Shown: positions 1-64,000, counted from the first letter of the stretch. The stretch: 64,000 nt of DNA from an uncultured bacterium (GCA_963848965.1 CAWKFG010000004.1:320001-384000), one strand, 5' to 3'. Numbers and translations are program-made. Notes: a model not told the origin generated them from the letters alone.

Positions 1-499
1 GCTACAAATTTTGCTTGTTAATCTCCTTTCTGATTTCCCTATGATTTCTATAGCAACTGATACAGTAGAGCCCAAAGAAGTAAAAAAGCCTACTGCTTTT
101 AATCTTAAAACACTTACTTTTATGATGATTGTGTTAGGACTTATAAGCTCTATCTTTGATTTTATTATATTTGGTCTTTTTTACCGACAAGGAGCACTTG
201 TTTTACAAACGAATTGGTTTATTGCAAGTATCCTCACAGAACTTGTTCTTATTTTTTCTATCCGCACAAAACAACCTTTTTATAAAGCTACGGCACCTTC
301 ACGCACGCTCATGCTTTCTTCAGTCATAGCTTTTATTCTTACACTTATTATTCCTCTTACAAGCTGGGGGCAACAAGTTTTTCACCTTCATGCTCCAACA
401 AAAACGGAGTACTTTATTATTATATCTATAGTGTGCTCTTACTTTATAATCACTGAGTTAGCAAAGCTTTTCTATTATCGCTTGAAAAATCATAGTTGA
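1..499 (+). CDS. mgtA: P-type ATPase (Mg2+-transporting MgtA-like), C-terminal part; 5' truncated by the window
   Basis: QILLVNLLSDFP-I--D, SSIFDF and QTNWF..S.LTE..LIFSIRT match the MgtA C-terminal membrane domain; the frame is open to the window edge. Confidence 0.8.
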   Translation, partial: LQILLVNLLSDFPMISIATDTVEPKEVKKPTAFNLKTLTFMMIVLGLISSIFDFIIFGLFYRQGALVLQTNWFIASILTELVLIFSIRTKQPFYKATAPSRTLMLSSVIAFILTLIIPLTSWGQQVFHLHAPTKTEYFIIISIVCSYFIITELAKLFYYRLKNHS

Positions 500-593
500 G
501 CACAGCTAGAACGACATAAACGCACTACTTCTGCATAGCACTTGCTATAAGCACAAGGAATATGGTACCATCTGGTACAAAAAGGGAGAAAAT

Positions 594-1037
594 ATGGTAC
601 AAGAATTTGAAATTGTTCCTCATACTGCAGATCTTAAAATACGAGCTTATGGAACTACACTCCAAGAACTTTTTCGTAATGCTCTCAAGGGTATGTTTAG
701 TAGTATCAAACCACAAGGACCTCGTATTACCTACAAAGGAGAGCTGCCTGAAGTCCGTCACTTTACAGCTGAACATGAAGTTGTTGTACATTCTGCAAAT
801 AGAGAATTATTGCTTATTGATTTTCTTTCTGAATGCCTTTATCTTTCAGATATACACAATGAAGCGTATTTTGATACACGCTTTAAAACATTTAATGACA
901 CAGAGCTTGCAAGCACTATTTATGGAGTAGAGATAACAGGCTTTGAAGAAGTAGAAATCAAAGCAGTCACCTATCACGACCTTGAAATGCAAGAGATAGA
1001 GGGTGTCTGGCAAGTAACTATTGTATTTGATATATGA
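594..1037 (+). CDS. Archease
   Basis: HTADL.I.AYG.T..ELF.NA start and EIKAVTYH...VFDI end; lies directly upstream of rtcB. Confidence 0.95.
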   Translation: MVQEFEIVPHTADLKIRAYGTTLQELFRNALKGMFSSIKPQGPRITYKGELPEVRHFTAEHEVVVHSANRELLLIDFLSECLYLSDIHNEAYFDTRFKTFNDTELASTIYGVEITGFEEVEIKAVTYHDLEMQEIEGVWQVTIVFDI

Positions 1038-1050
1038 AGAAAGATATACT

Positions 1051-2505
1051 ATGTATTCGCTACCAACTATTCATGACTTAATTAAAGTTCACAATGCACT
1101 ATTTGAGATACCGCGTACCTACAGACAAGACATGCGAGTTCCTGCACGCGTTTTTCTGAGCGAAACTATGCTCCAAGATGTTTTAGAAGACTCTTCATTG
1201 CTACAAATTGTTAATGTAGCTACTTTGCCAGGTATTCAAAAATATGCGCTTGCAATGCCCGACATTCACCAAGGGTATGGTTTTCCTATCGGCGGTGTTG
1301 CTGCACTATCTGTAGAAAAGGGAGTTATCTCACCAGGTGGCATTGGTTATGATATTAATTGTGGAGTACGATTACTTGCAGCAAGTATATCAGCACAAGA
1401 GATAAAAAAGTATCTCGATAAGTTAGCAACTGAGCTGTTTTATGCAGTACCTTCTGGAGTCGGTCGTGGTGGCAGACTTAAAATTAAAGGAAATGAGCTT
1501 GATAAAGTGCTCAGAGATGGTGCTTATCATATGCTCGGTGCAGGATATGGATTGCCAGGGGACCTTGAACATTGTGAAGAAAGTGGTCGCATGCGCGAAG
1601 CAGATCCAGCTATGGTAAGCGATAAAGCTAAAAATAGAGGGCACGATCAACTAGGCACTTTAGGATCCGGAAATCACTTTCTTGAAGTACAAGAAGTTAA
1701 AGAGATTTATAATAAAGACGTTGCTCGTGTCTTTGGTCTTGAAGAAGGAATGGTCACTGTCATGATTCACTGCGGCTCTCGAGGGTTAGGGCACCAAACG
1801 TGTACTGATTATGTACGAGAAATGGTTCCTCAGCTTGATAGATGGAATATAGTATTACCAGATAAAGAGCTTGCATGTGCTCCTTTCACTTCAAAAGAAG
1901 GACAAAACTATTATAAAGCAATGTGTGCATCTGCTAACTTTGCTTGGGCAAATAGACATGTTATTGGCCATTGGACCCGTGAGACATTCAAGAAAGTTCT
2001 TGGATCAACTGTTAACCTCAGGACTGTGTATGATGTGTCACACAATATTGGCAAAAAAGAAAAGCATCTCATAGAAGGAAAACTTACTGAAGTTATTGTA
2101 CACAGAAAAGGCGCAACCAGAGCCTTTGGTCCCCATAGACCTGAAGTACCCTCAGAATATCAAGCTACAGGACACCCTGTATTAATCCCTGGCACTATGG
2201 GCACTTCATCATATGTGCTTGTAGGAACAGAAAAGGGTATGGAGCACGCATTCGGATCGTGCTGTCATGGTGCAGGTAGAAAGATGTCACGTATGAAAGC
2301 AAAGAAATCAGTGCGTGGCAGTACTCTACGCCAAGAATTAGAAGCACGAGGTATACTTATCCGTTGCGAATCAGATCCTGGCCTAGCAGAAGAAGCTCCT
2401 CTTGCTTACAAAGATGTTGATGATGTAGTACAAGTAGTGGAGCATGCTCATCTTGCTCAAAGAGTAGCTCGGCTTATTCCTCTTGCTGTTATTAAAGGTG
2501 GATGA
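1051..2505 (+). CDS. rtcB: RNA ligase RtcB
   Basis: Motifs PDIHQGYGFPIGG, GYDINCGVR, GSGNHF, HRKGAT and HGAGR are intact; ATG 1051 preferred over TTG 1021. Confidence 0.97.
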   Translation: MYSLPTIHDLIKVHNALFEIPRTYRQDMRVPARVFLSETMLQDVLEDSSLLQIVNVATLPGIQKYALAMPDIHQGYGFPIGGVAALSVEKGVISPGGIGYDINCGVRLLAASISAQEIKKYLDKLATELFYAVPSGVGRGGRLKIKGNELDKVLRDGAYHMLGAGYGLPGDLEHCEESGRMREADPAMVSDKAKNRGHDQLGTLGSGNHFLEVQEVKEIYNKDVARVFGLEEGMVTVMIHCGSRGLGHQTCTDYVREMVPQLDRWNIVLPDKELACAPFTSKEGQNYYKAMCASANFAWANRHVIGHWTRETFKKVLGSTVNLRTVYDVSHNIGKKEKHLIEGKLTEVIVHRKGATRAFGPHRPEVPSEYQATGHPVLIPGTMGTSSYVLVGTEKGMEHAFGSCCHGAGRKMSRMKAKKSVRGSTLRQELEARGILIRCESDPGLAEEAPLAYKDVDDVVQVVEHAHLAQRVARLIPLAVIKGG

Positions 2506-3071
2506 GCTGCAGGAACTGCTTCTTTTGCATTGTTCATAAGTGCTTTTATTGCAAGAGCATTTATATACCGCTCATTAAGACTACAAAGCTGCTGAATACT
2601 TGATTGTATAAGCATACTACCATAAGCAAAACTTACTCCTGCAAGTGCTATTATAAGTGTATTATACCTATGTGGCTGCGGTACTTCTACGGTACTATCA
2701 CCAGCAAAAAAAGCCCATATATTTGCAGATAAAGGATCATCAAAAAATGAATACTCTGCAAGATTCATCCCCTTATATAACCATTGCATAGAAGAAAATA
2801 CTTGTATACCTAAATAAAGTAGCGTTAGGCCACAGGCCCCTTCTAAGAGCGGTCCTTTTCTTGCATACCACGGTTTATTACGTTCTACTTCAATAATACG
2901 GTCAATAATATTAATAAGTTCTCTTTTTTTATCCCGTTTGAGTGAACACAATATTTTAAATTCACTTTCAACTTGTTCTCTATTAACCTCTTGTATTGCT
3001 CGTGTAAGAGAATCAAAGGCACAAAGAGGCCACGAACTCATATATAAAAAGAGCATTATAAACCATTTCAC
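2457..3071 (-). CDS. Hypothetical exported/membrane protein, paralog of 3068..3637
   Basis: Signal peptide plus two hydrophobic segments; shares AFF.G and RY..ALA.K.L with its neighbour. Confidence 0.75.
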   Translation of the reverse strand: MKWFIMLFLYMSSWPLCAFDSLTRAIQEVNREQVESEFKILCSLKRDKKRELINIIDRIIEVERNKPWYARKGPLLEGACGLTLLYLGIQVFSSMQWLYKGMNLAEYSFFDDPLSANIWAFFAGDSTVEVPQPHRYNTLIIALAGVSFAYGSMLIQSSIQQLCSLNERYINALAIKALMNNAKEAVPAAHPPLITARGISRATL

Positions 3072-3637
3072 GATTCATCCTCACTAAGATCTATACATTT
3101 TGCTTCTGGGCATTCTTGGATAAGTGTCTTCATTGCAAGTGCTTTAGTATAGCGAGGGCTATCTTGCCAGAGTTTGAACATGCCTTGTACAAAATGAGCA
3201 AGACCATATCCGGCAAGCATCCCCGAAGCTGCAACAAGCGTAGTATTTACAGATACTTGTGTTTGCGGACTATCTTCTATTACTGCTTGTCCTTCAAAAA
3301 ATGCATCAATATTCTTATACCACGGATGTGCTTTAGTAAAAGGAATAGTTGAAAAATAGTAGCATGAAGCACATAAGAGAGGAATACTTATAACAATACG
3401 AGCAATACCATCATACTTGCGGTGCCATATATTATTTTCTGCTTCCTGCATAATAATATCATCAGCTACTTTTAAAAACTCTTTCTTTATATTCTTCATT
3501 AAAGAACTTTGTTTGATGAGTTCAGCTTCAAGCTTTACAAGATCAAAAGCACCCATAGCTTGTAATATAGCCTTATTATCACTCTTTATAAAAGGCACAT
3601 ACCATACTATAAGGCCCATAAGCACAACTTTATACAT
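3068..3637 (-). CDS. Hypothetical exported/membrane protein, paralog of 2457..3071
   Basis: Same architecture as the neighbour; 4-bp overlap with it. Confidence 0.75.
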   Translation of the reverse strand: MYKVVLMGLIVWYVPFIKSDNKAILQAMGAFDLVKLEAELIKQSSLMKNIKKEFLKVADDIIMQEAENNIWHRKYDGIARIVISIPLLCASCYYFSTIPFTKAHPWYKNIDAFFEGQAVIEDSPQTQVSVNTTLVAASGMLAGYGLAHFVQGMFKLWQDSPRYTKALAMKTLIQECPEAKCIDLSEDES

Positions 3638-3800
3638 TACCTTCCTCTGGCTTTTCTAGTTCTGTGCTCTCCAGTGTATTGTGTTTACCCCTCTTTTGTA
3701 AATAAAAATATGATTACCATACTATTTTGTTTCATTGAAGTACTTGCTCATTATGGTATTCTTGAGGAAAATCTTTTTCATTTTGAGCATCATAAAAACC

Positions 3801-4334
3801 ATGAGACTATTTGTTAGCATTCAACTGCCAGAGCCTGTTATAGAACAAATCATTCGTATTGAAAAAGTTCTTCTATCCCAAGATCTTTTTATTGGCACTC
3901 GAGTAAAGCCAGAGCAATTGCATAGTACCTTACTGTTTCTTGGCAATAAAGATGAGCAGGAATTGTCAGAAATCATACAAAAGCTTGCAACTATTAAGTA
4001 TAGTCAATTTATAGCATCTCTTGGTACTTTAGAAGTAAATTCATGGAGACATCCTCATGTTCTGTGGCTTACCCTCTGCTCACCACTCCTACACGAGCTA
4101 ACACACTTGATTCATACCTGCTTGGGTTATCAAGAAGAACGGGCCTTCAAACCGCACATAACACTCTTTCGCCTTAAAAAAATACTTGCTACACAGAAGC
4201 TACAAGAAATAATACACACTATAACTATTGAGCAAAACACGTGGATCGTAACAGAATTTACGCTACAACAATCAGAATTGCATACCAAAGGCACACGCTA
4301 TACAGTCCTTGAATCGTTTAAACTTACCATCTAA
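3801..4334 (+). CDS. thpR: RNA 2',3'-cyclic phosphodiesterase (2H family, ThpR/LigT)
   Basis: MRLFVSI start; two HxT motifs (LHSTLLFLG, FKPHITLFR); S.L...G.RY near the end. Confidence 0.92.
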   Translation: MRLFVSIQLPEPVIEQIIRIEKVLLSQDLFIGTRVKPEQLHSTLLFLGNKDEQELSEIIQKLATIKYSQFIASLGTLEVNSWRHPHVLWLTLCSPLLHELTHLIHTCLGYQEERAFKPHITLFRLKKILATQKLQEIIHTITIEQNTWIVTEFTLQQSELHTKGTRYTVLESFKLTI

Positions 4335-4356
4335 GGTACTATCTAAAGATCTCTTA

Positions 4357-5085
4357 TTATATAAGAAGAGCTGTATAACGTAAGAAAAGGTTTCTTATAA
4401 ATATCTTTGAACTTCCTGGCATAGGAGGATAGGCGCGGGCATTATCTAAAAGTTCTATAACAGAGGAAGCAAAACCAGCTTTATCTTTATCTTGTTTCTT
4501 AATACTTTCTTTTAAAGCAGTTGTCCAATAGTTATAGACTTGATCAAGAAAATCGAGCATGTCCCATTCACCTACTTTTATTCGTTCAAGCTCTTTACTA
4601 AACTCAGCAAGTTGTATCTGCGTACTTGTAAAGAATGGAAGTAATGAGTATGTATCAGTACCCAAAGATGAATCAAAAGCCTTCAAGATACAACGAGAGC
4701 TAATAGTAGGTAAAATGCCTTCTCTACGTTCTGCAAGTAGTATAAAATGGTATCCTCGAGGAGGCTCCTCAAGAGACTTTAGCATGCTATTAGCACATGC
4801 AGGTGTTAACAGCTCTGCCTGATTAAGCACAAAAAAGAGATGTTCATTTTCATTTAAAGCAAAAGCGAGTGTTTTAAAGATCATATCAAGCGTTGCAAGT
4901 GTATAACCAGTCTCTGGAGTTATCCACCGAACTAAATAGTGTTGCTCATCTTCAACTCCTCTACAGGTAAAACAGCTATTACAGGTATTTTGAGAGCATA
5001 AAATACCTTTTATAAATTCTTTACATGCTTTTTTTATCTTGTGTGATGGCCCTACGTATAAATAAGCAGGATGAAGCTGTATCAT
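4357..5085 (-). CDS. holB: DNA polymerase III delta' subunit (short)
   Basis: C..C..C cluster, ANSMLKSLEEPP, ILPTISSRC; follows tmk. Confidence 0.85.
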   Translation of the reverse strand: MIQLHPAYLYVGPSHKIKKACKEFIKGILCSQNTCNSCFTCRGVEDEQHYLVRWITPETGYTLATLDMIFKTLAFALNENEHLFFVLNQAELLTPACANSMLKSLEEPPRGYHFILLAERREGILPTISSRCILKAFDSSLGTDTYSLLPFFTSTQIQLAEFSKELERIKVGEWDMLDFLDQVYNYWTTALKESIKKQDKDKAGFASSVIELLDNARAYPPMPGSSKIFIRNLFLRYTALLI

Positions 5086-5723
5086 AAAGAACCTTTACGA
5101 GCTTTTAAAGCAGAAAGTACATGTGAAATCGCTTCTCGTATTACACTTTCTAAGGGCTGCGTACCATCTATAGTTATAACATTTGTTCTTTCCTTAAAGA
5201 TTGTCTCAAAGCCATGTATAATACGCTCAAAAAAAGTAGCTTTTTCTTTTTCAAAAGAGGTCATCACTTCATTCCGTTTTTGTAACCGTTCTTGAGCAGT
5301 AGGATAATCAACTTTAATGTACAGAGTAAGATCAGGAACTCTACTTTTCATTGTCCATGCATTTACCTGAGCAATAAACTGTTCATCAAGCCCTCTGCCA
5401 AATCCCTGGTACGCACGTGAAGAATCTGCCATGCGATCAGAAATAACAATCATTCCTCGCGATAATGCAGGCTCTACTACCTCACACATATGCTGCGCTC
5501 TGTCTGCAGCGAAAAGCAAAAATTCTGCTTCTGAACAAACTGCAAATGGCCGTTCATGAAGCAACGCTCTCAACTGTTTTCCGAGCGCTGTTGCTCCGGG
5601 CTCTTTAGTAAGCAGCACGGGATACTGACACTTTGAAAGCTCTTCAAAAAGCGCTCGTGCTACTGAACTCTTGCCAGAACCATCGATACCCTCTATGGTA
5701 AGTAAGAAGCCGGTGTTACCCAT
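5082..5723 (-). CDS. tmk: Thymidylate kinase
   Basis: IEGIDGSGKS, EPG, LFAADRAQH, DR..DSS.AYQG. Confidence 0.97.
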   Translation of the reverse strand: MGNTGFLLTIEGIDGSGKSSVARALFEELSKCQYPVLLTKEPGATALGKQLRALLHERPFAVCSEAEFLLFAADRAQHMCEVVEPALSRGMIVISDRMADSSRAYQGFGRGLDEQFIAQVNAWTMKSRVPDLTLYIKVDYPTAQERLQKRNEVMTSFEKEKATFFERIIHGFETIFKERTNVITIDGTQPLESVIREAISHVLSALKARKGSL

Positions 5724-5949
5724 ATATCTCCGTTAGTATGAAAGAAAATTATATAGTATAATTATACTAAGTTTTATAGTATTGAGTAAGCTACAGAGTA
5801 GTAAGATATAAGCCGTAAGTATTGTATGCTTATTCATGTAGGTTACCGTTATAATTGTTTAACAAGCGCTCTCTTTTTGTCGGCTATAGATGTAGACAAA
5901 GACTAATGTGCCTGTAAAGGCATAGTTTTCGCGCTTCTTGGAGTTAAAA

Positions 5950-6135
5950 ATGAAAAAAGTAGTTATCGATCCAGGATGTATCACGTGTGGAGCATGTGAA
6001 TTTATTGCTCCTGAAGTGTTTGAAGTTACTGATCTATCGCATGTAAAAAAAGATGCAGATCTTAAAAAGTACTGCCAAAAAATAAAAGATGCTGCTTGTG
6101 CATGCCCCGTAAATGTTATAAAATACGAAGAATGA
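5950..6135 (+). CDS. Ferredoxin (single Fe-S cluster)
   Basis: CITCGAC...APEVF ... CPVNVI. Confidence 0.9.
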   Translation: MKKVVIDPGCITCGACEFIAPEVFEVTDLSHVKKDADLKKYCQKIKDAACACPVNVIKYEE

Positions 6136-6151
6136 TATACAGGAGAGTAGA

Positions 6152-7696
6152 ATGACTGAAAAACAGCGCTTTGATCAGCTCTATCAATCACTTACTATCA
6201 ATGGAGAGCTCATAGATGTTAACGCTCTTTTACAGCATGCTGCTCAAAAATGGCCAACAAATACTATTCTTATCTGCAATGATGAGAGTATAACTTATGG
6301 AGAGCTCTATAAGCGCTCACTAAAGATGGCCAATCAGCTTACTTCTTTAGGAGTGAAACCTGGCGATAGGGTTATTATTTACTATGAAAATTCTATAGAA
6401 TTTTATATAGCCTATTTTGGTGTCTGGCACGCAGGTGCTATTGTTGCTCCACTTAATGTTTTTTTACAAGAGGCAGAACTGTTACACATTATAGATGATG
6501 CACAACCTGCTGTTATCATTATATCTCCCACGTTACTAGAGAAACTTAAGTCCCGTCCTTTAGACACATTTCCTCCTCTTATAAGCGATATTGAAAAAAC
6601 AGGGCCCTTACCTGATGAATTTCCTAAAATTGTATTACCAAAGCGTGATCAAAACGATGTTGCTGCTCTTCTCTATACTTCAGGAACTACCGGCTTTCCC
6701 AAAGGAGTTATGCTCAGCTCACGTAATATTATTATTAATACCATTCAGGGTATTGCTCGGTTTGATGTAGGTCCTCAAGATAAAGTTTTTTGTCCTCTTC
6801 CGCTCTTCCATAGTCTTCCTCAAAATACGTGTGTATGGGCAAACACGGTTGTTGGTTCAACAGCCATTATCATTCCTAAAATAGATAGGACAAATCTTTT
6901 ACGGGGTATTGCACATAAACCTACCATGATTGTAGCAGTTCCCGCTCTTTTTGGTCTTTTTGCTCTTATGAAAACAATAGATTTTGGTCGTGTACGTTAT
7001 TTTATCTCAGGTGGTGATGCACTATCCGATAAAATACGCTCTTTTTTCTCATTGCTCTATCGTAGAAAGCTTGGTAATGGATATGGTCTTACAGAAACAT
7101 CGCCATTTATTTGCGTTGATGTAGATGATTATACACAACCTACCAGTACCGTCGGCAAACCATTTATTGGCATTAGCTGCTCACTACGTGATGAACAAGG
7201 CAATGAGATTCCTTCTGGAGACATAGGTACACTGTGGGTAAAAGGGGACAACATTATGCTTGGCTATTATAATGCACCAGAAGCTACAGCAAAAGTACTC
7301 AAAGATGGATGGCTCAATACGGGCGATCTAGCATACATTGATAAAAACGGCAAAATTGTCCTTGCAGGCCGAGAACGAGATCTCATTAGCAATAAGGGAG
7401 TTAAAATATATCCTCAAGAAATAGAGAATCTTCTTCTGAGCCATTCAAGCGTATTACAAGCAGGCGTAGTAGGCTTTAAAGAGAATGATGAAGAGCTGCC
7501 AATAGCATTTGTAGGAAGTAAAGAAGAGAATCAGGAAGCACTCATTAAAGAACTTGAAGCACTGTGTAAGCGCAATTTAGCATTTTATAAAGTTCCTCGA
7601 AGATTCATTATCAAACGCGAACTACCAGTAACTGCAACAGGCAAAGTAGATAAAAAGGTGCTTAAAAAAGAGCTAGAAGGTAGCTCAGGTTCATAA
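6152..7696 (+). CDS. Long-chain fatty acid-CoA ligase (AMP-binding)
   Basis: YTSGTTGFPKG, GYGLTE, GWLNTGD, GKVDKK. Confidence 0.92.
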   Translation: MTEKQRFDQLYQSLTINGELIDVNALLQHAAQKWPTNTILICNDESITYGELYKRSLKMANQLTSLGVKPGDRVIIYYENSIEFYIAYFGVWHAGAIVAPLNVFLQEAELLHIIDDAQPAVIIISPTLLEKLKSRPLDTFPPLISDIEKTGPLPDEFPKIVLPKRDQNDVAALLYTSGTTGFPKGVMLSSRNIIINTIQGIARFDVGPQDKVFCPLPLFHSLPQNTCVWANTVVGSTAIIIPKIDRTNLLRGIAHKPTMIVAVPALFGLFALMKTIDFGRVRYFISGGDALSDKIRSFFSLLYRRKLGNGYGLTETSPFICVDVDDYTQPTSTVGKPFIGISCSLRDEQGNEIPSGDIGTLWVKGDNIMLGYYNAPEATAKVLKDGWLNTGDLAYIDKNGKIVLAGRERDLISNKGVKIYPQEIENLLLSHSSVLQAGVVGFKENDEELPIAFVGSKEENQEALIKELEALCKRNLAFYKVPRRFIIKRELPVTATGKVDKKVLKKELEGSSGS

Positions 7697-7700
7697 TACC

Positions 7701-8441
7701 ATGAAAAAAATGCTTCTTGCTGTTATTCTCTTAGGTTGTACACTATGGTACTTTTATAAAAGCAATAAGTCAGAATTCTCTTTGTCTCAGCAACTGTCTC
7801 CTGATACAACGGTATTTGCTTTTGATCTTCATAATGTAGTACTTATTCCTGATTATCATGCTATTATAAAGCTTTTATGGAATGACTTTTTTAGATGTGC
7901 GCCCTTTTCTCTGCTTATCAAGCCATCGCTTTGGTACGATCTATACAAATTATTAAGAAGTTCAGTATCTACTGAGTATATCTTTGCATACTTGCGTAAC
8001 AATGGATATCCTGAAGTTATTCCTTTTGAGAATCTCATTGCCCATATGATGGAAGCACAGCATCTTAATACAGAGCTTATTCCCATCTTGCAAAAACTTA
8101 AACAAGAAGGATATAAACTCTCTATTCTCTCTAATATCTGGGCTCAATCACTTGAACATCTTTATAAAAAATTTCCTCTACTAAAAGAGCTTTTTGATGG
8201 CGTTTATATTCCTTCAAAAGATAATAATTTTGCAGCCAAGCCCTCATTTTTATTTTATAAGGGCTTTAAAGACTATCTAAACAAACAAGGACAAGCACAT
8301 AAACAAGTTATTTTTATAGATAACGGTGAAGATAACATAGAAGAAGCAAAGAAAGCTCAGATTTATGGCTATGAATTTACGTCTGTTAACAACTTTATAC
8401 AGTTTCTGAATAAGCACCTCTCCTTATCGCCTAAAGCATAA
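7701..8441 (+). CDS. HAD-like hydrolase with N-terminal membrane anchor
   Basis: FAFDLHNV (motif I variant), LSN, KP, IFIDN. Confidence 0.75.
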   Translation: MKKMLLAVILLGCTLWYFYKSNKSEFSLSQQLSPDTTVFAFDLHNVVLIPDYHAIIKLLWNDFFRCAPFSLLIKPSLWYDLYKLLRSSVSTEYIFAYLRNNGYPEVIPFENLIAHMMEAQHLNTELIPILQKLKQEGYKLSILSNIWAQSLEHLYKKFPLLKELFDGVYIPSKDNNFAAKPSFLFYKGFKDYLNKQGQAHKQVIFIDNGEDNIEEAKKAQIYGYEFTSVNNFIQFLNKHLSLSPKA

Positions 8442-8545
8442 GTATTTTCTGTACCTCTCAGGGGTAACACCTGTTGCTTTACCATAATAATTACTGTACC
8501 ATTACTAGAAATGTAAAAACTATAAGCAATAAAAAGTGTATAATT

Positions 8546-9328
8546 ATGAAACATATAAGAAAATTATTCCAAATAGCACTGTTTACATGTATAGTCTCTT
8601 CGATATCTGCTGCGTCTTTTACTGATCGCTTTATTTCTCTTACAGCAGGAACAGCACTAGCGCTAGTTGCACATAATATTCTTGAATACATAAGCACAGC
8701 AACTCATGAGCTTGGACATTCAGTGACGAATAAGCTTATTACAGGCGATCCTATTCGTTTTACTGTTACACCGCAGTCTGGGCCCGTTAAACTACTACAG
8801 CCCTGGGTAGGAGCATCATACTATAGTCAGCATTCTCGCTCCAGACTTGCAGATATGCTTATAACTGGAGCAGGACCACTTGCTGGCATTGCATCAACAC
8901 AGGTACAGTTATATCTTCTTAGTCTTTTAGAAAAACAGTATATACCCACTACTCAGCCAGCAACAAGCTGGCAACAACCTCTGCCTTTTATGAAAGAGCT
9001 TTATCACTTAGGAGAAAGACAAGCATCCGGTATGTCAGAGCCAATGAGTATTGCGCAAACTACTCTTACTATGCTTAAATTTTTACGCTGTTCTCGTCTT
9101 GTAGGAGAAACACTCTATGGCTTTACTCCCATTACACAGCATAATGTTATCGGTGATGGGCAGGTCTTATGGCATAAACTTCTTAATAGAAAAAGTTCTG
9201 CTTATCCTCTTGTAAGCAATCGACTTCTTTCAATTACTAGTGCTGCAATGATTGCACCTCTTGCAATAGGGATAGGAAAAGCGCTTATCCAAAAACAGAA
9301 AAGTGCTTCCTCTGACAATGTGCATTAA
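8546..9328 (+). CDS. Putative M50-like membrane metallopeptidase
   Basis: HELGH zinc motif, AGPLAG and GDG motifs, hydrophobic segments. Confidence 0.6.
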   Translation: MKHIRKLFQIALFTCIVSSISAASFTDRFISLTAGTALALVAHNILEYISTATHELGHSVTNKLITGDPIRFTVTPQSGPVKLLQPWVGASYYSQHSRSRLADMLITGAGPLAGIASTQVQLYLLSLLEKQYIPTTQPATSWQQPLPFMKELYHLGERQASGMSEPMSIAQTTLTMLKFLRCSRLVGETLYGFTPITQHNVIGDGQVLWHKLLNRKSSAYPLVSNRLLSITSAAMIAPLAIGIGKALIQKQKSASSDNVH

Positions 9329-9974
9329 GGTGCTCAAATGCCACCTTTATATCATCGGTAATAGAAAAAAGAGCTGCATCCTCTTTACTAATAAGTTCAT
9401 GTTTTAGTGCAGAATGCTTTATCCAATCCATAAAGGGCCTCCAGTACTCTACTCCAATAAGCACAATGGGCGCTTTTGGCCTCATATTTGTTTGAATAAG
9501 CGTAAGGAGTTCCATCAATTCATCAAGCGTTCCAAAGCCTCCGGGGAATACTGCAAAGCCTATAGAATATTTTACCAAGAGCCACTTACGTGCAAAAAAG
9601 TAGTCCATTTGAATAGTATCTTTTACACATTTATTAAAAGGTAAAGGGTCATTGAGCCCTTTAACTCCTATACCAATAGTCGTCACTATCTGCCCTTTAC
9701 GCATAGCTGCTCCACAACTTGCTGCTTCCATAATCCCCGGTCCGCCACCTGTAAGCACAGGTATATCATATGAAGCAAGCATTCTAGCTAGCTCTTGCGC
9801 TTTTTTCATATAAATGCTATCAGATTGTAGTCGCGTTCCACCAAAGATAGTAACAGGAGCTTTTTTTAATTTTGATAATTTCCAAATTCCATAAAGAAGT
9901 TGGAAAAATACACGCGCTAAGTGCGCAATTAACGTAGCATACGCTTTTATAGTTTGCCACACAGTTGTTGCCAT
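9285..9974 (-). CDS. LOG family protein (TIGR00730-like)
   Basis: TGGGPGIMEA, YFFARK, PGGFGTLDEL. Confidence 0.93.
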   Translation of the reverse strand: MATTVWQTIKAYATLIAHLARVFFQLLYGIWKLSKLKKAPVTIFGGTRLQSDSIYMKKAQELARMLASYDIPVLTGGGPGIMEAASCGAAMRKGQIVTTIGIGVKGLNDPLPFNKCVKDTIQMDYFFARKWLLVKYSIGFAVFPGGFGTLDELMELLTLIQTNMRPKAPIVLIGVEYWRPFMDWIKHSALKHELISKEDAALFSITDDIKVAFEHLNAHCQRKHFSVFG

Positions 9975-10138
9975 ACTATATCCTCCTTTGTAGAAAGGAT
10001 AGCGTATATAACTTCTAGATAACAAGAATACTCTTTACAACAAGGCTAAGATTATACAATGGAATTTTTTAAACAGATCTCTTCACAAATTAAAATTTAT
10101 AATTGTATAATAATAAGTAATAAAAGGGGGAGAAAGTC

Positions 10139-11317
10139 ATGAAAAAGTGGCATATACTTATTTTTTCTTTAAGTACAGTAAAACTTTGTGCATATGAGCA
10201 CCGAGAAGAATGGATAAACATTTTTGTACATGGTGCAGTTGGATTACGGTCTCATCTATCGTTAAAACTTTTTGGTCCTTTGTTACACGATAAAATAGAA
10301 GGAACTCGGTATGAAAGAGATATTGTAAAAATAAGAAATGATAAGTACCTTTTTACTATGCAAGCTATTCAAGGTTTAGGATTACAGCGCATTAGTTCTC
10401 GTAGTTCTACACCTCCGGGAGCATATGCATTTGCTACTCTTTTTGATACTACGCTTAAACAATGCCAAGGACCTGGCGTGAAAAACTGGTATTACACTTT
10501 TGGCTGGACAGGACTAGTAAGCTATAAACGAAGATATTTTGAAGCGCGGATTCTCTATAAACAGATCAAAGAAGAGCTTGCTCACTTTCATGCTCAAGGG
10601 CGCACTCCTAAAGTCCGTATTGTAGGATATAGTCATGGTGCTAATGTAGTACTCAACCTAACAGCTATACGGCATAATGACTTTTCTGAAGATTCATTTT
10701 ATATAGATGAAGTTATTCTTTTAGGAGCGCCTGTTTCTGTACGCTCTATGGAGCTCATTGAATATCCATTATTTAAAAATATTTATCATCTTTACTCTAA
10801 ATCGGATCTTGTACAATTGTTGGATATAACTGTGCCTGGCCATCGCCCTGTGCGTACATTCGCTAATATATGCCTGCCAGAATGCCTTACACAGATTGAA
10901 ATTAAGCTTTTTGGACAACCGCTTGAAGATCCTTGTAAGCAATCATTGCGCAGAAAAGTTATTAATCAATCGCCCGGGCACTTTGAATTTTGGTTCTTTG
11001 GATGGTCTCTCCAGAATTATCGAAAGAATTTAAGTATTTATCCGTTACCATTTGGTGTTCTTGCACCACTCTTTATTTGCGCAGCTCGCGCACATCCACA
11101 CTGTTCTCGTCATATGGTTGTGGATGTGCGTCTTGAAAACGGCTATACGTTTGTTACCGATAAATGTTCTGGTATAAAAATAAAACTACCGTTTATGAGT
11201 CGCTGTGAATTTGCAGATCTTCAAAAGAAAGCTCTTTATTTTCATCCATATAATCCTCGTTATCGAGATGAATATATGAAACTTCAAGCGGCAACCGATC
11301 CAAATGCTTATAAATAA
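10139..11317 (+). CDS. Exported hypothetical protein, probable alpha/beta hydrolase fold
   Basis: Signal peptide, FVHG, GYSHG nucleophile elbow, LLGAP, S.SD.VQ. Confidence 0.65.
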   Translation: MKKWHILIFSLSTVKLCAYEHREEWINIFVHGAVGLRSHLSLKLFGPLLHDKIEGTRYERDIVKIRNDKYLFTMQAIQGLGLQRISSRSSTPPGAYAFATLFDTTLKQCQGPGVKNWYYTFGWTGLVSYKRRYFEARILYKQIKEELAHFHAQGRTPKVRIVGYSHGANVVLNLTAIRHNDFSEDSFYIDEVILLGAPVSVRSMELIEYPLFKNIYHLYSKSDLVQLLDITVPGHRPVRTFANICLPECLTQIEIKLFGQPLEDPCKQSLRRKVINQSPGHFEFWFFGWSLQNYRKNLSIYPLPFGVLAPLFICAARAHPHCSRHMVVDVRLENGYTFVTDKCSGIKIKLPFMSRCEFADLQKKALYFHPYNPRYRDEYMKLQAATDPNAYK

Positions 11318-11318
11318 C

Positions 11319-12116
11319 TTAGACTGTTTGTAAAAGGTTCCAGAGTTCTAAAAGGTCCTTCATAGAAAGCTGCTGAGCTCGTGCAATGAGCAGCACCTCT
11401 GGAACCTTAGTAAGATCGTAGTGATACGTTTGCAGATTATTTCTAAGAGTACGTCGCGGTTGCTGAAAGCAGCGTTTAATAAACTGCCAAAATTCAGCTT
11501 CATTATGAATTGGTTCTACTTCTATTTTTGGTTTAAAATATAAAAGTCGTGAATCAACTTTAGGAGGTGGATAAAAAGCTCCTGGAGGTACTTTTTGAAG
11601 AAGTTTCCACTCAAAATAGCGTTGTAAAAAGAGCGAATGGAACCCATATCCTCTTCCATGCATCTTTACTATCTTCTGAGCAACCTCTTCTTGGACCATA
11701 ATAACACCCTCTTGGAGTAGCTCTCTATGCTGCTGAAGCTTATATAGAATAGGGAACGTTATTTGATAAGGAAGATTAGCAAGCAAGATCCAGGGCTTAA
11801 AAGGTTCAAAACGCTTAAAATCAATTTGTAAAAAGTCTTCTTCAAAAATAGTCATTCGCCCATCAGGATATGTTTTACGCACATACTCTGCCCATTGATG
11901 ATCTATTTCAAAGATCCAAAAACGCTTGAGCGGCTGCTGCACAATTGCACGTGAAAGAAAGCCGTCACCACAGCCAATTTCAAATACCGAGCTTTCAGAA
12001 GTAAAGTGTACCTGAGAAAGCATATGATCTACTACCGATTGTGTTCGCAAAAAATGCTGACCATACTGCTTTTTGAGCGTTATCCCATGCTGGGAACCAT
12101 GAAGTTTTTTAGCCAT
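11319..12116 (-). CDS. rsmA: 16S rRNA adenine dimethyltransferase
   Basis: GQHFL, EIGCGDG, ANLPYQIT, FYPPPKVDS. Confidence 0.96.
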   Translation of the reverse strand: MAKKLHGSQHGITLKKQYGQHFLRTQSVVDHMLSQVHFTSESSVFEIGCGDGFLSRAIVQQPLKRFWIFEIDHQWAEYVRKTYPDGRMTIFEEDFLQIDFKRFEPFKPWILLANLPYQITFPILYKLQQHRELLQEGVIMVQEEVAQKIVKMHGRGYGFHSLFLQRYFEWKLLQKVPPGAFYPPPKVDSRLLYFKPKIEVEPIHNEAEFWQFIKRCFQQPRRTLRNNLQTYHYDLTKVPEVLLIARAQQLSMKDLLELWNLLQTV

Positions 12117-12207
12117 TAACGTATCATATATAAATAATCTTACCTTTTCTTCAGCATACTACTCATAAACTAAAGATACAAACAAAACTTTAGTTTTTCT
12201 TGATATG

Positions 12208-12360
12208 CCCTTAAAAGCCGGTAAAAACTGAATAACGCCGGGCTAAAGCCCTGCGGTTTGGGAGTTACTGGCATTATCAGCAGAGCTCCGTAAGACTTTC
12301 AGTGAGCCTCTTGAGTATAACTCTGTCTATACTCAAATGAACATGCTTAGTGACGCAATG
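12208..12360 (-). ncRNA. Putative TnpB reRNA (omegaRNA) scaffold plus flanking guide
   Basis: Lies between the tnpB stop and the right end; hairpin TTGAGTATA/TATACTCAA at 12311-12336 plus the right-end hairpin; limits inferred from known TnpB biology. Confidence 0.55.
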
Positions 12361-13368
12361 CTATATTGAATGCAGCATTGACATCAGCATGGTCAACGTG
12401 TCCACACTCTCGACACTTAAATACCTTCTTATGCCGGTTACTTCTTTGCTGACATTTACTACAATCCTTGGAGGTATAACGAGGATCTATATACATAACC
12501 GGTACTCCTAGCAGCTTGGACTTATACTCAATATAGCTATCAAGCTTATAGTATGCCCAACTGTTCAAGAAGTGCTTAAATGAGTGTGCTGTCTTTCTTT
12601 TCCTTATTCCTTTCAACTTCTCTAACTTTATGCCTACTTTATGCTCATAGGCGTAATCTACTAATGCTCTGCTTACTTTGTGGAGCATGTCCTTTGTTAT
12701 TCTTCTTTCCTTATCTTTTGTTTTTTTAAGCTTCTTATAGTTTCCTTTCTTTTGCTGATGTCTACGCTGATTGGCATACTTTGCTCTGATATGAGCAGCT
12801 TTTTTGCCAAGTTTGAGTACTTTGCCAGTAAGAGGATCAGCCATAACTGCACAATGACCAAGAGTATTAAGATCTACGCCTACATATGAGCTTGCTTCTA
12901 TTTGAGCTCTTTCTTCTATAAAAACGGTAACATAAGCGTAGGTATGATCAAGCTCAATCTGATTAATTTTAGAGAAAGAATTGGCAAAGAAGTAAGCAAG
13001 CTTAAGTTTAAGACAAGTAATGGTAATGATATGGTTATCTTTATCTGCTTTAATACCTTGACCAGGAACAGTAAGCACAACTTTACGAATACGCTTTATT
13101 GTTTTATTGTTGGAGTATTTTTTAAGAATTTGATTAGAGATAGCAGAAGGAAGGCCAATATCTTTAACATCTTTAGAAGACCTGCTTTTAGTCTCAAGAG
13201 CGAATTGAGCAATAAGCCTTGCTTTTATAAGCTCTTGGTCTAAATCTCTATAATGCTTTATTTTATAGGTCAAAAGCATATTTTTCTCCTTAAGCTTCTC
13301 GTATAAAGTATAGCATAAGGAATCAATTCATCCAACTGGCTAAAGCCACTGGCTTTCTTGATCTTTAA
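12228..13368 (-). mobile_element. IS200/IS605-family (IS1341-type, tnpB-only) element
   Basis: Subterminal GGCTTTAGCC hairpins at both ends. Left end on minus: TTAC|TTAAAGATCAAG-AAAG-CCAGTGGCTTTAGCCAGTTGG. Right end: CGCAGGGCTTTAGCCCGGCGTTATTCAG. No tnpA; exact boundaries inferred. Confidence 0.8.
12347..13279 (-). CDS. tnpB: RNA-guided endonuclease TnpB (compact, 310 aa)
   Basis: RuvC-I GVDLN, RuvC-II KLEKL, YTSKDCSKC...CREC zinc finger, RuvC-III ADVNAAFNI. Confidence 0.93.
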   Translation of the reverse strand: MLLTYKIKHYRDLDQELIKARLIAQFALETKSRSSKDVKDIGLPSAISNQILKKYSNNKTIKRIRKVVLTVPGQGIKADKDNHIITITCLKLKLAYFFANSFSKINQIELDHTYAYVTVFIEERAQIEASSYVGVDLNTLGHCAVMADPLTGKVLKLGKKAAHIRAKYANQRRHQQKKGNYKKLKKTKDKERRITKDMLHKVSRALVDYAYEHKVGIKLEKLKGIRKRKTAHSFKHFLNSWAYYKLDSYIEYKSKLLGVPVMYIDPRYTSKDCSKCQQRSNRHKKVFKCRECGHVDHADVNAAFNIALRH

Positions 13369-13373
13369 GTAAA

Positions 13374-13523
13374 TTAGGGTGGTATTTTCTCAGACATGGT
13401 GGTAAACATGATGTTTAGACAAACGGAGATGTAACAGAACAAATACCCCGTCATAATGAAATTGATGAATATCTTGCCAAAAAGATCCTCAATACTGCAA
13501 AGAATAACAAAAGGAGAAAATAA
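13374..13523 (+). pseudogene. hicA: HicA toxin remnant (5' truncated, internal TAG)
   Basis: Translates as LGWYFLRHGGKHDV*TNGDVTEQIPRHNEIDEYLAKKIL; its stop overlaps the hicB start (TAATG); absent from the ORF track. Confidence 0.85.
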
Positions 13524-13981
13524 TGAGACTAGAAGGAAGAATCTGGAAAAGCAAAAAAAGCGCATTTTGGTTGGCTGAAGTCCCACTTTTAGACCTTGTG
13601 ACTCAAGCTGAAACTAAAGAAGAACTACCAGAAATGGTTAAAGATGCTCTTGAGTCTTTAGTCAATGATCCAGCATTTTCTGTTACAGTCAGCTTATCTG
13701 ACAATCAGTTATTTATAGATTCAAATTGTCCAAAAATAGTATTATCTTTAATGCTCAAACGACAACGTCATAAAAGAGGTTTAACGCAAGAGGAAGTAGC
13801 TAAAAATTTGAATTCCAAATCTGTTAATGACTATGCTCAATATGAGCAAGCAAAACATATGCCTACAATTGAACGACTTGAAGAATTGCTTCGTGCAATA
13901 GATCCTAAATTGAAGCCTTATCTTTCAGCAGCTGACAATGAACTAGATTACGAAACAGCACTAGTCGACATCTCAAATTAG
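13523..13981 (+). CDS. hicB: HicB-family antitoxin with C-terminal XRE HTH
   Basis: W.AEVP.LDLVTQAET.EE...M.KDAL, then R..RGLTQEEVA HTH. Confidence 0.8.
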   Translation: MRLEGRIWKSKKSAFWLAEVPLLDLVTQAETKEELPEMVKDALESLVNDPAFSVTVSLSDNQLFIDSNCPKIVLSLMLKRQRHKRGLTQEEVAKNLNSKSVNDYAQYEQAKHMPTIERLEELLRAIDPKLKPYLSAADNELDYETALVDISN

Positions 13982-14000
13982 GAAGCCGTTTTCAATATTT

Positions 14001-14037
14001 TTGGACAAATTCGATATTCAATGTTGAATTTGTCCAA
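14001..14037. repeat. Inverted repeat/hairpin downstream of hicB
   Basis: Perfect 12-bp arms TTGGACAAATTC / GAATTTGTCCAA, extendable inward with G-U pairs. Confidence 0.7.
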
Positions 14038-14241
14038 GATTTTTAGCAAATTGAGCACAACTTTTATGCCTTTAAGCTCTTTAAGAACAGTAAAATCTTT
14101 TAGCGAATAATCACTTTGGCCGTAATAACTACGCTCTTTTTATTACTCTTGACTGGAAAAGACAAGAAATGGTATAAACAAAGTAATAGGGAACAGTAAG
14201 AACAAGCTTCTAGCATTGAGCTTTTTGAGGGGGGAACAGTT

Positions 14242-14634
14242 ATGAAAAGATCTAGTTTTGTGCTTCTAATTTTTTTTGCAGTTATCTCTCTAGCATTACC
14301 TTCTTATGCGAAAAAGCCTGGTAAAGAGCAAAAACCACCTATTATTTCCGTAAACAGAGGTCATGAGTGGCTTAAAGCAATTGGCCATGGTGCTAGCACT
14401 ATTACCTTAATAGTAGCCGCTATACAGATGTTTCTTACTGCTAAACGAGTACAAATAGCAACCCAAACAGTTATGCAAAGGGCTGAATCTGCAGATATAA
14501 AACTATATAGCCCACTAATTTATGCCGCAAGTATGATTGGGTTTGTAACCTTGCTAAAACTAGCCTATAGTGATAGCTGCAAATGCCTAGAGGCCCTAAA
14601 AAAAGCTTCTACTGGTTACGCTAATCTTTCTTAA
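14242..14634 (+). CDS. Hypothetical membrane protein
   Basis: GAGG RBS, signal peptide, two hydrophobic helices. Confidence 0.7.
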   Translation: MKRSSFVLLIFFAVISLALPSYAKKPGKEQKPPIISVNRGHEWLKAIGHGASTITLIVAAIQMFLTAKRVQIATQTVMQRAESADIKLYSPLIYAASMIGFVTLLKLAYSDSCKCLEALKKASTGYANLS

Positions 14635-14655
14635 GTATTCTGTTACTTTAAATAA

Positions 14656-15087
14656 CTAATCTTTTTTAGCTTTCTTATCTTTTTTGTACTCAATTGCAAG
14701 AAGCTTAGTCGCAATAGGAGAGCCACTTGGCGAATCTTCTGAACTTTCTTCTTCATCAGAAAATTCATACCTTACATTCTTTGATTTAGAATCTTTTTCT
14801 TGATCCTTTTTAACTGGCGCTGCCTGTTTCTGAGCAGTTGGTATTGGTTGTGAGGTAGATCCGGGACCCTTATAGGAAGCGGTAGGCATATCAGCTGCTT
14901 CATTTAATTCATTCCAAAACATACTCCATGCTTTGGCCCATGAAAAAGATGGGGCACGATTTTCAGAAGCTCTCATTGTAGCGACTTCACCTTGCACTCT
15001 TTGCATAGCCGCACAATTTTGACTTAATACAATGCTTACAACTAAGCAAATGAGAAAATGTAGAGAATAAGCGTTAATCTTTACCAT
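14656..15087 (-). CDS. Hypothetical exported low-complexity protein
   Basis: Signal peptide ending AA-MQ; acidic/Ser patch and basic C-terminus. Confidence 0.65.
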   Translation of the reverse strand: MVKINAYSLHFLICLVVSIVLSQNCAAMQRVQGEVATMRASENRAPSFSWAKAWSMFWNELNEAADMPTASYKGPGSTSQPIPTAQKQAAPVKKDQEKDSKSKNVRYEFSDEEESSEDSPSGSPIATKLLAIEYKKDKKAKKD

Positions 15088-15519
15088 GGCTTTACCTTCC
15101 CTTAATTTGGTAAACTTTGAACCATCCCTTAATTTTAAGGATAATCAAAAAATAATAAATTTACAAGTTTTAGCATAATTATTTTTCAAATATAAATTTA
15201 ATAAGCACATTGCTTACATAAAAAATGCAAAATATGCTCATTTGTGAAACCTGAGCTAGACTTATTTTTCAAGAAAAAGTAAGTATATAAAACCGTTTTT
15301 AAGTCTTTGTTAACATAAGCTTTTATATATCATATCCGCTTACAAATTTTCAACAAGATTTCTTACCTTATACATCCTAAGCATTAAAATTATTTACTTC
15401 AATCTTTTTTAGCTACTAAGAATAATACAATATATTAAAAATTGGAAAAGCAAATTTTTCTTGTTCAGCTTATATTGCCTTAATGATGTCGTAATACAAG
15501 ATCTCGAAAACCACATTAT

Positions 15520-15805
15520 GATGAAAACCGTACAAATCATGAATGTGGAGCTAAAAAATATCATCAATACATAGCAAAACATATGCATCAGTTCAATTAT
15601 AAAGATGCAATTGATCAAGATCTCCTGATAGGCTCTGGCGAGGTAAAAAGTTCACATCGGACTATGATATAAAAGCGACTTAAATTACCTGAAGCTTGGT
15701 AGCTTGAAAAAAATACAGAGAATATGTTGGCTATACGCACAGCAAAAGCCAATAATAATGGGGAAAGTTATTGGTTAATTAACCAATACTTTTAATACAC
15801 TCCAC
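15520..15805 (+). pseudogene. Degenerate ISKra4-like DDE transposase C-terminal fragment
   Basis: YIAKHMHQFNYKDAIDQDLLIGSGEVKSSHRTMI*KRLKLPEAW*LEKNTENMLAIR resembles the LPIGSG.IES.H...QKRLK..GAWW signature; two in-frame stops. Confidence 0.75.
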
Positions 15806-15876
15806 TACAGTCTTTAGCTTGTCTTTTTTTCTTGTTTTGATAGCTTGGGTACAACAATTGTGTATAGTGTGAGCTC

Positions 15877-17889
15877 ATGGGGTTGATGATGGTATCAAAA
15901 AAAGTTTTTTTTATTTATGGCATAGGATTCTTCTTTTTAATGAATGCTATGGAGAAGGAAAAAGAAGATAATTCAAGTGGCAATGTTGGTGCTCCTCTGA
16001 TACAAAGCCTGCATAAAGTGGTTCAAGCTAATAATAATCTTACGGCTTTAATAAACGCAGCTAGGTATGGGCATAAAGAGCTCGTACAAGAGTTGTTAGA
16101 TAAAGGAGCTGTGCTTGATATGCAAGATGATTCCGGTAACACTGCTTTAATGAGTGCTTCATATAATGGTCATAAAGAAGTTGTCATCTTATTGGTAAGT
16201 AAAGGAGCAAATTTTACCATACAAAATAATAATGGCTATACGGCTTTAAGGCTTGCTGCTCAATATGGGCACAAAGAAGTTGCACAAGTGCTTTTAGAAA
16301 AAGGAGCTAGGGATCATGCTGCTTTAGCAGATGCTGAGAAAAATCACCATAAAGATGTGGTATCTCTCTTGTTTAAGTATGCGCAAGACAAAACGAACGA
16401 TAATGCTAAAAATGTTATCTCTTCTACTCAAGAAACAGAACAGGGTAAGCAGGCCTCTCCATCTTCTTTACGAGCTTCTTCTTTACCTATATCTCCTGTC
16501 GTAGAAAGCCCGAGCAATAAAGCGCAAGAAATCAGGATCACTGGCGAACTTCTTAATGTTGATGCTCAAGATAGCGACGGGCAAACGGCTTTGATAAAAG
16601 CTGCCAATCAAGGAGATAAAGAAGGTGTACAAGAACTTTTGAAAAAAAGAGCTAATGTTAGTATTGTAGATAAAAAAGGGGATACTGCGCTTATATGGGC
16701 TGTACGCTCAGGTAATAAGCAAATAGTAGAACTTTTGCTAAAAAATGATGCTGAAGTTAATACTAAAAATGTAAGCGGCTGGACAGCACTACATTATGCT
16801 GCTCAGAGTGGCAATAAAGAGCTGGCAGAGTTATTGATAAGTCACGAGACTGATATTAATGCTCAAGATATAATCCAACAGACAGCCTTGCATGTAGCTG
16901 CACATAACGGGCATAAAAAGCTTGTAGAGTTATTAATAGCTCAAGGAGCAAATCTTTATTGTACTTGTAAATATGTAAAAAATCCTACAAATACTGACAT
17001 TACTGTTTTGATGTGCGCTGCACTTGCAGGCCATAAAAATGTTGTAGAATTTTTATTACATGCAGGAGCTTCAATAAACTCTCAAAGTAGTTTGGGGTGG
17101 ACAGCCTTGACTGGAGCGGCATATTGGGGACATATCGAAGTGGTTGAACTGTTATTAAGTAAAGGTGCGGCTCTTCAATCAAAGATGAGCGTTACTGCTT
17201 TTATGCAAGCAGCGCGTATGGGCTATAAGAAAGTGATAGAACTTTTCTTACAAGCGGGAATTTCGGTAAATGTTCGAGATAATGAGGGGCGGACAGCTTT
17301 AATGAATGCTACTACTGGAGGACATAAGGAAGTAGTAGAAAGTTTACTAAAAGCAGGAGCTCAAATAGATATTCAAGATAATAAAAAATATACAGCTTTA
17401 ATGAGCGCAGTATCTAACGGTCACAAAGAAATAGTAAAAATTTTATTGCAAGCAGGAGCACAAATAAATGCTCGAGAGGAAAATGGGTGGACATCATTAA
17501 TAATGGCAGCTTCACCTGGTAACACTACAGTAAAATATCATAAAGAAATAGTAGAGCTTTTACTAGAGGCTGGAGCAGACATCAATGCTCAAAGTTTATA
17601 TGGTTCTACAGCGTTACTTATTGCTGTAGATAAAAAGAATAAAGACTTAGTAGAACTATTATTAAGGAAGGGAGCAAATCCTAATCTTGTGGAGAAGAAT
17701 TATCTAGAGACTCCTTTAACAAGAGCCGTATATAATAAGCATAAAGAAATAATCGAACTTTTGTTGAAAGCTGGAGCTGATGGTAATGCTCAAAATAAAG
17801 AAGGAAAAACAGCTTTGTCGAAAGCGACACAAGAGGAGCGTAAAGAGATAGTAGAATTGTTATTAAGCAAAGGTGCACAAATGCTATGA
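15877..17889 (+). CDS. Ankyrin repeat protein, exported
   Basis: Many G.TAL..AA..GH.E.V.LLL..GA repeats; signal peptide ending NA-ME. Confidence 0.92.
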   Translation: MGLMMVSKKVFFIYGIGFFFLMNAMEKEKEDNSSGNVGAPLIQSLHKVVQANNNLTALINAARYGHKELVQELLDKGAVLDMQDDSGNTALMSASYNGHKEVVILLVSKGANFTIQNNNGYTALRLAAQYGHKEVAQVLLEKGARDHAALADAEKNHHKDVVSLLFKYAQDKTNDNAKNVISSTQETEQGKQASPSSLRASSLPISPVVESPSNKAQEIRITGELLNVDAQDSDGQTALIKAANQGDKEGVQELLKKRANVSIVDKKGDTALIWAVRSGNKQIVELLLKNDAEVNTKNVSGWTALHYAAQSGNKELAELLISHETDINAQDIIQQTALHVAAHNGHKKLVELLIAQGANLYCTCKYVKNPTNTDITVLMCAALAGHKNVVEFLLHAGASINSQSSLGWTALTGAAYWGHIEVVELLLSKGAALQSKMSVTAFMQAARMGYKKVIELFLQAGISVNVRDNEGRTALMNATTGGHKEVVESLLKAGAQIDIQDNKKYTALMSAVSNGHKEIVKILLQAGAQINAREENGWTSLIMAASPGNTTVKYHKEIVELLLEAGADINAQSLYGSTALLIAVDKKNKDLVELLLRKGANPNLVEKNYLETPLTRAVYNKHKEIIELLLKAGADGNAQNKEGKTALSKATQEERKEIVELLLSKGAQML

Positions 17890-17939
17890 GCAAGGGATTT
17901 GCGCTATTAGAATCATTTAAGATAGCACTTCAAATATAG

Positions 17940-18698
17940 TTATCGACAAGAACTTTCTAGTGCAAGAACAATATCGTTATCCTTAACACGAATTTTTAAT
18001 GCAACGTCAGGAAAATATTCCAGCACATCTTGTATATGATACCTTCTGCTTTGAAGGACTGCATTTTCATTATCTTCACTAAGAAAGCGCTGATCATGTA
18101 TAACCATAGTATTAGAAGAATCAAAAGTAAGATTTAACTTTTTAAGGAAAGCTTCACGAACACATCGTTGCTTAGAGCTTAAAAGATAATTTTGAGGAGC
18201 TAAAAAATCAGGAATTAACCCGTCTATTTTTTTTAAGACTTCTGGATCACCATGTATATAACTTTCCATCCACTCTAAAGCTCCTGGGGTACCCCAATAA
18301 AAAGCAGCATAAAAGAGAAGTTTAAGCCATTCTGCACTAGAAGAGGAAAATATTTTTGAGTATTTTTTAACAAATTCTTGTAACACTAATCCATTAAATT
18401 GTGCATCCCTTAATAAGGGAGAAAAGGATCTATGCATGCTCATACATGCTTTTATACTATCCCACGCGTTAAAGAAATCTTGAACATTTTCAGTAAGATA
18501 CTGAGTATTCTTTATTACTGAGTAAAGAATACTCTTTTTAATGTCGGCTGGTAACTCGTTCAAAGAACCTGAAGACACTACGGTAGACTTGTAATTATCG
18601 ATAATTACCATGTTACCTAAACTTTTTGGAGACTCCATAGCATTAAGGACAGTACAGAACAAAAAGCTACTTATTTGTATTATTCTTATACTATACAT
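17940..18698 (-). CDS. Exported protein with F-box-like N-terminal domain
   Basis: Signal peptide NA-ME; LNELPADIKKSIL; homologous to 18780..19673. Confidence 0.65.
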   Translation of the reverse strand: MYSIRIIQISSFLFCTVLNAMESPKSLGNMVIIDNYKSTVVSSGSLNELPADIKKSILYSVIKNTQYLTENVQDFFNAWDSIKACMSMHRSFSPLLRDAQFNGLVLQEFVKKYSKIFSSSSAEWLKLLFYAAFYWGTPGALEWMESYIHGDPEVLKKIDGLIPDFLAPQNYLLSSKQRCVREAFLKKLNLTFDSSNTMVIHDQRFLSEDNENAVLQSRRYHIQDVLEYFPDVALKIRVKDNDIVLALESSCR

Positions 18699-18779
18699 TG
18701 CTTCCTTGTTTTTCAAAGAATTTATTTACCCATATTTTAAAGTATACAAGGAAGCCGTATAAGCTGCAAGAACTCTTTA

Positions 18780-19673
18780 TCACATTTGGCCTGAAGGATA
18801 GTCTGTAATAACTTTTGTAACTCCTGGTCTGCCTACTATAGAAGGCTGCGTATAACCGGGACGCAATCTTATCCTTCCGCCACCAGGACCAAAGAAGTCT
18901 ACTTCTCGCCATTTGGTTAATTTGTCGATTTCTTCTTCTGAAAGTGTGTGTCTGCCACGGAACACTTTTATCTTTTCTTCAACAAGACCTTTAACTGTTT
19001 CTCCCTTTTTGTTTGTATATGCACCTACTAATCCAGGTTTATATTTTTCAGCTCCATTATATAATAAATAGAGTGCTAGATCAGGATTATCCTGTTTTAT
19101 AGCTACCATAAGAGGAGTATTACCCTCATCATCCTGAATATTAAGAGGGGCCCCGTTCTTTATTAAAAGAGGTATAAGAGTGCCATACGTATGTGATCCT
19201 GACCATGCAAGAATTGTAAAAAGAACTTCTTTATTCTTTGAAAGCTCTGGGTCAGATTCTAGCATATCTCTTAACCAATCAACCGCTCCCTTGGTGCCTA
19301 AAACAGTTGCCGCCTTAATTAATGACACTCTATCTATTGTAGAGAAAAACCGTCGTGCCAGCTCTTCAATCAAAGCTCTGTTTATAGATTCGTCGTTTAA
19401 GAAAGGTGCAAATACTTTGTTAAGAGACATAAAATTGCGTATATTCTGCGCTGCTTCTTGTATGTCTTTTCCTGATGTTAGAAATAAAAGAACCTCGCCC
19501 TTAAGCTCATCAGGTAAAGCCTCAAGAGGAGCTGGTAATGGCTGTCTATAGTGTTCTATAATTCTAAGCCAGTACGTCGGTGAAACTTTTATTTTTCCCA
19601 CTCCTTCTGGCCCTTCCATAGCACTTACACTACTTACAAGGCAGCATACAATTAGCCATAATTTACTATTCAT
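18780..19673 (-). CDS. Exported protein with F-box-like domain and ankyrin repeats
   Basis: Signal peptide SA-ME; LEALPDELKGEVL; GNTPLMVAI ankyrin repeat. Confidence 0.75.
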   Translation of the reverse strand: MNSKLWLIVCCLVSSVSAMEGPEGVGKIKVSPTYWLRIIEHYRQPLPAPLEALPDELKGEVLLFLTSGKDIQEAAQNIRNFMSLNKVFAPFLNDESINRALIEELARRFFSTIDRVSLIKAATVLGTKGAVDWLRDMLESDPELSKNKEVLFTILAWSGSHTYGTLIPLLIKNGAPLNIQDDEGNTPLMVAIKQDNPDLALYLLYNGAEKYKPGLVGAYTNKKGETVKGLVEEKIKVFRGRHTLSEEEIDKLTKWREVDFFGPGGGRIRLRPGYTQPSIVGRPGVTKVITDYPSGQM

Positions 19674-19904
19674 AATAACGTCCTTTTTATTTTTATATTC
19701 TTTTGCATTAACTATATAGTATTTTATTCAATTTTGCAATAGAATACATAGCTCTCTGTACCAGCTACTTTTTACTTTTCAACATTTTAGCTTCCTTCTT
19801 TTGATAAAAGAAATGAGTTAAGAGACTTGCCAACAAAGAAACCGTTAGTATATAGTGAAATGAGACTAATACCAGATGGCATAGTTCTTATAAGGGGGAC
19901 AATT

Positions 19905-20264
19905 ATGAAATTGCATATATATATAGGTACTGGAGTTTTACTTTTTATGTATCCACTCTATGGCACATTACCAGAAAAACCAGTAGAAACACAAAAAGAC
20001 AAATCTCATCTTTTGCTTAAAGCGCTCTCAAATTACAAAGGCATTGCTACAGGATTAGTAGCACTTATCTCAGGCGTTTACGGCTTAGTACAGCTTAAAG
20101 ACGCTTATATCTTTTATAAAGATCCGGAATTACTTCCAGAAGAGCGAGGAAGCGTTGTATTTCATGCAGTTGGACCGGGAGTAGGAGCACTCTATATCGC
20201 CTATCATGCTACAAAAACCTTTAGGAAATCCTGGAAAGAATTTTTAGCAAAAAATGCAGCTTAA
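19905..20264 (+). CDS. Hypothetical membrane protein
   Basis: AAGGGGG RBS before ATG 19905; signal peptide plus two helices. Confidence 0.65.
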   Translation: MKLHIYIGTGVLLFMYPLYGTLPEKPVETQKDKSHLLLKALSNYKGIATGLVALISGVYGLVQLKDAYIFYKDPELLPEERGSVVFHAVGPGVGALYIAYHATKTFRKSWKEFLAKNAA

Positions 20265-20294
20265 TTTCAGAGTTTATATACACTGCAGACAACG

Positions 20295-21092
20295 CTATTT
20301 TTTTTGGCTTCTAGTGCCATACGTCCAATTAGATGGCTTATTTAATATCCTTCGAGCAAGTACAGGACTTGGTCTATTAAGAGAAAAAATTCCCCATACT
20401 GCCGCCATAAGGCCACCTTGTTGCGGTTGAGGAGGGTTTACTGCTGCTGGACTGGTTGTTTGCTCTTTACTTTGAGGAATAGAATTTGATGCAGGCGCTT
20501 GTTTGATTGGCCCTTGTTCTGCCTCATTATTTTGTTCACCGTTATTTACTCGAGGGGAAGCAACTGGTGATTGAGCCAATTTAATACGCTGCTTACAGAT
20601 AGAGCATGTAGGATGTTGAGGATTTGCAAGAATTTGGCGATTAGCACATATAGCACAGAAAAGATGGCCACAATTAAATTGTGTCATCTGCTCTTCAGAT
20701 CTAAAATCATCTTTACAAAGAGGACATTTTATCACTATCTCACTTCTACAGGTAGGACAGGTGCCTTTCTTTGCCTTCCACTCAAATATACACTTTACAC
20801 AGCAGTTATCATGCTTACATGCTAATTTAACATTACATGACATTTCACTATCACCAACTTTAACAGAATTTTCTTCATGACAAATAAGACAGTCAAAAAC
20901 TCCTAACCTTTTTGCCTCTTTACTATCTGCTTCAGGTCCTTTTAGCTTTTCTTCAAACGGATTCTGCAAAGGTAACTTTATACCTAAACGAACACCCTCT
21001 TTTACAAAATAAGGCTGTTCTTGTTGCATTGCAAAAACAGCCGATTGAATAAGCGAAAATATAAGAACTAAACGCACATAGCATAGGTTCAT
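20295..21092 (-). CDS. Exported protein with two RING fingers (putative E3 ligase)
   Basis: CLIC...CKH..C..C...CPTCR and CPLC...CGHLFC..C...CSICK; signal peptide FA-MQ. Confidence 0.85.
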   Translation of the reverse strand: MNLCYVRLVLIFSLIQSAVFAMQQEQPYFVKEGVRLGIKLPLQNPFEEKLKGPEADSKEAKRLGVFDCLICHEENSVKVGDSEMSCNVKLACKHDNCCVKCIFEWKAKKGTCPTCRSEIVIKCPLCKDDFRSEEQMTQFNCGHLFCAICANRQILANPQHPTCSICKQRIKLAQSPVASPRVNNGEQNNEAEQGPIKQAPASNSIPQSKEQTTSPAAVNPPQPQQGGLMAAVWGIFSLNRPSPVLARRILNKPSNWTYGTRSQKK

Positions 21093-21269
21093 AGAAACCC
21101 CCTTAGCTTTGACTAAATATTATAACTCTCTATAATTAACAATACCATATTTTATCCCAATGTAAATCTTTAGCATATTCCACACTGAAATTGCTATCTT
21201 TATGAGAAGAAGATTCATCGTTCTGCTAGAAAGCGGACTATAAATCCTTTTACAAAGCATACGCATACA

Positions 21270-21298
21270 AAAAAGGTGCTGTATAATCAGCACCTTTT
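21270..21298. terminator. Intrinsic terminator downstream of mreB
   Basis: AAAAGGTGCTG-loop-CAGCACCTTTT. Confidence 0.8.
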
Positions 21299-21299
21299 G

Positions 21300-22352
21300 T
21301 TATCTCATTAGCGTTTCTTTAAAGAAATCAAGCTCTTCAAGTACTTTACCTGCGCCATTTACTACGCAAAATAATGGATTATCTGCTATTCTTACAGGAA
21401 GCCCTGTTTCACGGGCAATTAATTTATCAAGTCCGCGAAGCATAGAGCCTCCACCCGCCATAGTAATACCTTTATCTACTAAATCAGATGAAAGTTCTGG
21501 AGGTGTATTTTCAAGAGCAACATGCACAACGTCAGTAATACTTGCAATAGTTTCTAAAAGAGCTTCATGAACCTCTCTATTGGTAAGCGTAATAGTCTTT
21601 GGTACTCCTGTCATAAGATCACGCCCTTTTACTTCAACAGTTTCAAGCTCGCCATCATCCATAACAGTACCTACTTCGATTTTAATCATCTCTGCAGTAC
21701 GCTCACCTATAAGCAAATTATACTTGCGCTTAACGTACTGTACAACTGCACGGTCCATCTCGTCACCGCCTACACGAACTGATCTACAGAAGACAACGTC
21801 TTTTAAGCTAATAACAGCAACCTCTGTAGTTCCACCACCAATATCGATGATCATACTTCCAGAAGGGTCATGTACTGGTAATCCTGAACCAATTGCTGCT
21901 GCCATAGGCTCCATAATAGTATATACTTCTCGTGCACCTGCTTGCTTTGCAGAATCTTCTACAGCACGTCGTTCTACTTGCGTAATACCAGAAGGAACTC
22001 CAATAATCATACGAGGACGTACGAGCGTTCGCCGATTATCGTGCACTTCACGAATGAAATAGCGTAACATACTTTCAGTAAGCTCAAAATTTGCAATTAC
22101 TCCATCGCGCATAGGTCTACAGGCTACAATGCTCTCTGGTGTTTTACCAAGCATCTCTTTAGCCCTTTTACCCGCTGCAAGCACATGATTAGTATGAGCC
22201 TTTACCGCCACTACCGATGGCTCATTTAATACAATACCCTTATGTGGTACATACACTACCGTATTTGCGGTCCCCAAATCGATAGCAAGATCATTTGAAA
22301 AAAAGCTAAAGAGCCGTTTAGCTGGTAAAAATTTAGAGAATCTACCCTTCAT
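21300..22352 (-). CDS. mreB: Rod shape-determining protein MreB
   Basis: DLAIDLGTANT, EPSVVA, DIGGGTTEVA, GGGSML. Confidence 0.98.
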   Translation of the reverse strand: MKGRFSKFLPAKRLFSFFSNDLAIDLGTANTVVYVPHKGIVLNEPSVVAVKAHTNHVLAAGKRAKEMLGKTPESIVACRPMRDGVIANFELTESMLRYFIREVHDNRRTLVRPRMIIGVPSGITQVERRAVEDSAKQAGAREVYTIMEPMAAAIGSGLPVHDPSGSMIIDIGGGTTEVAVISLKDVVFCRSVRVGGDEMDRAVVQYVKRKYNLLIGERTAEMIKIEVGTVMDDGELETVEVKGRDLMTGVPKTITLTNREVHEALLETIASITDVVHVALENTPPELSSDLVDKGITMAGGGSMLRGLDKLIARETGLPVRIADNPLFCVVNGAGKVLEELDFFKETLMR

Positions 22353-22371
22353 AATTTTTTTAAATACCTCC

Positions 22372-23613
22372 CTAGAAATTAAGTTCTACCATTAATGATA
22401 CACTATGCGTTTTCGCCGATCGTTTACTCACTTTCCAATCTACAGGAATATCCCAATAAGCAGAAATAATAGGTCGCCACCATGCCCACTCACAATTTTT
22501 ATTAAAGTCATAAAAAGCACCAACCGTTACATACTCACTACCCCATGAAGAGCGAGCCCGTACTGGTTCTAAGTTTACAGGAACCGCTTTATCACGCCGC
22601 ATATCAGATAAAGTATCTTTTAGGTGAGCAACCATAGTATACTGCACCTTAAGACCAAACCCTTCCCGCAGCCCTTCAAGAGAGATATAAGGATTAAATA
22701 CAAATGTCCAGCCTGGATCAACATGCAGAGGCCCAACCACCGCTCCATAACGCGTTGGTTCGCAATCGACTGGTATCCGTTGCGTTAACGTCTTTGACAA
22801 TCGCTTAATTGCTCGGAACTGAAATCCAACAACCCAATCCTCCTTCAATTCTATCTCATTTTCAAGACCAAGATAAACTCCCCAATGCTTATTACCGCCA
22901 AGAGAAATAGACGCTGGATTATTAATGTTTATATCATCGGCTGTAGGCGCTATAAAGCCAAGCTTTAATCCAGAGTCTATACGCTTTACTTTACAGATAT
23001 ATTCTGCAAAAAAGCCAAGCCTAAAATAAACATCAAGGTCACCAAACATTGTCTTTCTAAAAAGCGGAGGAGTTACTCCAAGCTCACGATCCATTCTTTC
23101 ACGTAATGTAAAGAGAGCCTGCCTGCTACCTGCTGCATTTGTAGCATTTGTTGCATCTAAGCAAAACTCTTGTGCTGAATTAACATGTGCAAAAAGAAAT
23201 GACATTCCTGAAGAAAAATAGAAGCCACTTGGATGGCACCATCCAGGTAACAGCTCTAAGTAAAATGCTATTCCTTCAGCATCAAGATGCCCTTCTCTAC
23301 GCCATGGAATACTTGTTAACGCACGTAATCGTGAAGGAAAAAGATTCGGATGCCCGGTGGCAACAAGCGCTCTGCCAATTTGTACCTGATCATAGGTACC
23401 ATCAATGTTCGGAAGACTTGTTTCATCAAAGTCACCATGTGCTCGCTCTGCACGCATGAAAAAAGGCTGCACCCTAAAATTCAGATACGCCTGCGGCCTA
23501 TGAGTAAATGGCTTAAAATAGAGAGGAAGAAATCCTCTACTAGCGTCAAATGTCATACTATAAAGAGAAGAATTACCTGTGAGTAAAAGTAAAAAATACC
23601 AACGCTTTATCAT
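22372..23613 (-). CDS. Hypothetical outer-membrane beta-barrel-like protein
   Basis: Signal peptide, amphipathic beta pattern, C-terminal Phe (VELNF). Confidence 0.6.
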   Translation of the reverse strand: MIKRWYFLLLLTGNSSLYSMTFDASRGFLPLYFKPFTHRPQAYLNFRVQPFFMRAERAHGDFDETSLPNIDGTYDQVQIGRALVATGHPNLFPSRLRALTSIPWRREGHLDAEGIAFYLELLPGWCHPSGFYFSSGMSFLFAHVNSAQEFCLDATNATNAAGSRQALFTLRERMDRELGVTPPLFRKTMFGDLDVYFRLGFFAEYICKVKRIDSGLKLGFIAPTADDININNPASISLGGNKHWGVYLGLENEIELKEDWVVGFQFRAIKRLSKTLTQRIPVDCEPTRYGAVVGPLHVDPGWTFVFNPYISLEGLREGFGLKVQYTMVAHLKDTLSDMRRDKAVPVNLEPVRARSSWGSEYVTVGAFYDFNKNCEWAWWRPIISAYWDIPVDWKVSKRSAKTHSVSLMVELNF

Positions 23614-23630
23614 TGTAGTCCCTGGTTATC

Positions 23631-23725
23631 TGGTGGAGAGAGAGGGATTCGAACCCCCGATCCCGGGTTTAAACCGGAATAACCGCTTTCGAGGCGGCCG
23701 CTTTCGTCCACTCAGCCATCTCTCC
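23631..23725 (-). tRNA. tRNA-Ser(CGA)
   Basis: GGAGAGATGGCTGAGTGG...GCCGC-CT-CGA-AA-GCGGT, long variable arm, GGTTCGAATCC, encoded CCA. Confidence 0.95.
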
Positions 23726-23973
23726 TTGCACATTTTATCTGTTTCACGGTTGAGCTTTAAGTAGTTGACGAACCGTCACCCTTACTACAAGGATAAATGA
23801 TCTGGTATTTTTGAAAAGCTTTTTTGATCTTTCTTATAACAGAAATGTCGATATACTCTTATTATGCAACAAAAATTAAAAACAGGTTAATATTATTAAG
23901 AAATAAGCAATAAATTACCTAAAGTAAACATTTGCTTGAAAAAATTATATATGCTCATGCACAAGCTTTTATA

Positions 23974-25296
23974 CTATTTTTGAGCATTATTTGCCTCCTT
24001 TAAACGTTTGCATTTTTCTTTATGCCGAGGCCAATCTTTTACTTGGCATTCTCGAGAACAGTACATCACTGTTCTGCAGTCTCCACACTTTTTATGGTTC
24101 CCTGGTTTATCACATCCACTACATCCAGCAGAAATAAAATGCATATTCATAGCCTGGTTTGTATTAAGATTATTATAAAAAATATCTTTTATAGGCATTA
24201 TGTCTTCATGCTTGCCTTGAGCATGTGCTCGTTCTACTTCTCCGCATGCCTTCATAATCTCCATCGTTTTATCAACACTTGTAAGGTCATATTCTTCATA
24301 AGTTCTATCGGGCAGAATTTGATAACCAACAAGATTTTCTACACAAGCTTCGGTACTTCCTGACACAATAGCCTTACGAGCTAAAGCTGCAATATATGGT
24401 ACAACTGAGTGATCTATATTATATAAATCTTCTGTTCGAACAAATATAAATGGCTTTTGATTAAGAAGAGTACCATCTAAGTACCCAAGTTTAACTAAAT
24501 AGCATGCTGCTATATGAGCTATACCATGATCTTGAGTACCTTCGCAAATAAGACGATGAACTGTCGCTAGTAAATACTTTGAAAAAAGACCTTTAATTTC
24601 TCTGCAGATCTCACTATACTCAAGATGCAATGCCGTCAGCATATGTGCTTTAAGTTCAGGATGCTCTTTACAAGTATTACAATACTCATCCACACTAGAA
24701 TATATACGTACTTCGATAGAAAATCCTACATCTTGTTCAACAAGCTTGATCCATTTCATAAATTGGCAGAATAGCTTATGCAAAAAGTGACTTCCTTGAG
24801 GATTAGTTATGTACTCGTGATACTCTTTATCAATTAAATTTATCTTAAGCGTGAAGTGCTTTTTATATTTTTTGAGCGCGTAAGCAATTCTACTTACCAT
24901 TACTAATTCAGAATAGAGTCTACTGGTATTAAGGCTTGTATAAACAATAGTATCATTACCTTTAAAAAAAGAAGAACCATTGCCAGCAACAAGCTGTTCA
25001 AAAGATGACCTAATCCATGGAAAAAGCTTTCTATTCATAGGGCACTTTTCACTTGCACATTCTCTTATTGAAAAAAGAGGAGAAGAACTACTATGTATAC
25101 TCTCATATGCACGTATAATATCTTGTCTCTCATTAGATCTAATAAGCTTCTTAACAGTTCTATAAAAATCAGAAGTTATTTCTGGTACTTTTGAAAACTG
25201 AATCACTTTCTCTGTTATATACTCTGAAAGAAAGAATCCTCCACAGAGAGAAAATGAAAAGAATGATGAAAGTAAAAAGAGAAAACGAATAAACAT
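23974..25296 (-). CDS. Exported protein with C-terminal MYND zinc finger
   Basis: CSGC...CGDC....YCSRECQ..DW..HK..C; hydrophobic N-terminus. Confidence 0.85.
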   Translation of the reverse strand: MFIRFLFLLSSFFSFSLCGGFFLSEYITEKVIQFSKVPEITSDFYRTVKKLIRSNERQDIIRAYESIHSSSSPLFSIRECASEKCPMNRKLFPWIRSSFEQLVAGNGSSFFKGNDTIVYTSLNTSRLYSELVMVSRIAYALKKYKKHFTLKINLIDKEYHEYITNPQGSHFLHKLFCQFMKWIKLVEQDVGFSIEVRIYSSVDEYCNTCKEHPELKAHMLTALHLEYSEICREIKGLFSKYLLATVHRLICEGTQDHGIAHIAACYLVKLGYLDGTLLNQKPFIFVRTEDLYNIDHSVVPYIAALARKAIVSGSTEACVENLVGYQILPDRTYEEYDLTSVDKTMEIMKACGEVERAHAQGKHEDIMPIKDIFYNNLNTNQAMNMHFISAGCSGCDKPGNHKKCGDCRTVMYCSRECQVKDWPRHKEKCKRLKEANNAQK

Positions 25297-25394
25297 AGAA
25301 CTCCTAACACACAAACATAAAATTTATTACTATTATAAAGACCAAGTTAGCACTAATTACCAATTTTTGCAAATATGCGGGCTCATAGAACCAC

Positions 25395-26030
25395 TTATAC
25401 AACCAACTTTGAAAGTAGTATGATCATGCCTTGTACTGCATGAAAGAATGTTCTTTGAACAGCTGGAATACTAAAAATAACAACGACAATAAGAAGAGTA
25501 AATGGTTGGAGTTTATAATATGTTTCCTTCCACTCTTGAGGTAACAGCGCTTGAATAACGTGGCTTCCGTCAAGCGGAGGAATCGGCAAGATATTAAACA
25601 TTCCTAATATAACGTTAATCATCAGAAACTCTCTTAAAAAAAAGAGAATGCCCTCACGCGGATAGTAGAGTGTAAAATATTTAAAAGCATAAAGTGAAAC
25701 TACCGCAAGAAAAAAGTTAGAAAGCGGTCCTGCAAATCCAACGAGTACTGAATAGAAACCAGGATACTTAAAGTTTTTAGGATTTATAGGCACTGGCTTT
25801 GCCCAGCCAACACGAATTAAAAGAATCAGCAAAAATCCTAAAGGATCTATATGCTTAATCGGATTAAGCGTTAAACGTCCGGCACGCTTTGCAGTATCGT
25901 CACCTAACATATAGGCTACTACTGCATGCATACATTCATGAAACGTAACTGCAAGCAAAAATGCTACGATAGTGCTTAGAAATACAAAAACTTGTAGAGC
26001 CATAGCTTTTCTCAAAGTAACAATTCTCAT
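25395..26030 (-). CDS. Site-2 protease (M50) family protein
   Basis: HECMH, GRLTLNP..HIDP.G, AGPLSN, FNILPIPPLDG. Confidence 0.93.
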   Translation of the reverse strand: MRIVTLRKAMALQVFVFLSTIVAFLLAVTFHECMHAVVAYMLGDDTAKRAGRLTLNPIKHIDPLGFLLILLIRVGWAKPVPINPKNFKYPGFYSVLVGFAGPLSNFFLAVVSLYAFKYFTLYYPREGILFFLREFLMINVILGMFNILPIPPLDGSHVIQALLPQEWKETYYKLQPFTLLIVVVIFSIPAVQRTFFHAVQGMIILLSKLVV

Positions 26031-26237
26031 TTTTCCTTACATTATTCTACCATGTAAGCATAGAGGTATACAACAAAAGCACTTTTAATTGCACAGTCAT
26101 TACCATGAGTTATTCACACAGAAAGGTAGTGTTTATAAAATAATTTTTTTGTTTATACTTAATGTAAATATCTTCAGTTTTGAAAGTACCTCTTAACGTA
26201 AAAGATCTTTGAGGTACAATGCACCATAAGGAGCCGT

Positions 26238-27656
26238 ATGGCGTCTGTAAATCTTCAAGCCATTGTTTTAGCTGCAGGTAAATCAACACGATTCAATACA
26301 AGTAAGACAAAACTCAGCTTTATGCTCTGCGGACAAGAGATGGTTTTGTATCCGCTTAAACTTCTCCTTCATCTTAATATAAGGCCACATCTTGTCTTGG
26401 GTTATCAAAAAGAGTATCTTTTGTCACTTTTGGACGAACACTCTCTGAATCTCACTTTTACTGAACAGCAAGAACAGAAAGGAACTGGTCATGCATTGTT
26501 ATGTACGCAAGAGCAATGGAGTGCAGATCATATCCTTGTCATGAATGGCGATATGCCGCTCCTTTCAGAGGGAGTTATTCAGTCTCTTATTGATCGTCAT
26601 AGAGAAAAAGATGCTACTATTTCGTTAGTTATAGCACATAATAGTGATCCTTCAGTAACAGGATATGGGCGCATTGTAAAGCAGCATGGACGTATCTCTA
26701 TTGTAGAAGCACGAGATTTTACAGGAGATACTACTGTTGATTGCTGTCTTAATGCAGGAATTTATATATTTAAACGATCATTTCTAGAAAAAACTTTGCC
26801 AAAGCTTCAGCATAACAGCACTAATGGTGAACTTTATATTACTGACCTTATAAAGATGGCAAGTGAAACAGATGAGCCCCTTGAGCTTGTATCAGCTCCT
26901 TTTGATTCTATACGAGGAGTAAACACATTGCAAGATCTTTGGATCGCTGAACAAATTAAGCGTGCTGATATTATTAAATTTTGGATGGCACAAGGAGTTC
27001 GTTTTACTGCACCTCAAACAACACACATTGACTATGGAGTAATTTTAGAGCCTGATACCACCATCAATACTGGTGTTCAATTGCGAGGTACTACCTCTGT
27101 TGGGCGTAACTGCTTTATTGATGCTTTCTCTGTTATTACCAACACACAATTACATGACAACGTTACCGTACACCCCCATTCTGTCATAAGTGATTCAGAG
27201 ATTCACAGAGATACACAAGTAGGACCGTTTGCTCATATTCATCATAAAAGTACTCTACAGGACAAGAGCATTATTGGCAACTTTGTAGAAGTCACCAGAA
27301 GCTCAATAGGCACCCAAAGTAAAGCAAAACATCTTGCTTACATTGGAGACGCTTTTATAGGCTCTCGAGTAAATGTAGGTGCAGGAGCTGTTGTGTGCAA
27401 TTATAATGGAGTAAGCAAACATCCTACCATTATAGAAGATGGTGCTGATATAGGAAGCAATAGCTCTCTTATTGCTCCTCTTACTGTTGGAAAAGAAAGT
27501 TTTATTGGCGCAGGCTCTGTTATTACAAAAAATGTACCTTCTCACGCCCTTACGCTGTCTCGGTCCGAACAGATTATTAAAGAGCAGTATGCACCAAAGC
27601 TTAAGGAAAAGTATAAAAAAGCAACTATTAAGCAGAGTGAGCAAGAAAACGCATGA
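26238..27656 (+). CDS. glmU: Bifunctional UDP-GlcNAc pyrophosphorylase/glucosamine-1-P acetyltransferase
   Basis: LAAGKSTRF, Q.EQKGTGHA, GYGRIV, hexapeptide repeats, NYNG. Confidence 0.95.
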   Translation: MASVNLQAIVLAAGKSTRFNTSKTKLSFMLCGQEMVLYPLKLLLHLNIRPHLVLGYQKEYLLSLLDEHSLNLTFTEQQEQKGTGHALLCTQEQWSADHILVMNGDMPLLSEGVIQSLIDRHREKDATISLVIAHNSDPSVTGYGRIVKQHGRISIVEARDFTGDTTVDCCLNAGIYIFKRSFLEKTLPKLQHNSTNGELYITDLIKMASETDEPLELVSAPFDSIRGVNTLQDLWIAEQIKRADIIKFWMAQGVRFTAPQTTHIDYGVILEPDTTINTGVQLRGTTSVGRNCFIDAFSVITNTQLHDNVTVHPHSVISDSEIHRDTQVGPFAHIHHKSTLQDKSIIGNFVEVTRSSIGTQSKAKHLAYIGDAFIGSRVNVGAGAVVCNYNGVSKHPTIIEDGADIGSNSSLIAPLTVGKESFIGAGSVITKNVPSHALTLSRSEQIIKEQYAPKLKEKYKKATIKQSEQENA

Positions 27657-28891
27657 TACGTTTTATTCATACAGCAGATATACACTTTGGTATGGAAAAT
27701 TATGGCAGAATAGACCCAAAATCTGGCATTCATTCGCGCCTTCTTGACTACGAAAAGGTACTTAACTTTTGCATAGATTATGCTATAGACCAGAATGTCG
27801 ATTGCTTTCTCTTTTCAGGAGATGCTTACAAAACGGCACATCCGACACCAACTCATCAGCGCCTCTTTTTACAGTGCCTTTTACGGCTTTATAAAGCAGG
27901 TATTCCTATTGTAATGGTAGTAGGTAACCACGACAATCCATTGAGTTTTGGCAAAGCTCATGCTCTTGAGGTTTTTGGGCAATTACCAGTAGATGGTTTT
28001 CATGTTATTTCTAAACCTTCAATATTACAGCTTAAAACAAAGAGCGGACTTCTACAAATTGTAGGTATTTCATGGCCTACCCGAAATACAGTATCTCTGA
28101 GTAATGCACATCTATCTACCTCTGCAACCGAAATTACGCAGTATATTAGTACAGGGGTAAGCAAAATTATAGAAGAGCTTGCACTGCAACTTGATCCAGA
28201 ATTACCTGCAGTACTTATGGGTCACCTTACTGTAAGTACAGGAATGTTTTCAGGCTCTGAAAAACGTGCTATTTATGGCACTGATCCTATTTTTCTACCT
28301 TCTCAACTTGCAATACCTCCCTTTGATTATGTAGCGTTAGGCCATCTGCATAGATTCCAAGATCTTAACGAGCGTGGTCATCCACCACTTGTCTACTCAG
28401 GCTCTTTAGAGCGTATTGACTTTGGAGAGCGCAAAGAAGAAAAAGGATTCTGTCTAGTAACGCTTGAAAATAAATATGAAACAACCTATGAGTTTATTAA
28501 AACCCCCACAAGACCGTTTATTCAAATAGAAGTGCGGTTATTTGACGACATTCTAAGTCAAACTGATCAGATCATCAATGAGATCACGCGTTATCCTATA
28601 GAAAACGCTGTTGTTAAGATTATCTATCATTTACCGCCAGGCAAAAAAGATCGTGTAGATCTTTCAGCACTACAAAAGGCTTGTGCAAGTGCCTGGTATA
28701 TAGCAGGTATTATACCATTACGTATGCCTGAAGCACGAGAACGCAGAGCTACACTTAAAGTAGACATGGATCTTTCACAGCTGCTTACTACCTACTTTGA
28801 TATGAAGCCTGAGTATAAGCTCATGAAAAAGACCCTCATAGATAAAGCTCTGCTTATTCAAGGAGAGCTTTTTGAAAAAGAGCATAATTAA
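27653..28891 (+). CDS. sbcD: Exonuclease SbcCD subunit D
   Basis: HTADIH, GD.Y, GNHD, YVALGHLH, YSGS.ERIDFGE. Confidence 0.93.
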   Translation: MIRFIHTADIHFGMENYGRIDPKSGIHSRLLDYEKVLNFCIDYAIDQNVDCFLFSGDAYKTAHPTPTHQRLFLQCLLRLYKAGIPIVMVVGNHDNPLSFGKAHALEVFGQLPVDGFHVISKPSILQLKTKSGLLQIVGISWPTRNTVSLSNAHLSTSATEITQYISTGVSKIIEELALQLDPELPAVLMGHLTVSTGMFSGSEKRAIYGTDPIFLPSQLAIPPFDYVALGHLHRFQDLNERGHPPLVYSGSLERIDFGERKEEKGFCLVTLENKYETTYEFIKTPTRPFIQIEVRLFDDILSQTDQIINEITRYPIENAVVKIIYHLPPGKKDRVDLSALQKACASAWYIAGIIPLRMPEARERRATLKVDMDLSQLLTTYFDMKPEYKLMKKTLIDKALLIQGELFEKEHN

Positions 28892-29862
28892 TGTACTACT
28901 ACACGAAAGAGAGCAATAATTTCAGCAAATATTTGTGCTCTTTTGGTCCATTCCTGAGCATCTGCTAGCTTATTTTCTTGGCAATATTTTTGAGCTTCTC
29001 GAGTAGTATATGCATACGAACGTTGAGCTTGTTGTAGAGCTGAAATTTGTCCTATTTTTACTATTAAAGGGTTTGCTCCAAATGCCAACAGAAGCTTGAT
29101 CGTTTCAAGGTGTTCAGGCCTAATAAACCAATTTTGTGCTATAACATAAAGCGCCGTGTCCCCTGTACCATTTAAAGCGTTAGGATTAGCTCCATGCTCA
29201 AGCAATAATTTAGTCATTTCTACACGTCCATAACTAGCAGCCCACGTTAAAGGTAAATAAGCAAAAGGTTGCTCCTTTGGGTCAGGAAAAACATGCATAT
29301 CTGCTCCATTGGCAAGACAGAGCTTTACCAGATCTATGTTTCCTAAATATGCCGCAATTCCTAAAAGATCATCACCCTTTTTAGTTTTAATACGTACAAG
29401 CTCTCTTATAAGCGCAGGTCTTTGAGCTAAGTCTTGAGCTATTTCATTAATAGCTGGCCATTGTTTAAGATAGTTGATAACATTCAATGCTCCTAAAGTT
29501 CCTATAGTATGTGCCATATCCTCTGTATCACTATCAAAGCGACGGGCCAAAGCATTTATCAAGGATGCATTAAGCACAAGCTTATCAGAAATCAAACCAG
29601 TAGTTATAGTATCATCATGCGCCTGTATATAAGCTTTAATGGTATCTATAACGGAACTTTTTTCATCCTTTGTAAGTCCAGCCCATCGCAATAGCGGTGT
29701 CAAAGAAGAACCTGTATGTTTTTGCTGCGCCAGCAAGAGAGCCACCTCTTGTTTAAGCTCAAAAGGTAAGATATGCAGAAAATTAGCCTCAGACTTTTCG
29801 CTCATAGCTATTACTGATAGAGGTATAAACAAAAGGGTTAGAAGAAGGCACACGAATCTCAT
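28888..29862 (-). CDS. Exported protein with F-box-like domain and ankyrin repeats
   Basis: Signal peptide IA-MS; LHILPFELKQEV; about three ankyrin repeats. Confidence 0.8.
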   Translation of the reverse strand: MRFVCLLLTLLFIPLSVIAMSEKSEANFLHILPFELKQEVALLLAQQKHTGSSLTPLLRWAGLTKDEKSSVIDTIKAYIQAHDDTITTGLISDKLVLNASLINALARRFDSDTEDMAHTIGTLGALNVINYLKQWPAINEIAQDLAQRPALIRELVRIKTKKGDDLLGIAAYLGNIDLVKLCLANGADMHVFPDPKEQPFAYLPLTWAASYGRVEMTKLLLEHGANPNALNGTGDTALYVIAQNWFIRPEHLETIKLLLAFGANPLIVKIGQISALQQAQRSYAYTTREAQKYCQENKLADAQEWTKRAQIFAEIIALFRVVVH

Positions 29863-30030
29863 TGTTATTCACACTTTCTTATAAGATTTGCTAGATTATA
29901 TGGCTACTATTATATCAAATTGAAATTTAAAATCAACTGTGACAATGTATAAAACATTGACTAAATAAGCATAAGCACATAGAATAAGAATAAGTTAACA
30001 ACGAAACAATTCTATTTACTATTTTCAACT

Positions 30031-31416
30031 ATGATGAAAAAATTTATACTCTTTGCTTTTACCCTCTCTTGTTCCTTTCTCTTTGCTATGTCACAAGAAC
30101 TACCAACTGTTCGCTCTATTCCTCGTTTAGACATGCTTGCAGCATATTACTTTGCAGATAAAATTAATGAACAATGTCTTACCTCCAATAAAACTTCATT
30201 AGAAGAAAAGATAAAAGATATCACTAACACCTTTCTAAATTCCCTTATTTTACCTCTTGCATGTATTAATCTTATTAAGCATGCCTTTTGTGCAAAATAT
30301 GGTGGTGGTGAAAAAGTACGCGCTTGCCATCTTGTAAGGGGTCACACAGGAGTCATAACTCATGTAGCAACTTCGCAAGATCTCATTGCTTCAGCAGCAA
30401 AACCACGTCAAAATATACTTTCTTGGAATCTTGATAACTCAATCCGTATATGGAATAGCGCAGGTACCTATTTACGTACTCTACAAGGACCTCAAGGAGG
30501 TACACTATCTCTTGCCTTCCTTGCCAATGGCAATCTTATTGCAGGCGGAATACGCGTTCTCCTGAATCGAGAAGAATTTAATAGATTTACTTCTATGCAA
30601 GAGAACGAACGAGCAAAAAACTATCCTTCTTTACTGCTGTTTGATGGTACTACAGGACAACTTTTAAAATCATGTGCAACTGAAAACCCTATTTACTCTT
30701 TAGCAGTACTTGAAAATGGTATTATTGCTGCTGGAAGTGTAGGAGGGCCACTCTATCTTTTTGATAGTACACTCAAACACATAAAGACTCTTAACGCCCA
30801 TCGAGACACAGTATTCAATCTAGCTACCTTGCCGCATAATCACCTTGCTTCTGCATCAGATGATGCTACAATACGCATTTGGAATATGAATAACGAGAAA
30901 GAATCATTGGTAAAAGAGATCAGAACAGATGGAGTAATCATGGGGCTTGATGCTTTGCCAAATGGGCATCTTGTAATACTATCACAATGGTTATCAGTTG
31001 AAATATGGGACTGGCAAAAGCCTTCAGATCACTGTATAGCAACTTTTGGTGTCACCGATATACCACGTACAACTTATTGGCCATTTGCAAGTAAAGTTTT
31101 CTTTCCAAACTGTGTGCGCGTGCTGCCAAATAGCTCTATAGCTCTTGGGTCAAAAAATACTTCCTTGTGTATACTAAGGTTTGATCAAACTAAAAATAGC
31201 ATCGAGTTTCTTCATAAGTATGAAGGACAAGGAGCACAGACAACAACTATTGCAGGACTTAGCAACGGCTTTATTGTCACCGGTTCTGAAGACAGCATAG
31301 TACGTATCTGGCGTCCAAAAACTTTCGAAGAAGAACTCTATACTTTTCTTATTAAACTGCAAGCACAAAAAGAACCTAGACTTACCAAATGCCTACGCCT
31401 TTTCAAGCTTGTATAA
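30031..31416 (+). CDS. Exported WD40-repeat protein
   Basis: GH...D.SIRIWN, AH...LASASDDATIRIWN, TGSEDSIVRIW; signal peptide FA-MS. Confidence 0.88.
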   Translation: MMKKFILFAFTLSCSFLFAMSQELPTVRSIPRLDMLAAYYFADKINEQCLTSNKTSLEEKIKDITNTFLNSLILPLACINLIKHAFCAKYGGGEKVRACHLVRGHTGVITHVATSQDLIASAAKPRQNILSWNLDNSIRIWNSAGTYLRTLQGPQGGTLSLAFLANGNLIAGGIRVLLNREEFNRFTSMQENERAKNYPSLLLFDGTTGQLLKSCATENPIYSLAVLENGIIAAGSVGGPLYLFDSTLKHIKTLNAHRDTVFNLATLPHNHLASASDDATIRIWNMNNEKESLVKEIRTDGVIMGLDALPNGHLVILSQWLSVEIWDWQKPSDHCIATFGVTDIPRTTYWPFASKVFFPNCVRVLPNSSIALGSKNTSLCILRFDQTKNSIEFLHKYEGQGAQTTTIAGLSNGFIVTGSEDSIVRIWRPKTFEEELYTFLIKLQAQKEPRLTKCLRLFKLV

Positions 31417-31444
31417 TCTCTTACTCATTAAAAGGCCATATCAT

Positions 31445-31855
31445 CTATACTCTTACTATACCACAGCAAAAAAGATAGAGCAGCATATTTGCTGCTGTAA
31501 AACCAAGAAAGTGTCCATAACTCTTAATACGGCCATGACAACACATATACAGTAAACAGATAAAGGCACATATCGACGCATGTGGTGCTTGAGATGTTCG
31601 CATAAGGGAGCTTACTGTCAAACTAGAAATTAACGGAATGACTCCTAATTTTATTCCGATCATAAATTTATCAAACTCGTTACCCTCTGCTAAAACACGC
31701 CTTTCTAAGTCGTCAAAGAAGCGCCTTTCCTCTGTATCAACAGAAGCTACAAGAGTAGGAAGCCGGTTGTCAGATTCAAAGTGCCCACCATATGCTTGTA
31801 AACTGTATAGTATAATAGACAAAAACGTAACCCTACTTATTAACGAGAGTACCAT
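31445..31855 (-). CDS. Hypothetical membrane protein
   Basis: RBS; several hydrophobic helices. Confidence 0.6.
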   Translation of the reverse strand: MVLSLISRVTFLSIILYSLQAYGGHFESDNRLPTLVASVDTEERRFFDDLERRVLAEGNEFDKFMIGIKLGVIPLISSLTVSSLMRTSQAPHASICAFICLLYMCCHGRIKSYGHFLGFTAANMLLYLFCCGIVRV

Positions 31856-31871
31856 AGATCCCCCTTCTGTC

Positions 31872-32747
31872 TTATGCTGCAGGAGCAGATCCCTTAGAAG
31901 TATCTGTATATTTTATACGAGCGGAAGCAAAAAGATTTTTTTTGTAGTCTTCAAAGGCTCCTTCATATTTGCTTTTTCCTAGAATCGCTGAAATTTCCTT
32001 TGTACGTTCTTCAAGAGGAATCAATCGACGGGGCCTTTTAGAAACAAGCTGAATAAGAGAGATACCTTCATCTGTTTCTTGCACTTGCGTTACACTGCCT
32101 GGCTTTAGTTCTTTAATATATGCCTTCTCCGGTGCAAAGTCACTATCCTGCAATGTCACAGGTGGTGACCATTGAGTCATAGTATCAATAGTACCAGCTT
32201 CTAATGCTTGTTCTATTAAAGCCTTTTTAATAGTACGAGAACTTCCTTTAAAAGGTACGAACCCCTGTGTTATAGTATAACCAGCTTCTTCATATACTGG
32301 ATGCTCTTTATAATATTTTTCTATCTCCTCTGTTCCTACATACGCTTTATTTCTCACCTTATGATCTTTAATCTGCTCTGCCATCTGCATATTTCTTAAT
32401 TGATTGCGCGCTTCTTCATATGAGTAGCCCATACTTTTAAAAAGCTCTTTTGTCTGCTCACGTGTTAACTTATGCTGCTCTTCTACCTTTGCTAAGTAGC
32501 GGTCAATTTCTCCTTCAGATACCGTAACTTTCATTCTTTTAGCATCAGCAAGCATAAGGCGCTCAAGCACAGCTCCTTCAAGTGTCTTTGGAGCTCCATC
32601 AAGACCTGGACGCAAATCAGATTGCAATATCAAACTTGTTTCTTCTGTCGTATAAACAAGCGCAAGCACTTTATCTACTGTATAACACAGTACTGTGCAT
32701 GGTAGTACAATAAAGCTCCCTATAAGCAGATATACTTTCATAAACAC
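31872..32747 (-). CDS. SurA N-terminal domain chaperone-like protein
   Basis: VDKVLALV, I.QSD, VSEGEIDRYL, V..EEIEKYY..H; degenerate parvulin region. Confidence 0.75.
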   Translation of the reverse strand: MFMKVYLLIGSFIVLPCTVLCYTVDKVLALVYTTEETSLILQSDLRPGLDGAPKTLEGAVLERLMLADAKRMKVTVSEGEIDRYLAKVEEQHKLTREQTKELFKSMGYSYEEARNQLRNMQMAEQIKDHKVRNKAYVGTEEIEKYYKEHPVYEEAGYTITQGFVPFKGSSRTIKKALIEQALEAGTIDTMTQWSPPVTLQDSDFAPEKAYIKELKPGSVTQVQETDEGISLIQLVSKRPRRLIPLEERTKEISAILGKSKYEGAFEDYKKNLFASARIKYTDTSKGSAPAA

Positions 32748-32763
32748 CCCTTTATATTGTATG

Positions 32764-32795
32764 AAAAAGGGGATTACATATGTAATCCCCTTTTT
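32764..32795. terminator. Perfect 32-bp palindrome, terminator-like
   Basis: AAAAAGGGGATTACAT|ATGTAATCCCCTTTTT between the two chaperone genes. Confidence 0.8.
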
Positions 32796-32806
32796 GTTGT
32801 GCTTCG

Positions 32807-33889
32807 TTACGCAGCAGCTGCAGGAGCTGGTTGTGGAGTAGCAGGAACTGCTTGTTCTTCACCATCACCTGGTTGTTGCTGTTCTTGCAATGCTTTTAAT
32901 TTAGCTTGCATTTCAGCTTGGCGTTTTTCTTGCTCTTTAGCAAAGAATTCTTTGTTTTCTACTGCGCCAAATTCTTTCTTAAGCTCTTCAACACGAGTAT
33001 TCAACTTATCTGCAAACTCAATTTGAGTTTTGGCTTGTTGAACTCCTTCTTTTACTTCAGCAAACGGAGCATATTTAGCTTCTTGCTCTTGACCTGCTTT
33101 AAGAACAAATGTTTGCTTCTTATCTGTTGTTGTTACCACTGCAGTATCACCCGGTTTCATATCACGAGCTTTAGATTTTACAGCAAAATCAACATTACGT
33201 GACTGAGCAGAAACGACACCAAGATCTTTAACATCTTTTTTCGCTGCTTTCGCTGCTGCTGCAATGTCTCTTCCTGCTTTTGCTAAGAAATCTTTAGCTT
33301 GTTTTTCGTCGCTAAATTGTACTGCTTGCAGTTTGATACCTTTAGGAGCTGCTAAGAATGGCTCTCTTTGGAAGAAGCTATTCTTATCTTTGTTTTCATT
33401 ATAGAATTTCTCTAGTGCAGCATCACTAGTATCAACATTCTTTAAAACATCCTCTTGGAATGCTTGTAAAGCAACCATACGTTGTGCAAGTTCTACTTGT
33501 TTCTTAAGTTTCTTTTGATATTCAGCATCTTTATCTTTTCCAGTTGCACTGATCCACTCTTGTACAAGTTTCTCAGTTACTGCATGCTCAAAGACTTTAG
33601 TACGAGCGTCTGGTACAAATGGAAGCATAGCCTCTGCTTGTGGATCATTCTTTAAAAGATCTTGCCAATATTCTTCAAAAGAAGCTTGTGTAATAACAGG
33701 CTTATTTCTCAAAGTAAGAAGAGTTTCTCCGGGTGCTGCAGCTTGAGTACCATAAGTACTTTCTTTTGCTGGCTCACATCCTGGGCAACTTACTTTGCTT
33801 TTAAACCAATCACACGCTGAAAGTAATGCTAACGTAGAAAGCAAAAGTGCTACGTTCACTACTGGACGAAGAGAAGAATAATTTTTCAT
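32807..33889 (-). CDS. PrsA/PpiD-like foldase lipoprotein
   Basis: Lipobox LSAC; SDAALEKFYNENK; PFAEVK; parvulin-like core. Confidence 0.75.
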   Translation of the reverse strand: MKNYSSLRPVVNVALLLSTLALLSACDWFKSKVSCPGCEPAKESTYGTQAAAPGETLLTLRNKPVITQASFEEYWQDLLKNDPQAEAMLPFVPDARTKVFEHAVTEKLVQEWISATGKDKDAEYQKKLKKQVELAQRMVALQAFQEDVLKNVDTSDAALEKFYNENKDKNSFFQREPFLAAPKGIKLQAVQFSDEKQAKDFLAKAGRDIAAAAKAAKKDVKDLGVVSAQSRNVDFAVKSKARDMKPGDTAVVTTTDKKQTFVLKAGQEQEAKYAPFAEVKEGVQQAKTQIEFADKLNTRVEELKKEFGAVENKEFFAKEQEKRQAEMQAKLKALQEQQQPGDGEEQAVPATPQPAPAAAA

Positions 33890-33981
33890 AAAGTATCCCT
33901 TTAGTTAAAGAAATAATACGGTAAATTGTGTCCTATTGAATTTGAATATTACCATAGAAGAGAGCAACTTGCAAAAAATCC

Positions 33982-34623
33982 TTACATTACCCGGCACGCA
34001 ACAAATGCCAGAATTCTTTCTGGTTGTTGCTTGGCAAGCTCTTGTGCGACTGCTTGCAATGTAGCCCCTGTAGTCATAAGATCGTCTACTAAAATAAGTG
34101 TTTTTCCTTTACAACTTTCTTTTCCTTTATATAAAAATGAATCTGTTACATTTTGTTTGCGTTCTTGCGGTGACAGCTCTGACTGAAATCGTGTATGCCT
34201 TTTTCGTATAAGACCCTTAAGGACTTTTTTCCTACTTAAGGAACTTAGCTGACGTGCCATCACCTCTGTTTGATTATACCCTCTTATGGCATATCTTGTC
34301 CAATGCAAAGGAATAGGAACTATATAATCAAAAGAAATAGTATGCAACAAAGAACGTTGCCATATAAGATGAGCCAGCGCACAACTTGCTCTATAATCCG
34401 ATCTTTTCTTTGCAAGTACAAGTGGCTTTATCGGATCTTTATAAGAAGATAGAGCATGTACAATTACAGAATCTCCTGAAACTAGAGATAAGGTATAAGA
34501 AGGAACCAGTTCTATAAGATTTGTACAGGTATCACACAAAAATGCTTCTGGCTCTATAAAATTTCTGCAATATAAACAATATGATGGCAAGAAAAAGTTT
34601 CTTATATAGCTTAAGTATCTCAT
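33982..34623 (-). CDS. comF: ComF family protein
   Basis: Double zinc ribbon, VPIPLH..R...RGYNQ, LVDDLMTTGATL. Confidence 0.92.
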   Translation of the reverse strand: MRYLSYIRNFFLPSYCLYCRNFIEPEAFLCDTCTNLIELVPSYTLSLVSGDSVIVHALSSYKDPIKPLVLAKKRSDYRASCALAHLIWQRSLLHTISFDYIVPIPLHWTRYAIRGYNQTEVMARQLSSLSRKKVLKGLIRKRHTRFQSELSPQERKQNVTDSFLYKGKESCKGKTLILVDDLMTTGATLQAVAQELAKQQPERILAFVACRVM

Positions 34624-35060
34624 ATCACACGCATAAGTATATTAGCAAAGAGAGCTGCTACTATATCATCAAGCAAGATTCCCCAACTTCCTTTACATAC
34701 TCTTTCTATATACCAAATACCACCAATCTTTGTAATATCAAAAAAACGGAATAGAAGAAAGCAGAGAATAGTTGAATGTATAGTTAATGAAAGACCATAA
34801 AAAGCAACTGTACAGCCAATTACCTCATCAATAATAATTTCTCGTGGATCGCACGAAGAAAAGTAGTGTAATGTTTTTTTAATAATAAAAAAACCTGCCA
34901 CTACAAAGAGTCCGATACACCATGCTTGAGTTTTTACATCTAAAAAGTAATGCATCAAGCCTACAAGTACTAAACCTACTAGAGATCCACACGTTCCTGA
35001 TGCAGGAAAATAGCCTAACGGACCTACTGTTGCCACTGAAAGTAATTGCTTATTCTTCAT
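34620..35060 (-). CDS. pgpA: Phosphatidylglycerophosphatase A
   Basis: PASGTCGS, DPREIIIDEV.G, FRFFDI.K, GILLDD. Confidence 0.93.
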   Translation of the reverse strand: MKNKQLLSVATVGPLGYFPASGTCGSLVGLVLVGLMHYFLDVKTQAWCIGLFVVAGFFIIKKTLHYFSSCDPREIIIDEVIGCTVAFYGLSLTIHSTILCFLLFRFFDITKIGGIWYIERVCKGSWGILLDDIVAALFANILMRVI

Positions 35061-35091
35061 ATAAACTCCAGTAAGCGCGAATGAGCGCTCG

Positions 35092-35553
35092 TCAGACTTT
35101 ACGTTCTTTAGGGCGTGGTAATTGACTAAGCTGCTTAAAAAATAAAAGCGCTATACCTAAAACAACAGCACTATCTGCTATATTAAAGACAGGAAAATAC
35201 CAATCATTATACCGTACACCAATAAAATCTATAACGCCGCCATACCAGAATCTATCAATAATATTAGAAAGTGATCCTGCAAGTACAAGAAGTTCACCAA
35301 AAATAGGTACTCCACTTTTGAATTGCTGATACGTATACCACGCAAACCAGAGGGTAACTGCAAGCACGAGCGTTGTTACGAAAAAGAAGATACTCTTGTG
35401 AGAGTAATTCAATATACCCCACGAAATACCTTTGTTAAAAACAAGCTGAAAATACATATATTTATTTAAAGCAAAGCCTGGTAAAAAGTTGTGTAGCGCA
35501 TAAAGCTTTGTACTTCTATCTAAAAAGAGCACTATAAGAGGTATAAGTACCAT
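35092..35553 (-). CDS. lspA: Lipoprotein signal peptidase II
   Basis: N.GISWG, G.LSNIIDR, GVIDF, FNIAD; start uncertain (the ORF extends to 35610 inside pheT). Confidence 0.92.
   Translation of the reverse strand: MVLIPLIVLFLDRSTKLYALHNFLPGFALNKYMYFQLVFNKGISWGILNYSHKSIFFFVTTLVLAVTLWFAWYTYQQFKSGVPIFGELLVLAGSLSNIIDRFWYGGVIDFIGVRYNDWYFPVFNIADSAVVLGIALLFFKQLSQLPRPKERKV
35109..35128 (+). repeat. 20-bp direct repeat copy 1; IS200/605 right-end-like relic
   Basis: TAGGGCGTGGTAATTGACTA, identical to 44471-44490; context CTTTAGGGCGTGGTAATTGAC. Confidence 0.7.
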
Positions 35554-35561
35554 AGAGGCGC

Positions 35562-37904
35562 TTATCTGACTGTTCCTTGTGAGCTTATGTTTTTCACTAC
35601 AGCATTCCATACAGCATCAATCTCATCTTTCGTTAATGTTTTCTTCTCGTCATACACTATAAAACGGCAGGTAACAGATTTTTGGTCTTTCCATTCCGGT
35701 TTTTGATAAAAATCTAGTAACCGGACAGCTTTAATGCGCGGATCTGCCTTTTTAATAAGATCTTCTAGCTCTTTTACTGACACTTTAAGAGGTACCAGTA
35801 TACTAATATCAAGATGCACTTCCGGATATTTTTCAAGAGGCTTAAACTCTAGCAATGGTGATTCAACATTCAACAAGAAGTTACCATCAAGCTCAAAAAT
35901 AAATGCATCTCCTTCAAGTATTCTTTGTAAAAACTGCTGTGCTACCTTGCCTGCTCTACCTACAATTCTTCCTTGGTAGAAAAGCTCTGCAGTTTGATGC
36001 TCATTATACCAAGGATCAAGCTTCTGGGTAGGCTTTTGCCATACGACCTTTATTTTCAAAAGATCAAAGAGCGAAGAGAGCAATACTTTACACTCGTAAA
36101 AATCTACCGGTTTTTTATGTTCAAATAGTATTCCTGAGCATTCTTGAAGTTCTACAGGCTCTGCTTGATAAAACCATATTCTGTTAAATTCAAAAAAGCG
36201 CATTACTTCTGCTTTAGCCTGATTACTATACACACATTTAAGTATATTAGGAACAAGTGAAGTTATCAACCGCTGCCAATGTTCAGAAAGAGGATTAGCT
36301 ACACGCAATGCATCTTCAGGTTCATAGCGCAACAAACGCAAAAACTCTTCATCAAAAAAAGCATATGTCTGTGCTTCTTGCATCGAGAGCGCAAATGCTA
36401 AGTGCTTCTTTATAGCGCGTAATCGGTGTACCCACTGTGTATTGAAAGGAGCCATAACGCGCGTAGGCAAATGAGGAATAATAGTATCATATCCTACAAA
36501 ACGAGCTACCTCTTCGATAATATCCTCTGCAATGGTAACATCTTTCGTTCCTCGAAATGTAGGGACCGTCACTGCATACAAAAATGGCTCTTTTTGTTCA
36601 TCAATTTTTACTCCAAAACCTAAAGACGTAAGAGTGCGCTCAACGGTATCTGATGGTATATGCATACCTATCTTTTTATCAATAAGTTCTTGGCTTACTA
36701 TAATAATTTTTTCTTCACTTAATGGCCCAATTGAAGCAATAGCATCGCACGCAGTGTACCTTACATTCATTTCTTCTAAGACCTTTAAATATCTTAAAAT
36801 AGCTTGCGTATTTTGGTTAGGATCTAAACTTTTTTCAAAGCGAGCAGAAGATTCAGTTCGTTTTTTTATACGAGTAGAACTTTTTCTAATGATAATAGGA
36901 TCAAAATTAGCACTCTCTACATATAAAGCATGAGTATCTTTACTTATAGCAGTTTCTTTGCCTCCCATAATACCAGCAAGTGAAAGCGGTTTTACTCCAT
37001 CTGTAATAACATAATCGGTTGCTGTAAGTGTTATCTTTTCACCATCTAAAAGTTCAACTGTTTCTTCTTGCTTAGCACAGCGGCTCATAATAGTACGCGT
37101 TTTGATAGTACCTGCATCAAATGCATGCAATGGTTGACCAAGATCAAACATGACATAATTTGTAGGATCAACGAGTGCATTAATAGGCCGCGCATCTACC
37201 CGCACAAGCCGCAAGGCAACGTGCAGTGATGATGCTCTATTTTCAACTTTAGGAATATAAAGACCTGCAAGCCGCTTACATGCATGAGCACACATTCCAG
37301 TCTCCTGAGCAATTTCTAAAGTAAACGGATTGGTAGCAGAAACAGGTGCAACTCGCGCATAGTGCTTAATAGGTTTAGAGACTAAAAACATCTCTTCCGG
37401 CACTAAAGGTTTATGTAATATAGCCGCTATTTCACGCGCTATTCCTCTATGGCCCCAGAGATCTGGTCGATGCGTAAGCGATTTATTATCAATGACAAGG
37501 ATAAAATCTTCTTTTTCAAGTTTTTCTTTCCAAGCGCCTTTAAGCTCCTCTTCAGGACACCATACACTAGACATTAATCCATCTTTTGAAGAACCAAGAT
37601 CTATCATAGTTGCCCATCGATATGCTCTTCCTTCTTTCTTAAGAAGATATAAGGCACCTTCTTCAACCTCTTTACGTTCAGGCAGCTTAATACTTTTTTT
37701 AAGCTCTGCACTTTCAGCAGTAACACCGTGCTCAGTAACTTTTGTAATACGAGCAAGCGTAAAGTGTGCAGGATCTAGCGTAACGGGTACGACTTCTTCA
37801 ATTTCAGCAGTAGTTGCATCGAACTTCTCTATAAGACGCTCAATATCAACATCCTTAAAACTTAGTTTAAGATGATCAAATATCCAAGCAAGTGATAGTC
37901 TCAT
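35562..37904 (-). CDS. pheT: Phenylalanyl-tRNA synthetase beta subunit
   Basis: DNKSLTHRPDLWGHRGIARE, GQPLHAFD, S.RFEK, D..EEVAR..GY, C-terminal FDX-ACB domain. Confidence 0.95.
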   Translation of the reverse strand: MRLSLAWIFDHLKLSFKDVDIERLIEKFDATTAEIEEVVPVTLDPAHFTLARITKVTEHGVTAESAELKKSIKLPERKEVEEGALYLLKKEGRAYRWATMIDLGSSKDGLMSSVWCPEEELKGAWKEKLEKEDFILVIDNKSLTHRPDLWGHRGIAREIAAILHKPLVPEEMFLVSKPIKHYARVAPVSATNPFTLEIAQETGMCAHACKRLAGLYIPKVENRASSLHVALRLVRVDARPINALVDPTNYVMFDLGQPLHAFDAGTIKTRTIMSRCAKQEETVELLDGEKITLTATDYVITDGVKPLSLAGIMGGKETAISKDTHALYVESANFDPIIIRKSSTRIKKRTESSARFEKSLDPNQNTQAILRYLKVLEEMNVRYTACDAIASIGPLSEEKIIIVSQELIDKKIGMHIPSDTVERTLTSLGFGVKIDEQKEPFLYAVTVPTFRGTKDVTIAEDIIEEVARFVGYDTIIPHLPTRVMAPFNTQWVHRLRAIKKHLAFALSMQEAQTYAFFDEEFLRLLRYEPEDALRVANPLSEHWQRLITSLVPNILKCVYSNQAKAEVMRFFEFNRIWFYQAEPVELQECSGILFEHKKPVDFYECKVLLSSLFDLLKIKVVWQKPTQKLDPWYNEHQTAELFYQGRIVGRAGKVAQQFLQRILEGDAFIFELDGNFLLNVESPLLEFKPLEKYPEVHLDISILVPLKVSVKELEDLIKKADPRIKAVRLLDFYQKPEWKDQKSVTCRFIVYDEKKTLTKDEIDAVWNAVVKNISSQGTVR

Positions 37905-38126
37905 AGTATACCTTGAAAAAAACAGAATTTTTTCTATAAGCATAAGCAAAAATAGTACTTTGAGCAACCTAAAAGTGATACATCACTCATTTTTGATTAC
38001 TTATGACGAATTCTGTACAGACTGCTTTCAATTTTTTATAGGTGATTTTCCAGCTACTTAAAGCAATAAGCATTTTTGTACCGATAGATCAAGACTACCG
38101 GTACTATCTTTATGTTGCTAATCACC

Positions 38127-41100
38127 TTATTTTTTACAGGCATCCTTATGACGTGTCCACTGTTTAATTTGGCACTCTATTGAACAATAGTATACTTTTT
38201 GACAATAGGTACATGGATAAAGTGTTTTATCTTTTGCTTTACACGATTGACATATATGCTCGTAGACAGTTACGTGTTTCTTTTGCTGTGCCTGAAACAT
38301 ATGCGCTATGATATCTTTGTAGTTTTTTCTTACCGCTATCTTTAAAGCAGTATCACCATTAAAGTCTTCAAACTTAACATCAGCACCAGCAGCAATAAGC
38401 ATTAACGCAATATCCTTATATCCTTTGTAGAGCGCTTTCATTAAAGCTGTTTCGCCGCAGGCATTTTGGATGTTAACATGCGCACCAAGTAATAAAAGAA
38501 GGTTCACCATATTTTTATCCCCTCTTTCTACAGCATGTATTAAAGGAGCATTACCTTCATTGTCTTGCATATCACCTTGAGCACCATGAGCTAAAAGCAG
38601 TTTTACTGCTTCACAATTACCCTTAGATGCTGCCAAGTTTAAAGGTGTAAGTCCATGTACATCGCACACATTAACTTGAGCACCTTTTTCTAGCAATAAT
38701 TTTACTATCTCATGATAGCCTCTCTGTACTGCTTTTATCAAAGGCGTTTGTTCATATCCATTGCGAACGTTAATCTGCGCTCCTGATTCTAAGAAGTGGA
38801 TTACGCGCTGTCTATCATTTCTATGTACTGCAAGAAAAAGCTCTTCTGCAAGATTTTTTTCCTTTTCTTGACTACCTAGTTTAGCTTGAATGAATTCTAT
38901 TATTTCTTCTTTGTTATCACCATCTGCAAGATCTAGGGCAGTTTTATTTTGGTTATTCTTGATAGTAACATCAGCACCATACTTATTAATAAGCATCACA
39001 ACCAACATTATATTTCCTTGTAATGCAGCATAATGTAAAGCAGTATTACCACTACCATCTTGCTTATTAACAGGTTCACCTTGAGCTACAAGTAGTTGAA
39101 TCATAAGAATACATTCTTTTTGTACTGCTCTAATCAAGGCGTTCGGATCTTTAACGGTAATACGTGCGCCATGATTCATAAGAAGCTTTGCTACGTCATT
39201 ATGACCATGAGAAAGAGCAAACTCTACAGCTGTTTCTCCTTGACGTGTAAGTGCATTAACATGAGCACCCGCTTTTATAAGCGCCTCTACCATAGGGATG
39301 TCTCTGTATTCTACTGCTTTAATGAGAGCAGTCTCCCCATGCTGATCTTGCATATCAACAGGTATTCCTGATTTTAGCAACGCAAGTACTTGTTGGATAT
39401 TTCCGGTTTTTGCCGCACTTATAAACTCATTACACAGCTTCTGATATGCTTCCTTATCCTTGTGCCCTTGCTCGAGGAGTGCAATTATGTCGCCATTGTT
39501 CATTCTTTCTGCTCTTTGCAGGGCAGTTACACCATCATTATCTTGCATAGTAACATCTGCTCTTGCGCTTAAAAGCATATTTACTATATCTTTATGGTCC
39601 TGTTCTACCGCTTTCATTAATGCAGTTTCACCACAAGCATTTTGAATGTTAACTTGTACACCATGCCTTATAAGTAACTCTACTATATTTGTATACCCTT
39701 TATCTGCAGCAATGAGTAAAGGGGTATCTCCTTTTGTGTCCTGGTTATTCATGCCAACTTGTTTACCTAAGAGCTGAGTCACTTGGGCCAAGCTTCCATT
39801 GCTTACAGCAGCAAAAAGCTTATTACTTAATTTTGAAGACTTTAGAGCCTTCTGTTGAGCTTCGTCTCTCTTTTTTACATTCTGAAGCATAAGAGCTGCC
39901 AATACCTTATTATTTTCCTGTAGAGCTCTTTGAAAAGCTGTTTTTCCACTAGCATCTTTCATAGTAGTATTAGCAGATGCAGCTATAAGTAACGCTCCTA
40001 TCTCTTTAAAATTTTTACTTGCTGCTTTCATTAAAGCTGTTTCACCATTGGTATTTTGCATATTAACATGTGCACCATGCTCTATAAGCACTTTTACGAG
40101 TTCAGTGTATCCCTTCTCTGCAGCAATAATTAAAGGAGTATTACCCCACTTATCTCGAGCATTGACATGAGCACCTTGACGCAAAAGAAGTGTCGCTATA
40201 TTTTTGTTACCATAAAGCATTGCATCCATCAAAGGAGTAGCCCCTTTTACATCTTTAGCATCAATAACTACATTATACTGCAAAAGCAATTTAACAATAT
40301 CTTCTTTATCACTACGTACAGCCCAATGTAAAACAGTACATTTGCCTTCATCCCTTACTGCAAGCAAGTCTTCTCTCATAACCTCTCTACTTATAGAATC
40401 CTGAGGATAGAAAGCCGGATCTAAAAGTATTTCTACTAAGCTTTTATAACCATTTGCTGCCGCAATCATTAAAGCTGTACAACCAGTACAAAGATCTCTA
40501 TCACAAACATTTGCCTTTCGCTTTAAAATATTTATTACCTGTTCATTAAGACCTTTCTGTGTCGCAAGCAGAAGTAGTGAATATCCATCTTCATTTTTCT
40601 TGTTAATATCGACACCTTCAAAAAAGAGCTGAACCGCAACTTCTACAAACCCCTTATTTAAAGCAAATGCAAATGCTGTCTTACCTGCACTATTTACAAT
40701 AGTCCTATCTGCACCTTTTGATAAAAGTAGGGTCACCGCTTGCTCATTGCCTCGCAATACAGCATGATGTAGAGCAGTATTACCTTGATTATCTTGAGCA
40801 TTAATCTCAGCACCTCTTTCTATAAGAAACTGTAGCACACCGATATTACCTATTTGTGCTGCAAGTATCAAAATAGTAATACCTTGAGCATATTGAATAG
40901 TGATATCAGCATGATTATTTATAAGAAGCATCATACCTTGCTGATTATTAGTTAATAGAGTAATAGCAAGAGCAGTCATTCCTTTCATATCTCGCATATC
41001 AATATGAGCACCCTTATTGAGTAATAGCTGCAACATCCCATTATCTTTTCTTTGTGCAGCAGCTATTAAAGCAGTAGTACCAGCAATAGTTTGCGCATTA

Positions 41101-41531
41101 ATATAACTATCATGAATAAGAATATCTGGCGCTAAAAGCCTACTTACTATATTTTTTTGTCCTGCAGAAACAGCAGCCAACAAAGCATTTTCTCCGCTCT
41201 CATTTTTTCTATAAACATTTGCATCAAAAGATAAAAGGAGGTCTACTACTTCTAGATGGCCATTACGAGCGGCTACTATCAAAGGGGTATCTCCTTTACT
41301 ATCCTGCTCGTTAATGTCAGCCCAGTTTGCAATAAGCGCTTTGACCTGAGATGCATTACCATCTTGAGCTGCTTTGATAAGCTCTCTTCTATGTAAGCGA
41401 GGACGAGACACAGGTCTAGGACTCTTTGAAGAATTTTCCTGTTCCTCTTGCTTGTGCTCTTTTTCCATTGAAAATGAATATGATGTGAATAAAGAAAAGA
41501 AGAAAAGTAAAATATAATAATAGTTCATCAC
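38127..41531 (-). CDS. Large ankyrin-repeat protein with C-terminal MYND finger
   Basis: More than 20 ankyrin repeats; CQSC...CTYC...YYCSIECQ...W..HK..C; signal peptide FS-ME. Confidence 0.92.
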   Translation of the reverse strand: MMNYYYILLFFFSLFTSYSFSMEKEHKQEEQENSSKSPRPVSRPRLHRRELIKAAQDGNASQVKALIANWADINEQDSKGDTPLIVAARNGHLEVVDLLLSFDANVYRKNESGENALLAAVSAGQKNIVSRLLAPDILIHDSYINAQTIAGTTALIAAAQRKDNGMLQLLLNKGAHIDMRDMKGMTALAITLLTNNQQGMMLLINNHADITIQYAQGITILILAAQIGNIGVLQFLIERGAEINAQDNQGNTALHHAVLRGNEQAVTLLLSKGADRTIVNSAGKTAFAFALNKGFVEVAVQLFFEGVDINKKNEDGYSLLLLATQKGLNEQVINILKRKANVCDRDLCTGCTALMIAAANGYKSLVEILLDPAFYPQDSISREVMREDLLAVRDEGKCTVLHWAVRSDKEDIVKLLLQYNVVIDAKDVKGATPLMDAMLYGNKNIATLLLRQGAHVNARDKWGNTPLIIAAEKGYTELVKVLIEHGAHVNMQNTNGETALMKAASKNFKEIGALLIAASANTTMKDASGKTAFQRALQENNKVLAALMLQNVKKRDEAQQKALKSSKLSNKLFAAVSNGSLAQVTQLLGKQVGMNNQDTKGDTPLLIAADKGYTNIVELLIRHGVQVNIQNACGETALMKAVEQDHKDIVNMLLSARADVTMQDNDGVTALQRAERMNNGDIIALLEQGHKDKEAYQKLCNEFISAAKTGNIQQVLALLKSGIPVDMQDQHGETALIKAVEYRDIPMVEALIKAGAHVNALTRQGETAVEFALSHGHNDVAKLLMNHGARITVKDPNALIRAVQKECILMIQLLVAQGEPVNKQDGSGNTALHYAALQGNIMLVVMLINKYGADVTIKNNQNKTALDLADGDNKEEIIEFIQAKLGSQEKEKNLAEELFLAVHRNDRQRVIHFLESGAQINVRNGYEQTPLIKAVQRGYHEIVKLLLEKGAQVNVCDVHGLTPLNLAASKGNCEAVKLLLAHGAQGDMQDNEGNAPLIHAVERGDKNMVNLLLLLGAHVNIQNACGETALMKALYKGYKDIALMLIAAGADVKFEDFNGDTALKIAVRKNYKDIIAHMFQAQQKKHVTVYEHICQSCKAKDKTLYPCTYCQKVYYCSIECQIKQWTRHKDACKK

Positions 41532-41673
41532 AATGGATCCTTAAACAAAATGGTGTATAAATCTTTGTAAACTTTATGTAAGAAAATGTGAGAAAGTGAA
41601 ACTTTAGCCATCGGCAATTAATTACATGTTGAATTATTTTAGCATAAGGATGTAAGTTTAGCAAATATTCTTT

Positions 41674-42135
41674 TTACCCTGCTGTGCTTTCTATAACTTG
41701 TACTGAGCATAAGTTTTTTATAATAAGACTATACTTCTTACGCTCATGTTCTTCTATGTGGAGCAGCTGTATTTGCTTATCATCACAATATAATGTCCAG
41801 TAATAAAGATAGGGTAACCTTAATGAACGATGGTCGTAAAAGTAGGGGATATCACTAAGAGGATTTTCTTTATACTCAAATTGAGCTCGTACTGTCTTAA
41901 TCGGCTCCGTGCTCTGCGTGTTAGTAATGAGATACCCCTTTACAGGTTGATGTTCATATTTTTCTTGTGGTCCAAAAGAGAGTTCAAGGCTAGACACTTT
42001 TTGATAAGCAGGAATAGTTAAAAAAAGACTCTGTGAACTCGAAGAGCCAATTGCTGTAATAGAAAGAGAAAGCTCCTTATCTGTTTGATTCTCTAAGGAT
42101 GTGATAGTAAAAGCTGCTTCATAGTTTTGCTTCAC
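41674..42135 (-). CDS. Hypothetical protein
   Basis: GTG start with GGGAGAG RBS; no recognised motif. Confidence 0.5.
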   Translation of the reverse strand: MKQNYEAAFTITSLENQTDKELSLSITAIGSSSSQSLFLTIPAYQKVSSLELSFGPQEKYEHQPVKGYLITNTQSTEPIKTVRAQFEYKENPLSDIPYFYDHRSLRLPYLYYWTLYCDDKQIQLLHIEEHERKKYSLIIKNLCSVQVIESTAG

Positions 42136-42227
42136 ACTCTCTCCCTATTAACTTGTAAGCATTTTGACAATCAAAAATATAAGAGTTTTTTCTAGCAATG
42201 CAAAGTTCTCTCATACTTTCTAGAAAG

Positions 42228-44420
42228 TCATTTATGATGTGTATCCATATTCTCCAGAGCATGTAATAACTTTATGTTATTCAATTGAGTAGCATATTCT
42301 TTTGCTTTATTTTTTAGTTCCATTCTTTCAGATGATTGTTCTTGAAGGTTATTAATAACCATATAAATAATAGAAGCTTTACCACTTAAAAACGCATAGT
42401 CCAGAAATGTATCTCTATGCAATTTCATAAAAGGTATGGGAGTATGAAGAACTGATTCATCACCTGCTAAAAAACGGTGTAGAATGTGAGTATGGCCAAA
42501 TTTACATGCCCACGACAAAATTGTCATACTCCTTGCACTCTTTTTAGCTCCATAGTTATCATTATATAACTCTTTTGCAAGTTCTGGATTACAGTACTCT
42601 ACTGTACATGCAGTAGATTCTCTTTCAAGAGAATGTTTTTCTGCATGGGCCATTGCTTGAAAATGTTGTGTGGTATACATCTCAGGATCAGCAAGATAAT
42701 CAAAAAGATCTGGTGAGTATTTTTCACCCATCTGAAAAAAATGAAGAAGATATTTTTTTGTACTATGTTTAATACGACGATTGTTTCCATAAGGTATATT
42801 ATCGATTACTATAGTCGGTTCGTAAGTACTTTCATTTAAACATTTAAGCATTTCACACCCCTGGCCAAATCCAAGAGCGTAAGTAAGCGCTGTTTCACCG
42901 TCGTTATTTCTTACTCCAGGATCAGCACCTCTTTCTAGAAGTAAAGCTACTATCTCGTTATATCCTTCTGCTGTTGCATACATAAGCGCAGTAAAACCCC
43001 TCCAATTGCATACATTAACAGCAGTACCTACTTGTAGTAATGCCTCTACCAACTTATAATTGCCCATAAGCGCAGCAAGCATTAAAGGTGTATTACCAAG
43101 ACTATCTTGAACATGAGACTCTCGTATATAATTTTCTATACTACATAAGTTCTTATCTCTGATAATTGCTCGCAGAAAAGAGGCATATCCTTCAGTATTT
43201 TTTGCGAGCGTCTGTGCTAAAGTACATACCATTTTCCAATAAGCAACTCTTAAGGGCGAGAGGTAAGGAATAATTTTTACAGGAGCCGCATCTTTAAAAA
43301 ACCACATAAGATCATTACGTCCTTTCACGCGAGCAGCTGTTTCAAGCGTTTCTAAAGATATACCCAGCGTTTTACATGCATCAATAAGCTTACAACGGGA
43401 ATCTTCACGGGTTACTGCAAAAAGCTCTATAATCTCTTTGTTTGTAATTTTATCACTACGCTCACCTAAGGCTATAAGCCGCAAAAAAAGCTTATAGTTC
43501 TTTATGAGCAAAGCCATTTTAAGAAAGTCTTTATCTTGAAACTTTTGTAGAGAGGTAAGCAATAGTTCTATGAGTGAGTTTGGCTTAACATAAGAAAAAC
43601 AGGTTTTTTTATACTTATCTTCGCTATCAAATTGAGCACCTCTCTTAATGAGTGTATATGCTCCCTCAAAGCTATTTTCTTGCACTGCTCTCATAAACGC
43701 TGTACAACCGTCTGCATCTTGAAGATCTCTAGATGCACCATTATCAAGCAGAAGATTTATTACTTTTATGTGTCCATTAGATGCAGCTTCATGTAAAGCA
43801 GTACGCCCTTGGTTATTCTTCTTATTAACCTCTACTTCTCTTTTTATAAGAAAAGAGAGCATTTCTTTATCTCCTTGGCGTGCAGCATTAATAAGAGGGG
43901 TATCTCCCGCATTATCACTGCTTTCAATAGAAAGCTTCTCTTTTAAAAAACACTCTAATACTGCAATCGAACCTCCTTTTGCTGCAGCAAGCACAGCATT
44001 CTCTCCATATATTGTAGTACAGTGGATATCTGCTCCTGCTTTTACAAGTCGCTCTATAGTAGGTAAATAACCTTTACGAGCAGCAAAAATTAAAGCACTT
44101 GTGTGTTCGCTATCTACAGCATTCACGTCTGCTGAGTGCTTAATAAGAAGCTCTATCAGACTTTCATTGCGACCTTGAGCTGCTTCATGTAAAGCAGTAC
44201 GCAATTGCTTATTATGAGCATTAACATTAGCTCCTTGAAGTAAGTATACTCTAGCAAGTTCTAGTCTGCCATCTCTGACTGCACGAATAAGAGCTGTATC
44301 TCCATTTTCATCACTTGCAAATTCTATTATTTTCCTTGCTCTTTTTTGTACCTTTTGCATACCTTGTACTTCTTGCACAACGCCCATGCAGCACAAAAAC
44401 ATATAAAACATTAAAAGCAT
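42228..44420 (-). CDS. Ankyrin repeat protein, exported
   Basis: Two ankyrin blocks; signal peptide QG-MQ; C-terminus related to 48272..49396. Confidence 0.9.
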   Translation of the reverse strand: MLLMFYMFLCCMGVVQEVQGMQKVQKRARKIIEFASDENGDTALIRAVRDGRLELARVYLLQGANVNAHNKQLRTALHEAAQGRNESLIELLIKHSADVNAVDSEHTSALIFAARKGYLPTIERLVKAGADIHCTTIYGENAVLAAAKGGSIAVLECFLKEKLSIESSDNAGDTPLINAARQGDKEMLSFLIKREVEVNKKNNQGRTALHEAASNGHIKVINLLLDNGASRDLQDADGCTAFMRAVQENSFEGAYTLIKRGAQFDSEDKYKKTCFSYVKPNSLIELLLTSLQKFQDKDFLKMALLIKNYKLFLRLIALGERSDKITNKEIIELFAVTREDSRCKLIDACKTLGISLETLETAARVKGRNDLMWFFKDAAPVKIIPYLSPLRVAYWKMVCTLAQTLAKNTEGYASFLRAIIRDKNLCSIENYIRESHVQDSLGNTPLMLAALMGNYKLVEALLQVGTAVNVCNWRGFTALMYATAEGYNEIVALLLERGADPGVRNNDGETALTYALGFGQGCEMLKCLNESTYEPTIVIDNIPYGNNRRIKHSTKKYLLHFFQMGEKYSPDLFDYLADPEMYTTQHFQAMAHAEKHSLERESTACTVEYCNPELAKELYNDNYGAKKSARSMTILSWACKFGHTHILHRFLAGDESVLHTPIPFMKLHRDTFLDYAFLSGKASIIYMVINNLQEQSSERMELKNKAKEYATQLNNIKLLHALENMDTHHK

Positions 44421-44470
44421 TGAATCCTCTCTATATGTTCCCTAGTTTTATAGAAGTAATATCTCTCCTA

Positions 44471-44490
44471 TAGGGCGTGGTAATTGACTA
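44471..44490 (+). repeat. 20-bp direct repeat copy 2; IS200/605 right-end-like relic
   Basis: TAGGGCGTGGTAATTGACTA, identical to 35109-35128. Confidence 0.7.
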
Positions 44491-44613
44491 GCCACTGTTT
44501 CACTCAATATTTTCTGCCTCTTTTTCTTTTAATAAAGCTTATAGTATACTAGAATAATATATAACAAAATCAGTTATATGCGTCAAAAATTATAGCTTAA
44601 TAAGGAATCGATC

Positions 44614-45441
44614 ATGATAAGATCTTTTTTCCTCTTTTTCTTCTTCACTTTAACACCTTTTCTTTATACTATGAAAAAAGCACTCAATGAATGGCCAGAA
44701 AGTTTTTACAGTCATATTAGTCCAGGGCTCGTGTACGATTTTAAAACCAAAGAGAAACTGGAGCTTTATAAAAAGAATGCTACTGATCCTCATTGCACAA
44801 AAAGCACAGCTGATACTTCTTCCCTCTCTAGTAAAAGCAGAATAGTATATGATTGGCTTTATACACTCGAATGGTCAAAAAAATATCTTCTTTCAAAACC
44901 ATTTCAAACATGGACTGTAGAGGACCTCAATAACATCAATAAATGCTTAACTCGCTTAACCTCAGAAGAACCAGGGATATATCAAACTGAAGCACGCGAA
45001 TTTACAAAAGAGAAGCTTTCCGCGACTGAAGAGTTTGGTCTCCAGCTTTTAAGAACAGCAAGCACTTTAAACACTAATTTTAACCAATTACCGTTTAGAT
45101 ATATTCTTTATTTTTATGCACATCCAGGTCAGCTATCACACTTTCTTCAATCAGCTCTTAAATCATACCAAACTTCTTTATTCCAATCCAAAGACACTGT
45201 GCAAGAAATCTTAGAAGCTACAGCAGAATTTTATCTTAGTACTGTATTTTTGCGCCCTTGGAAAAATGCCTATGTACAGACCGCTTATCTTATTATAAAC
45301 ATCGTCTTAGCACAGCATAACATTAATTTTATTATGTTTAAAGATAATGACAGGTTAAACAAGGCCCTTTCAACATGTTTTGAAGCACAAAACTCAATTG
45401 CTATGCAAGAACTCTTTATCTCTACTCTCAAGCAAAGTTGA
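44614..45441 (+). CDS. Exported Fic-fold protein with degenerate active site
   Basis: L..IN..L...PG.Y, then A.FY...FLRPWKNAYVQTAYLIIN..L aligning with HPFxDGNGRxxRL. Confidence 0.6.
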   Translation: MIRSFFLFFFFTLTPFLYTMKKALNEWPESFYSHISPGLVYDFKTKEKLELYKKNATDPHCTKSTADTSSLSSKSRIVYDWLYTLEWSKKYLLSKPFQTWTVEDLNNINKCLTRLTSEEPGIYQTEAREFTKEKLSATEEFGLQLLRTASTLNTNFNQLPFRYILYFYAHPGQLSHFLQSALKSYQTSLFQSKDTVQEILEATAEFYLSTVFLRPWKNAYVQTAYLIINIVLAQHNINFIMFKDNDRLNKALSTCFEAQNSIAMQELFISTLKQS

Positions 45442-45553
45442 ATGCTCCCTCCTAAAGGGGACATTTAAAAAAGAGATACACCTTTTTATGAATTTATGCT
45501 ATACTAGTGTATGCTATATAAGGAGAATATAACCACTTAAGATATTAAAAGTT

Positions 45554-46504
45554 ATGGGAAAGATTTTACTATATTATAAATACATAGATATTCAGAATCC
45601 AGTACAGCTTATGCACGAACAACGAAGGCTCTGTGAATCCCTTGGGCTTAAAGGGCGTATTTTGCTTGCCCATGAAGGTATTAATGGAACTCTAGGAGGC
45701 CCTTTAGAGGCTATTGAAAGCTATAAAGAGCATATGTACCAGCACCCTCTTTTTCATGATATAGACTTTAAAGAAAGTGAAGGAGCTGCTGACTACTTTC
45801 CACGCTTGCAAATAAAGGTAAAAAAAGAAATTGTTCACCTTGGACTTGATCCTCAAAAAGTACGTGCTTCACAAGGCGGGCTACACCTTAGTCCAGAAGA
45901 GGCTCATGCTCTTATTGGGTCAGAGTCTCAAAATCTTGTATTACTTGATACTCGTAACGACTACGAGTCCCGCGTAGGCACCTTTGAACATGGTAAAGTC
46001 CCTAACATTGTTCCTAATACAAAGACATTTAGGGAGTTTCCAGAATATATCGACCAGAATTTAGAACAGTTTAAAGACAAAGAAGTGCTTATGTACTGTA
46101 CCGGTGGCGTACGATGCGAACGAGCTTCAGCATATCTTAAACTAAAGAATGTCGCTAAGGCAGTCTACCAAATTAAGGGCGGTATACATCGCTATGTAGA
46201 AAAGTTCCCTGATGGGTACTTTAGAGGAAAGAACTATGTATTTGATGGCCGTGTAACAACACGTATAAACAAAGATATCCTTTCTACGTGCGAGCATTGC
46301 CACATATCGTATGATGAATATACTAACTGTATCAATGCAGAATGTAACAGACAAATTATTGTATGTACTACCTGCATTCATATCTATCATAATACTTGTA
46401 GTAAGCAATGCCTTGAGCTTGTACAGCAGAGTAAAGTTAATGTACGTACAGTACCTCATAAGGTTTCTCTTGAAGACAAAAATGGAGATACATGCAAAAA
46501 GTAA
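45554..46504 (+). CDS. trhO: tRNA U34 hydroxylase TrhO/YceA (rhodanese domain)
   Basis: LLYYKY, GRILLAHEGINGT, D.RNDYE...G.F, YCTGGVRCE, GKNYVFD.R. Confidence 0.9.
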   Translation: MGKILLYYKYIDIQNPVQLMHEQRRLCESLGLKGRILLAHEGINGTLGGPLEAIESYKEHMYQHPLFHDIDFKESEGAADYFPRLQIKVKKEIVHLGLDPQKVRASQGGLHLSPEEAHALIGSESQNLVLLDTRNDYESRVGTFEHGKVPNIVPNTKTFREFPEYIDQNLEQFKDKEVLMYCTGGVRCERASAYLKLKNVAKAVYQIKGGIHRYVEKFPDGYFRGKNYVFDGRVTTRINKDILSTCEHCHISYDEYTNCINAECNRQIIVCTTCIHIYHNTCSKQCLELVQQSKVNVRTVPHKVSLEDKNGDTCKK

Positions 46505-47499
46505 ATCCTTCTCTTATTGAGCACTATGTTACACTCAAAGATAAAAATTGGTTTCAAACGGGCGGATCCGCCCGCTTTTTTTGTGAGCCTACTACAGAGC
46601 AAGAATTTCAAGAAGCTCTTGCCTACGCTTATGCTCACCATCTTCCTCTCTTTATCTTAGGAGAAGGTGCTAATATTCTAGTAAGTGATGAAGGATTTGA
46701 TGGACTCGTTATACGTCCAAAACTCACTACCATAAAGCTTGTTGCTCAAGGTGATACTCATGCACTCGTAGAAGCAGGAGCTGGAGTATTGTTTGGTGAT
46801 CTTATTGCCTGGTGTCTTAATAATAATCTCGCTTGCCTTGAAGAATTTAGCGGAATCCCTGGTACTGTAGGTGGATCAGTATTTATTAATATTCATTACT
46901 TTGAGTTTCTTTTAAGCCAGTACTTAGTAAGTGCGCGTGTTATTGAAAAAGAGACAGGAAAAATTTTAGAAGTAGATACAAGCTGGTTTAAGTTCGGCTA
47001 TGACTACTCTCTTTTACATGAAGGTAATCACTATCTGGTACATGCAATCTTTAAACTAAAAAAAGTTGATGCCCTTACTGCTGCCTATGCAAAAGGAAGA
47101 CGTGATGAAATTATCAGGCACCGTGTAAAGCGGTATCCTAATTCACATACCTGTGGCAGCTTCTTTAGAAACTTTCATGACCATGAAGTAACACTTATGA
47201 GCGCAGGCAGAAAGCTTATTTTTGTTGCTTATTATCTTGATAAAATTGGTGTAAAAGGACAATTAGCAGTCGGTGACGCCATTGTTTCGTATCAACATGC
47301 TAATATGATTGTTAATAGAGGAAATGCAACTACCTATGACATTATTAGTGTAGCACAAAAAATGCAAGAGCTCGTCTATCAACATTTTGATATTATTCCT
47401 CAACCTGAGTGTCAGCTGGTAGGATTTAAAGAATATCCTCTCATGCCTGAACCAAAATACTTGAAGGAGTCTGTAACAATCCAGTATACTGAAAAATAA
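46492..47499 (+). CDS. murB: UDP-N-acetylmuramate dehydrogenase
   Basis: TGG.A, LGEGANILVSD.GFDG, GIPGTVGG, CGSFFRN, HAN.IVN.G. Confidence 0.93.
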   Translation: MQKVNPSLIEHYVTLKDKNWFQTGGSARFFCEPTTEQEFQEALAYAYAHHLPLFILGEGANILVSDEGFDGLVIRPKLTTIKLVAQGDTHALVEAGAGVLFGDLIAWCLNNNLACLEEFSGIPGTVGGSVFINIHYFEFLLSQYLVSARVIEKETGKILEVDTSWFKFGYDYSLLHEGNHYLVHAIFKLKKVDALTAAYAKGRRDEIIRHRVKRYPNSHTCGSFFRNFHDHEVTLMSAGRKLIFVAYYLDKIGVKGQLAVGDAIVSYQHANMIVNRGNATTYDIISVAQKMQELVYQHFDIIPQPECQLVGFKEYPLMPEPKYLKESVTIQYTEK

Positions 47500-47519
47500 T
47501 CAGTTTATGGATAGGTTGT

Positions 47520-48155
47520 ATGGATATCCCAATCTTTTTTAAAGGTATTATTATAGGTATATCAATTGCAGCACCTGTTGGGCCAATAGGAATTCTTTGT
47601 ATTAAAAGAAGTCTAACGCGAGGATATGCAGCAGGTTTTGCTACAGGATTAGGAGCAGCGCTTGCTGACCTTATTTATGCCATTATAGCGGGATTTGGGC
47701 TAACTGCAGTTTCTTCATTTTTGATAAAGCAGCAACCGTTTCTTTATTTTATTGGCGGCTTAGTGCTTACTGCACTTGGTTTTAAAACGCTTGCTTCTCC
47801 TTCTATCATTCAACCTCTTACAACCAAAGGTAAAAGCTTTATCTCTACTACTTTAGAGACAATGATCTTAACACTTACAAATCCATTTACTATTCTTGCA
47901 TTTGTTGCAGCATTTGCTGGCATTGGGCTAGGTGCTGAATCGCATGATTATAGTTCCGCACTTCTTCTCTGTTTAGGCGTATTTTTAGGATCTGCTTTGT
48001 GGTTTATTGCTCTCAGCACCACTATTGCCTTCTTTCGCTCAAAATGTAGCCCCTCTGTCATAGCTCGCATAAATACTATCTCTGGCTTCTTTTTAATAGG
48101 TGCCGGAATTGCTCTTATTCTTAATCTTTTCATTTCTCGCTTGTACCAAAAATAG
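47520..48155 (+). CDS. LysE family translocator
   Basis: IAAPVGP.GILCI, GLGAALAD, LTLTNP. Confidence 0.92.
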   Translation: MDIPIFFKGIIIGISIAAPVGPIGILCIKRSLTRGYAAGFATGLGAALADLIYAIIAGFGLTAVSSFLIKQQPFLYFIGGLVLTALGFKTLASPSIIQPLTTKGKSFISTTLETMILTLTNPFTILAFVAAFAGIGLGAESHDYSSALLLCLGVFLGSALWFIALSTTIAFFRSKCSPSVIARINTISGFFLIGAGIALILNLFISRLYQK

Positions 48156-48271
48156 GTAACTATTCACCAACAAATAGCATATATAAAATATGCTTTTCCC
48201 AATTGCTAAATAGATACAATACGGTACACTAATCATAATTGATAATTTCTCTCTTATGTAAAGGATACTTT

Positions 48272-49396
48272 ATGAAATATACTTTTCTACCTCTTGCTTT
48301 ATGTATAGCAATTGTTACAACATCTCATACATATGGTATGGAAGAGGTAACTATGGGATTAGATATAGTACTAGATATATGCGGTCCTCGATTATCTTTG
48401 TTACCTTCCTTAACAGAATTAGCCAAAGAGCTTTCCCAAGGCAATAGTAATGCAATAAACCAATTTATAGAACGTAGTTATGATCAACAATCTGCAAAAA
48501 ATGATGTCTTATTTTTAGCTTCTTACATGAATGATACACAAGTAGCCTCGACTGCTCTTCAGTATGGAGCTGACATTAATGCTCGTAAACATTTAGAAGA
48601 AACACCATTAATGATCGCTACTCGTTGTGGCTACAAAAAGATGATTCAATACCTTTTAAATAACGAAGCTACCATAGATCTTAAAGATCAGTATGGACAT
48701 ACTGCTCTCTTTTTTGCTGCGGCAGAAGGTCATGCTTCAACCGTCTCTTTATTACTTGATAGAACTCTTAATTTGAATGTAGAAGATTGCAAAAGAGCTC
48801 TTTGTGCTGCTGCAATCAATGGTCATTTATCAGTAATTTCTCTTCTTATTAGTAAAACAGCACTACGACGCCTAAAAGATATATGTACTGGAGATACTTT
48901 ACATAACGTCGATGTTAAAGAGCGTTGTACTAAAGAGTTAAAATATACTATCATTAAACGTCTACTACAATTAAGTTTAGATCCGGCTGTACAATGCTAT
49001 CTTGCAAATCCTGTACAATACGTAGTAACAAAATGCCAACCTCATAACGAGTCATCGCTTTATATAGGGCAAGTACCTCTTCTTATGATAGCATGCATGT
49101 TCGGCCATACAAACGTTGTAGAGATATTAAAAAGTTACTCTATCTCATCAGGGTATCTTTCTTGGCACGAAGGCTATTATAGCTACATGCTCCGTACTTC
49201 TTTAGATGCATTAAATTATGCTTTTGCATGCGGCAACGACGATACTGCAGCTGCTTGCATTGAAGCATTTGGAGAGCACATTAGCTGGCTTAGCTGGAAA
49301 GGTGAACTTGATAGGCTTCTACAAGGAGCTCAACAACGTAAGAATCAAAAACTTATTAGTGCTCTCTTACATAAACAACATCGAGCGGCTTCGTAA
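48272..49396 (+). CDS. Ankyrin repeat protein, exported
   Basis: ETPLMIA, GHTALFFAA repeats; signal peptide YG-ME. Confidence 0.85.
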   Translation: MKYTFLPLALCIAIVTTSHTYGMEEVTMGLDIVLDICGPRLSLLPSLTELAKELSQGNSNAINQFIERSYDQQSAKNDVLFLASYMNDTQVASTALQYGADINARKHLEETPLMIATRCGYKKMIQYLLNNEATIDLKDQYGHTALFFAAAEGHASTVSLLLDRTLNLNVEDCKRALCAAAINGHLSVISLLISKTALRRLKDICTGDTLHNVDVKERCTKELKYTIIKRLLQLSLDPAVQCYLANPVQYVVTKCQPHNESSLYIGQVPLLMIACMFGHTNVVEILKSYSISSGYLSWHEGYYSYMLRTSLDALNYAFACGNDDTAAACIEAFGEHISWLSWKGELDRLLQGAQQRKNQKLISALLHKQHRAAS

Positions 49397-49431
49397 ACTT
49401 TGCTAAAGCTAAAATAGAAAGAATTACCTAC

Positions 49432-49454
49432 GAGGGCAGTATAAAACTGCCCTC
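49432..49454. terminator. Hairpin between convergent genes
   Basis: GAGGGCAGT-ATAAA-ACTGCCCTC. Confidence 0.75.
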
Positions 49455-49458
49455 TTCT

Positions 49459-50613
49459 TTAAACTTTTGTGGTACACTGCTGACCAGTCTTTTTTGTTTC
49501 TGCTGCAATATTCATTGCTCTTAAAAGAGCCGCTTCACTAATAAGAGACATTTTAAATAAAGCATTCTCTTTATAACCTGAGCGCCTATAGTTCCACTCA
49601 AAGATATATCTAGAGCCTATTACAGAAATAAGGTAGGAAAGATCTTGTGAGGAAGAAGAAAACGTCCCATGAGGCTTTTTGAGCAGCACGTACTTACGAA
49701 CAAGCTGCTCTCCTTGATACATCATAACCCGGCATGCAGCTGTATAGTTATAAAGTAGTGTATTTGAAAAGGCCGCAGAGTTACGTATATCATGCATTGA
49801 AAAGGTCATAGGTTTATGGAGATAGGGAATACCAGGAACTGCACTATGATAGTTCTTAGAATTGCCCTCTTCACAAAGTTTTATAAACGCTTCATTTCCT
49901 TGTAACATATCACATCTATTATAAATGCTTTGTAATTCTAAATATGCCTTAGCTGCTTGCAACGCATCTCTTGTATAAAGAACAGCTGCTTTCAGTGAAG
50001 AAATAACCTCATCCCAGTTTACAGGCTCTATCGTCTCTTCTAATTTACATAAGAAAGACTTTAATTCTTTCATAAATTGTGACCAGTTTCCTTCATCTAT
50101 AAGATTTTTATGATATAGATTTATCCGATACTTCTCATCGCGCTTCTTTATGAATGCACTTTTTAAAGACGCCTTCACCGTAGGCATACTTGAAAAACCT
50201 TCACAAATGCGCTCAACTCGTGTTTTTGTCAAACATGTTTCTAGCCACTTATGCACATCTTTTGAAGAGCTTTCTTGTCTGTTTAAGAACAGTTCAGCTA
50301 CGCTTTCTAAAACTGCCTCAGTAGGTTCTGCACAGGACAGTAGAGCATTGAGAATCGCGCTATCCAGGGCAACATAACACATAAGCTCTTTACGAAGCTC
50401 AAAAGGCAATGTACATAAATAATTGTTTTTATTATTTATTGGCTGGGAAGTCCTATAGGAAGTGATATACTCATAAAGAGTTGTAAATGATAACCATCCC
50501 GATTTGCTTTCAATTTTACTCTCAGTATGTGGCAATTCCATACAACTACTTTTTATACAAGACAATAAAAGTAGCGCTAAACACAAAACTTCTTTAAGGG
50601 ACTTTCTCTTCAT
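49459..50613 (-). CDS. Exported protein with F-box-like motif
   Basis: Signal peptide SC-ME; YLCTLPFELRKELM. Confidence 0.65.
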   Translation of the reverse strand: MKRKSLKEVLCLALLLLSCIKSSCMELPHTESKIESKSGWLSFTTLYEYITSYRTSQPINNKNNYLCTLPFELRKELMCYVALDSAILNALLSCAEPTEAVLESVAELFLNRQESSSKDVHKWLETCLTKTRVERICEGFSSMPTVKASLKSAFIKKRDEKYRINLYHKNLIDEGNWSQFMKELKSFLCKLEETIEPVNWDEVISSLKAAVLYTRDALQAAKAYLELQSIYNRCDMLQGNEAFIKLCEEGNSKNYHSAVPGIPYLHKPMTFSMHDIRNSAAFSNTLLYNYTAACRVMMYQGEQLVRKYVLLKKPHGTFSSSSQDLSYLISVIGSRYIFEWNYRRSGYKENALFKMSLISEAALLRAMNIAAETKKTGQQCTTKV

Positions 50614-50718
50614 ATCCTATTTTTCCTTCACATATGATGGTGCTTTAGTGCTATTTTATCATATCCTAAGAAAGCTCTTTATAATAGAACAGGTGGCTAT
50701 CTTAATACATAGAATGTC

Positions 50719-51135
50719 TTATAATTGAAGTTTCTCAACAAACGCTTTCATGAAAGGCGCTTGGTTACGGAGCTCCTTAAAAGCTTCTTCATAATGAATA
50801 AGTGTATTCGGTTCATAGAAAGCAATAGTATCACAGAGTTCTGAAATTAATGCGTGTACTTCTGCTTCTTCTTGAGAAAGCATCTGCTCTTGTACAAGAA
50901 AAGCTCTTATTATAGCAAAAGGATGTTCTGTGCCATTTGCAGTAAAATTAATATCCTTATTTAATATAATCTCAGATAAGAAAGTAACCCAAAAGAAAGA
51001 AAAACGTCTTAAAGCACCATAATAGAAGAGCTCTTGTACTTCCTTCGGTTGATTTGTTATATCTTCTGATAACAAAATCAAAAGATGTTCTAAGCTTTGA
51101 GCACTTACTATGTACTTATCACTGTTCATGAGCAT
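50719..51135 (-). CDS. HEPN/HI0074-like protein, degenerate
   Basis: GALRRFSF and HPFAIIRA...ML recall HI0074-family DG.IQRFEF and SPK...R.A; no RxxxxH. Confidence 0.45.
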   Translation of the reverse strand: MLMNSDKYIVSAQSLEHLLILLSEDITNQPKEVQELFYYGALRRFSFFWVTFLSEIILNKDINFTANGTEHPFAIIRAFLVQEQMLSQEEAEVHALISELCDTIAFYEPNTLIHYEEAFKELRNQAPFMKAFVEKLQL

Positions 51136-51610
51136 GCTCTTTTTGTTTTTCTATCTGCAATAGTTGCCATATAAGGTGAGTCATTGTTCCTGCAAACTCT
51201 ACTATACATTGATAGTATCTTGGCAAATCACTAAGACTATCAATAAACGGCCCTGATTCCTGTGCATCCAGCCATCCTCTATCAAACCTAAAAATTTCCT
51301 CAGCTAGTGCCATTGTCGAAAAGCTACTATAGGCACCTTTATCAAGAACGGAGCTCGTGTATAAATCATGCAAAAAATCTACAAATGATTGATATCTTTT
51401 TTGCTCAGGATTAAATAACGTTTCAAGTAATGCTCTTAGAATAAGTACACATTCACAAAATGTATAAATTTGTGCATCGCAAGTAAGAGCTGCTCGAAAA
51501 GAATCACGGGATTTTAATGGAAATTTTAGTGTATTCTGATACCGTTCAAGTGAAGACTTTAAGTCTTCCAAATGCACTGCCGCTCTAAGAATTTGCTCTT
51601 GATTAAACAT
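51119..51610 (-). CDS. HEPN/HI0074-like protein, degenerate
   Basis: All-helical; DAQIYTF..C...L and S..D.L..L....VL pattern; no RxxxxH. Confidence 0.4.
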   Translation of the reverse strand: MFNQEQILRAAVHLEDLKSSLERYQNTLKFPLKSRDSFRAALTCDAQIYTFCECVLILRALLETLFNPEQKRYQSFVDFLHDLYTSSVLDKGAYSSFSTMALAEEIFRFDRGWLDAQESGPFIDSLSDLPRYYQCIVEFAGTMTHLIWQLLQIEKQKEHAHEQ

Positions 51611-51692
51611 AAGCTCCTTTCTTCAGCACTTCTTTATATCCATAATAGCACACTGGTAGGTTTCCACAACTGCTATAAACAGAGGCTTTCTC

Positions 51693-52025
51693 TTACTGAT
51701 ATAAAGTTAAAGCTTTTGTGCACTTATTTCTACCAAGCACCGTAGCAAAACTTTTTGCATGCAGAATATTTACCATAGATGCCTTTGCCTCTAGTATCTC
51801 ATACACAGTCTCTTCATCATCTTCTAATATAGCCGCGAGCAAGTGCTGTGTATAATAATTTTGACCTTGAAAGTAGTGTTTTAAAAAACGCATATTCTTT
51901 TGCTTTATAGCAGCACTGAGAGCTCTCGTAAAAGCTTCGGTTGAGATAGGATCTGGCATCTGCATACTATAGAGAGTATAAGTACCTATAACATGCATAA
52001 AGAGTATAAAAAATAACTTTTTCAT
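51693..52025 (-). CDS. Small exported protein, degenerate ankyrin-like
   Basis: Signal peptide YS-MQ; L.AAI...D...V..IL. Confidence 0.55.
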   Translation of the reverse strand: MKKLFFILFMHVIGTYTLYSMQMPDPISTEAFTRALSAAIKQKNMRFLKHYFQGQNYYTQHLLAAILEDDEETVYEILEAKASMVNILHAKSFATVLGRNKCTKALTLYQ

Positions 52026-52201
52026 GGTTCCCCCCGTTTAAAGTTACTTATCCTTAGTTTAATTATATTTAACAAATAGTCAATGAACCATGCATAACCT
52101 TAAATTTAGCCTGATTTACATAATCTACTAAATGTCCATCTATTGAAAATTATCGTTAAATGGTAGTAATATAATATAGATTTATTCAATGAAAGGAGCT
52201 T

Positions 52202-53275
52202 ATGAAAAAAATAATAATTATAGTTCTTTTAGTAGCATTAGTACATAAAGCACATAGTATGGAAGCACCGACTTTACCTTCTCACTGTAATCCTCAGCCA
52301 CATGTGCTTAAAAGACATGCCCATCTTATTACTGGAGCAGAAGGCTATTTAGTTTATTCAGGAGCCTTGAGCCCTGACGGCAGATATGCCTTAACAGGAT
52401 CTGCAGATCAGACAGCAATAATTTGGGACATAACCAATTTACCTTCTATTAAATCCTATAGATTGCGAAGTTCTAAAGGTTCAGTCCTTTCAGTAGCATT
52501 CAGCCCTGATAATAACTATATTATAACAGGGTTTCATAATGGGACTATACGACTATGGGATATAAGTGACTTAGATACTATTAAAGACAACGATTACTTG
52601 GAGCACAGACTCAAATATTATAATTTTGATGTACCGGAAGGCGGTGTTTACTCCGTAGCAGTAAGTCCTAACGGAAAATATATCTTAGCAGGATCTACCA
52701 GTTCTATTGTTATACTGTGGGATATACGTAATTTAAACAATAGTAAGTTCTATAGTCTCAAAGGCCATTACAATTCTGTCCTTGCAGTAGCATTCAGCCA
52801 TGACGGAAAGAAAGCTATAACCGGTTCTCTTGATAGAACTGCACAGCTATGGGATATTAGTAATCCTGCTAATGCTAAACTTCTTGCCGTTTTACCTCAT
52901 AAAGATGTGGTAACCTCAGTAGCATTTAGTCCTGATGACAAGCAAGTTTTGACAGGGTCTCGAGATAAGATTGCACGCCTTTGGAATATACAAGACCTTA
53001 ACAATATCACATCTTATCCTCTTGAAGGCCACAAACATACAATAAGTTCTGTAACATTTAGTCCTCGCGGAACTTACGCTCTAACAGGATCTTATGATGG
53101 TACTGTAAAAATATGGAAAATAAGCGCCTTATCTGCTCTGGAACCATATTCTTTGGAAGTACCTGATAGAAGACCAATTCATTCAATCGCATTAAGCTCT
53201 AGTGGGCACTATATCCTAGTAGGGTTGGGAAGCGGTAGAGCAGTGCTCTGGGATTTACAATGTAATCTTCAGTAG
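52202..53275 (+). CDS. Exported WD40-repeat protein (about 7 blades)
   Basis: Repeated V.SVAFSPD...LTGS.D.TA.LWD; signal peptide HS-ME. Confidence 0.92.
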   Translation: MKKIIIIVLLVALVHKAHSMEAPTLPSHCNPQPHVLKRHAHLITGAEGYLVYSGALSPDGRYALTGSADQTAIIWDITNLPSIKSYRLRSSKGSVLSVAFSPDNNYIITGFHNGTIRLWDISDLDTIKDNDYLEHRLKYYNFDVPEGGVYSVAVSPNGKYILAGSTSSIVILWDIRNLNNSKFYSLKGHYNSVLAVAFSHDGKKAITGSLDRTAQLWDISNPANAKLLAVLPHKDVVTSVAFSPDDKQVLTGSRDKIARLWNIQDLNNITSYPLEGHKHTISSVTFSPRGTYALTGSYDGTVKIWKISALSALEPYSLEVPDRRPIHSIALSSSGHYILVGLGSGRAVLWDLQCNLQ

Positions 53276-53284
53276 AAGAGCTGA

Positions 53285-53656
53285 TTTTATGAACAGCCAC
53301 CTACCGTTGCTCATTATGCTCTTAAGAAGTTAGCGCTTTATAAATCAGCACAGATAATAACTGAGAATTTTGATCTACTTCAACAAAGAACAGGTATAAC
53401 TCCTTTATTTATCGATGCTCCTACCTATAGTTCACAAATTACACCCGCTAATCTTCAAGAAATTAATAGTATCATATGTATAGGATTGAGCCATGATGAC
53501 CGAGGTCTTCTTAACTGGTACAAAACACATAATCCTCATGGAACTCTCATAGCTATAAATCTTAAAGCTCCTCTTTACCTTGACAACAATAACTTTATAA
53601 TTGAAGGTGATTTACAAAAGATTTTGGCAGAAGTTACAGCATTCTTAAAACTCTAA
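53285..53656 (+). pseudogene. Sirtuin (Sir2)-like C-terminal half with no start codon
   Basis: 123 sense codons: PPTVAHYALKKL...IITENFDLLQQRTG...IICIGLS...IAIN...IEGDLQKIL; preceded by an in-frame TGA; absent from the ORF track. Confidence 0.75.
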
Positions 53657-53719
53657 CTTCTTTACGCATTTCCTACCAAAGCAAAGATTGTTTAAAACAA
53701 AAAACATAGAGGTACTCTG

Positions 53720-55375
53720 ATGATCCGTTCAATTAAAACATATAGTGTTCTACTCCTTACACTTTGTAGCGCACAACCACATATTAATACAGGAAAAGAG
53801 GCTTCTACTGTAACTCTTGGCATAGGAGCAGCCTTATGCTTTACAGCAGGAATGATCGCACAACCACTGGTTAAAAAACTTATAGCATTCAAAAATTGGA
53901 CTACACCAGTTACTGTAGAAAAAACTCGCATAGGATTCCTTACTATAGATTTGAAGAAAAGCATTTGGGATTACATGGCATCTTTTGAAGAGCTTTTTAC
54001 GAATAAGAGCATTCAAGCAATTATAGTAATAGTTGAAGGCTCATCAGTTAATGAGTATGGTATAGCTACAGCACTTTTACAAACTATACGAGAACTAAGA
54101 CAGCTTTACCCTAAACCTGTCATTGCATATAGCGAAAAAGCTATGGAAGGAGCATACTACGTAGTAGCTTGTGCTGCAGATACTATTTATACCTCTGCAA
54201 TTGCAAAAAGCGGAGGTATTGGTGTTTTATGGTCATCACAACGCACACATGAAAAAGATAAAGAAGATGGTATTGATTACTACTACTCTTTTAAAGGAGA
54301 TTATAAACCAGCAGGTATGGTCAGGATTCCCCTTTCACAACCACACAGAGCTATGTTGCAACAAGTCGTTACTGATCTTCATGAAGAAGTAACTAAAGAT
54401 ATCATAGAAGCTCGACCTTCCATAAAGGATACTCTACAGCTTTGGCAAGATGGCAAAATCTTTAGCACTCAAGAAGCTCACCTACAAGCACATTTAACTG
54501 ATGGAATAGCAAATAAATTTGAACTTATAGGAGCTATTTGTAAGCGTATTCATAAGCCATTTGATCCGGCTACCATCGAACCAGTTGTAAAACAGGTCGT
54601 GCCACTTTCTCTTACTCCCGCCCAACACCCAATTCCTCCTCATAAAATAGGCATAGGTATCTACAAAATAAACAATCTAGAGAAATTAAGCTCTGGATGG
54701 GATTATATGCCAGATCTGCTTGAGCTTTTTACTCGTGCTGATATCAAAGGAATTATACTGGCTATAAACAGCGTAGGTGGCTTTCTTTGGATAGCACACT
54801 CTTTTCACGAAGATCTTCAACTGTGCAAAAAATATTATAAGAAACCTGTTATTGCATATATAGAATCCAAAGCTCTCTCTTCAGCATATACTATTGCTTC
54901 TGCATGCGATTATATTATAGCAGCCCCTGCTGCAGAAGTTGGCAGTGTTGGTATCTTTTTAGAAAGACTAGACCAGAGCAAAAAAGATCTTAAAGAGCAT
55001 ATACTATATGAGACTGTCAAATCGAATGAATATAGTGATACTTTTGATATTCACACCTCATTAAACGAGCAAAAAAAGCGTCTTTTGGATCATCTTGTCA
55101 CTGAAGAATATAACTCTATTATAGAGAAAATAAAAAAAGCTCGACCCTGTCTTACTACTTTAGATGATTCCCAATGGAAAGAAGCTCAAAGGTTTGCAGC
55201 ACCTCAAGCTTTAAAATTAGGGCTCATTGATTCTATAGGATCTCCTCTTGATGCTCTTGCATATATCAAGCAACAGCTTAAGCATACCTCTCTTTACAAA
55301 AAAAGCCTTGAGGATATTTGTTTTATTGTAAAAGACATCAGTACACCAAGCCCAAAAGCTCAACAAAAAAAGTGA
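53720..55375 (+). CDS. sppA: Two-domain S49 peptidase (SppA-like)
   Basis: Two KPVIAY...AY..A.A.D.I...GSVG/GGIG domains. Confidence 0.8.
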   Translation: MIRSIKTYSVLLLTLCSAQPHINTGKEASTVTLGIGAALCFTAGMIAQPLVKKLIAFKNWTTPVTVEKTRIGFLTIDLKKSIWDYMASFEELFTNKSIQAIIVIVEGSSVNEYGIATALLQTIRELRQLYPKPVIAYSEKAMEGAYYVVACAADTIYTSAIAKSGGIGVLWSSQRTHEKDKEDGIDYYYSFKGDYKPAGMVRIPLSQPHRAMLQQVVTDLHEEVTKDIIEARPSIKDTLQLWQDGKIFSTQEAHLQAHLTDGIANKFELIGAICKRIHKPFDPATIEPVVKQVVPLSLTPAQHPIPPHKIGIGIYKINNLEKLSSGWDYMPDLLELFTRADIKGIILAINSVGGFLWIAHSFHEDLQLCKKYYKKPVIAYIESKALSSAYTIASACDYIIAAPAAEVGSVGIFLERLDQSKKDLKEHILYETVKSNEYSDTFDIHTSLNEQKKRLLDHLVTEEYNSIIEKIKKARPCLTTLDDSQWKEAQRFAAPQALKLGLIDSIGSPLDALAYIKQQLKHTSLYKKSLEDICFIVKDISTPSPKAQQKK

Positions 55376-55407
55376 AAATACTAAAAAATTGCTGATACTT
55401 CTATCAT

Positions 55408-55430
55408 AAGCAGCCCGTTATGGGCTGCTT
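55408..55430. terminator. Hairpin between convergent genes
   Basis: AAGCAGCCC-GTTAT-GGGCTGCTT. Confidence 0.75.
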
Positions 55431-57061
55431 TACATAAAGTACCCACTACCTACTACAAATCTTTTTACTTCACCATTCTCAAGAGCTTTTTCTATTGGTT
55501 TTGCATAAACACGGCGCATAGCATTATGTATTCTGTACTCAACCCAACCACCACCTCGAGAGGCAGCTGCAATAACATTACTAATCACTGTTCTGCCTTC
55601 TTGATCTGCATTGCTCATAAAATTACGCCATGTCTGTTCAGTTTGTATACCATTAACTAAACGAGTTCCTCTGATATCATAGACAAACATATGAAGATCT
55701 CCTCGATAGAATTCGCTTCCTTGAGTAGAAAATAAACGAAATGCCTCTGGGGTAGTTTTTTCACGAATAGTCTCTAGTGCTCTATTGACCAGTGCTTGTG
55801 TAGATTGAATCTTAGAATCTGGATAGTACATAGCAGTTACAACAAAATTGCCCTCAGGAAGATCTACTCTTTCAACATACGCTATAGCACGTGTATTATA
55901 ATCCTGTAATGCTACAAGCCCTTTACCATATTTACGCGCAGTTCTAATTATATCGCGTACATAAAACTTGCCTAACCCATCAGTTACATTACTAAGATTT
56001 TGTCCTACAAAGCTTGGATTCTCTCCACTAGCTACACAGATACCGGCAAAATCGAAAACCGTTACACCAAGGCCTCCTCGAGCAAATTTACCTACTTGAT
56101 TTGAAAACTCTCCAAATGCCTCTTGTGTACCATGAGTTTTTATGTATCTTATAGCTTTTCTTACGTATTGTTGCACCACTGATAAGGTAATATTTGGATA
56201 ATATCCTGCTGCAATCAAATAGGGCGTTTTTGTCTTAGGATCAACCACACGCTCTACATACGATCGCTTAAATTCATTGCGCCAATAATAATCAACCCAG
56301 CCCTTTCCTTTTGTACGAGCAATTCTAATCAGCTCCTTAATTAAAGGCTTTCCCTGCGAGTCCACTTGATCAATAAGGTTCTGACCAACAAGAGCAGCAT
56401 TCTGTCCATGAGCTACAACTACTCCGTTAAAATCATAAGCAAATGTATAAATATCACCTCTAACAAAAGGCCCTTTAGGATTATTAATAAGAGCAAATGC
56501 AGCTTCTTTTCCATTTTGATTAAAATAAGCAACTGCTGTTTTGACAATACGCTTGGTAACAAATTCATCAGCTATAGGATAAAAACCAGAACCTATAATA
56601 TAGGTTATTCCGTTTTTAACGACCTTTTGAATATACGCAGATTTATAAGCATTATCCCAAAGAAAACTTATACTTCCAGCCGATTTTCTTATAGTAAGCA
56701 ACTCTTGAATAAGAGGAACTCCTGCGGTACCTTTTATACCAGAGATATTTTTCCAAATAAGATGGGTATCATCTCCATGCGCTAAACAAATGCCATTTTG
56801 ATTAAAAACAAATACAAAGAGTTCTCCTTTACGCCAGCGTGAACCATGTACAAAGTCATTGCACGCAACTTCAAGAGAAGACCTTAAAAAATGGCGTGCT
56901 GCATTACGAGTCAACTGTTTAATTTCTCGGTACTTACGATTAATATCTGGCTCAAGTTGCGGATTAAGCTCTATATCATCCATAGCAGATCTATCAAACT
57001 CTTGAGCCCACACTCTTCCTATTACTAGCATTGCCATAAGGAAAAAGGCACCTATTCTCAT
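55430..57061 (-). CDS. Exported protein with four tandem single-Cache domains
   Basis: Four repeats of A......G...A...F...GD.Y.F.YD..G...AHG....VG.N...D..G...GWV.Y...GY; signal peptide only. Confidence 0.85.
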   Translation of the reverse strand: MRIGAFFLMAMLVIGRVWAQEFDRSAMDDIELNPQLEPDINRKYREIKQLTRNAARHFLRSSLEVACNDFVHGSRWRKGELFVFVFNQNGICLAHGDDTHLIWKNISGIKGTAGVPLIQELLTIRKSAGSISFLWDNAYKSAYIQKVVKNGITYIIGSGFYPIADEFVTKRIVKTAVAYFNQNGKEAAFALINNPKGPFVRGDIYTFAYDFNGVVVAHGQNAALVGQNLIDQVDSQGKPLIKELIRIARTKGKGWVDYYWRNEFKRSYVERVVDPKTKTPYLIAAGYYPNITLSVVQQYVRKAIRYIKTHGTQEAFGEFSNQVGKFARGGLGVTVFDFAGICVASGENPSFVGQNLSNVTDGLGKFYVRDIIRTARKYGKGLVALQDYNTRAIAYVERVDLPEGNFVVTAMYYPDSKIQSTQALVNRALETIREKTTPEAFRLFSTQGSEFYRGDLHMFVYDIRGTRLVNGIQTEQTWRNFMSNADQEGRTVISNVIAAASRGGGWVEYRIHNAMRRVYAKPIEKALENGEVKRFVVGSGYFM

Positions 57062-57316
57062 ACCTACTCCTTTTTATATAATTCGTTTTCCTAAGCTTAG
57101 AGAACTGTCAAGATCATCAGCAACAGTTTCCCTGAAAAAATACAGCTTCTTATCTTAATCTGCTATTTAGCAGCCCAAAACTCCTTGCTGAAAATAAATT
57201 TCCTAATTTTATATATTTTTATACTAAGGAAAAATTATACTGAAAGAGATTAGATTTTTTTTGAGTTTCTGGTATAGATAAAAGAAGTCTGTCTTTTTAA
57301 GGTTGAGGAATTATCT

Positions 57317-57634
57317 ATGATTATTAGTATAAATCGGCATAATTTTAAGCAAGAGGTAGAACAAGCCTCAAAACCTGTAGTAATTGATGTATATGCTACA
57401 TGGTGTGGTCCCTGCCAACATATGGCTCCTATTTTTGAAGAACTGGAAAAGCAGTATGGTGATAAAATTACCTTTGCTAAACTTAATGTTGATGAATCAA
57501 GAGAAATTGCTATCTCTTATGGCATAACTTCAGTTCCTACCTTTCTCTTTATCAAAAGTAACGACGTAGTTGATAAGGCTATTGGCTACATGGGCAAAGA
57601 TGACCTTGAATCAAAAATTAAACAACTTCTTTAA
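57317..57634 (+). CDS. trxA: Thioredoxin
   Basis: WCGPC, SVPT. Confidence 0.96.
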   Translation: MIISINRHNFKQEVEQASKPVVIDVYATWCGPCQHMAPIFEELEKQYGDKITFAKLNVDESREIAISYGITSVPTFLFIKSNDVVDKAIGYMGKDDLESKIKQLL

Positions 57635-57641
57635 CGTATGT

Positions 57642-57676
57642 TATGTCGTTCGCTGAAACCTTGTGCGAACGACATA
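57642..57676 (+). terminator. Terminator hairpin after trxA
   Basis: TATGTCGTTCGC ... GCGAACGACATA followed by a T-rich tract. Confidence 0.75.
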
Positions 57677-57840
57677 GATTTCTTTCTTACTATTTTTCTT
57701 ACAAGTAAATTCCTCAGGTATCCTTACCCAATAATATCTTTTGTAATTTTTTGAAAAAAATATATACTAAGTACTGCTATTCAAAACAAAGAAATATTGT
57801 GATAGATATCCTTCTTCTGTAAATGAACAGAGATTTCATT

Positions 57841-58911
57841 ATGAAATTTTATTTTTTAATCAGTATGCTTTTTTGTTTAGGGAGTCAATCTCTTTTTCCA
57901 ATGGAAAAATCTACAGAGCTCACTCCTTTGCTAAGCAAGAAAAATGCCCAAGTTACTTATAATAGTCTATCAACAACACTGCCAGAAGATACTAAAAATC
58001 TACTTGCTTATCTTATCCTTCAACTTCCTGTTGATGTTGTAGCAGAGCTTGCTGACTATCTTCCAGGTAACAACTATTTTCTTAATTACTTTCTCTCACG
58101 TCGTATCAAGCCTACTACCAAAACAGCACAAAAGATACTGAGAGCGTTTATGACGCACCTTATACACAAAACTCATCCAAACAATCCAAAACGCATACCT
58201 CTCCCTTTTGCATTAGAAAAAATAAACTTATTTTTTAAAACAACTAAATTGAAACATGAAGACGATATTCTTTTTCATTATTGGGATTCAATACGAGATA
58301 TTATACAAGCAATTAAAACATATAATGTAAATGAAATTCACAATGCACTTGAAGAACACCTTAAAAAATATATGGAAAACGTATCGCAGCCTCTACAAGT
58401 TTTTTCTAACCTACAAGAAGAAATATCTTTCGATCGATTCATACTCACTTGTTGTAGTGCCGTACTCAAAGAAAGATTTAGCAGCGCCCACGTAATAAGC
58501 GAAGGCACAAACTGCATTTATGCAGACTGCTGGTATGACAATGTTATAAAAGAATATTGGTGTATTAAAGCTGCACGAAATCCACATACACGTTGTGCCA
58601 CCTATCAGGTCTCTTTTCTTCCTTGCCTCTGTGGTATACCAGGACTTATCTGTGTACTAATAGCAGTACTATCTAACAATCACACAGCCGCTGTAGCTGG
58701 AGGTTTTTTGCTAGTGTGTACTCTTATAAGTTGCTGCAGCTCTTTTTGTGCACTAATCAAAGAATGCAATAAGGATGTTTTCGAGTTCGGTAACATACAA
58801 GCAGAATACAAAAATGATGTCCAAGCTCTTTTTAAAGTGCTTATAGATGCTCATCATTTTTTACAAGAGCATCTTGAAAAGCATACTGCCTCTGCCCAAG
58901 AAATAGTATAA
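57841..58911 (+). CDS. Exported protein with F-box-like motif and Cys-rich C-terminal TM hairpin
   Basis: Signal peptide FP-ME; LQLPVDVVAELADYL; two Cys-rich TM helices. Confidence 0.6.
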   Translation: MKFYFLISMLFCLGSQSLFPMEKSTELTPLLSKKNAQVTYNSLSTTLPEDTKNLLAYLILQLPVDVVAELADYLPGNNYFLNYFLSRRIKPTTKTAQKILRAFMTHLIHKTHPNNPKRIPLPFALEKINLFFKTTKLKHEDDILFHYWDSIRDIIQAIKTYNVNEIHNALEEHLKKYMENVSQPLQVFSNLQEEISFDRFILTCCSAVLKERFSSAHVISEGTNCIYADCWYDNVIKEYWCIKAARNPHTRCATYQVSFLPCLCGIPGLICVLIAVLSNNHTAAVAGGFLLVCTLISCCSSFCALIKECNKDVFEFGNIQAEYKNDVQALFKVLIDAHHFLQEHLEKHTASAQEIV

Positions 58912-58915
58912 GGTC

Positions 58916-60271
58916 TCAAAGCTTTTTGTCTTGCACTTCTACACCAAGCTTTTTAAGCTGATCACGCAACTCATCTGCCCGTTTCCAATCTTTTGCTTTA
59001 CGTGCAGCTTCTCGTTCATCAATAAGCTTTTGAATCTCTGGAGTAATAACTACTTCTTTTTCTGGTAATGGTTCAAGAGGCAATCCTAATACTTGCTCAA
59101 TGAGCGCTTTAACAATACTTGCCTGTGTTGAATCTTCTTGCAGATTTTTAAGATTATCAAAAATGATACCAAAAAACTTTGCAACGTTAATGTCGTCACA
59201 CAGCGCCCCAATAAGCTCTGCTACAATAGGCGCTTCTTCAAAACATAATTCAGAACTTTCTAGTGCATCAAATGGTTCAAAGAATGTACATAAGCGTTGA
59301 TAACTTTTTGTAGCTCCTACAATATCATCATGAGAAAAATCTAAAGGGTTACGATAGTGATGTAAAAGGTAATAGTAGCGTACTACCATAGGATGATATT
59401 GCTTACATATATCATGAAGAGTCACGAAGTTGCTAAGCGATTTAGACATCTTTTCCTGATTAATACGAACAAAAGCATTATGGAGCCAATAACGTGCAAG
59501 AGGCTTGTGATGTAACCCTTCTGATTGTGCTATCTCATTTTCATGATGTGGAAAAATAAGATCCATACCACCACCATGAAGATCAATTGTTTTACCTAAA
59601 TAAGTATCAACAAATGAAGAACATTCAATATGCCATCCTGGACGCCCAAAGCTCCACGGGCTTTGCCAACCCGGTGCTTTATCTGCCTTTTTCCATAAAG
59701 CAAAATCAAGTGGATTAACTTTTTCTTCTCGAATAGAAACGCGAGCACCTGCTTGTAATTCACTTAAATCACGCTTTGAAAGTTTGCCATACTCTGGAAA
59801 ACTTTCAATACTAAAATATACATCCCCGTCTTCAGTAAGATATGCATTACCAGAAAGAATGAGAGAGTGAACGAAATTAATAATCTGAGAAATATTAAGC
59901 GTAACACGGGGCTCATATGCCGGTGGTAAACAATTAAGCGCTTTCATATCTTCATGAAATGCTTGAATAAATTTGTTAGCTAGCGAAAGATATTCTTCTG
60001 GATTACCAAGCTCTTTTTCTGCACGCTGAATAAGTCTATCATCTATATCAGTAAAGTTTCTGCAATACGTAACTTTATAACCAAGAAGCTCAAGTAAACG
60101 GTAGAGAACATCAAAGGTAACATAACAACGCCCATGGCCAATATGAGCATAATCATAAGGAGTAATACCACAAACATACATGGTAACATGTTCTGGATTT
60201 GCAGGTTCAAAAGGACGTTTTGTTCCTGAAAGAGTATCTGTTAACATAAGTGTGTAAGAATGATGTTCCAC
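58916..60271 (-). CDS. cysS: Cysteinyl-tRNA synthetase
   Basis: MYVCG.T.YD..HIGH, DFALWK, GRPGWHIEC, KMSKS; probable start GTG 60271 (alternative ATG 60247). Confidence 0.97.
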   Translation of the reverse strand: MEHHSYTLMLTDTLSGTKRPFEPANPEHVTMYVCGITPYDYAHIGHGRCYVTFDVLYRLLELLGYKVTYCRNFTDIDDRLIQRAEKELGNPEEYLSLANKFIQAFHEDMKALNCLPPAYEPRVTLNISQIINFVHSLILSGNAYLTEDGDVYFSIESFPEYGKLSKRDLSELQAGARVSIREEKVNPLDFALWKKADKAPGWQSPWSFGRPGWHIECSSFVDTYLGKTIDLHGGGMDLIFPHHENEIAQSEGLHHKPLARYWLHNAFVRINQEKMSKSLSNFVTLHDICKQYHPMVVRYYYLLHHYRNPLDFSHDDIVGATKSYQRLCTFFEPFDALESSELCFEEAPIVAELIGALCDDINVAKFFGIIFDNLKNLQEDSTQASIVKALIEQVLGLPLEPLPEKEVVITPEIQKLIDEREAARKAKDWKRADELRDQLKKLGVEVQDKKL

Positions 60272-60404
60272 AAGAGCTTCCTTCTTATAATGAGAAGATT
60301 TTTTACGTTCTTTATTACTATCAAGGCTAGTCAATTTTTTTAAAAATAGTATCATAGAATCACTTATACTCAAAGCAATTTGTTTTAGGGACCCTGGAGT
60401 AAGC

Positions 60405-62906
60405 ATGCCATATCTTACAGAGACTCTTAAAAAAGTCACTTTATTTTTCTGTATCCTCATAGTGTTCATTATTAACCTAGGAGGATCGTTCTTGTCTGCG
60501 CAAGAGCTCAATGAAGAAACGTCTCAAGAAGTGAACGATACTGTAGATGACGATATGCAAGAGGAGGAAGAAGCACCACAACATAAAATTATTCGATCAA
60601 TTATCATTGAAGGTAATACACTTATCTCCCGTGAGGCACTCCTTATAAGGATTCCTTATACAGAAGGAGAAGTATTTAACCCTACAAAAACAGGCGATCT
60701 TATTAGGAATTTGTACGCTTTAAACTATTTTAATAATGTTACGGTAGATATTGAAGATGTATCCCCTACTGAACTTGATCTTTATATTAGAGTACAAGAG
60801 AAAAGAAGAATTGAAGGGGTTACCTATGAAGGAAACAGAAATCTTTCTTCAGATGAAATTGAAAAGAAATTACATCTATCAGATATACCTACCATGGATG
60901 AAGAAGAGTTAGAGCTATACGCCGAACAAATTAAAAGACTCTATATAGAAAAAAACTTTCATTCAGTTTCTATTACAACAGCATTACGACCTACTGAGCG
61001 TGGTACATTTATAGCAACTTTCACGATCTGTGAAGGAAGAAAAGCTCTTGTAAAGCGCGTATATTTTAAAGGGAATAAGTGTATAGCAAGTAGAACCTTA
61101 CGTAAAATGATCTTTACTCGTGAAGATTGGCTTTTTGGCTTTGCTGATAAAGCAGGAACGTATCAACCGGAAGCATTGGAATATGACAAGTATGTTATTG
61201 AAACATATTATCAAAGTAATGGATTTTTAGCCGCTCGAGTAACCGATATTAAAGTAGATGTCGATCCGGTAACACAGCATATTGCAGTAACATTCTGTAT
61301 AGAAGAAGGAGATATTTATACCATAAAATGTGTATCCGCTCCAGGTAATCAACTGCTCTCTGAAGCACAGCTTCTTTCACTTATTCTTATTCGTCCAGGT
61401 CAGCTTTACTCTCGTGAGCTTATTAGACAATCTCTTGAACGTCTTCGTACTGCGTGGGGAAGCTTTGGTTATATTTACGCAGATATAGAACCGATTGTAC
61501 AGCCAAATTTTGAAACAAAAACGGTTGATCTTACTTTTAATAGTGAGCTCGGTACTCAAGTACTTCTTAATCGCGTAAATATCGTTGGTAACTGTAAAAC
61601 GCGCGATTATGTTATTCGACGGGTACTTACTCTTAATGAAGGAGAATTACTTACAACACCTGCTATGGATCTTTCAAAAAGCAGAGTAGAAGCATTGGGG
61701 TTCTTTGATCCTCGTAATGGCGTAGAGTGGAAAATTAATAAAGTATCTGAAGGGCTCGTTGATCTTGATCTTATGCTTAATGAAATAAAAACAGGAAAAC
61801 TATATGGTCAAATTGGCTATGGCGGTGCAGATCCACAGTCACCTTCACGCTCATTCCGAGTAAGTGGTGGTGTCTCTGATAGAAACTTTTTAGGAACAGG
61901 GATACGTTATAACGTTAATCTCAGTTGGTCTCGTGAAGATCGCTCTATTATACTCAACTTGTTCCAGCCATGGGTCTTTAATTACCCTATAGGAGCGGGT
62001 ATTGATGCTTATCATAGAAAGTCTATCTATGAAGATTTTGTAAATATAGCACAAGATGCACCAGAAGAGCGAGTAACAGGAGTTAACGGTCAGTTAGTAT
62101 TTGCACCGCAAAGCTATCCTGATTTGGGTATGGTATTTAACGGTGGTACAGAAAAAATAACGTACTCAAAAAACGTTTTAGCAGCTCCAACTGGAAACAA
62201 AGAACAAAACGTTGCTTTACAAGCGCTTATAAATAGACGGTTTCAACCAGGAATACTTAACTGGCTTGGAGGCAGTATAGGACAAGATCTTCGCAATCAC
62301 CCTGTATTTCCTAGCAGAGGATATAATTGGAGCTTTTCTACCAAAGCTGGTTTAGGACCTCGAACGGGACAAGAGCCAACCTGTTTACCCTATGGTTTCT
62401 TTAAATTTGACTTTGATGCTACCTGGCTTACACCGCTTATTGGAGAATATGATCTTATTTTCCTGCTTCATGGTCACTTTGGATGGGTAAAACCATTTAA
62501 TAACAGCATTGTTCCTTATCGCGAACTATATCATATTGGAGGACCAGCTACAGTACGTGGCTTTAACTACGGTCAAATTGGGCCACAAATTCAGTGCGAT
62601 TCAATAGGTGCTCAAAAAGCATTCTGGGTAAACGCAGAGCTTATATTCTCTATTACGAAAGATCAGTCAATTAGAGGAGTGCTCTTCTACGATGGCGGTG
62701 CTGGCTGGGATACCCCAAATGCTGCTCTTTTCAAGGATTTGCCGTTACAAAACAACAGATTCAAGTACCGTCATTCTATAGGATTTGGTATTCGGCTTAC
62801 ACGCCCTGCACCAATTAAAGTTGATTGGGGCTTCAAGCTTGACAGAAATAAGAAATTAGGCGAAAAATTCTACGAGGTGCATTTTACGATGGCTCAAGAA
62901 TTCTAA
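60405..62906 (+). CDS. bamA: Outer membrane protein assembly factor BamA
   Basis: POTRA repeats, IGG..TVRGF motif, C-terminal Phe. Confidence 0.95.
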   Translation: MPYLTETLKKVTLFFCILIVFIINLGGSFLSAQELNEETSQEVNDTVDDDMQEEEEAPQHKIIRSIIIEGNTLISREALLIRIPYTEGEVFNPTKTGDLIRNLYALNYFNNVTVDIEDVSPTELDLYIRVQEKRRIEGVTYEGNRNLSSDEIEKKLHLSDIPTMDEEELELYAEQIKRLYIEKNFHSVSITTALRPTERGTFIATFTICEGRKALVKRVYFKGNKCIASRTLRKMIFTREDWLFGFADKAGTYQPEALEYDKYVIETYYQSNGFLAARVTDIKVDVDPVTQHIAVTFCIEEGDIYTIKCVSAPGNQLLSEAQLLSLILIRPGQLYSRELIRQSLERLRTAWGSFGYIYADIEPIVQPNFETKTVDLTFNSELGTQVLLNRVNIVGNCKTRDYVIRRVLTLNEGELLTTPAMDLSKSRVEALGFFDPRNGVEWKINKVSEGLVDLDLMLNEIKTGKLYGQIGYGGADPQSPSRSFRVSGGVSDRNFLGTGIRYNVNLSWSREDRSIILNLFQPWVFNYPIGAGIDAYHRKSIYEDFVNIAQDAPEERVTGVNGQLVFAPQSYPDLGMVFNGGTEKITYSKNVLAAPTGNKEQNVALQALINRRFQPGILNWLGGSIGQDLRNHPVFPSRGYNWSFSTKAGLGPRTGQEPTCLPYGFFKFDFDATWLTPLIGEYDLIFLLHGHFGWVKPFNNSIVPYRELYHIGGPATVRGFNYGQIGPQIQCDSIGAQKAFWVNAELIFSITKDQSIRGVLFYDGGAGWDTPNAALFKDLPLQNNRFKYRHSIGFGIRLTRPAPIKVDWGFKLDRNKKLGEKFYEVHFTMAQEF

Positions 62907-62917
62907 GGAGGTGCACT

Positions 62918-63649
62918 ATGATCACATTACGTCACTATGCTCTCATTTTCCTCTGGATTGGATGTATTTTAGGGAGTATTGCCATACTCCCCTATGCTTT
63001 CAGCCTAGCACATCAATCTTTACATGCGCTGTCTTATTCAAAGATTTCTCTTGTAGTCGTACAAAGTGCTCTTCTGTATGGAGCACTTATTATTCTTGGC
63101 TACATTTTTGCACAAAAGATAGGATTTCAAGTTTTTCTCTTTGATCGGTCTGAATATAACTTTTATAATGAACTGCTTATTGGAGTAGCTGCAGGCACCG
63201 TACTTGGTTGTGGCTTATTAGTATTTGATATCTCTTTCTTTACTACTGCACTGCAAGCAACGTACTTGTCTGTTTCACTGACGCTTTTGCAGCCACTGCT
63301 TGCCTCTTTCTATGGAGGAATTAATGAAGAGGTGCTTATGAGGCTCTTTTTACTCCCATTGTGTATATTTATTCTTTCAAAAGCACTAAAAACAGAGCCT
63401 CATTATTGGATCATCTGGGCAAGTATTGTTATCACCGCCTTCATCTTTGGTATCTTACACTTACCTGCTATGCTTCAAGCTGTAAGTCCAAGCCCTTTTG
63501 CTATCTTACGAATTATTATTCTTAATAGTATTGGTGGCATCGTTTTTGGATGGCTCTTCTGGAAAAAGGGGATAGAAATAGCAATGGTCGCTCATTTTAC
63601 TACCGATATTATCATTCATGTACTTCCACGACTTGTGCTTATTTTTTGA
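62918..63649 (+). CDS. CPBP (Abi/CAAX) family intramembrane protease
   Basis: EEVLMR, FGILH, AMVAH. Confidence 0.9.
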   Translation: MITLRHYALIFLWIGCILGSIAILPYAFSLAHQSLHALSYSKISLVVVQSALLYGALIILGYIFAQKIGFQVFLFDRSEYNFYNELLIGVAAGTVLGCGLLVFDISFFTTALQATYLSVSLTLLQPLLASFYGGINEEVLMRLFLLPLCIFILSKALKTEPHYWIIWASIVITAFIFGILHLPAMLQAVSPSPFAILRIIILNSIGGIVFGWLFWKKGIEIAMVAHFTTDIIIHVLPRLVLIF

Positions 63650-63656
63650 TACACCC

Positions 63657-63687
63657 AGCTTCTCTTTTTATCATAAAAAGAGAAGCT
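63657..63687. terminator. Hairpin between convergent genes
   Basis: AGCTTCTCTTTTTA-TCA-TAAAAAGAGAAGCT. Confidence 0.7.
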
Positions 63688-63778
63688 TATTATCTAGATG
63701 GCAAGCAAAAAAGTTATAAAAATTATTAAGGGTTGCATTACTGCAACCCCTCTATATAGATTTACTATATCAAGAAAC

Positions 63779-64000
63779 TTAAATAAATCTTTTCACTTCA
63801 GGATGATGGCTTAAGAGCTCTTCTAAAGCTTTTTCTGCACGGACTCGTTCTTGCAGAGTTTTTGCCTGCTCTATGCGCTCTTTTTTTTGTTTATAGAGCG
63901 CTCGAGACTTACTGGGACTAAAAGGTAAATCTAGTGAAAATTCAGAATATCTTTTTGCAAGTTCTTCTATTTGACGAGCTATTTTAAAATATTCTTCATC
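63779..64000 (-). CDS. Hypothetical protein, C-terminal fragment running off the window
   Basis: Open frame DEEYFKIARQIEELAKRY...HHPEVKRFI*. Confidence 0.55.
   Translation of the reverse strand, partial: DEEYFKIARQIEELAKRYSEFSLDLPFSPSKSRALYKQKKERIEQAKTLQERVRAEKALEELLSHHPEVKRFI

Follow-up and report, generated by a model that had tools for sequence, protein, structure and literature searches.

A class-specific methionine after the predicted signal peptides of host-targeting proteins in a Dependentiae bacterium

Leader-methionine junctions in the window

The window, a 64,000-nucleotide stretch of DNA from an uncultured bacterium (GCA_963848965.1, CAWKFG010000004.1:320001-384000), belongs to a genome of about 1,500 genes with 37% GC that is 88.7% complete (G000 below). 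The source organism is a Dependentiae/Babeliales bacterium, a protist parasite. A sequence-only reading of this DNA had listed about 16 proteins in which a signal peptide is followed directly by a methionine, and all 16 N-termini are indeed present at their places: in the translations, with coordinates, codons and flanks re-derived, an ATG follows a leader of 18-27 residues each time. Coordinates below span the leader together with the codon of this methionine (+1), and the residues around the junction are written with a hyphen at the predicted cut.

Ankyrin proteins, assigned by translation and Pfam, account for the junctions at 15877..15951 (plus strand, 670 aa, NA-ME, methionine codon at 15949-15951), 19617..19673 (minus strand, 297 aa, 18-residue leader, SA-ME), 29803..29862 (minus strand, 324 aa, 19-residue leader, IA-MS), 44358..44420 (minus strand, 730 aa, 20-residue leader, QG-MQ) and 48272..48340 (plus strand, 22-residue leader counted from the ATG at 48272, YG-ME), and for that of a 1134-aa ankyrin-MYND protein with a GTG start (41466..41531, minus strand, 21-residue leader, FS-ME). 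Translation and Pfam likewise place a RING-finger protein at 21027..21092 (minus strand, 21 residues, FA-MQ) and WD40 proteins at 30031..30090 (plus strand, 19 residues, FA-MS) and 52202..52261 (plus strand, 19 residues, HS-ME). An outer-membrane beta-barrel (gene at 22372, junction at 23554..23613, minus strand, 19 residues, YS-MT) has the methionine, and the MYND protein at 23974 lacks it, both as had been reported.

The remaining junctions belong to orphans known from their translations. One of 143 aa, with no Pfam family, has the longest leader (27 residues, AA-MQ; 15004..15087, minus strand, methionine codon at 15004-15006). In another, of 258 aa (18636..18716, minus strand, NA-ME, methionine codon at 18636-18638), TTG is the longest start and an ATG lies 6 codons further in. 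A 275-aa protein (44614..44673, plus strand, 19 residues, YT-MK) had been labelled Fic, for which we found no Pfam support at E <= 0.001. The 384-aa product of the gene at 49459 (50539..50613, minus strand, 24 residues, SC-ME) had no relative in a word-based search of 5.8 billion proteins. A 110-aa orphan lies at 51963..52025 (minus strand, 20 residues, YS-MQ), and one of 362 aa at 57841..57903 (plus strand, 20 residues from the ATG at 57841, FP-ME) has a proline at -1, which is atypical for signal peptidase I.

Strength of the pattern across the genome

Sixteen cases proved to be a large underestimate. In a strict genome-wide scan, for which a hydrophobic core was a criterion and the -3/-1 rule was not used, 220-234 of the ~1,500 genes have a leader and then methionine, and these counts are lower bounds because the scan recovered only 9-10 of the 16 window cases; about 3 of its 32 non-ankyrin matches are false positives (ribosomal protein L10, an HflX-type GTPase and an MlaD anchor). 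At least 15-18% of the genes, and most of the host-targeting repertoire, have one residue in common at the start of the exported protein.

The analysis confirms that the pattern is real and far beyond chance. Methionine makes up 2.07% of the residues of the proteome. Among 855 ORFs with a hydrophobic N-terminus it occurs 51, 71, 61, 62 and 35 times at residues 19 to 23, a total of 280 against about 70 predicted from its level at residues 30-59, and no such peak appears in the 650 other ORFs. A weight matrix that covers positions -12 to -1 only, and leaves +1 outside, gave methionine at +1 in 190 of 387 predicted sites, in a leader set that is not independent since the matrix was trained on Met-type leaders. 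A generic predictor taking the first site that obeys the -3/-1 rule was dropped as noisy, with early sites that put Leu, Ile or Phe at +1; its fractions were not used, and methionine was its top +1 residue in the genomes G000, G003, G018 and G027 and tied for top in G034.

What follows the methionine is also biased. Glutamate comes next in 106 of 220 junctions, against 44 of 667 true starts, and Glu, Gln or Lys together in 165/220; a NatB-type residue (E/Q/N/D) stands there in 153/220, whereas a small one that permits methionine removal (A/S/T/G/V) does so in 18/220, compared with at least 167 of 667 genes without a leader. The commonest tripeptides opening the mature part are MEK (38), MEP (21), MEQ (16) and MKR (14; n=220). 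Of the mature parts that open with an acidic or amide residue, 87 are capped by methionine and 33 were scored as uncapped; 6 of these 33 are ankyrin proteins, and all 6 look mis-sited, with a methionine within a few residues. The 87 far exceed Ile, Leu and Val taken together (36, many of them mis-sited).

The proteins had been described as mutually unrelated, and by BLAST they fall into 93 clusters, 83 of them singletons; the largest cluster has 97 members, and many members belong to expanded families. When 69 unrelated members were aligned, the methionine was the sole nearly invariant column besides the start, and it persists in families of paralogues despite the divergence of their leaders and linkers. 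The idea of a leader cassette was rejected: the leaders are mutually unrelated, and there is no general cassette, because at least 8 of 16 residues are shared in only 47 of 27,261 pairs, 30 of which are paralogous.

Leader type and translation start

The leaders are, as first proposed, of the Sec/signal-peptidase-I type, with the predicted cut directly before the methionine. Cleavage sites were set by a home-made rule and are predicted sites. Among 234 leaders the median length is 20 residues and 203 have a Lys or Arg within residues 2-8; the hydrophobic core and a length of ~18-30 residues fit a type I signal peptide, of which the core is not an independent test because it was a selection criterion. 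Independent of the selection, A, G, S, C or T stands at -1 in 202/220 junctions and L, S, I, T, V, A or C at -3 in 207/220. The genome has a single signal peptidase I gene (G000 C1:323677-324552), which matches TIGR02227 over the cut-off and carries an insertion. A lipobox with Cys at +1, as for signal peptidase II, occurs in 0/234 leaders, and a loose RR pattern of the Tat type in only 3/234. A type IV prepilin-like leader was ruled out: G before M with E at +5 occurs in only 4/234, residues +2 to +21 have a mean hydropathy of -1.05, and the hydrophobic stretch precedes the cut, unlike in a type IV prepilin.

An internal start codon, which the sequence-only reading had offered as an alternative, is disfavoured: 159 of 220 leader starts (72%) have a Shine-Dalgarno motif upstream, but only 3 of 220 junction ATGs (1.4%), none of the 16 in the window among them; other internal ATGs have one in 243 of 1502 cases (16%). 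Judged by these motifs, the leader start is the true start. Two public-database gene calls were compared and both open with the same leader residues: an ADP-ribosylglycohydrolase, in its first residues, and the orphan at 49459, whose call is 100% identical over 100% of its length. A search for public sequencing runs covering window positions 14600-21200 found none, and no RNA runs. Neither of the two M24 genes, encoding methionine aminopeptidase-family proteins, has a leader.

Host-targeting proteins compared with envelope proteins

The +1-Met pattern is class-specific: it belongs to host-targeting proteins and not to envelope proteins. A leader followed by methionine was found in 123 of 146 ankyrin proteins (97 by scan and 26 by eye); of the others, about 10 have the leader only and about 13 have none, so that the methionine is present in 123 of ~133 leader-bearing ankyrin proteins. 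Recognizable envelope proteins had been said to lack it, and with the same home-made site rule only 1-2 of 18 have it, in a set including BamA, three secretins and TolC-, DegP-, SurA-, PrsA-, OmpA-, S41-, S49-, Cache- and SBP-type proteins. The clear exception is the outer-membrane barrel of the window, where methionine is characteristic of the family and stands apart from the effector rule.

Exceptions exist on the effector side as well. The methionine is missing from several exported proteins that would be expected to act in the host as well (an AAA ATPase, an adenylate kinase, two WD40 proteins), and the predicted +1 residue is Leu in a few members of the ankyrin and WD40 classes. The ADP-ribosylglycohydrolase is of the Met type, with its methionine ~45 residues upstream of the point where cytosolic homologues begin. 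Among the matches listed, Ile takes the +1 position in its closest relative (76% identity), and other homologues with a leader lack the methionine too; the constraint is therefore not absolute.

Distribution in the phylum

Across Dependentiae, three families follow the rule, one does so partly and three others not clearly. In G061 the ankyrin proteins keep their leaders, yet methionine follows in 0/12; by eye, S, T or A comes after 9 of 11 of them, then usually Q or E, and these residues at +1 are likewise non-destabilising. G029 is also without the rule. Whether signal peptidase I is contiguous or carries an insertion was considered as a cause and dropped, with no link among the compared genomes: rule-bearing genomes have either type (insertion in G002, contiguous in G003, G010 and G018), and the rule-poor G061 and G029 have the contiguous one. 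When Met-type proteins were compared by BLAST with sampled relatives, the ankyrin matches were out of register and gave no usable comparison of orthologues. This uneven spread offers natural contrasts for finding the cause of the rule, and it fits inheritance as well as function.

Possible reasons for the rule

The reading that we favour, with a probability of about 0.4, is that a Met-capped N-terminus would remain stable within the cytosol of the host. Translation from the upstream start would give Sec signal peptides that the sole signal peptidase I cuts right before the methionine, and from this predicted cut it follows that the exported protein would begin with Met-Glu, Met-Gln or Met-Lys. 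This would amount to a lineage-specific "+1-Met rule" for host-acting proteins (ankyrin, WD40, RING, MYND, C2H2 and orphans), with selection maintaining the methionine. The argument draws on the specificity of methionine aminopeptidase and on the residue classes of the Arg/N-degron pathway; N-termini of the Met-Glu, Met-Gln, Met-Asn and Met-Asp kind keep their methionine and form the NatB class. Sec cargo that ends in the host cytosol would need an N-terminus that escapes trimming by the host's methionine aminopeptidase and is not read as destabilising by its N-degron machinery, and a methionine cap before the acidic and amide residues common at the mature start could provide one of the NatB type; envelope residents would be free to open with Gln, Lys, Tyr or Ile. 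The methionine probably originated as an inherited start codon or a founder trait. It may have been retained because a single base change in ATG would in most cases (Ile, Leu, Lys, Arg) make a host degron, and because the harmless outcomes (Thr, Val) require changes that raise the GC content of an AT-rich genome. Against this reading, NatB normally acts on nascent chains. Moreover, A, S, T or G at +1 would be equally suitable and is used by G061, so stability does not explain the choice of methionine.

A second-step sorting tag, in which Met followed by Glu, Gln or Lys and then by Lys, Pro, Gln or Arg is read in the periplasm and separates outbound cargo from residents, with a secretin/type II system or vesicles as the route out, is in our estimate unlikely. 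Doubtful too is the larger claim of a new sorting code acting after Sec, in which the exposed Met-Glu, Met-Gln or Met-Lys would be a linear address dedicated to host-bound effectors: some Dependentiae would use it to tell these apart from proteins staying in the periplasm and to move them across the outer, and perhaps the host, membrane. The split between ankyrin and envelope proteins and the short preferred motif speak for a tag, as do three tandem secretin genes in the genome and the existence of N-terminal, post-cleavage sorting codes for lipoproteins. [quoted passage not shown] The tag fits poorly with G061 and G029, the former having ankyrin leaders but no methionine, with exported hydrolases of this genome that lack it, and with the Met-to-Ile change in the ADP-ribosylglycohydrolase orthologue; no candidate reader was found, and signal peptidase type does not track the rule. 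To our knowledge, known type II signals are conformational and not linear, which counts against a tag as well.

It is also rather improbable that the methionine is a historical residue without function, either a former start codon left behind when a leader was gained by extension at the 5' end, or a founder trait that multiplied as effector genes were duplicated. Methionine is what a start codon encodes, a paralogue with a frameshifted leader (G000 C1:123842) now opens exactly at the junction methionine, and both the expanded families and the family-wise spread fit inheritance. The number of unrelated clusters, the unrelated leaders and the excess of glutamate over true starts argue against it, as do the persistence of methionine over Ile, Leu and Val, although ATG changes easily to ATA or ATT at 37% GC, and its position upstream of the cytosolic start in the ADP-ribosylglycohydrolase. 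The "scar" proposed earlier is weakened as a neutral explanation, and may still describe how the pattern originated. Far less credible is a second start at the internal ATG, giving a leaderless cytoplasmic copy beside the exported one: an in-frame ATG does lie exactly at the junction, and translation of leaderless mRNAs can do without a Shine-Dalgarno motif, but such motifs are rarer before junction ATGs than before other internal ATGs, and host-directed proteins have no obvious use inside the bacterium. We give hardly any more credence to a lineage-wide preference of signal peptidase I for methionine at P1' in all newly evolved substrates. About half of the predicted type I leaders end before methionine and the single peptidase gene carries an insertion, but the same enzyme cuts envelope proteins without the methionine, and neither peptidase type goes with the rule among the genomes compared.

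Comparison with known systems

If the methionine sets stability in the host or routing, it would be a simple sequence mark for picking effectors in Dependentiae genomes. Met-Glu, Met-Gln, Met-Asn and Met-Asp starts in 153/220 members recall the NatB and N-degron systems, except that the N-termini here are predicted to be made by a bacterial peptidase after export and not by the host ribosome. In lipoprotein sorting codes (the +2 rule and the Bacteroidetes surface export signal), a few N-terminal residues decide the compartment; those residues come after a lipidated Cys that signal peptidase II generates, unlike the leaders described here, which have no lipobox. Two reports on the same phylum and the same protein classes predicted signal peptides in Dependentiae ankyrin proteins (79/126 and 78%) and proposed export by Sec and type II (PMC4378268, PMC6561590); the word "methionine" is absent from both texts, and the passages considered do not discuss the residue after cleavage. 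In article texts on Dependentiae, TM6 or Babela signal peptides, on the Q-rule and on effector N-degrons, we found no description of a +1-Met rule, and the class-specific Met-first pattern does not seem to have been described before.

[quoted passage not shown] In the genome studied here, Gln stands at +1 in about 16 proteins, the lone ankyrin protein among them looking mis-sited (methionine two residues later), and no match to the glutaminyl cyclase families PF05096 or PF04389 was found, which at 88.7% completeness does not prove absence. The present pattern differs from the Q-rule in that the residue is Met and not Gln, that it is limited to host-directed cargo and spares the envelope, and that it holds in only some families. 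Should the methionine set stability or routing, this lineage would join the Bacteroidetes with their Q-rule as a second one in which the opening residue of exported proteins is tuned.

Leader-Met N-termini in the window

The genome under study has 1.73 Mb, 37% GC and 5 contigs, and homologues in the databases are named 'Candidatus Dependentiae' and 'Candidatus Babeliales'. It carries in the window (C4:320001-384000) all 16 of the N-termini in which the sequence-only reading had seen a Sec-type leader ending directly before a methionine; translation with re-derived coordinates placed 16/16 where they had been listed. The Met at this junction (position +1) is encoded by ATG in 16/16 cases, at a distance of 18-27 residues from the start. 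Pfam recognised ankyrin repeats in the proteins at 15877, 18780, 28888, 38127, 42228 and 48239, RING at 20295, WD40 at 30031 and 52202, and MYND at 38127 and 23974. The protein at 44614 had been labelled Fic, and this label was not upheld, neither Fic nor any other Pfam family being matched at E <= 0.001. The envelope proteins of the window had been said to lack the Met, and indeed the SurA-like, PrsA-like, Cache, S49 and BamA proteins all have leaders followed by another residue.

Five of the window proteins (17940-18716, 18780-19673, 28888-29862, 49459-50613 and 57823-58911) have in common, by eye, the motif 'LP.E[LI]K..', located 25-50 residues past the Met. It looks F-box-like, and no Pfam F-box was seen in these proteins at E <= 0.001. 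For one of them, the 384-aa protein at 49459-50613 (minus strand), a word-based search of 5.8 billion proteins returned zero relatives at E <= 1e-5. Elsewhere in the window, a 310-aa ORF at 12347-13279 (minus strand) matches the Cas12f1-like TNB domain (PF07282, E 2.3e-22), pointing to a TnpB-type transposon nuclease, and is adjoined by an HTH protein at 13523-13981.

Extent in the genome and in the phylum

Genes were called with a custom caller (codon-usage scoring, greedy ORF choice), giving 1505-1511 genes that cover 87% of the DNA. Among the 855 ORFs whose N-terminus is hydrophobic, Met occurs 51, 71, 61, 62 and 35 times at residues 19, 20, 21, 22 and 23, over a background of about 20 per position outside this interval. 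The total of 280 compares with 70 expected from residues 30-59, and no such peak was seen in the other 650 ORFs. A strict scan (Met at residue 16-32, a hydrophobic core, ten uncharged residues ahead of the Met and hydrophilic sequence after it) matched 220 genes, and 234 when re-run, the re-run adding 44 genes in which the Met lies a few residues at most from a predicted site. These counts are lower bounds, with 9-10/16 window cases caught and 26 more ankyrin proteins positive by eye; false positives made up 3/32 of the non-ankyrin matches.

The comparison was extended to ten other genomes of the phylum, sampled over 200 kb each, and an equal length of E. coli K-12 served as control (2 Met observed at residues 19-23 vs 6.0 expected). 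In family f1, observed and expected counts were 29 and 7.5 (G002), 20 and 7.0 (G010), 22 and 5.8 (G003) and 21 and 10.3 (G018). The other families gave 27 and 10.7 (G027, f10), 29 and 10.7 (G034, f14), 33 and 12.2 (G061, f5), 16 and 9.5 (G062, f11), 9 and 7.7 (G029, f12) and 16 and 8.8 (G019, f2). By eye, the ankyrin proteins have leader and Met in 8/9 (G002), 9-10/17 (G010), 19/26 (G003), 3/4 (G034), 5/13 (G062) and 0/12 (G061) cases. The G061 ankyrin leaders are followed by S/T/A in 9/11. The positional Met excess of this genome argues against calling the rule flatly absent there, but only 8/15 of its scan matches have a small -1 residue and its ankyrin proteins lack the Met. In G029, Met followed 0/28 well-formed predicted leaders. 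Families f1, f10 and f14 thus show the rule clearly and f11 shows it in part; in f5, f12 and f2 it is weak or absent. The genomes compared are non-independent kin, each sampled in part. The 60 sampled genomes of the phylum all belong to one order.

Translated start and type of leader

The sequence-only reading had offered an internal start codon as an alternative, in which the junction ATG is the real start. A Shine-Dalgarno motif, sought 4-18 bases upstream, precedes 159/220 leader starts and 3/220 junction ATGs; it precedes 243/1502 of the remaining internal ATGs in these genes and 201/443 starts of leaderless genes. In the window the figures are 9/16 for leader starts vs 0/16 for junction ATGs, and public-database gene calls agree with the leader start in both comparable cases (2/2). 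Given these counts and matching gene calls, the alternative is disfavoured and an internal start at the junction Met is unlikely.

The cleavage rule at -3/-1 was not among the scan criteria. Nevertheless, -1 is A (67), G (58), S (51), C (14) or T (12) in 202/220 genes, -3 is typically L (72), S (30), I (26), T (25), V (23), A (20) or C (11) (n=220), and -2 is in most Y, F, L or Q; the junction therefore looks like a signal peptidase I site. K or R occurs within residues 2-8 of 203/234 leaders. Lipoprotein, Tat and prepilin leader types did not fit: among the 234 leaders no lipobox was found, and Tat-like and prepilin-like patterns occurred in only 3 and 4, respectively. Signal peptidase I is encoded by a single gene in this genome (C1:323677-324552). 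Across the phylum the enzyme takes two forms, with a contiguous or an insertion-split TIGR02227 match, and some genomes have tandem copies.

Protein classes with and without the Met

The mature parts of the 220 proteins fall into 93 BLAST clusters, of which the largest has 97 members and 83 are singletons. The leaders are mutually unrelated, only 47 of 27,261 pairs sharing at least 8 of 16 residues, and 30 of these 47 are paralogues. Three proteins (C4:754675, C4:751597 and C2:3110) are alike in leader and first residues; BLAST gave no match for the remainder of their mature parts, and they could represent rare leader grafting or truncated paralogues. Of 69 members sampled from the window and 400 kb, 33 are ankyrin and 4 WD40 proteins; 22/32 non-ankyrin members have no Pfam family, and others include a C2H2 finger, an ADP-ribosylglycohydrolase and a metallophosphatase. 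Among 146 ankyrin proteins found by phmmer, leader and Met were present in 97 by the scans and in 26 by eye, with about 10 having a leader without Met and about 13 leaderless.

We compared 18 recognisable envelope proteins: BamA, three secretins, two TolC-like, three DegP-like, a small trypsin-like protease, S41, S49, SurA-like, PrsA-like, OmpA-like, Cache, SBP and the barrel at 22372. A +1 Met is clear only in the barrel and doubtful in one DegP paralogue. Three tandem secretin-domain genes (1142, 815 and 789 aa) lie outside the window at C4:764526-774999; two have predicted leaders without Met next, and the third was left unclassified by the scan.

The class split is imperfect. A sample of 32 leader proteins without Met (31 of the non-Met class and one predicted lipoprotein) contains many orphans and hydrolases besides an AAA ATPase and an adenylate kinase, and also two WD40 proteins and one ankyrin protein. 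The predicted leaders of the AAA ATPase (C1:93205-95436, L089:13205-15436 in the sampled stretch) and the adenylate kinase (C1:95567-96217, L089:15567-16217), both on the minus strand, suggest that these ATP-using enzymes may act outside the bacterial cytoplasm.

The barrel at 22372-23613 has 112 database homologues, in whose alignment the leader is hypervariable, Met fills the +1 column in 96 of 106 sequences with a residue there, and a V/T-F/Y-D-N-R motif is conserved after it. Its AlphaFold model (mean pLDDT 91.4) best matches FapF (E 4.7e-13) and a COG4313 channel, then FadL and TodX. The Met is kept in G061, G022 and G019, genomes without the effector rule; in its place G029 has Ala and G062 has Thr. 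We read it as part of the channel family's conserved N-terminal segment, separate from the effector rule.

Why methionine?

When the 69 unrelated members were aligned, Met was the sole nearly invariant column apart from the start. By eye it is kept in paralogue families with differing leaders and linkers: in 15/15 leader-bearing C2H2 members, 11/14 of a WD40 family and 6/6 of another family. At junctions followed by E/Q/D/N, Met occurs 87 times vs Ile 10, Leu 16, Val 10, Thr 7, Lys 8 and Arg 2, many of these one-base neighbours being mis-sited Met cases. The nearly invariant column, the retention among paralogues and this excess are evidence for selection. Evidence against a strict constraint comes from the ADP-ribosylglycohydrolase, whose 76%-identical relative has Ile at +1 and whose further leader-bearing homologues in the same list lack Met, and from a frameshifted C2H2-finger paralogue. 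In the latter (C1:123842-124075 and 60 bases upstream) the leader is out of frame by one base and the ORF now opens at the junction Met, which points to decay of the leader or else to a sequencing error in a homopolymer.

Our results show that a Sec leader is translated, that a signal peptidase I site stands directly before the Met and that host-directed classes are strongly favoured; the mature proteins would then begin Met-Glu, Met-Gln or Met-Lys. We tentatively propose (probability about 0.4) that the Met caps a start that would otherwise be acidic or amide, so that in the host cytosol the exported protein would be a substrate of neither methionine aminopeptidase nor N-degron pathways. Next to the Met stand E (106), Q (34), K (25), Y (9), N (8), A (7), S (6), D (5) and L (5) (n=220), and the commonest openings are MEK (38), MEP (21), MEQ (16) and MKR (14). 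The second residues of 667 leaderless genes (K 106, S 52, I 51, A 49, L 48, N 45, E 44) differ in profile, so that the junction is more than an ordinary N-terminus. With residues grouped into NatB-type, Met-removal-permitting and N-degron classes, 153/220 are NatB-type and 18/220 permit Met removal, which supports the cap. So do the envelope proteins, whose +1 residue is often Q, K, Y, I, H or W, almost never so in ankyrin proteins, and the equally harmless S/T/A of G061. The cap does not explain the choice of Met over Ala or Ser; Met in particular may owe its place to history (a founder or start-codon origin) and a mutational trap.

Two other readings are each unlikely: that the Met is a post-Sec sorting tag, and that it is a purely historical residue. 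A dual start, using the junction ATG as well, is very improbable beside the Shine-Dalgarno counts. Just as improbable is a preference of signal peptidase for Met, weakened by the finding that peptidase type does not track the rule across genomes.

Signal peptides on Dependentiae ankyrin proteins and their Sec/type II export are already described in PMC4378268 and PMC6561590, from whose texts the word 'methionine' is absent. No description of a +1 Met rule was found in the literature searched. The pattern is a real, large and class-specific sequence rule, apparently undescribed. The nearest known phenomenon is the Q-rule of Bacteroidetes (PMC5837995, PMC10653852), in which the residue is Gln rather than Met. 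The present rule differs from it further in that no cyclase family was found in the genome, in being class-specific and in being patchy within the phylum. It belongs with the lineage rules on which residue stands at +1 in signal peptidase I substrates.
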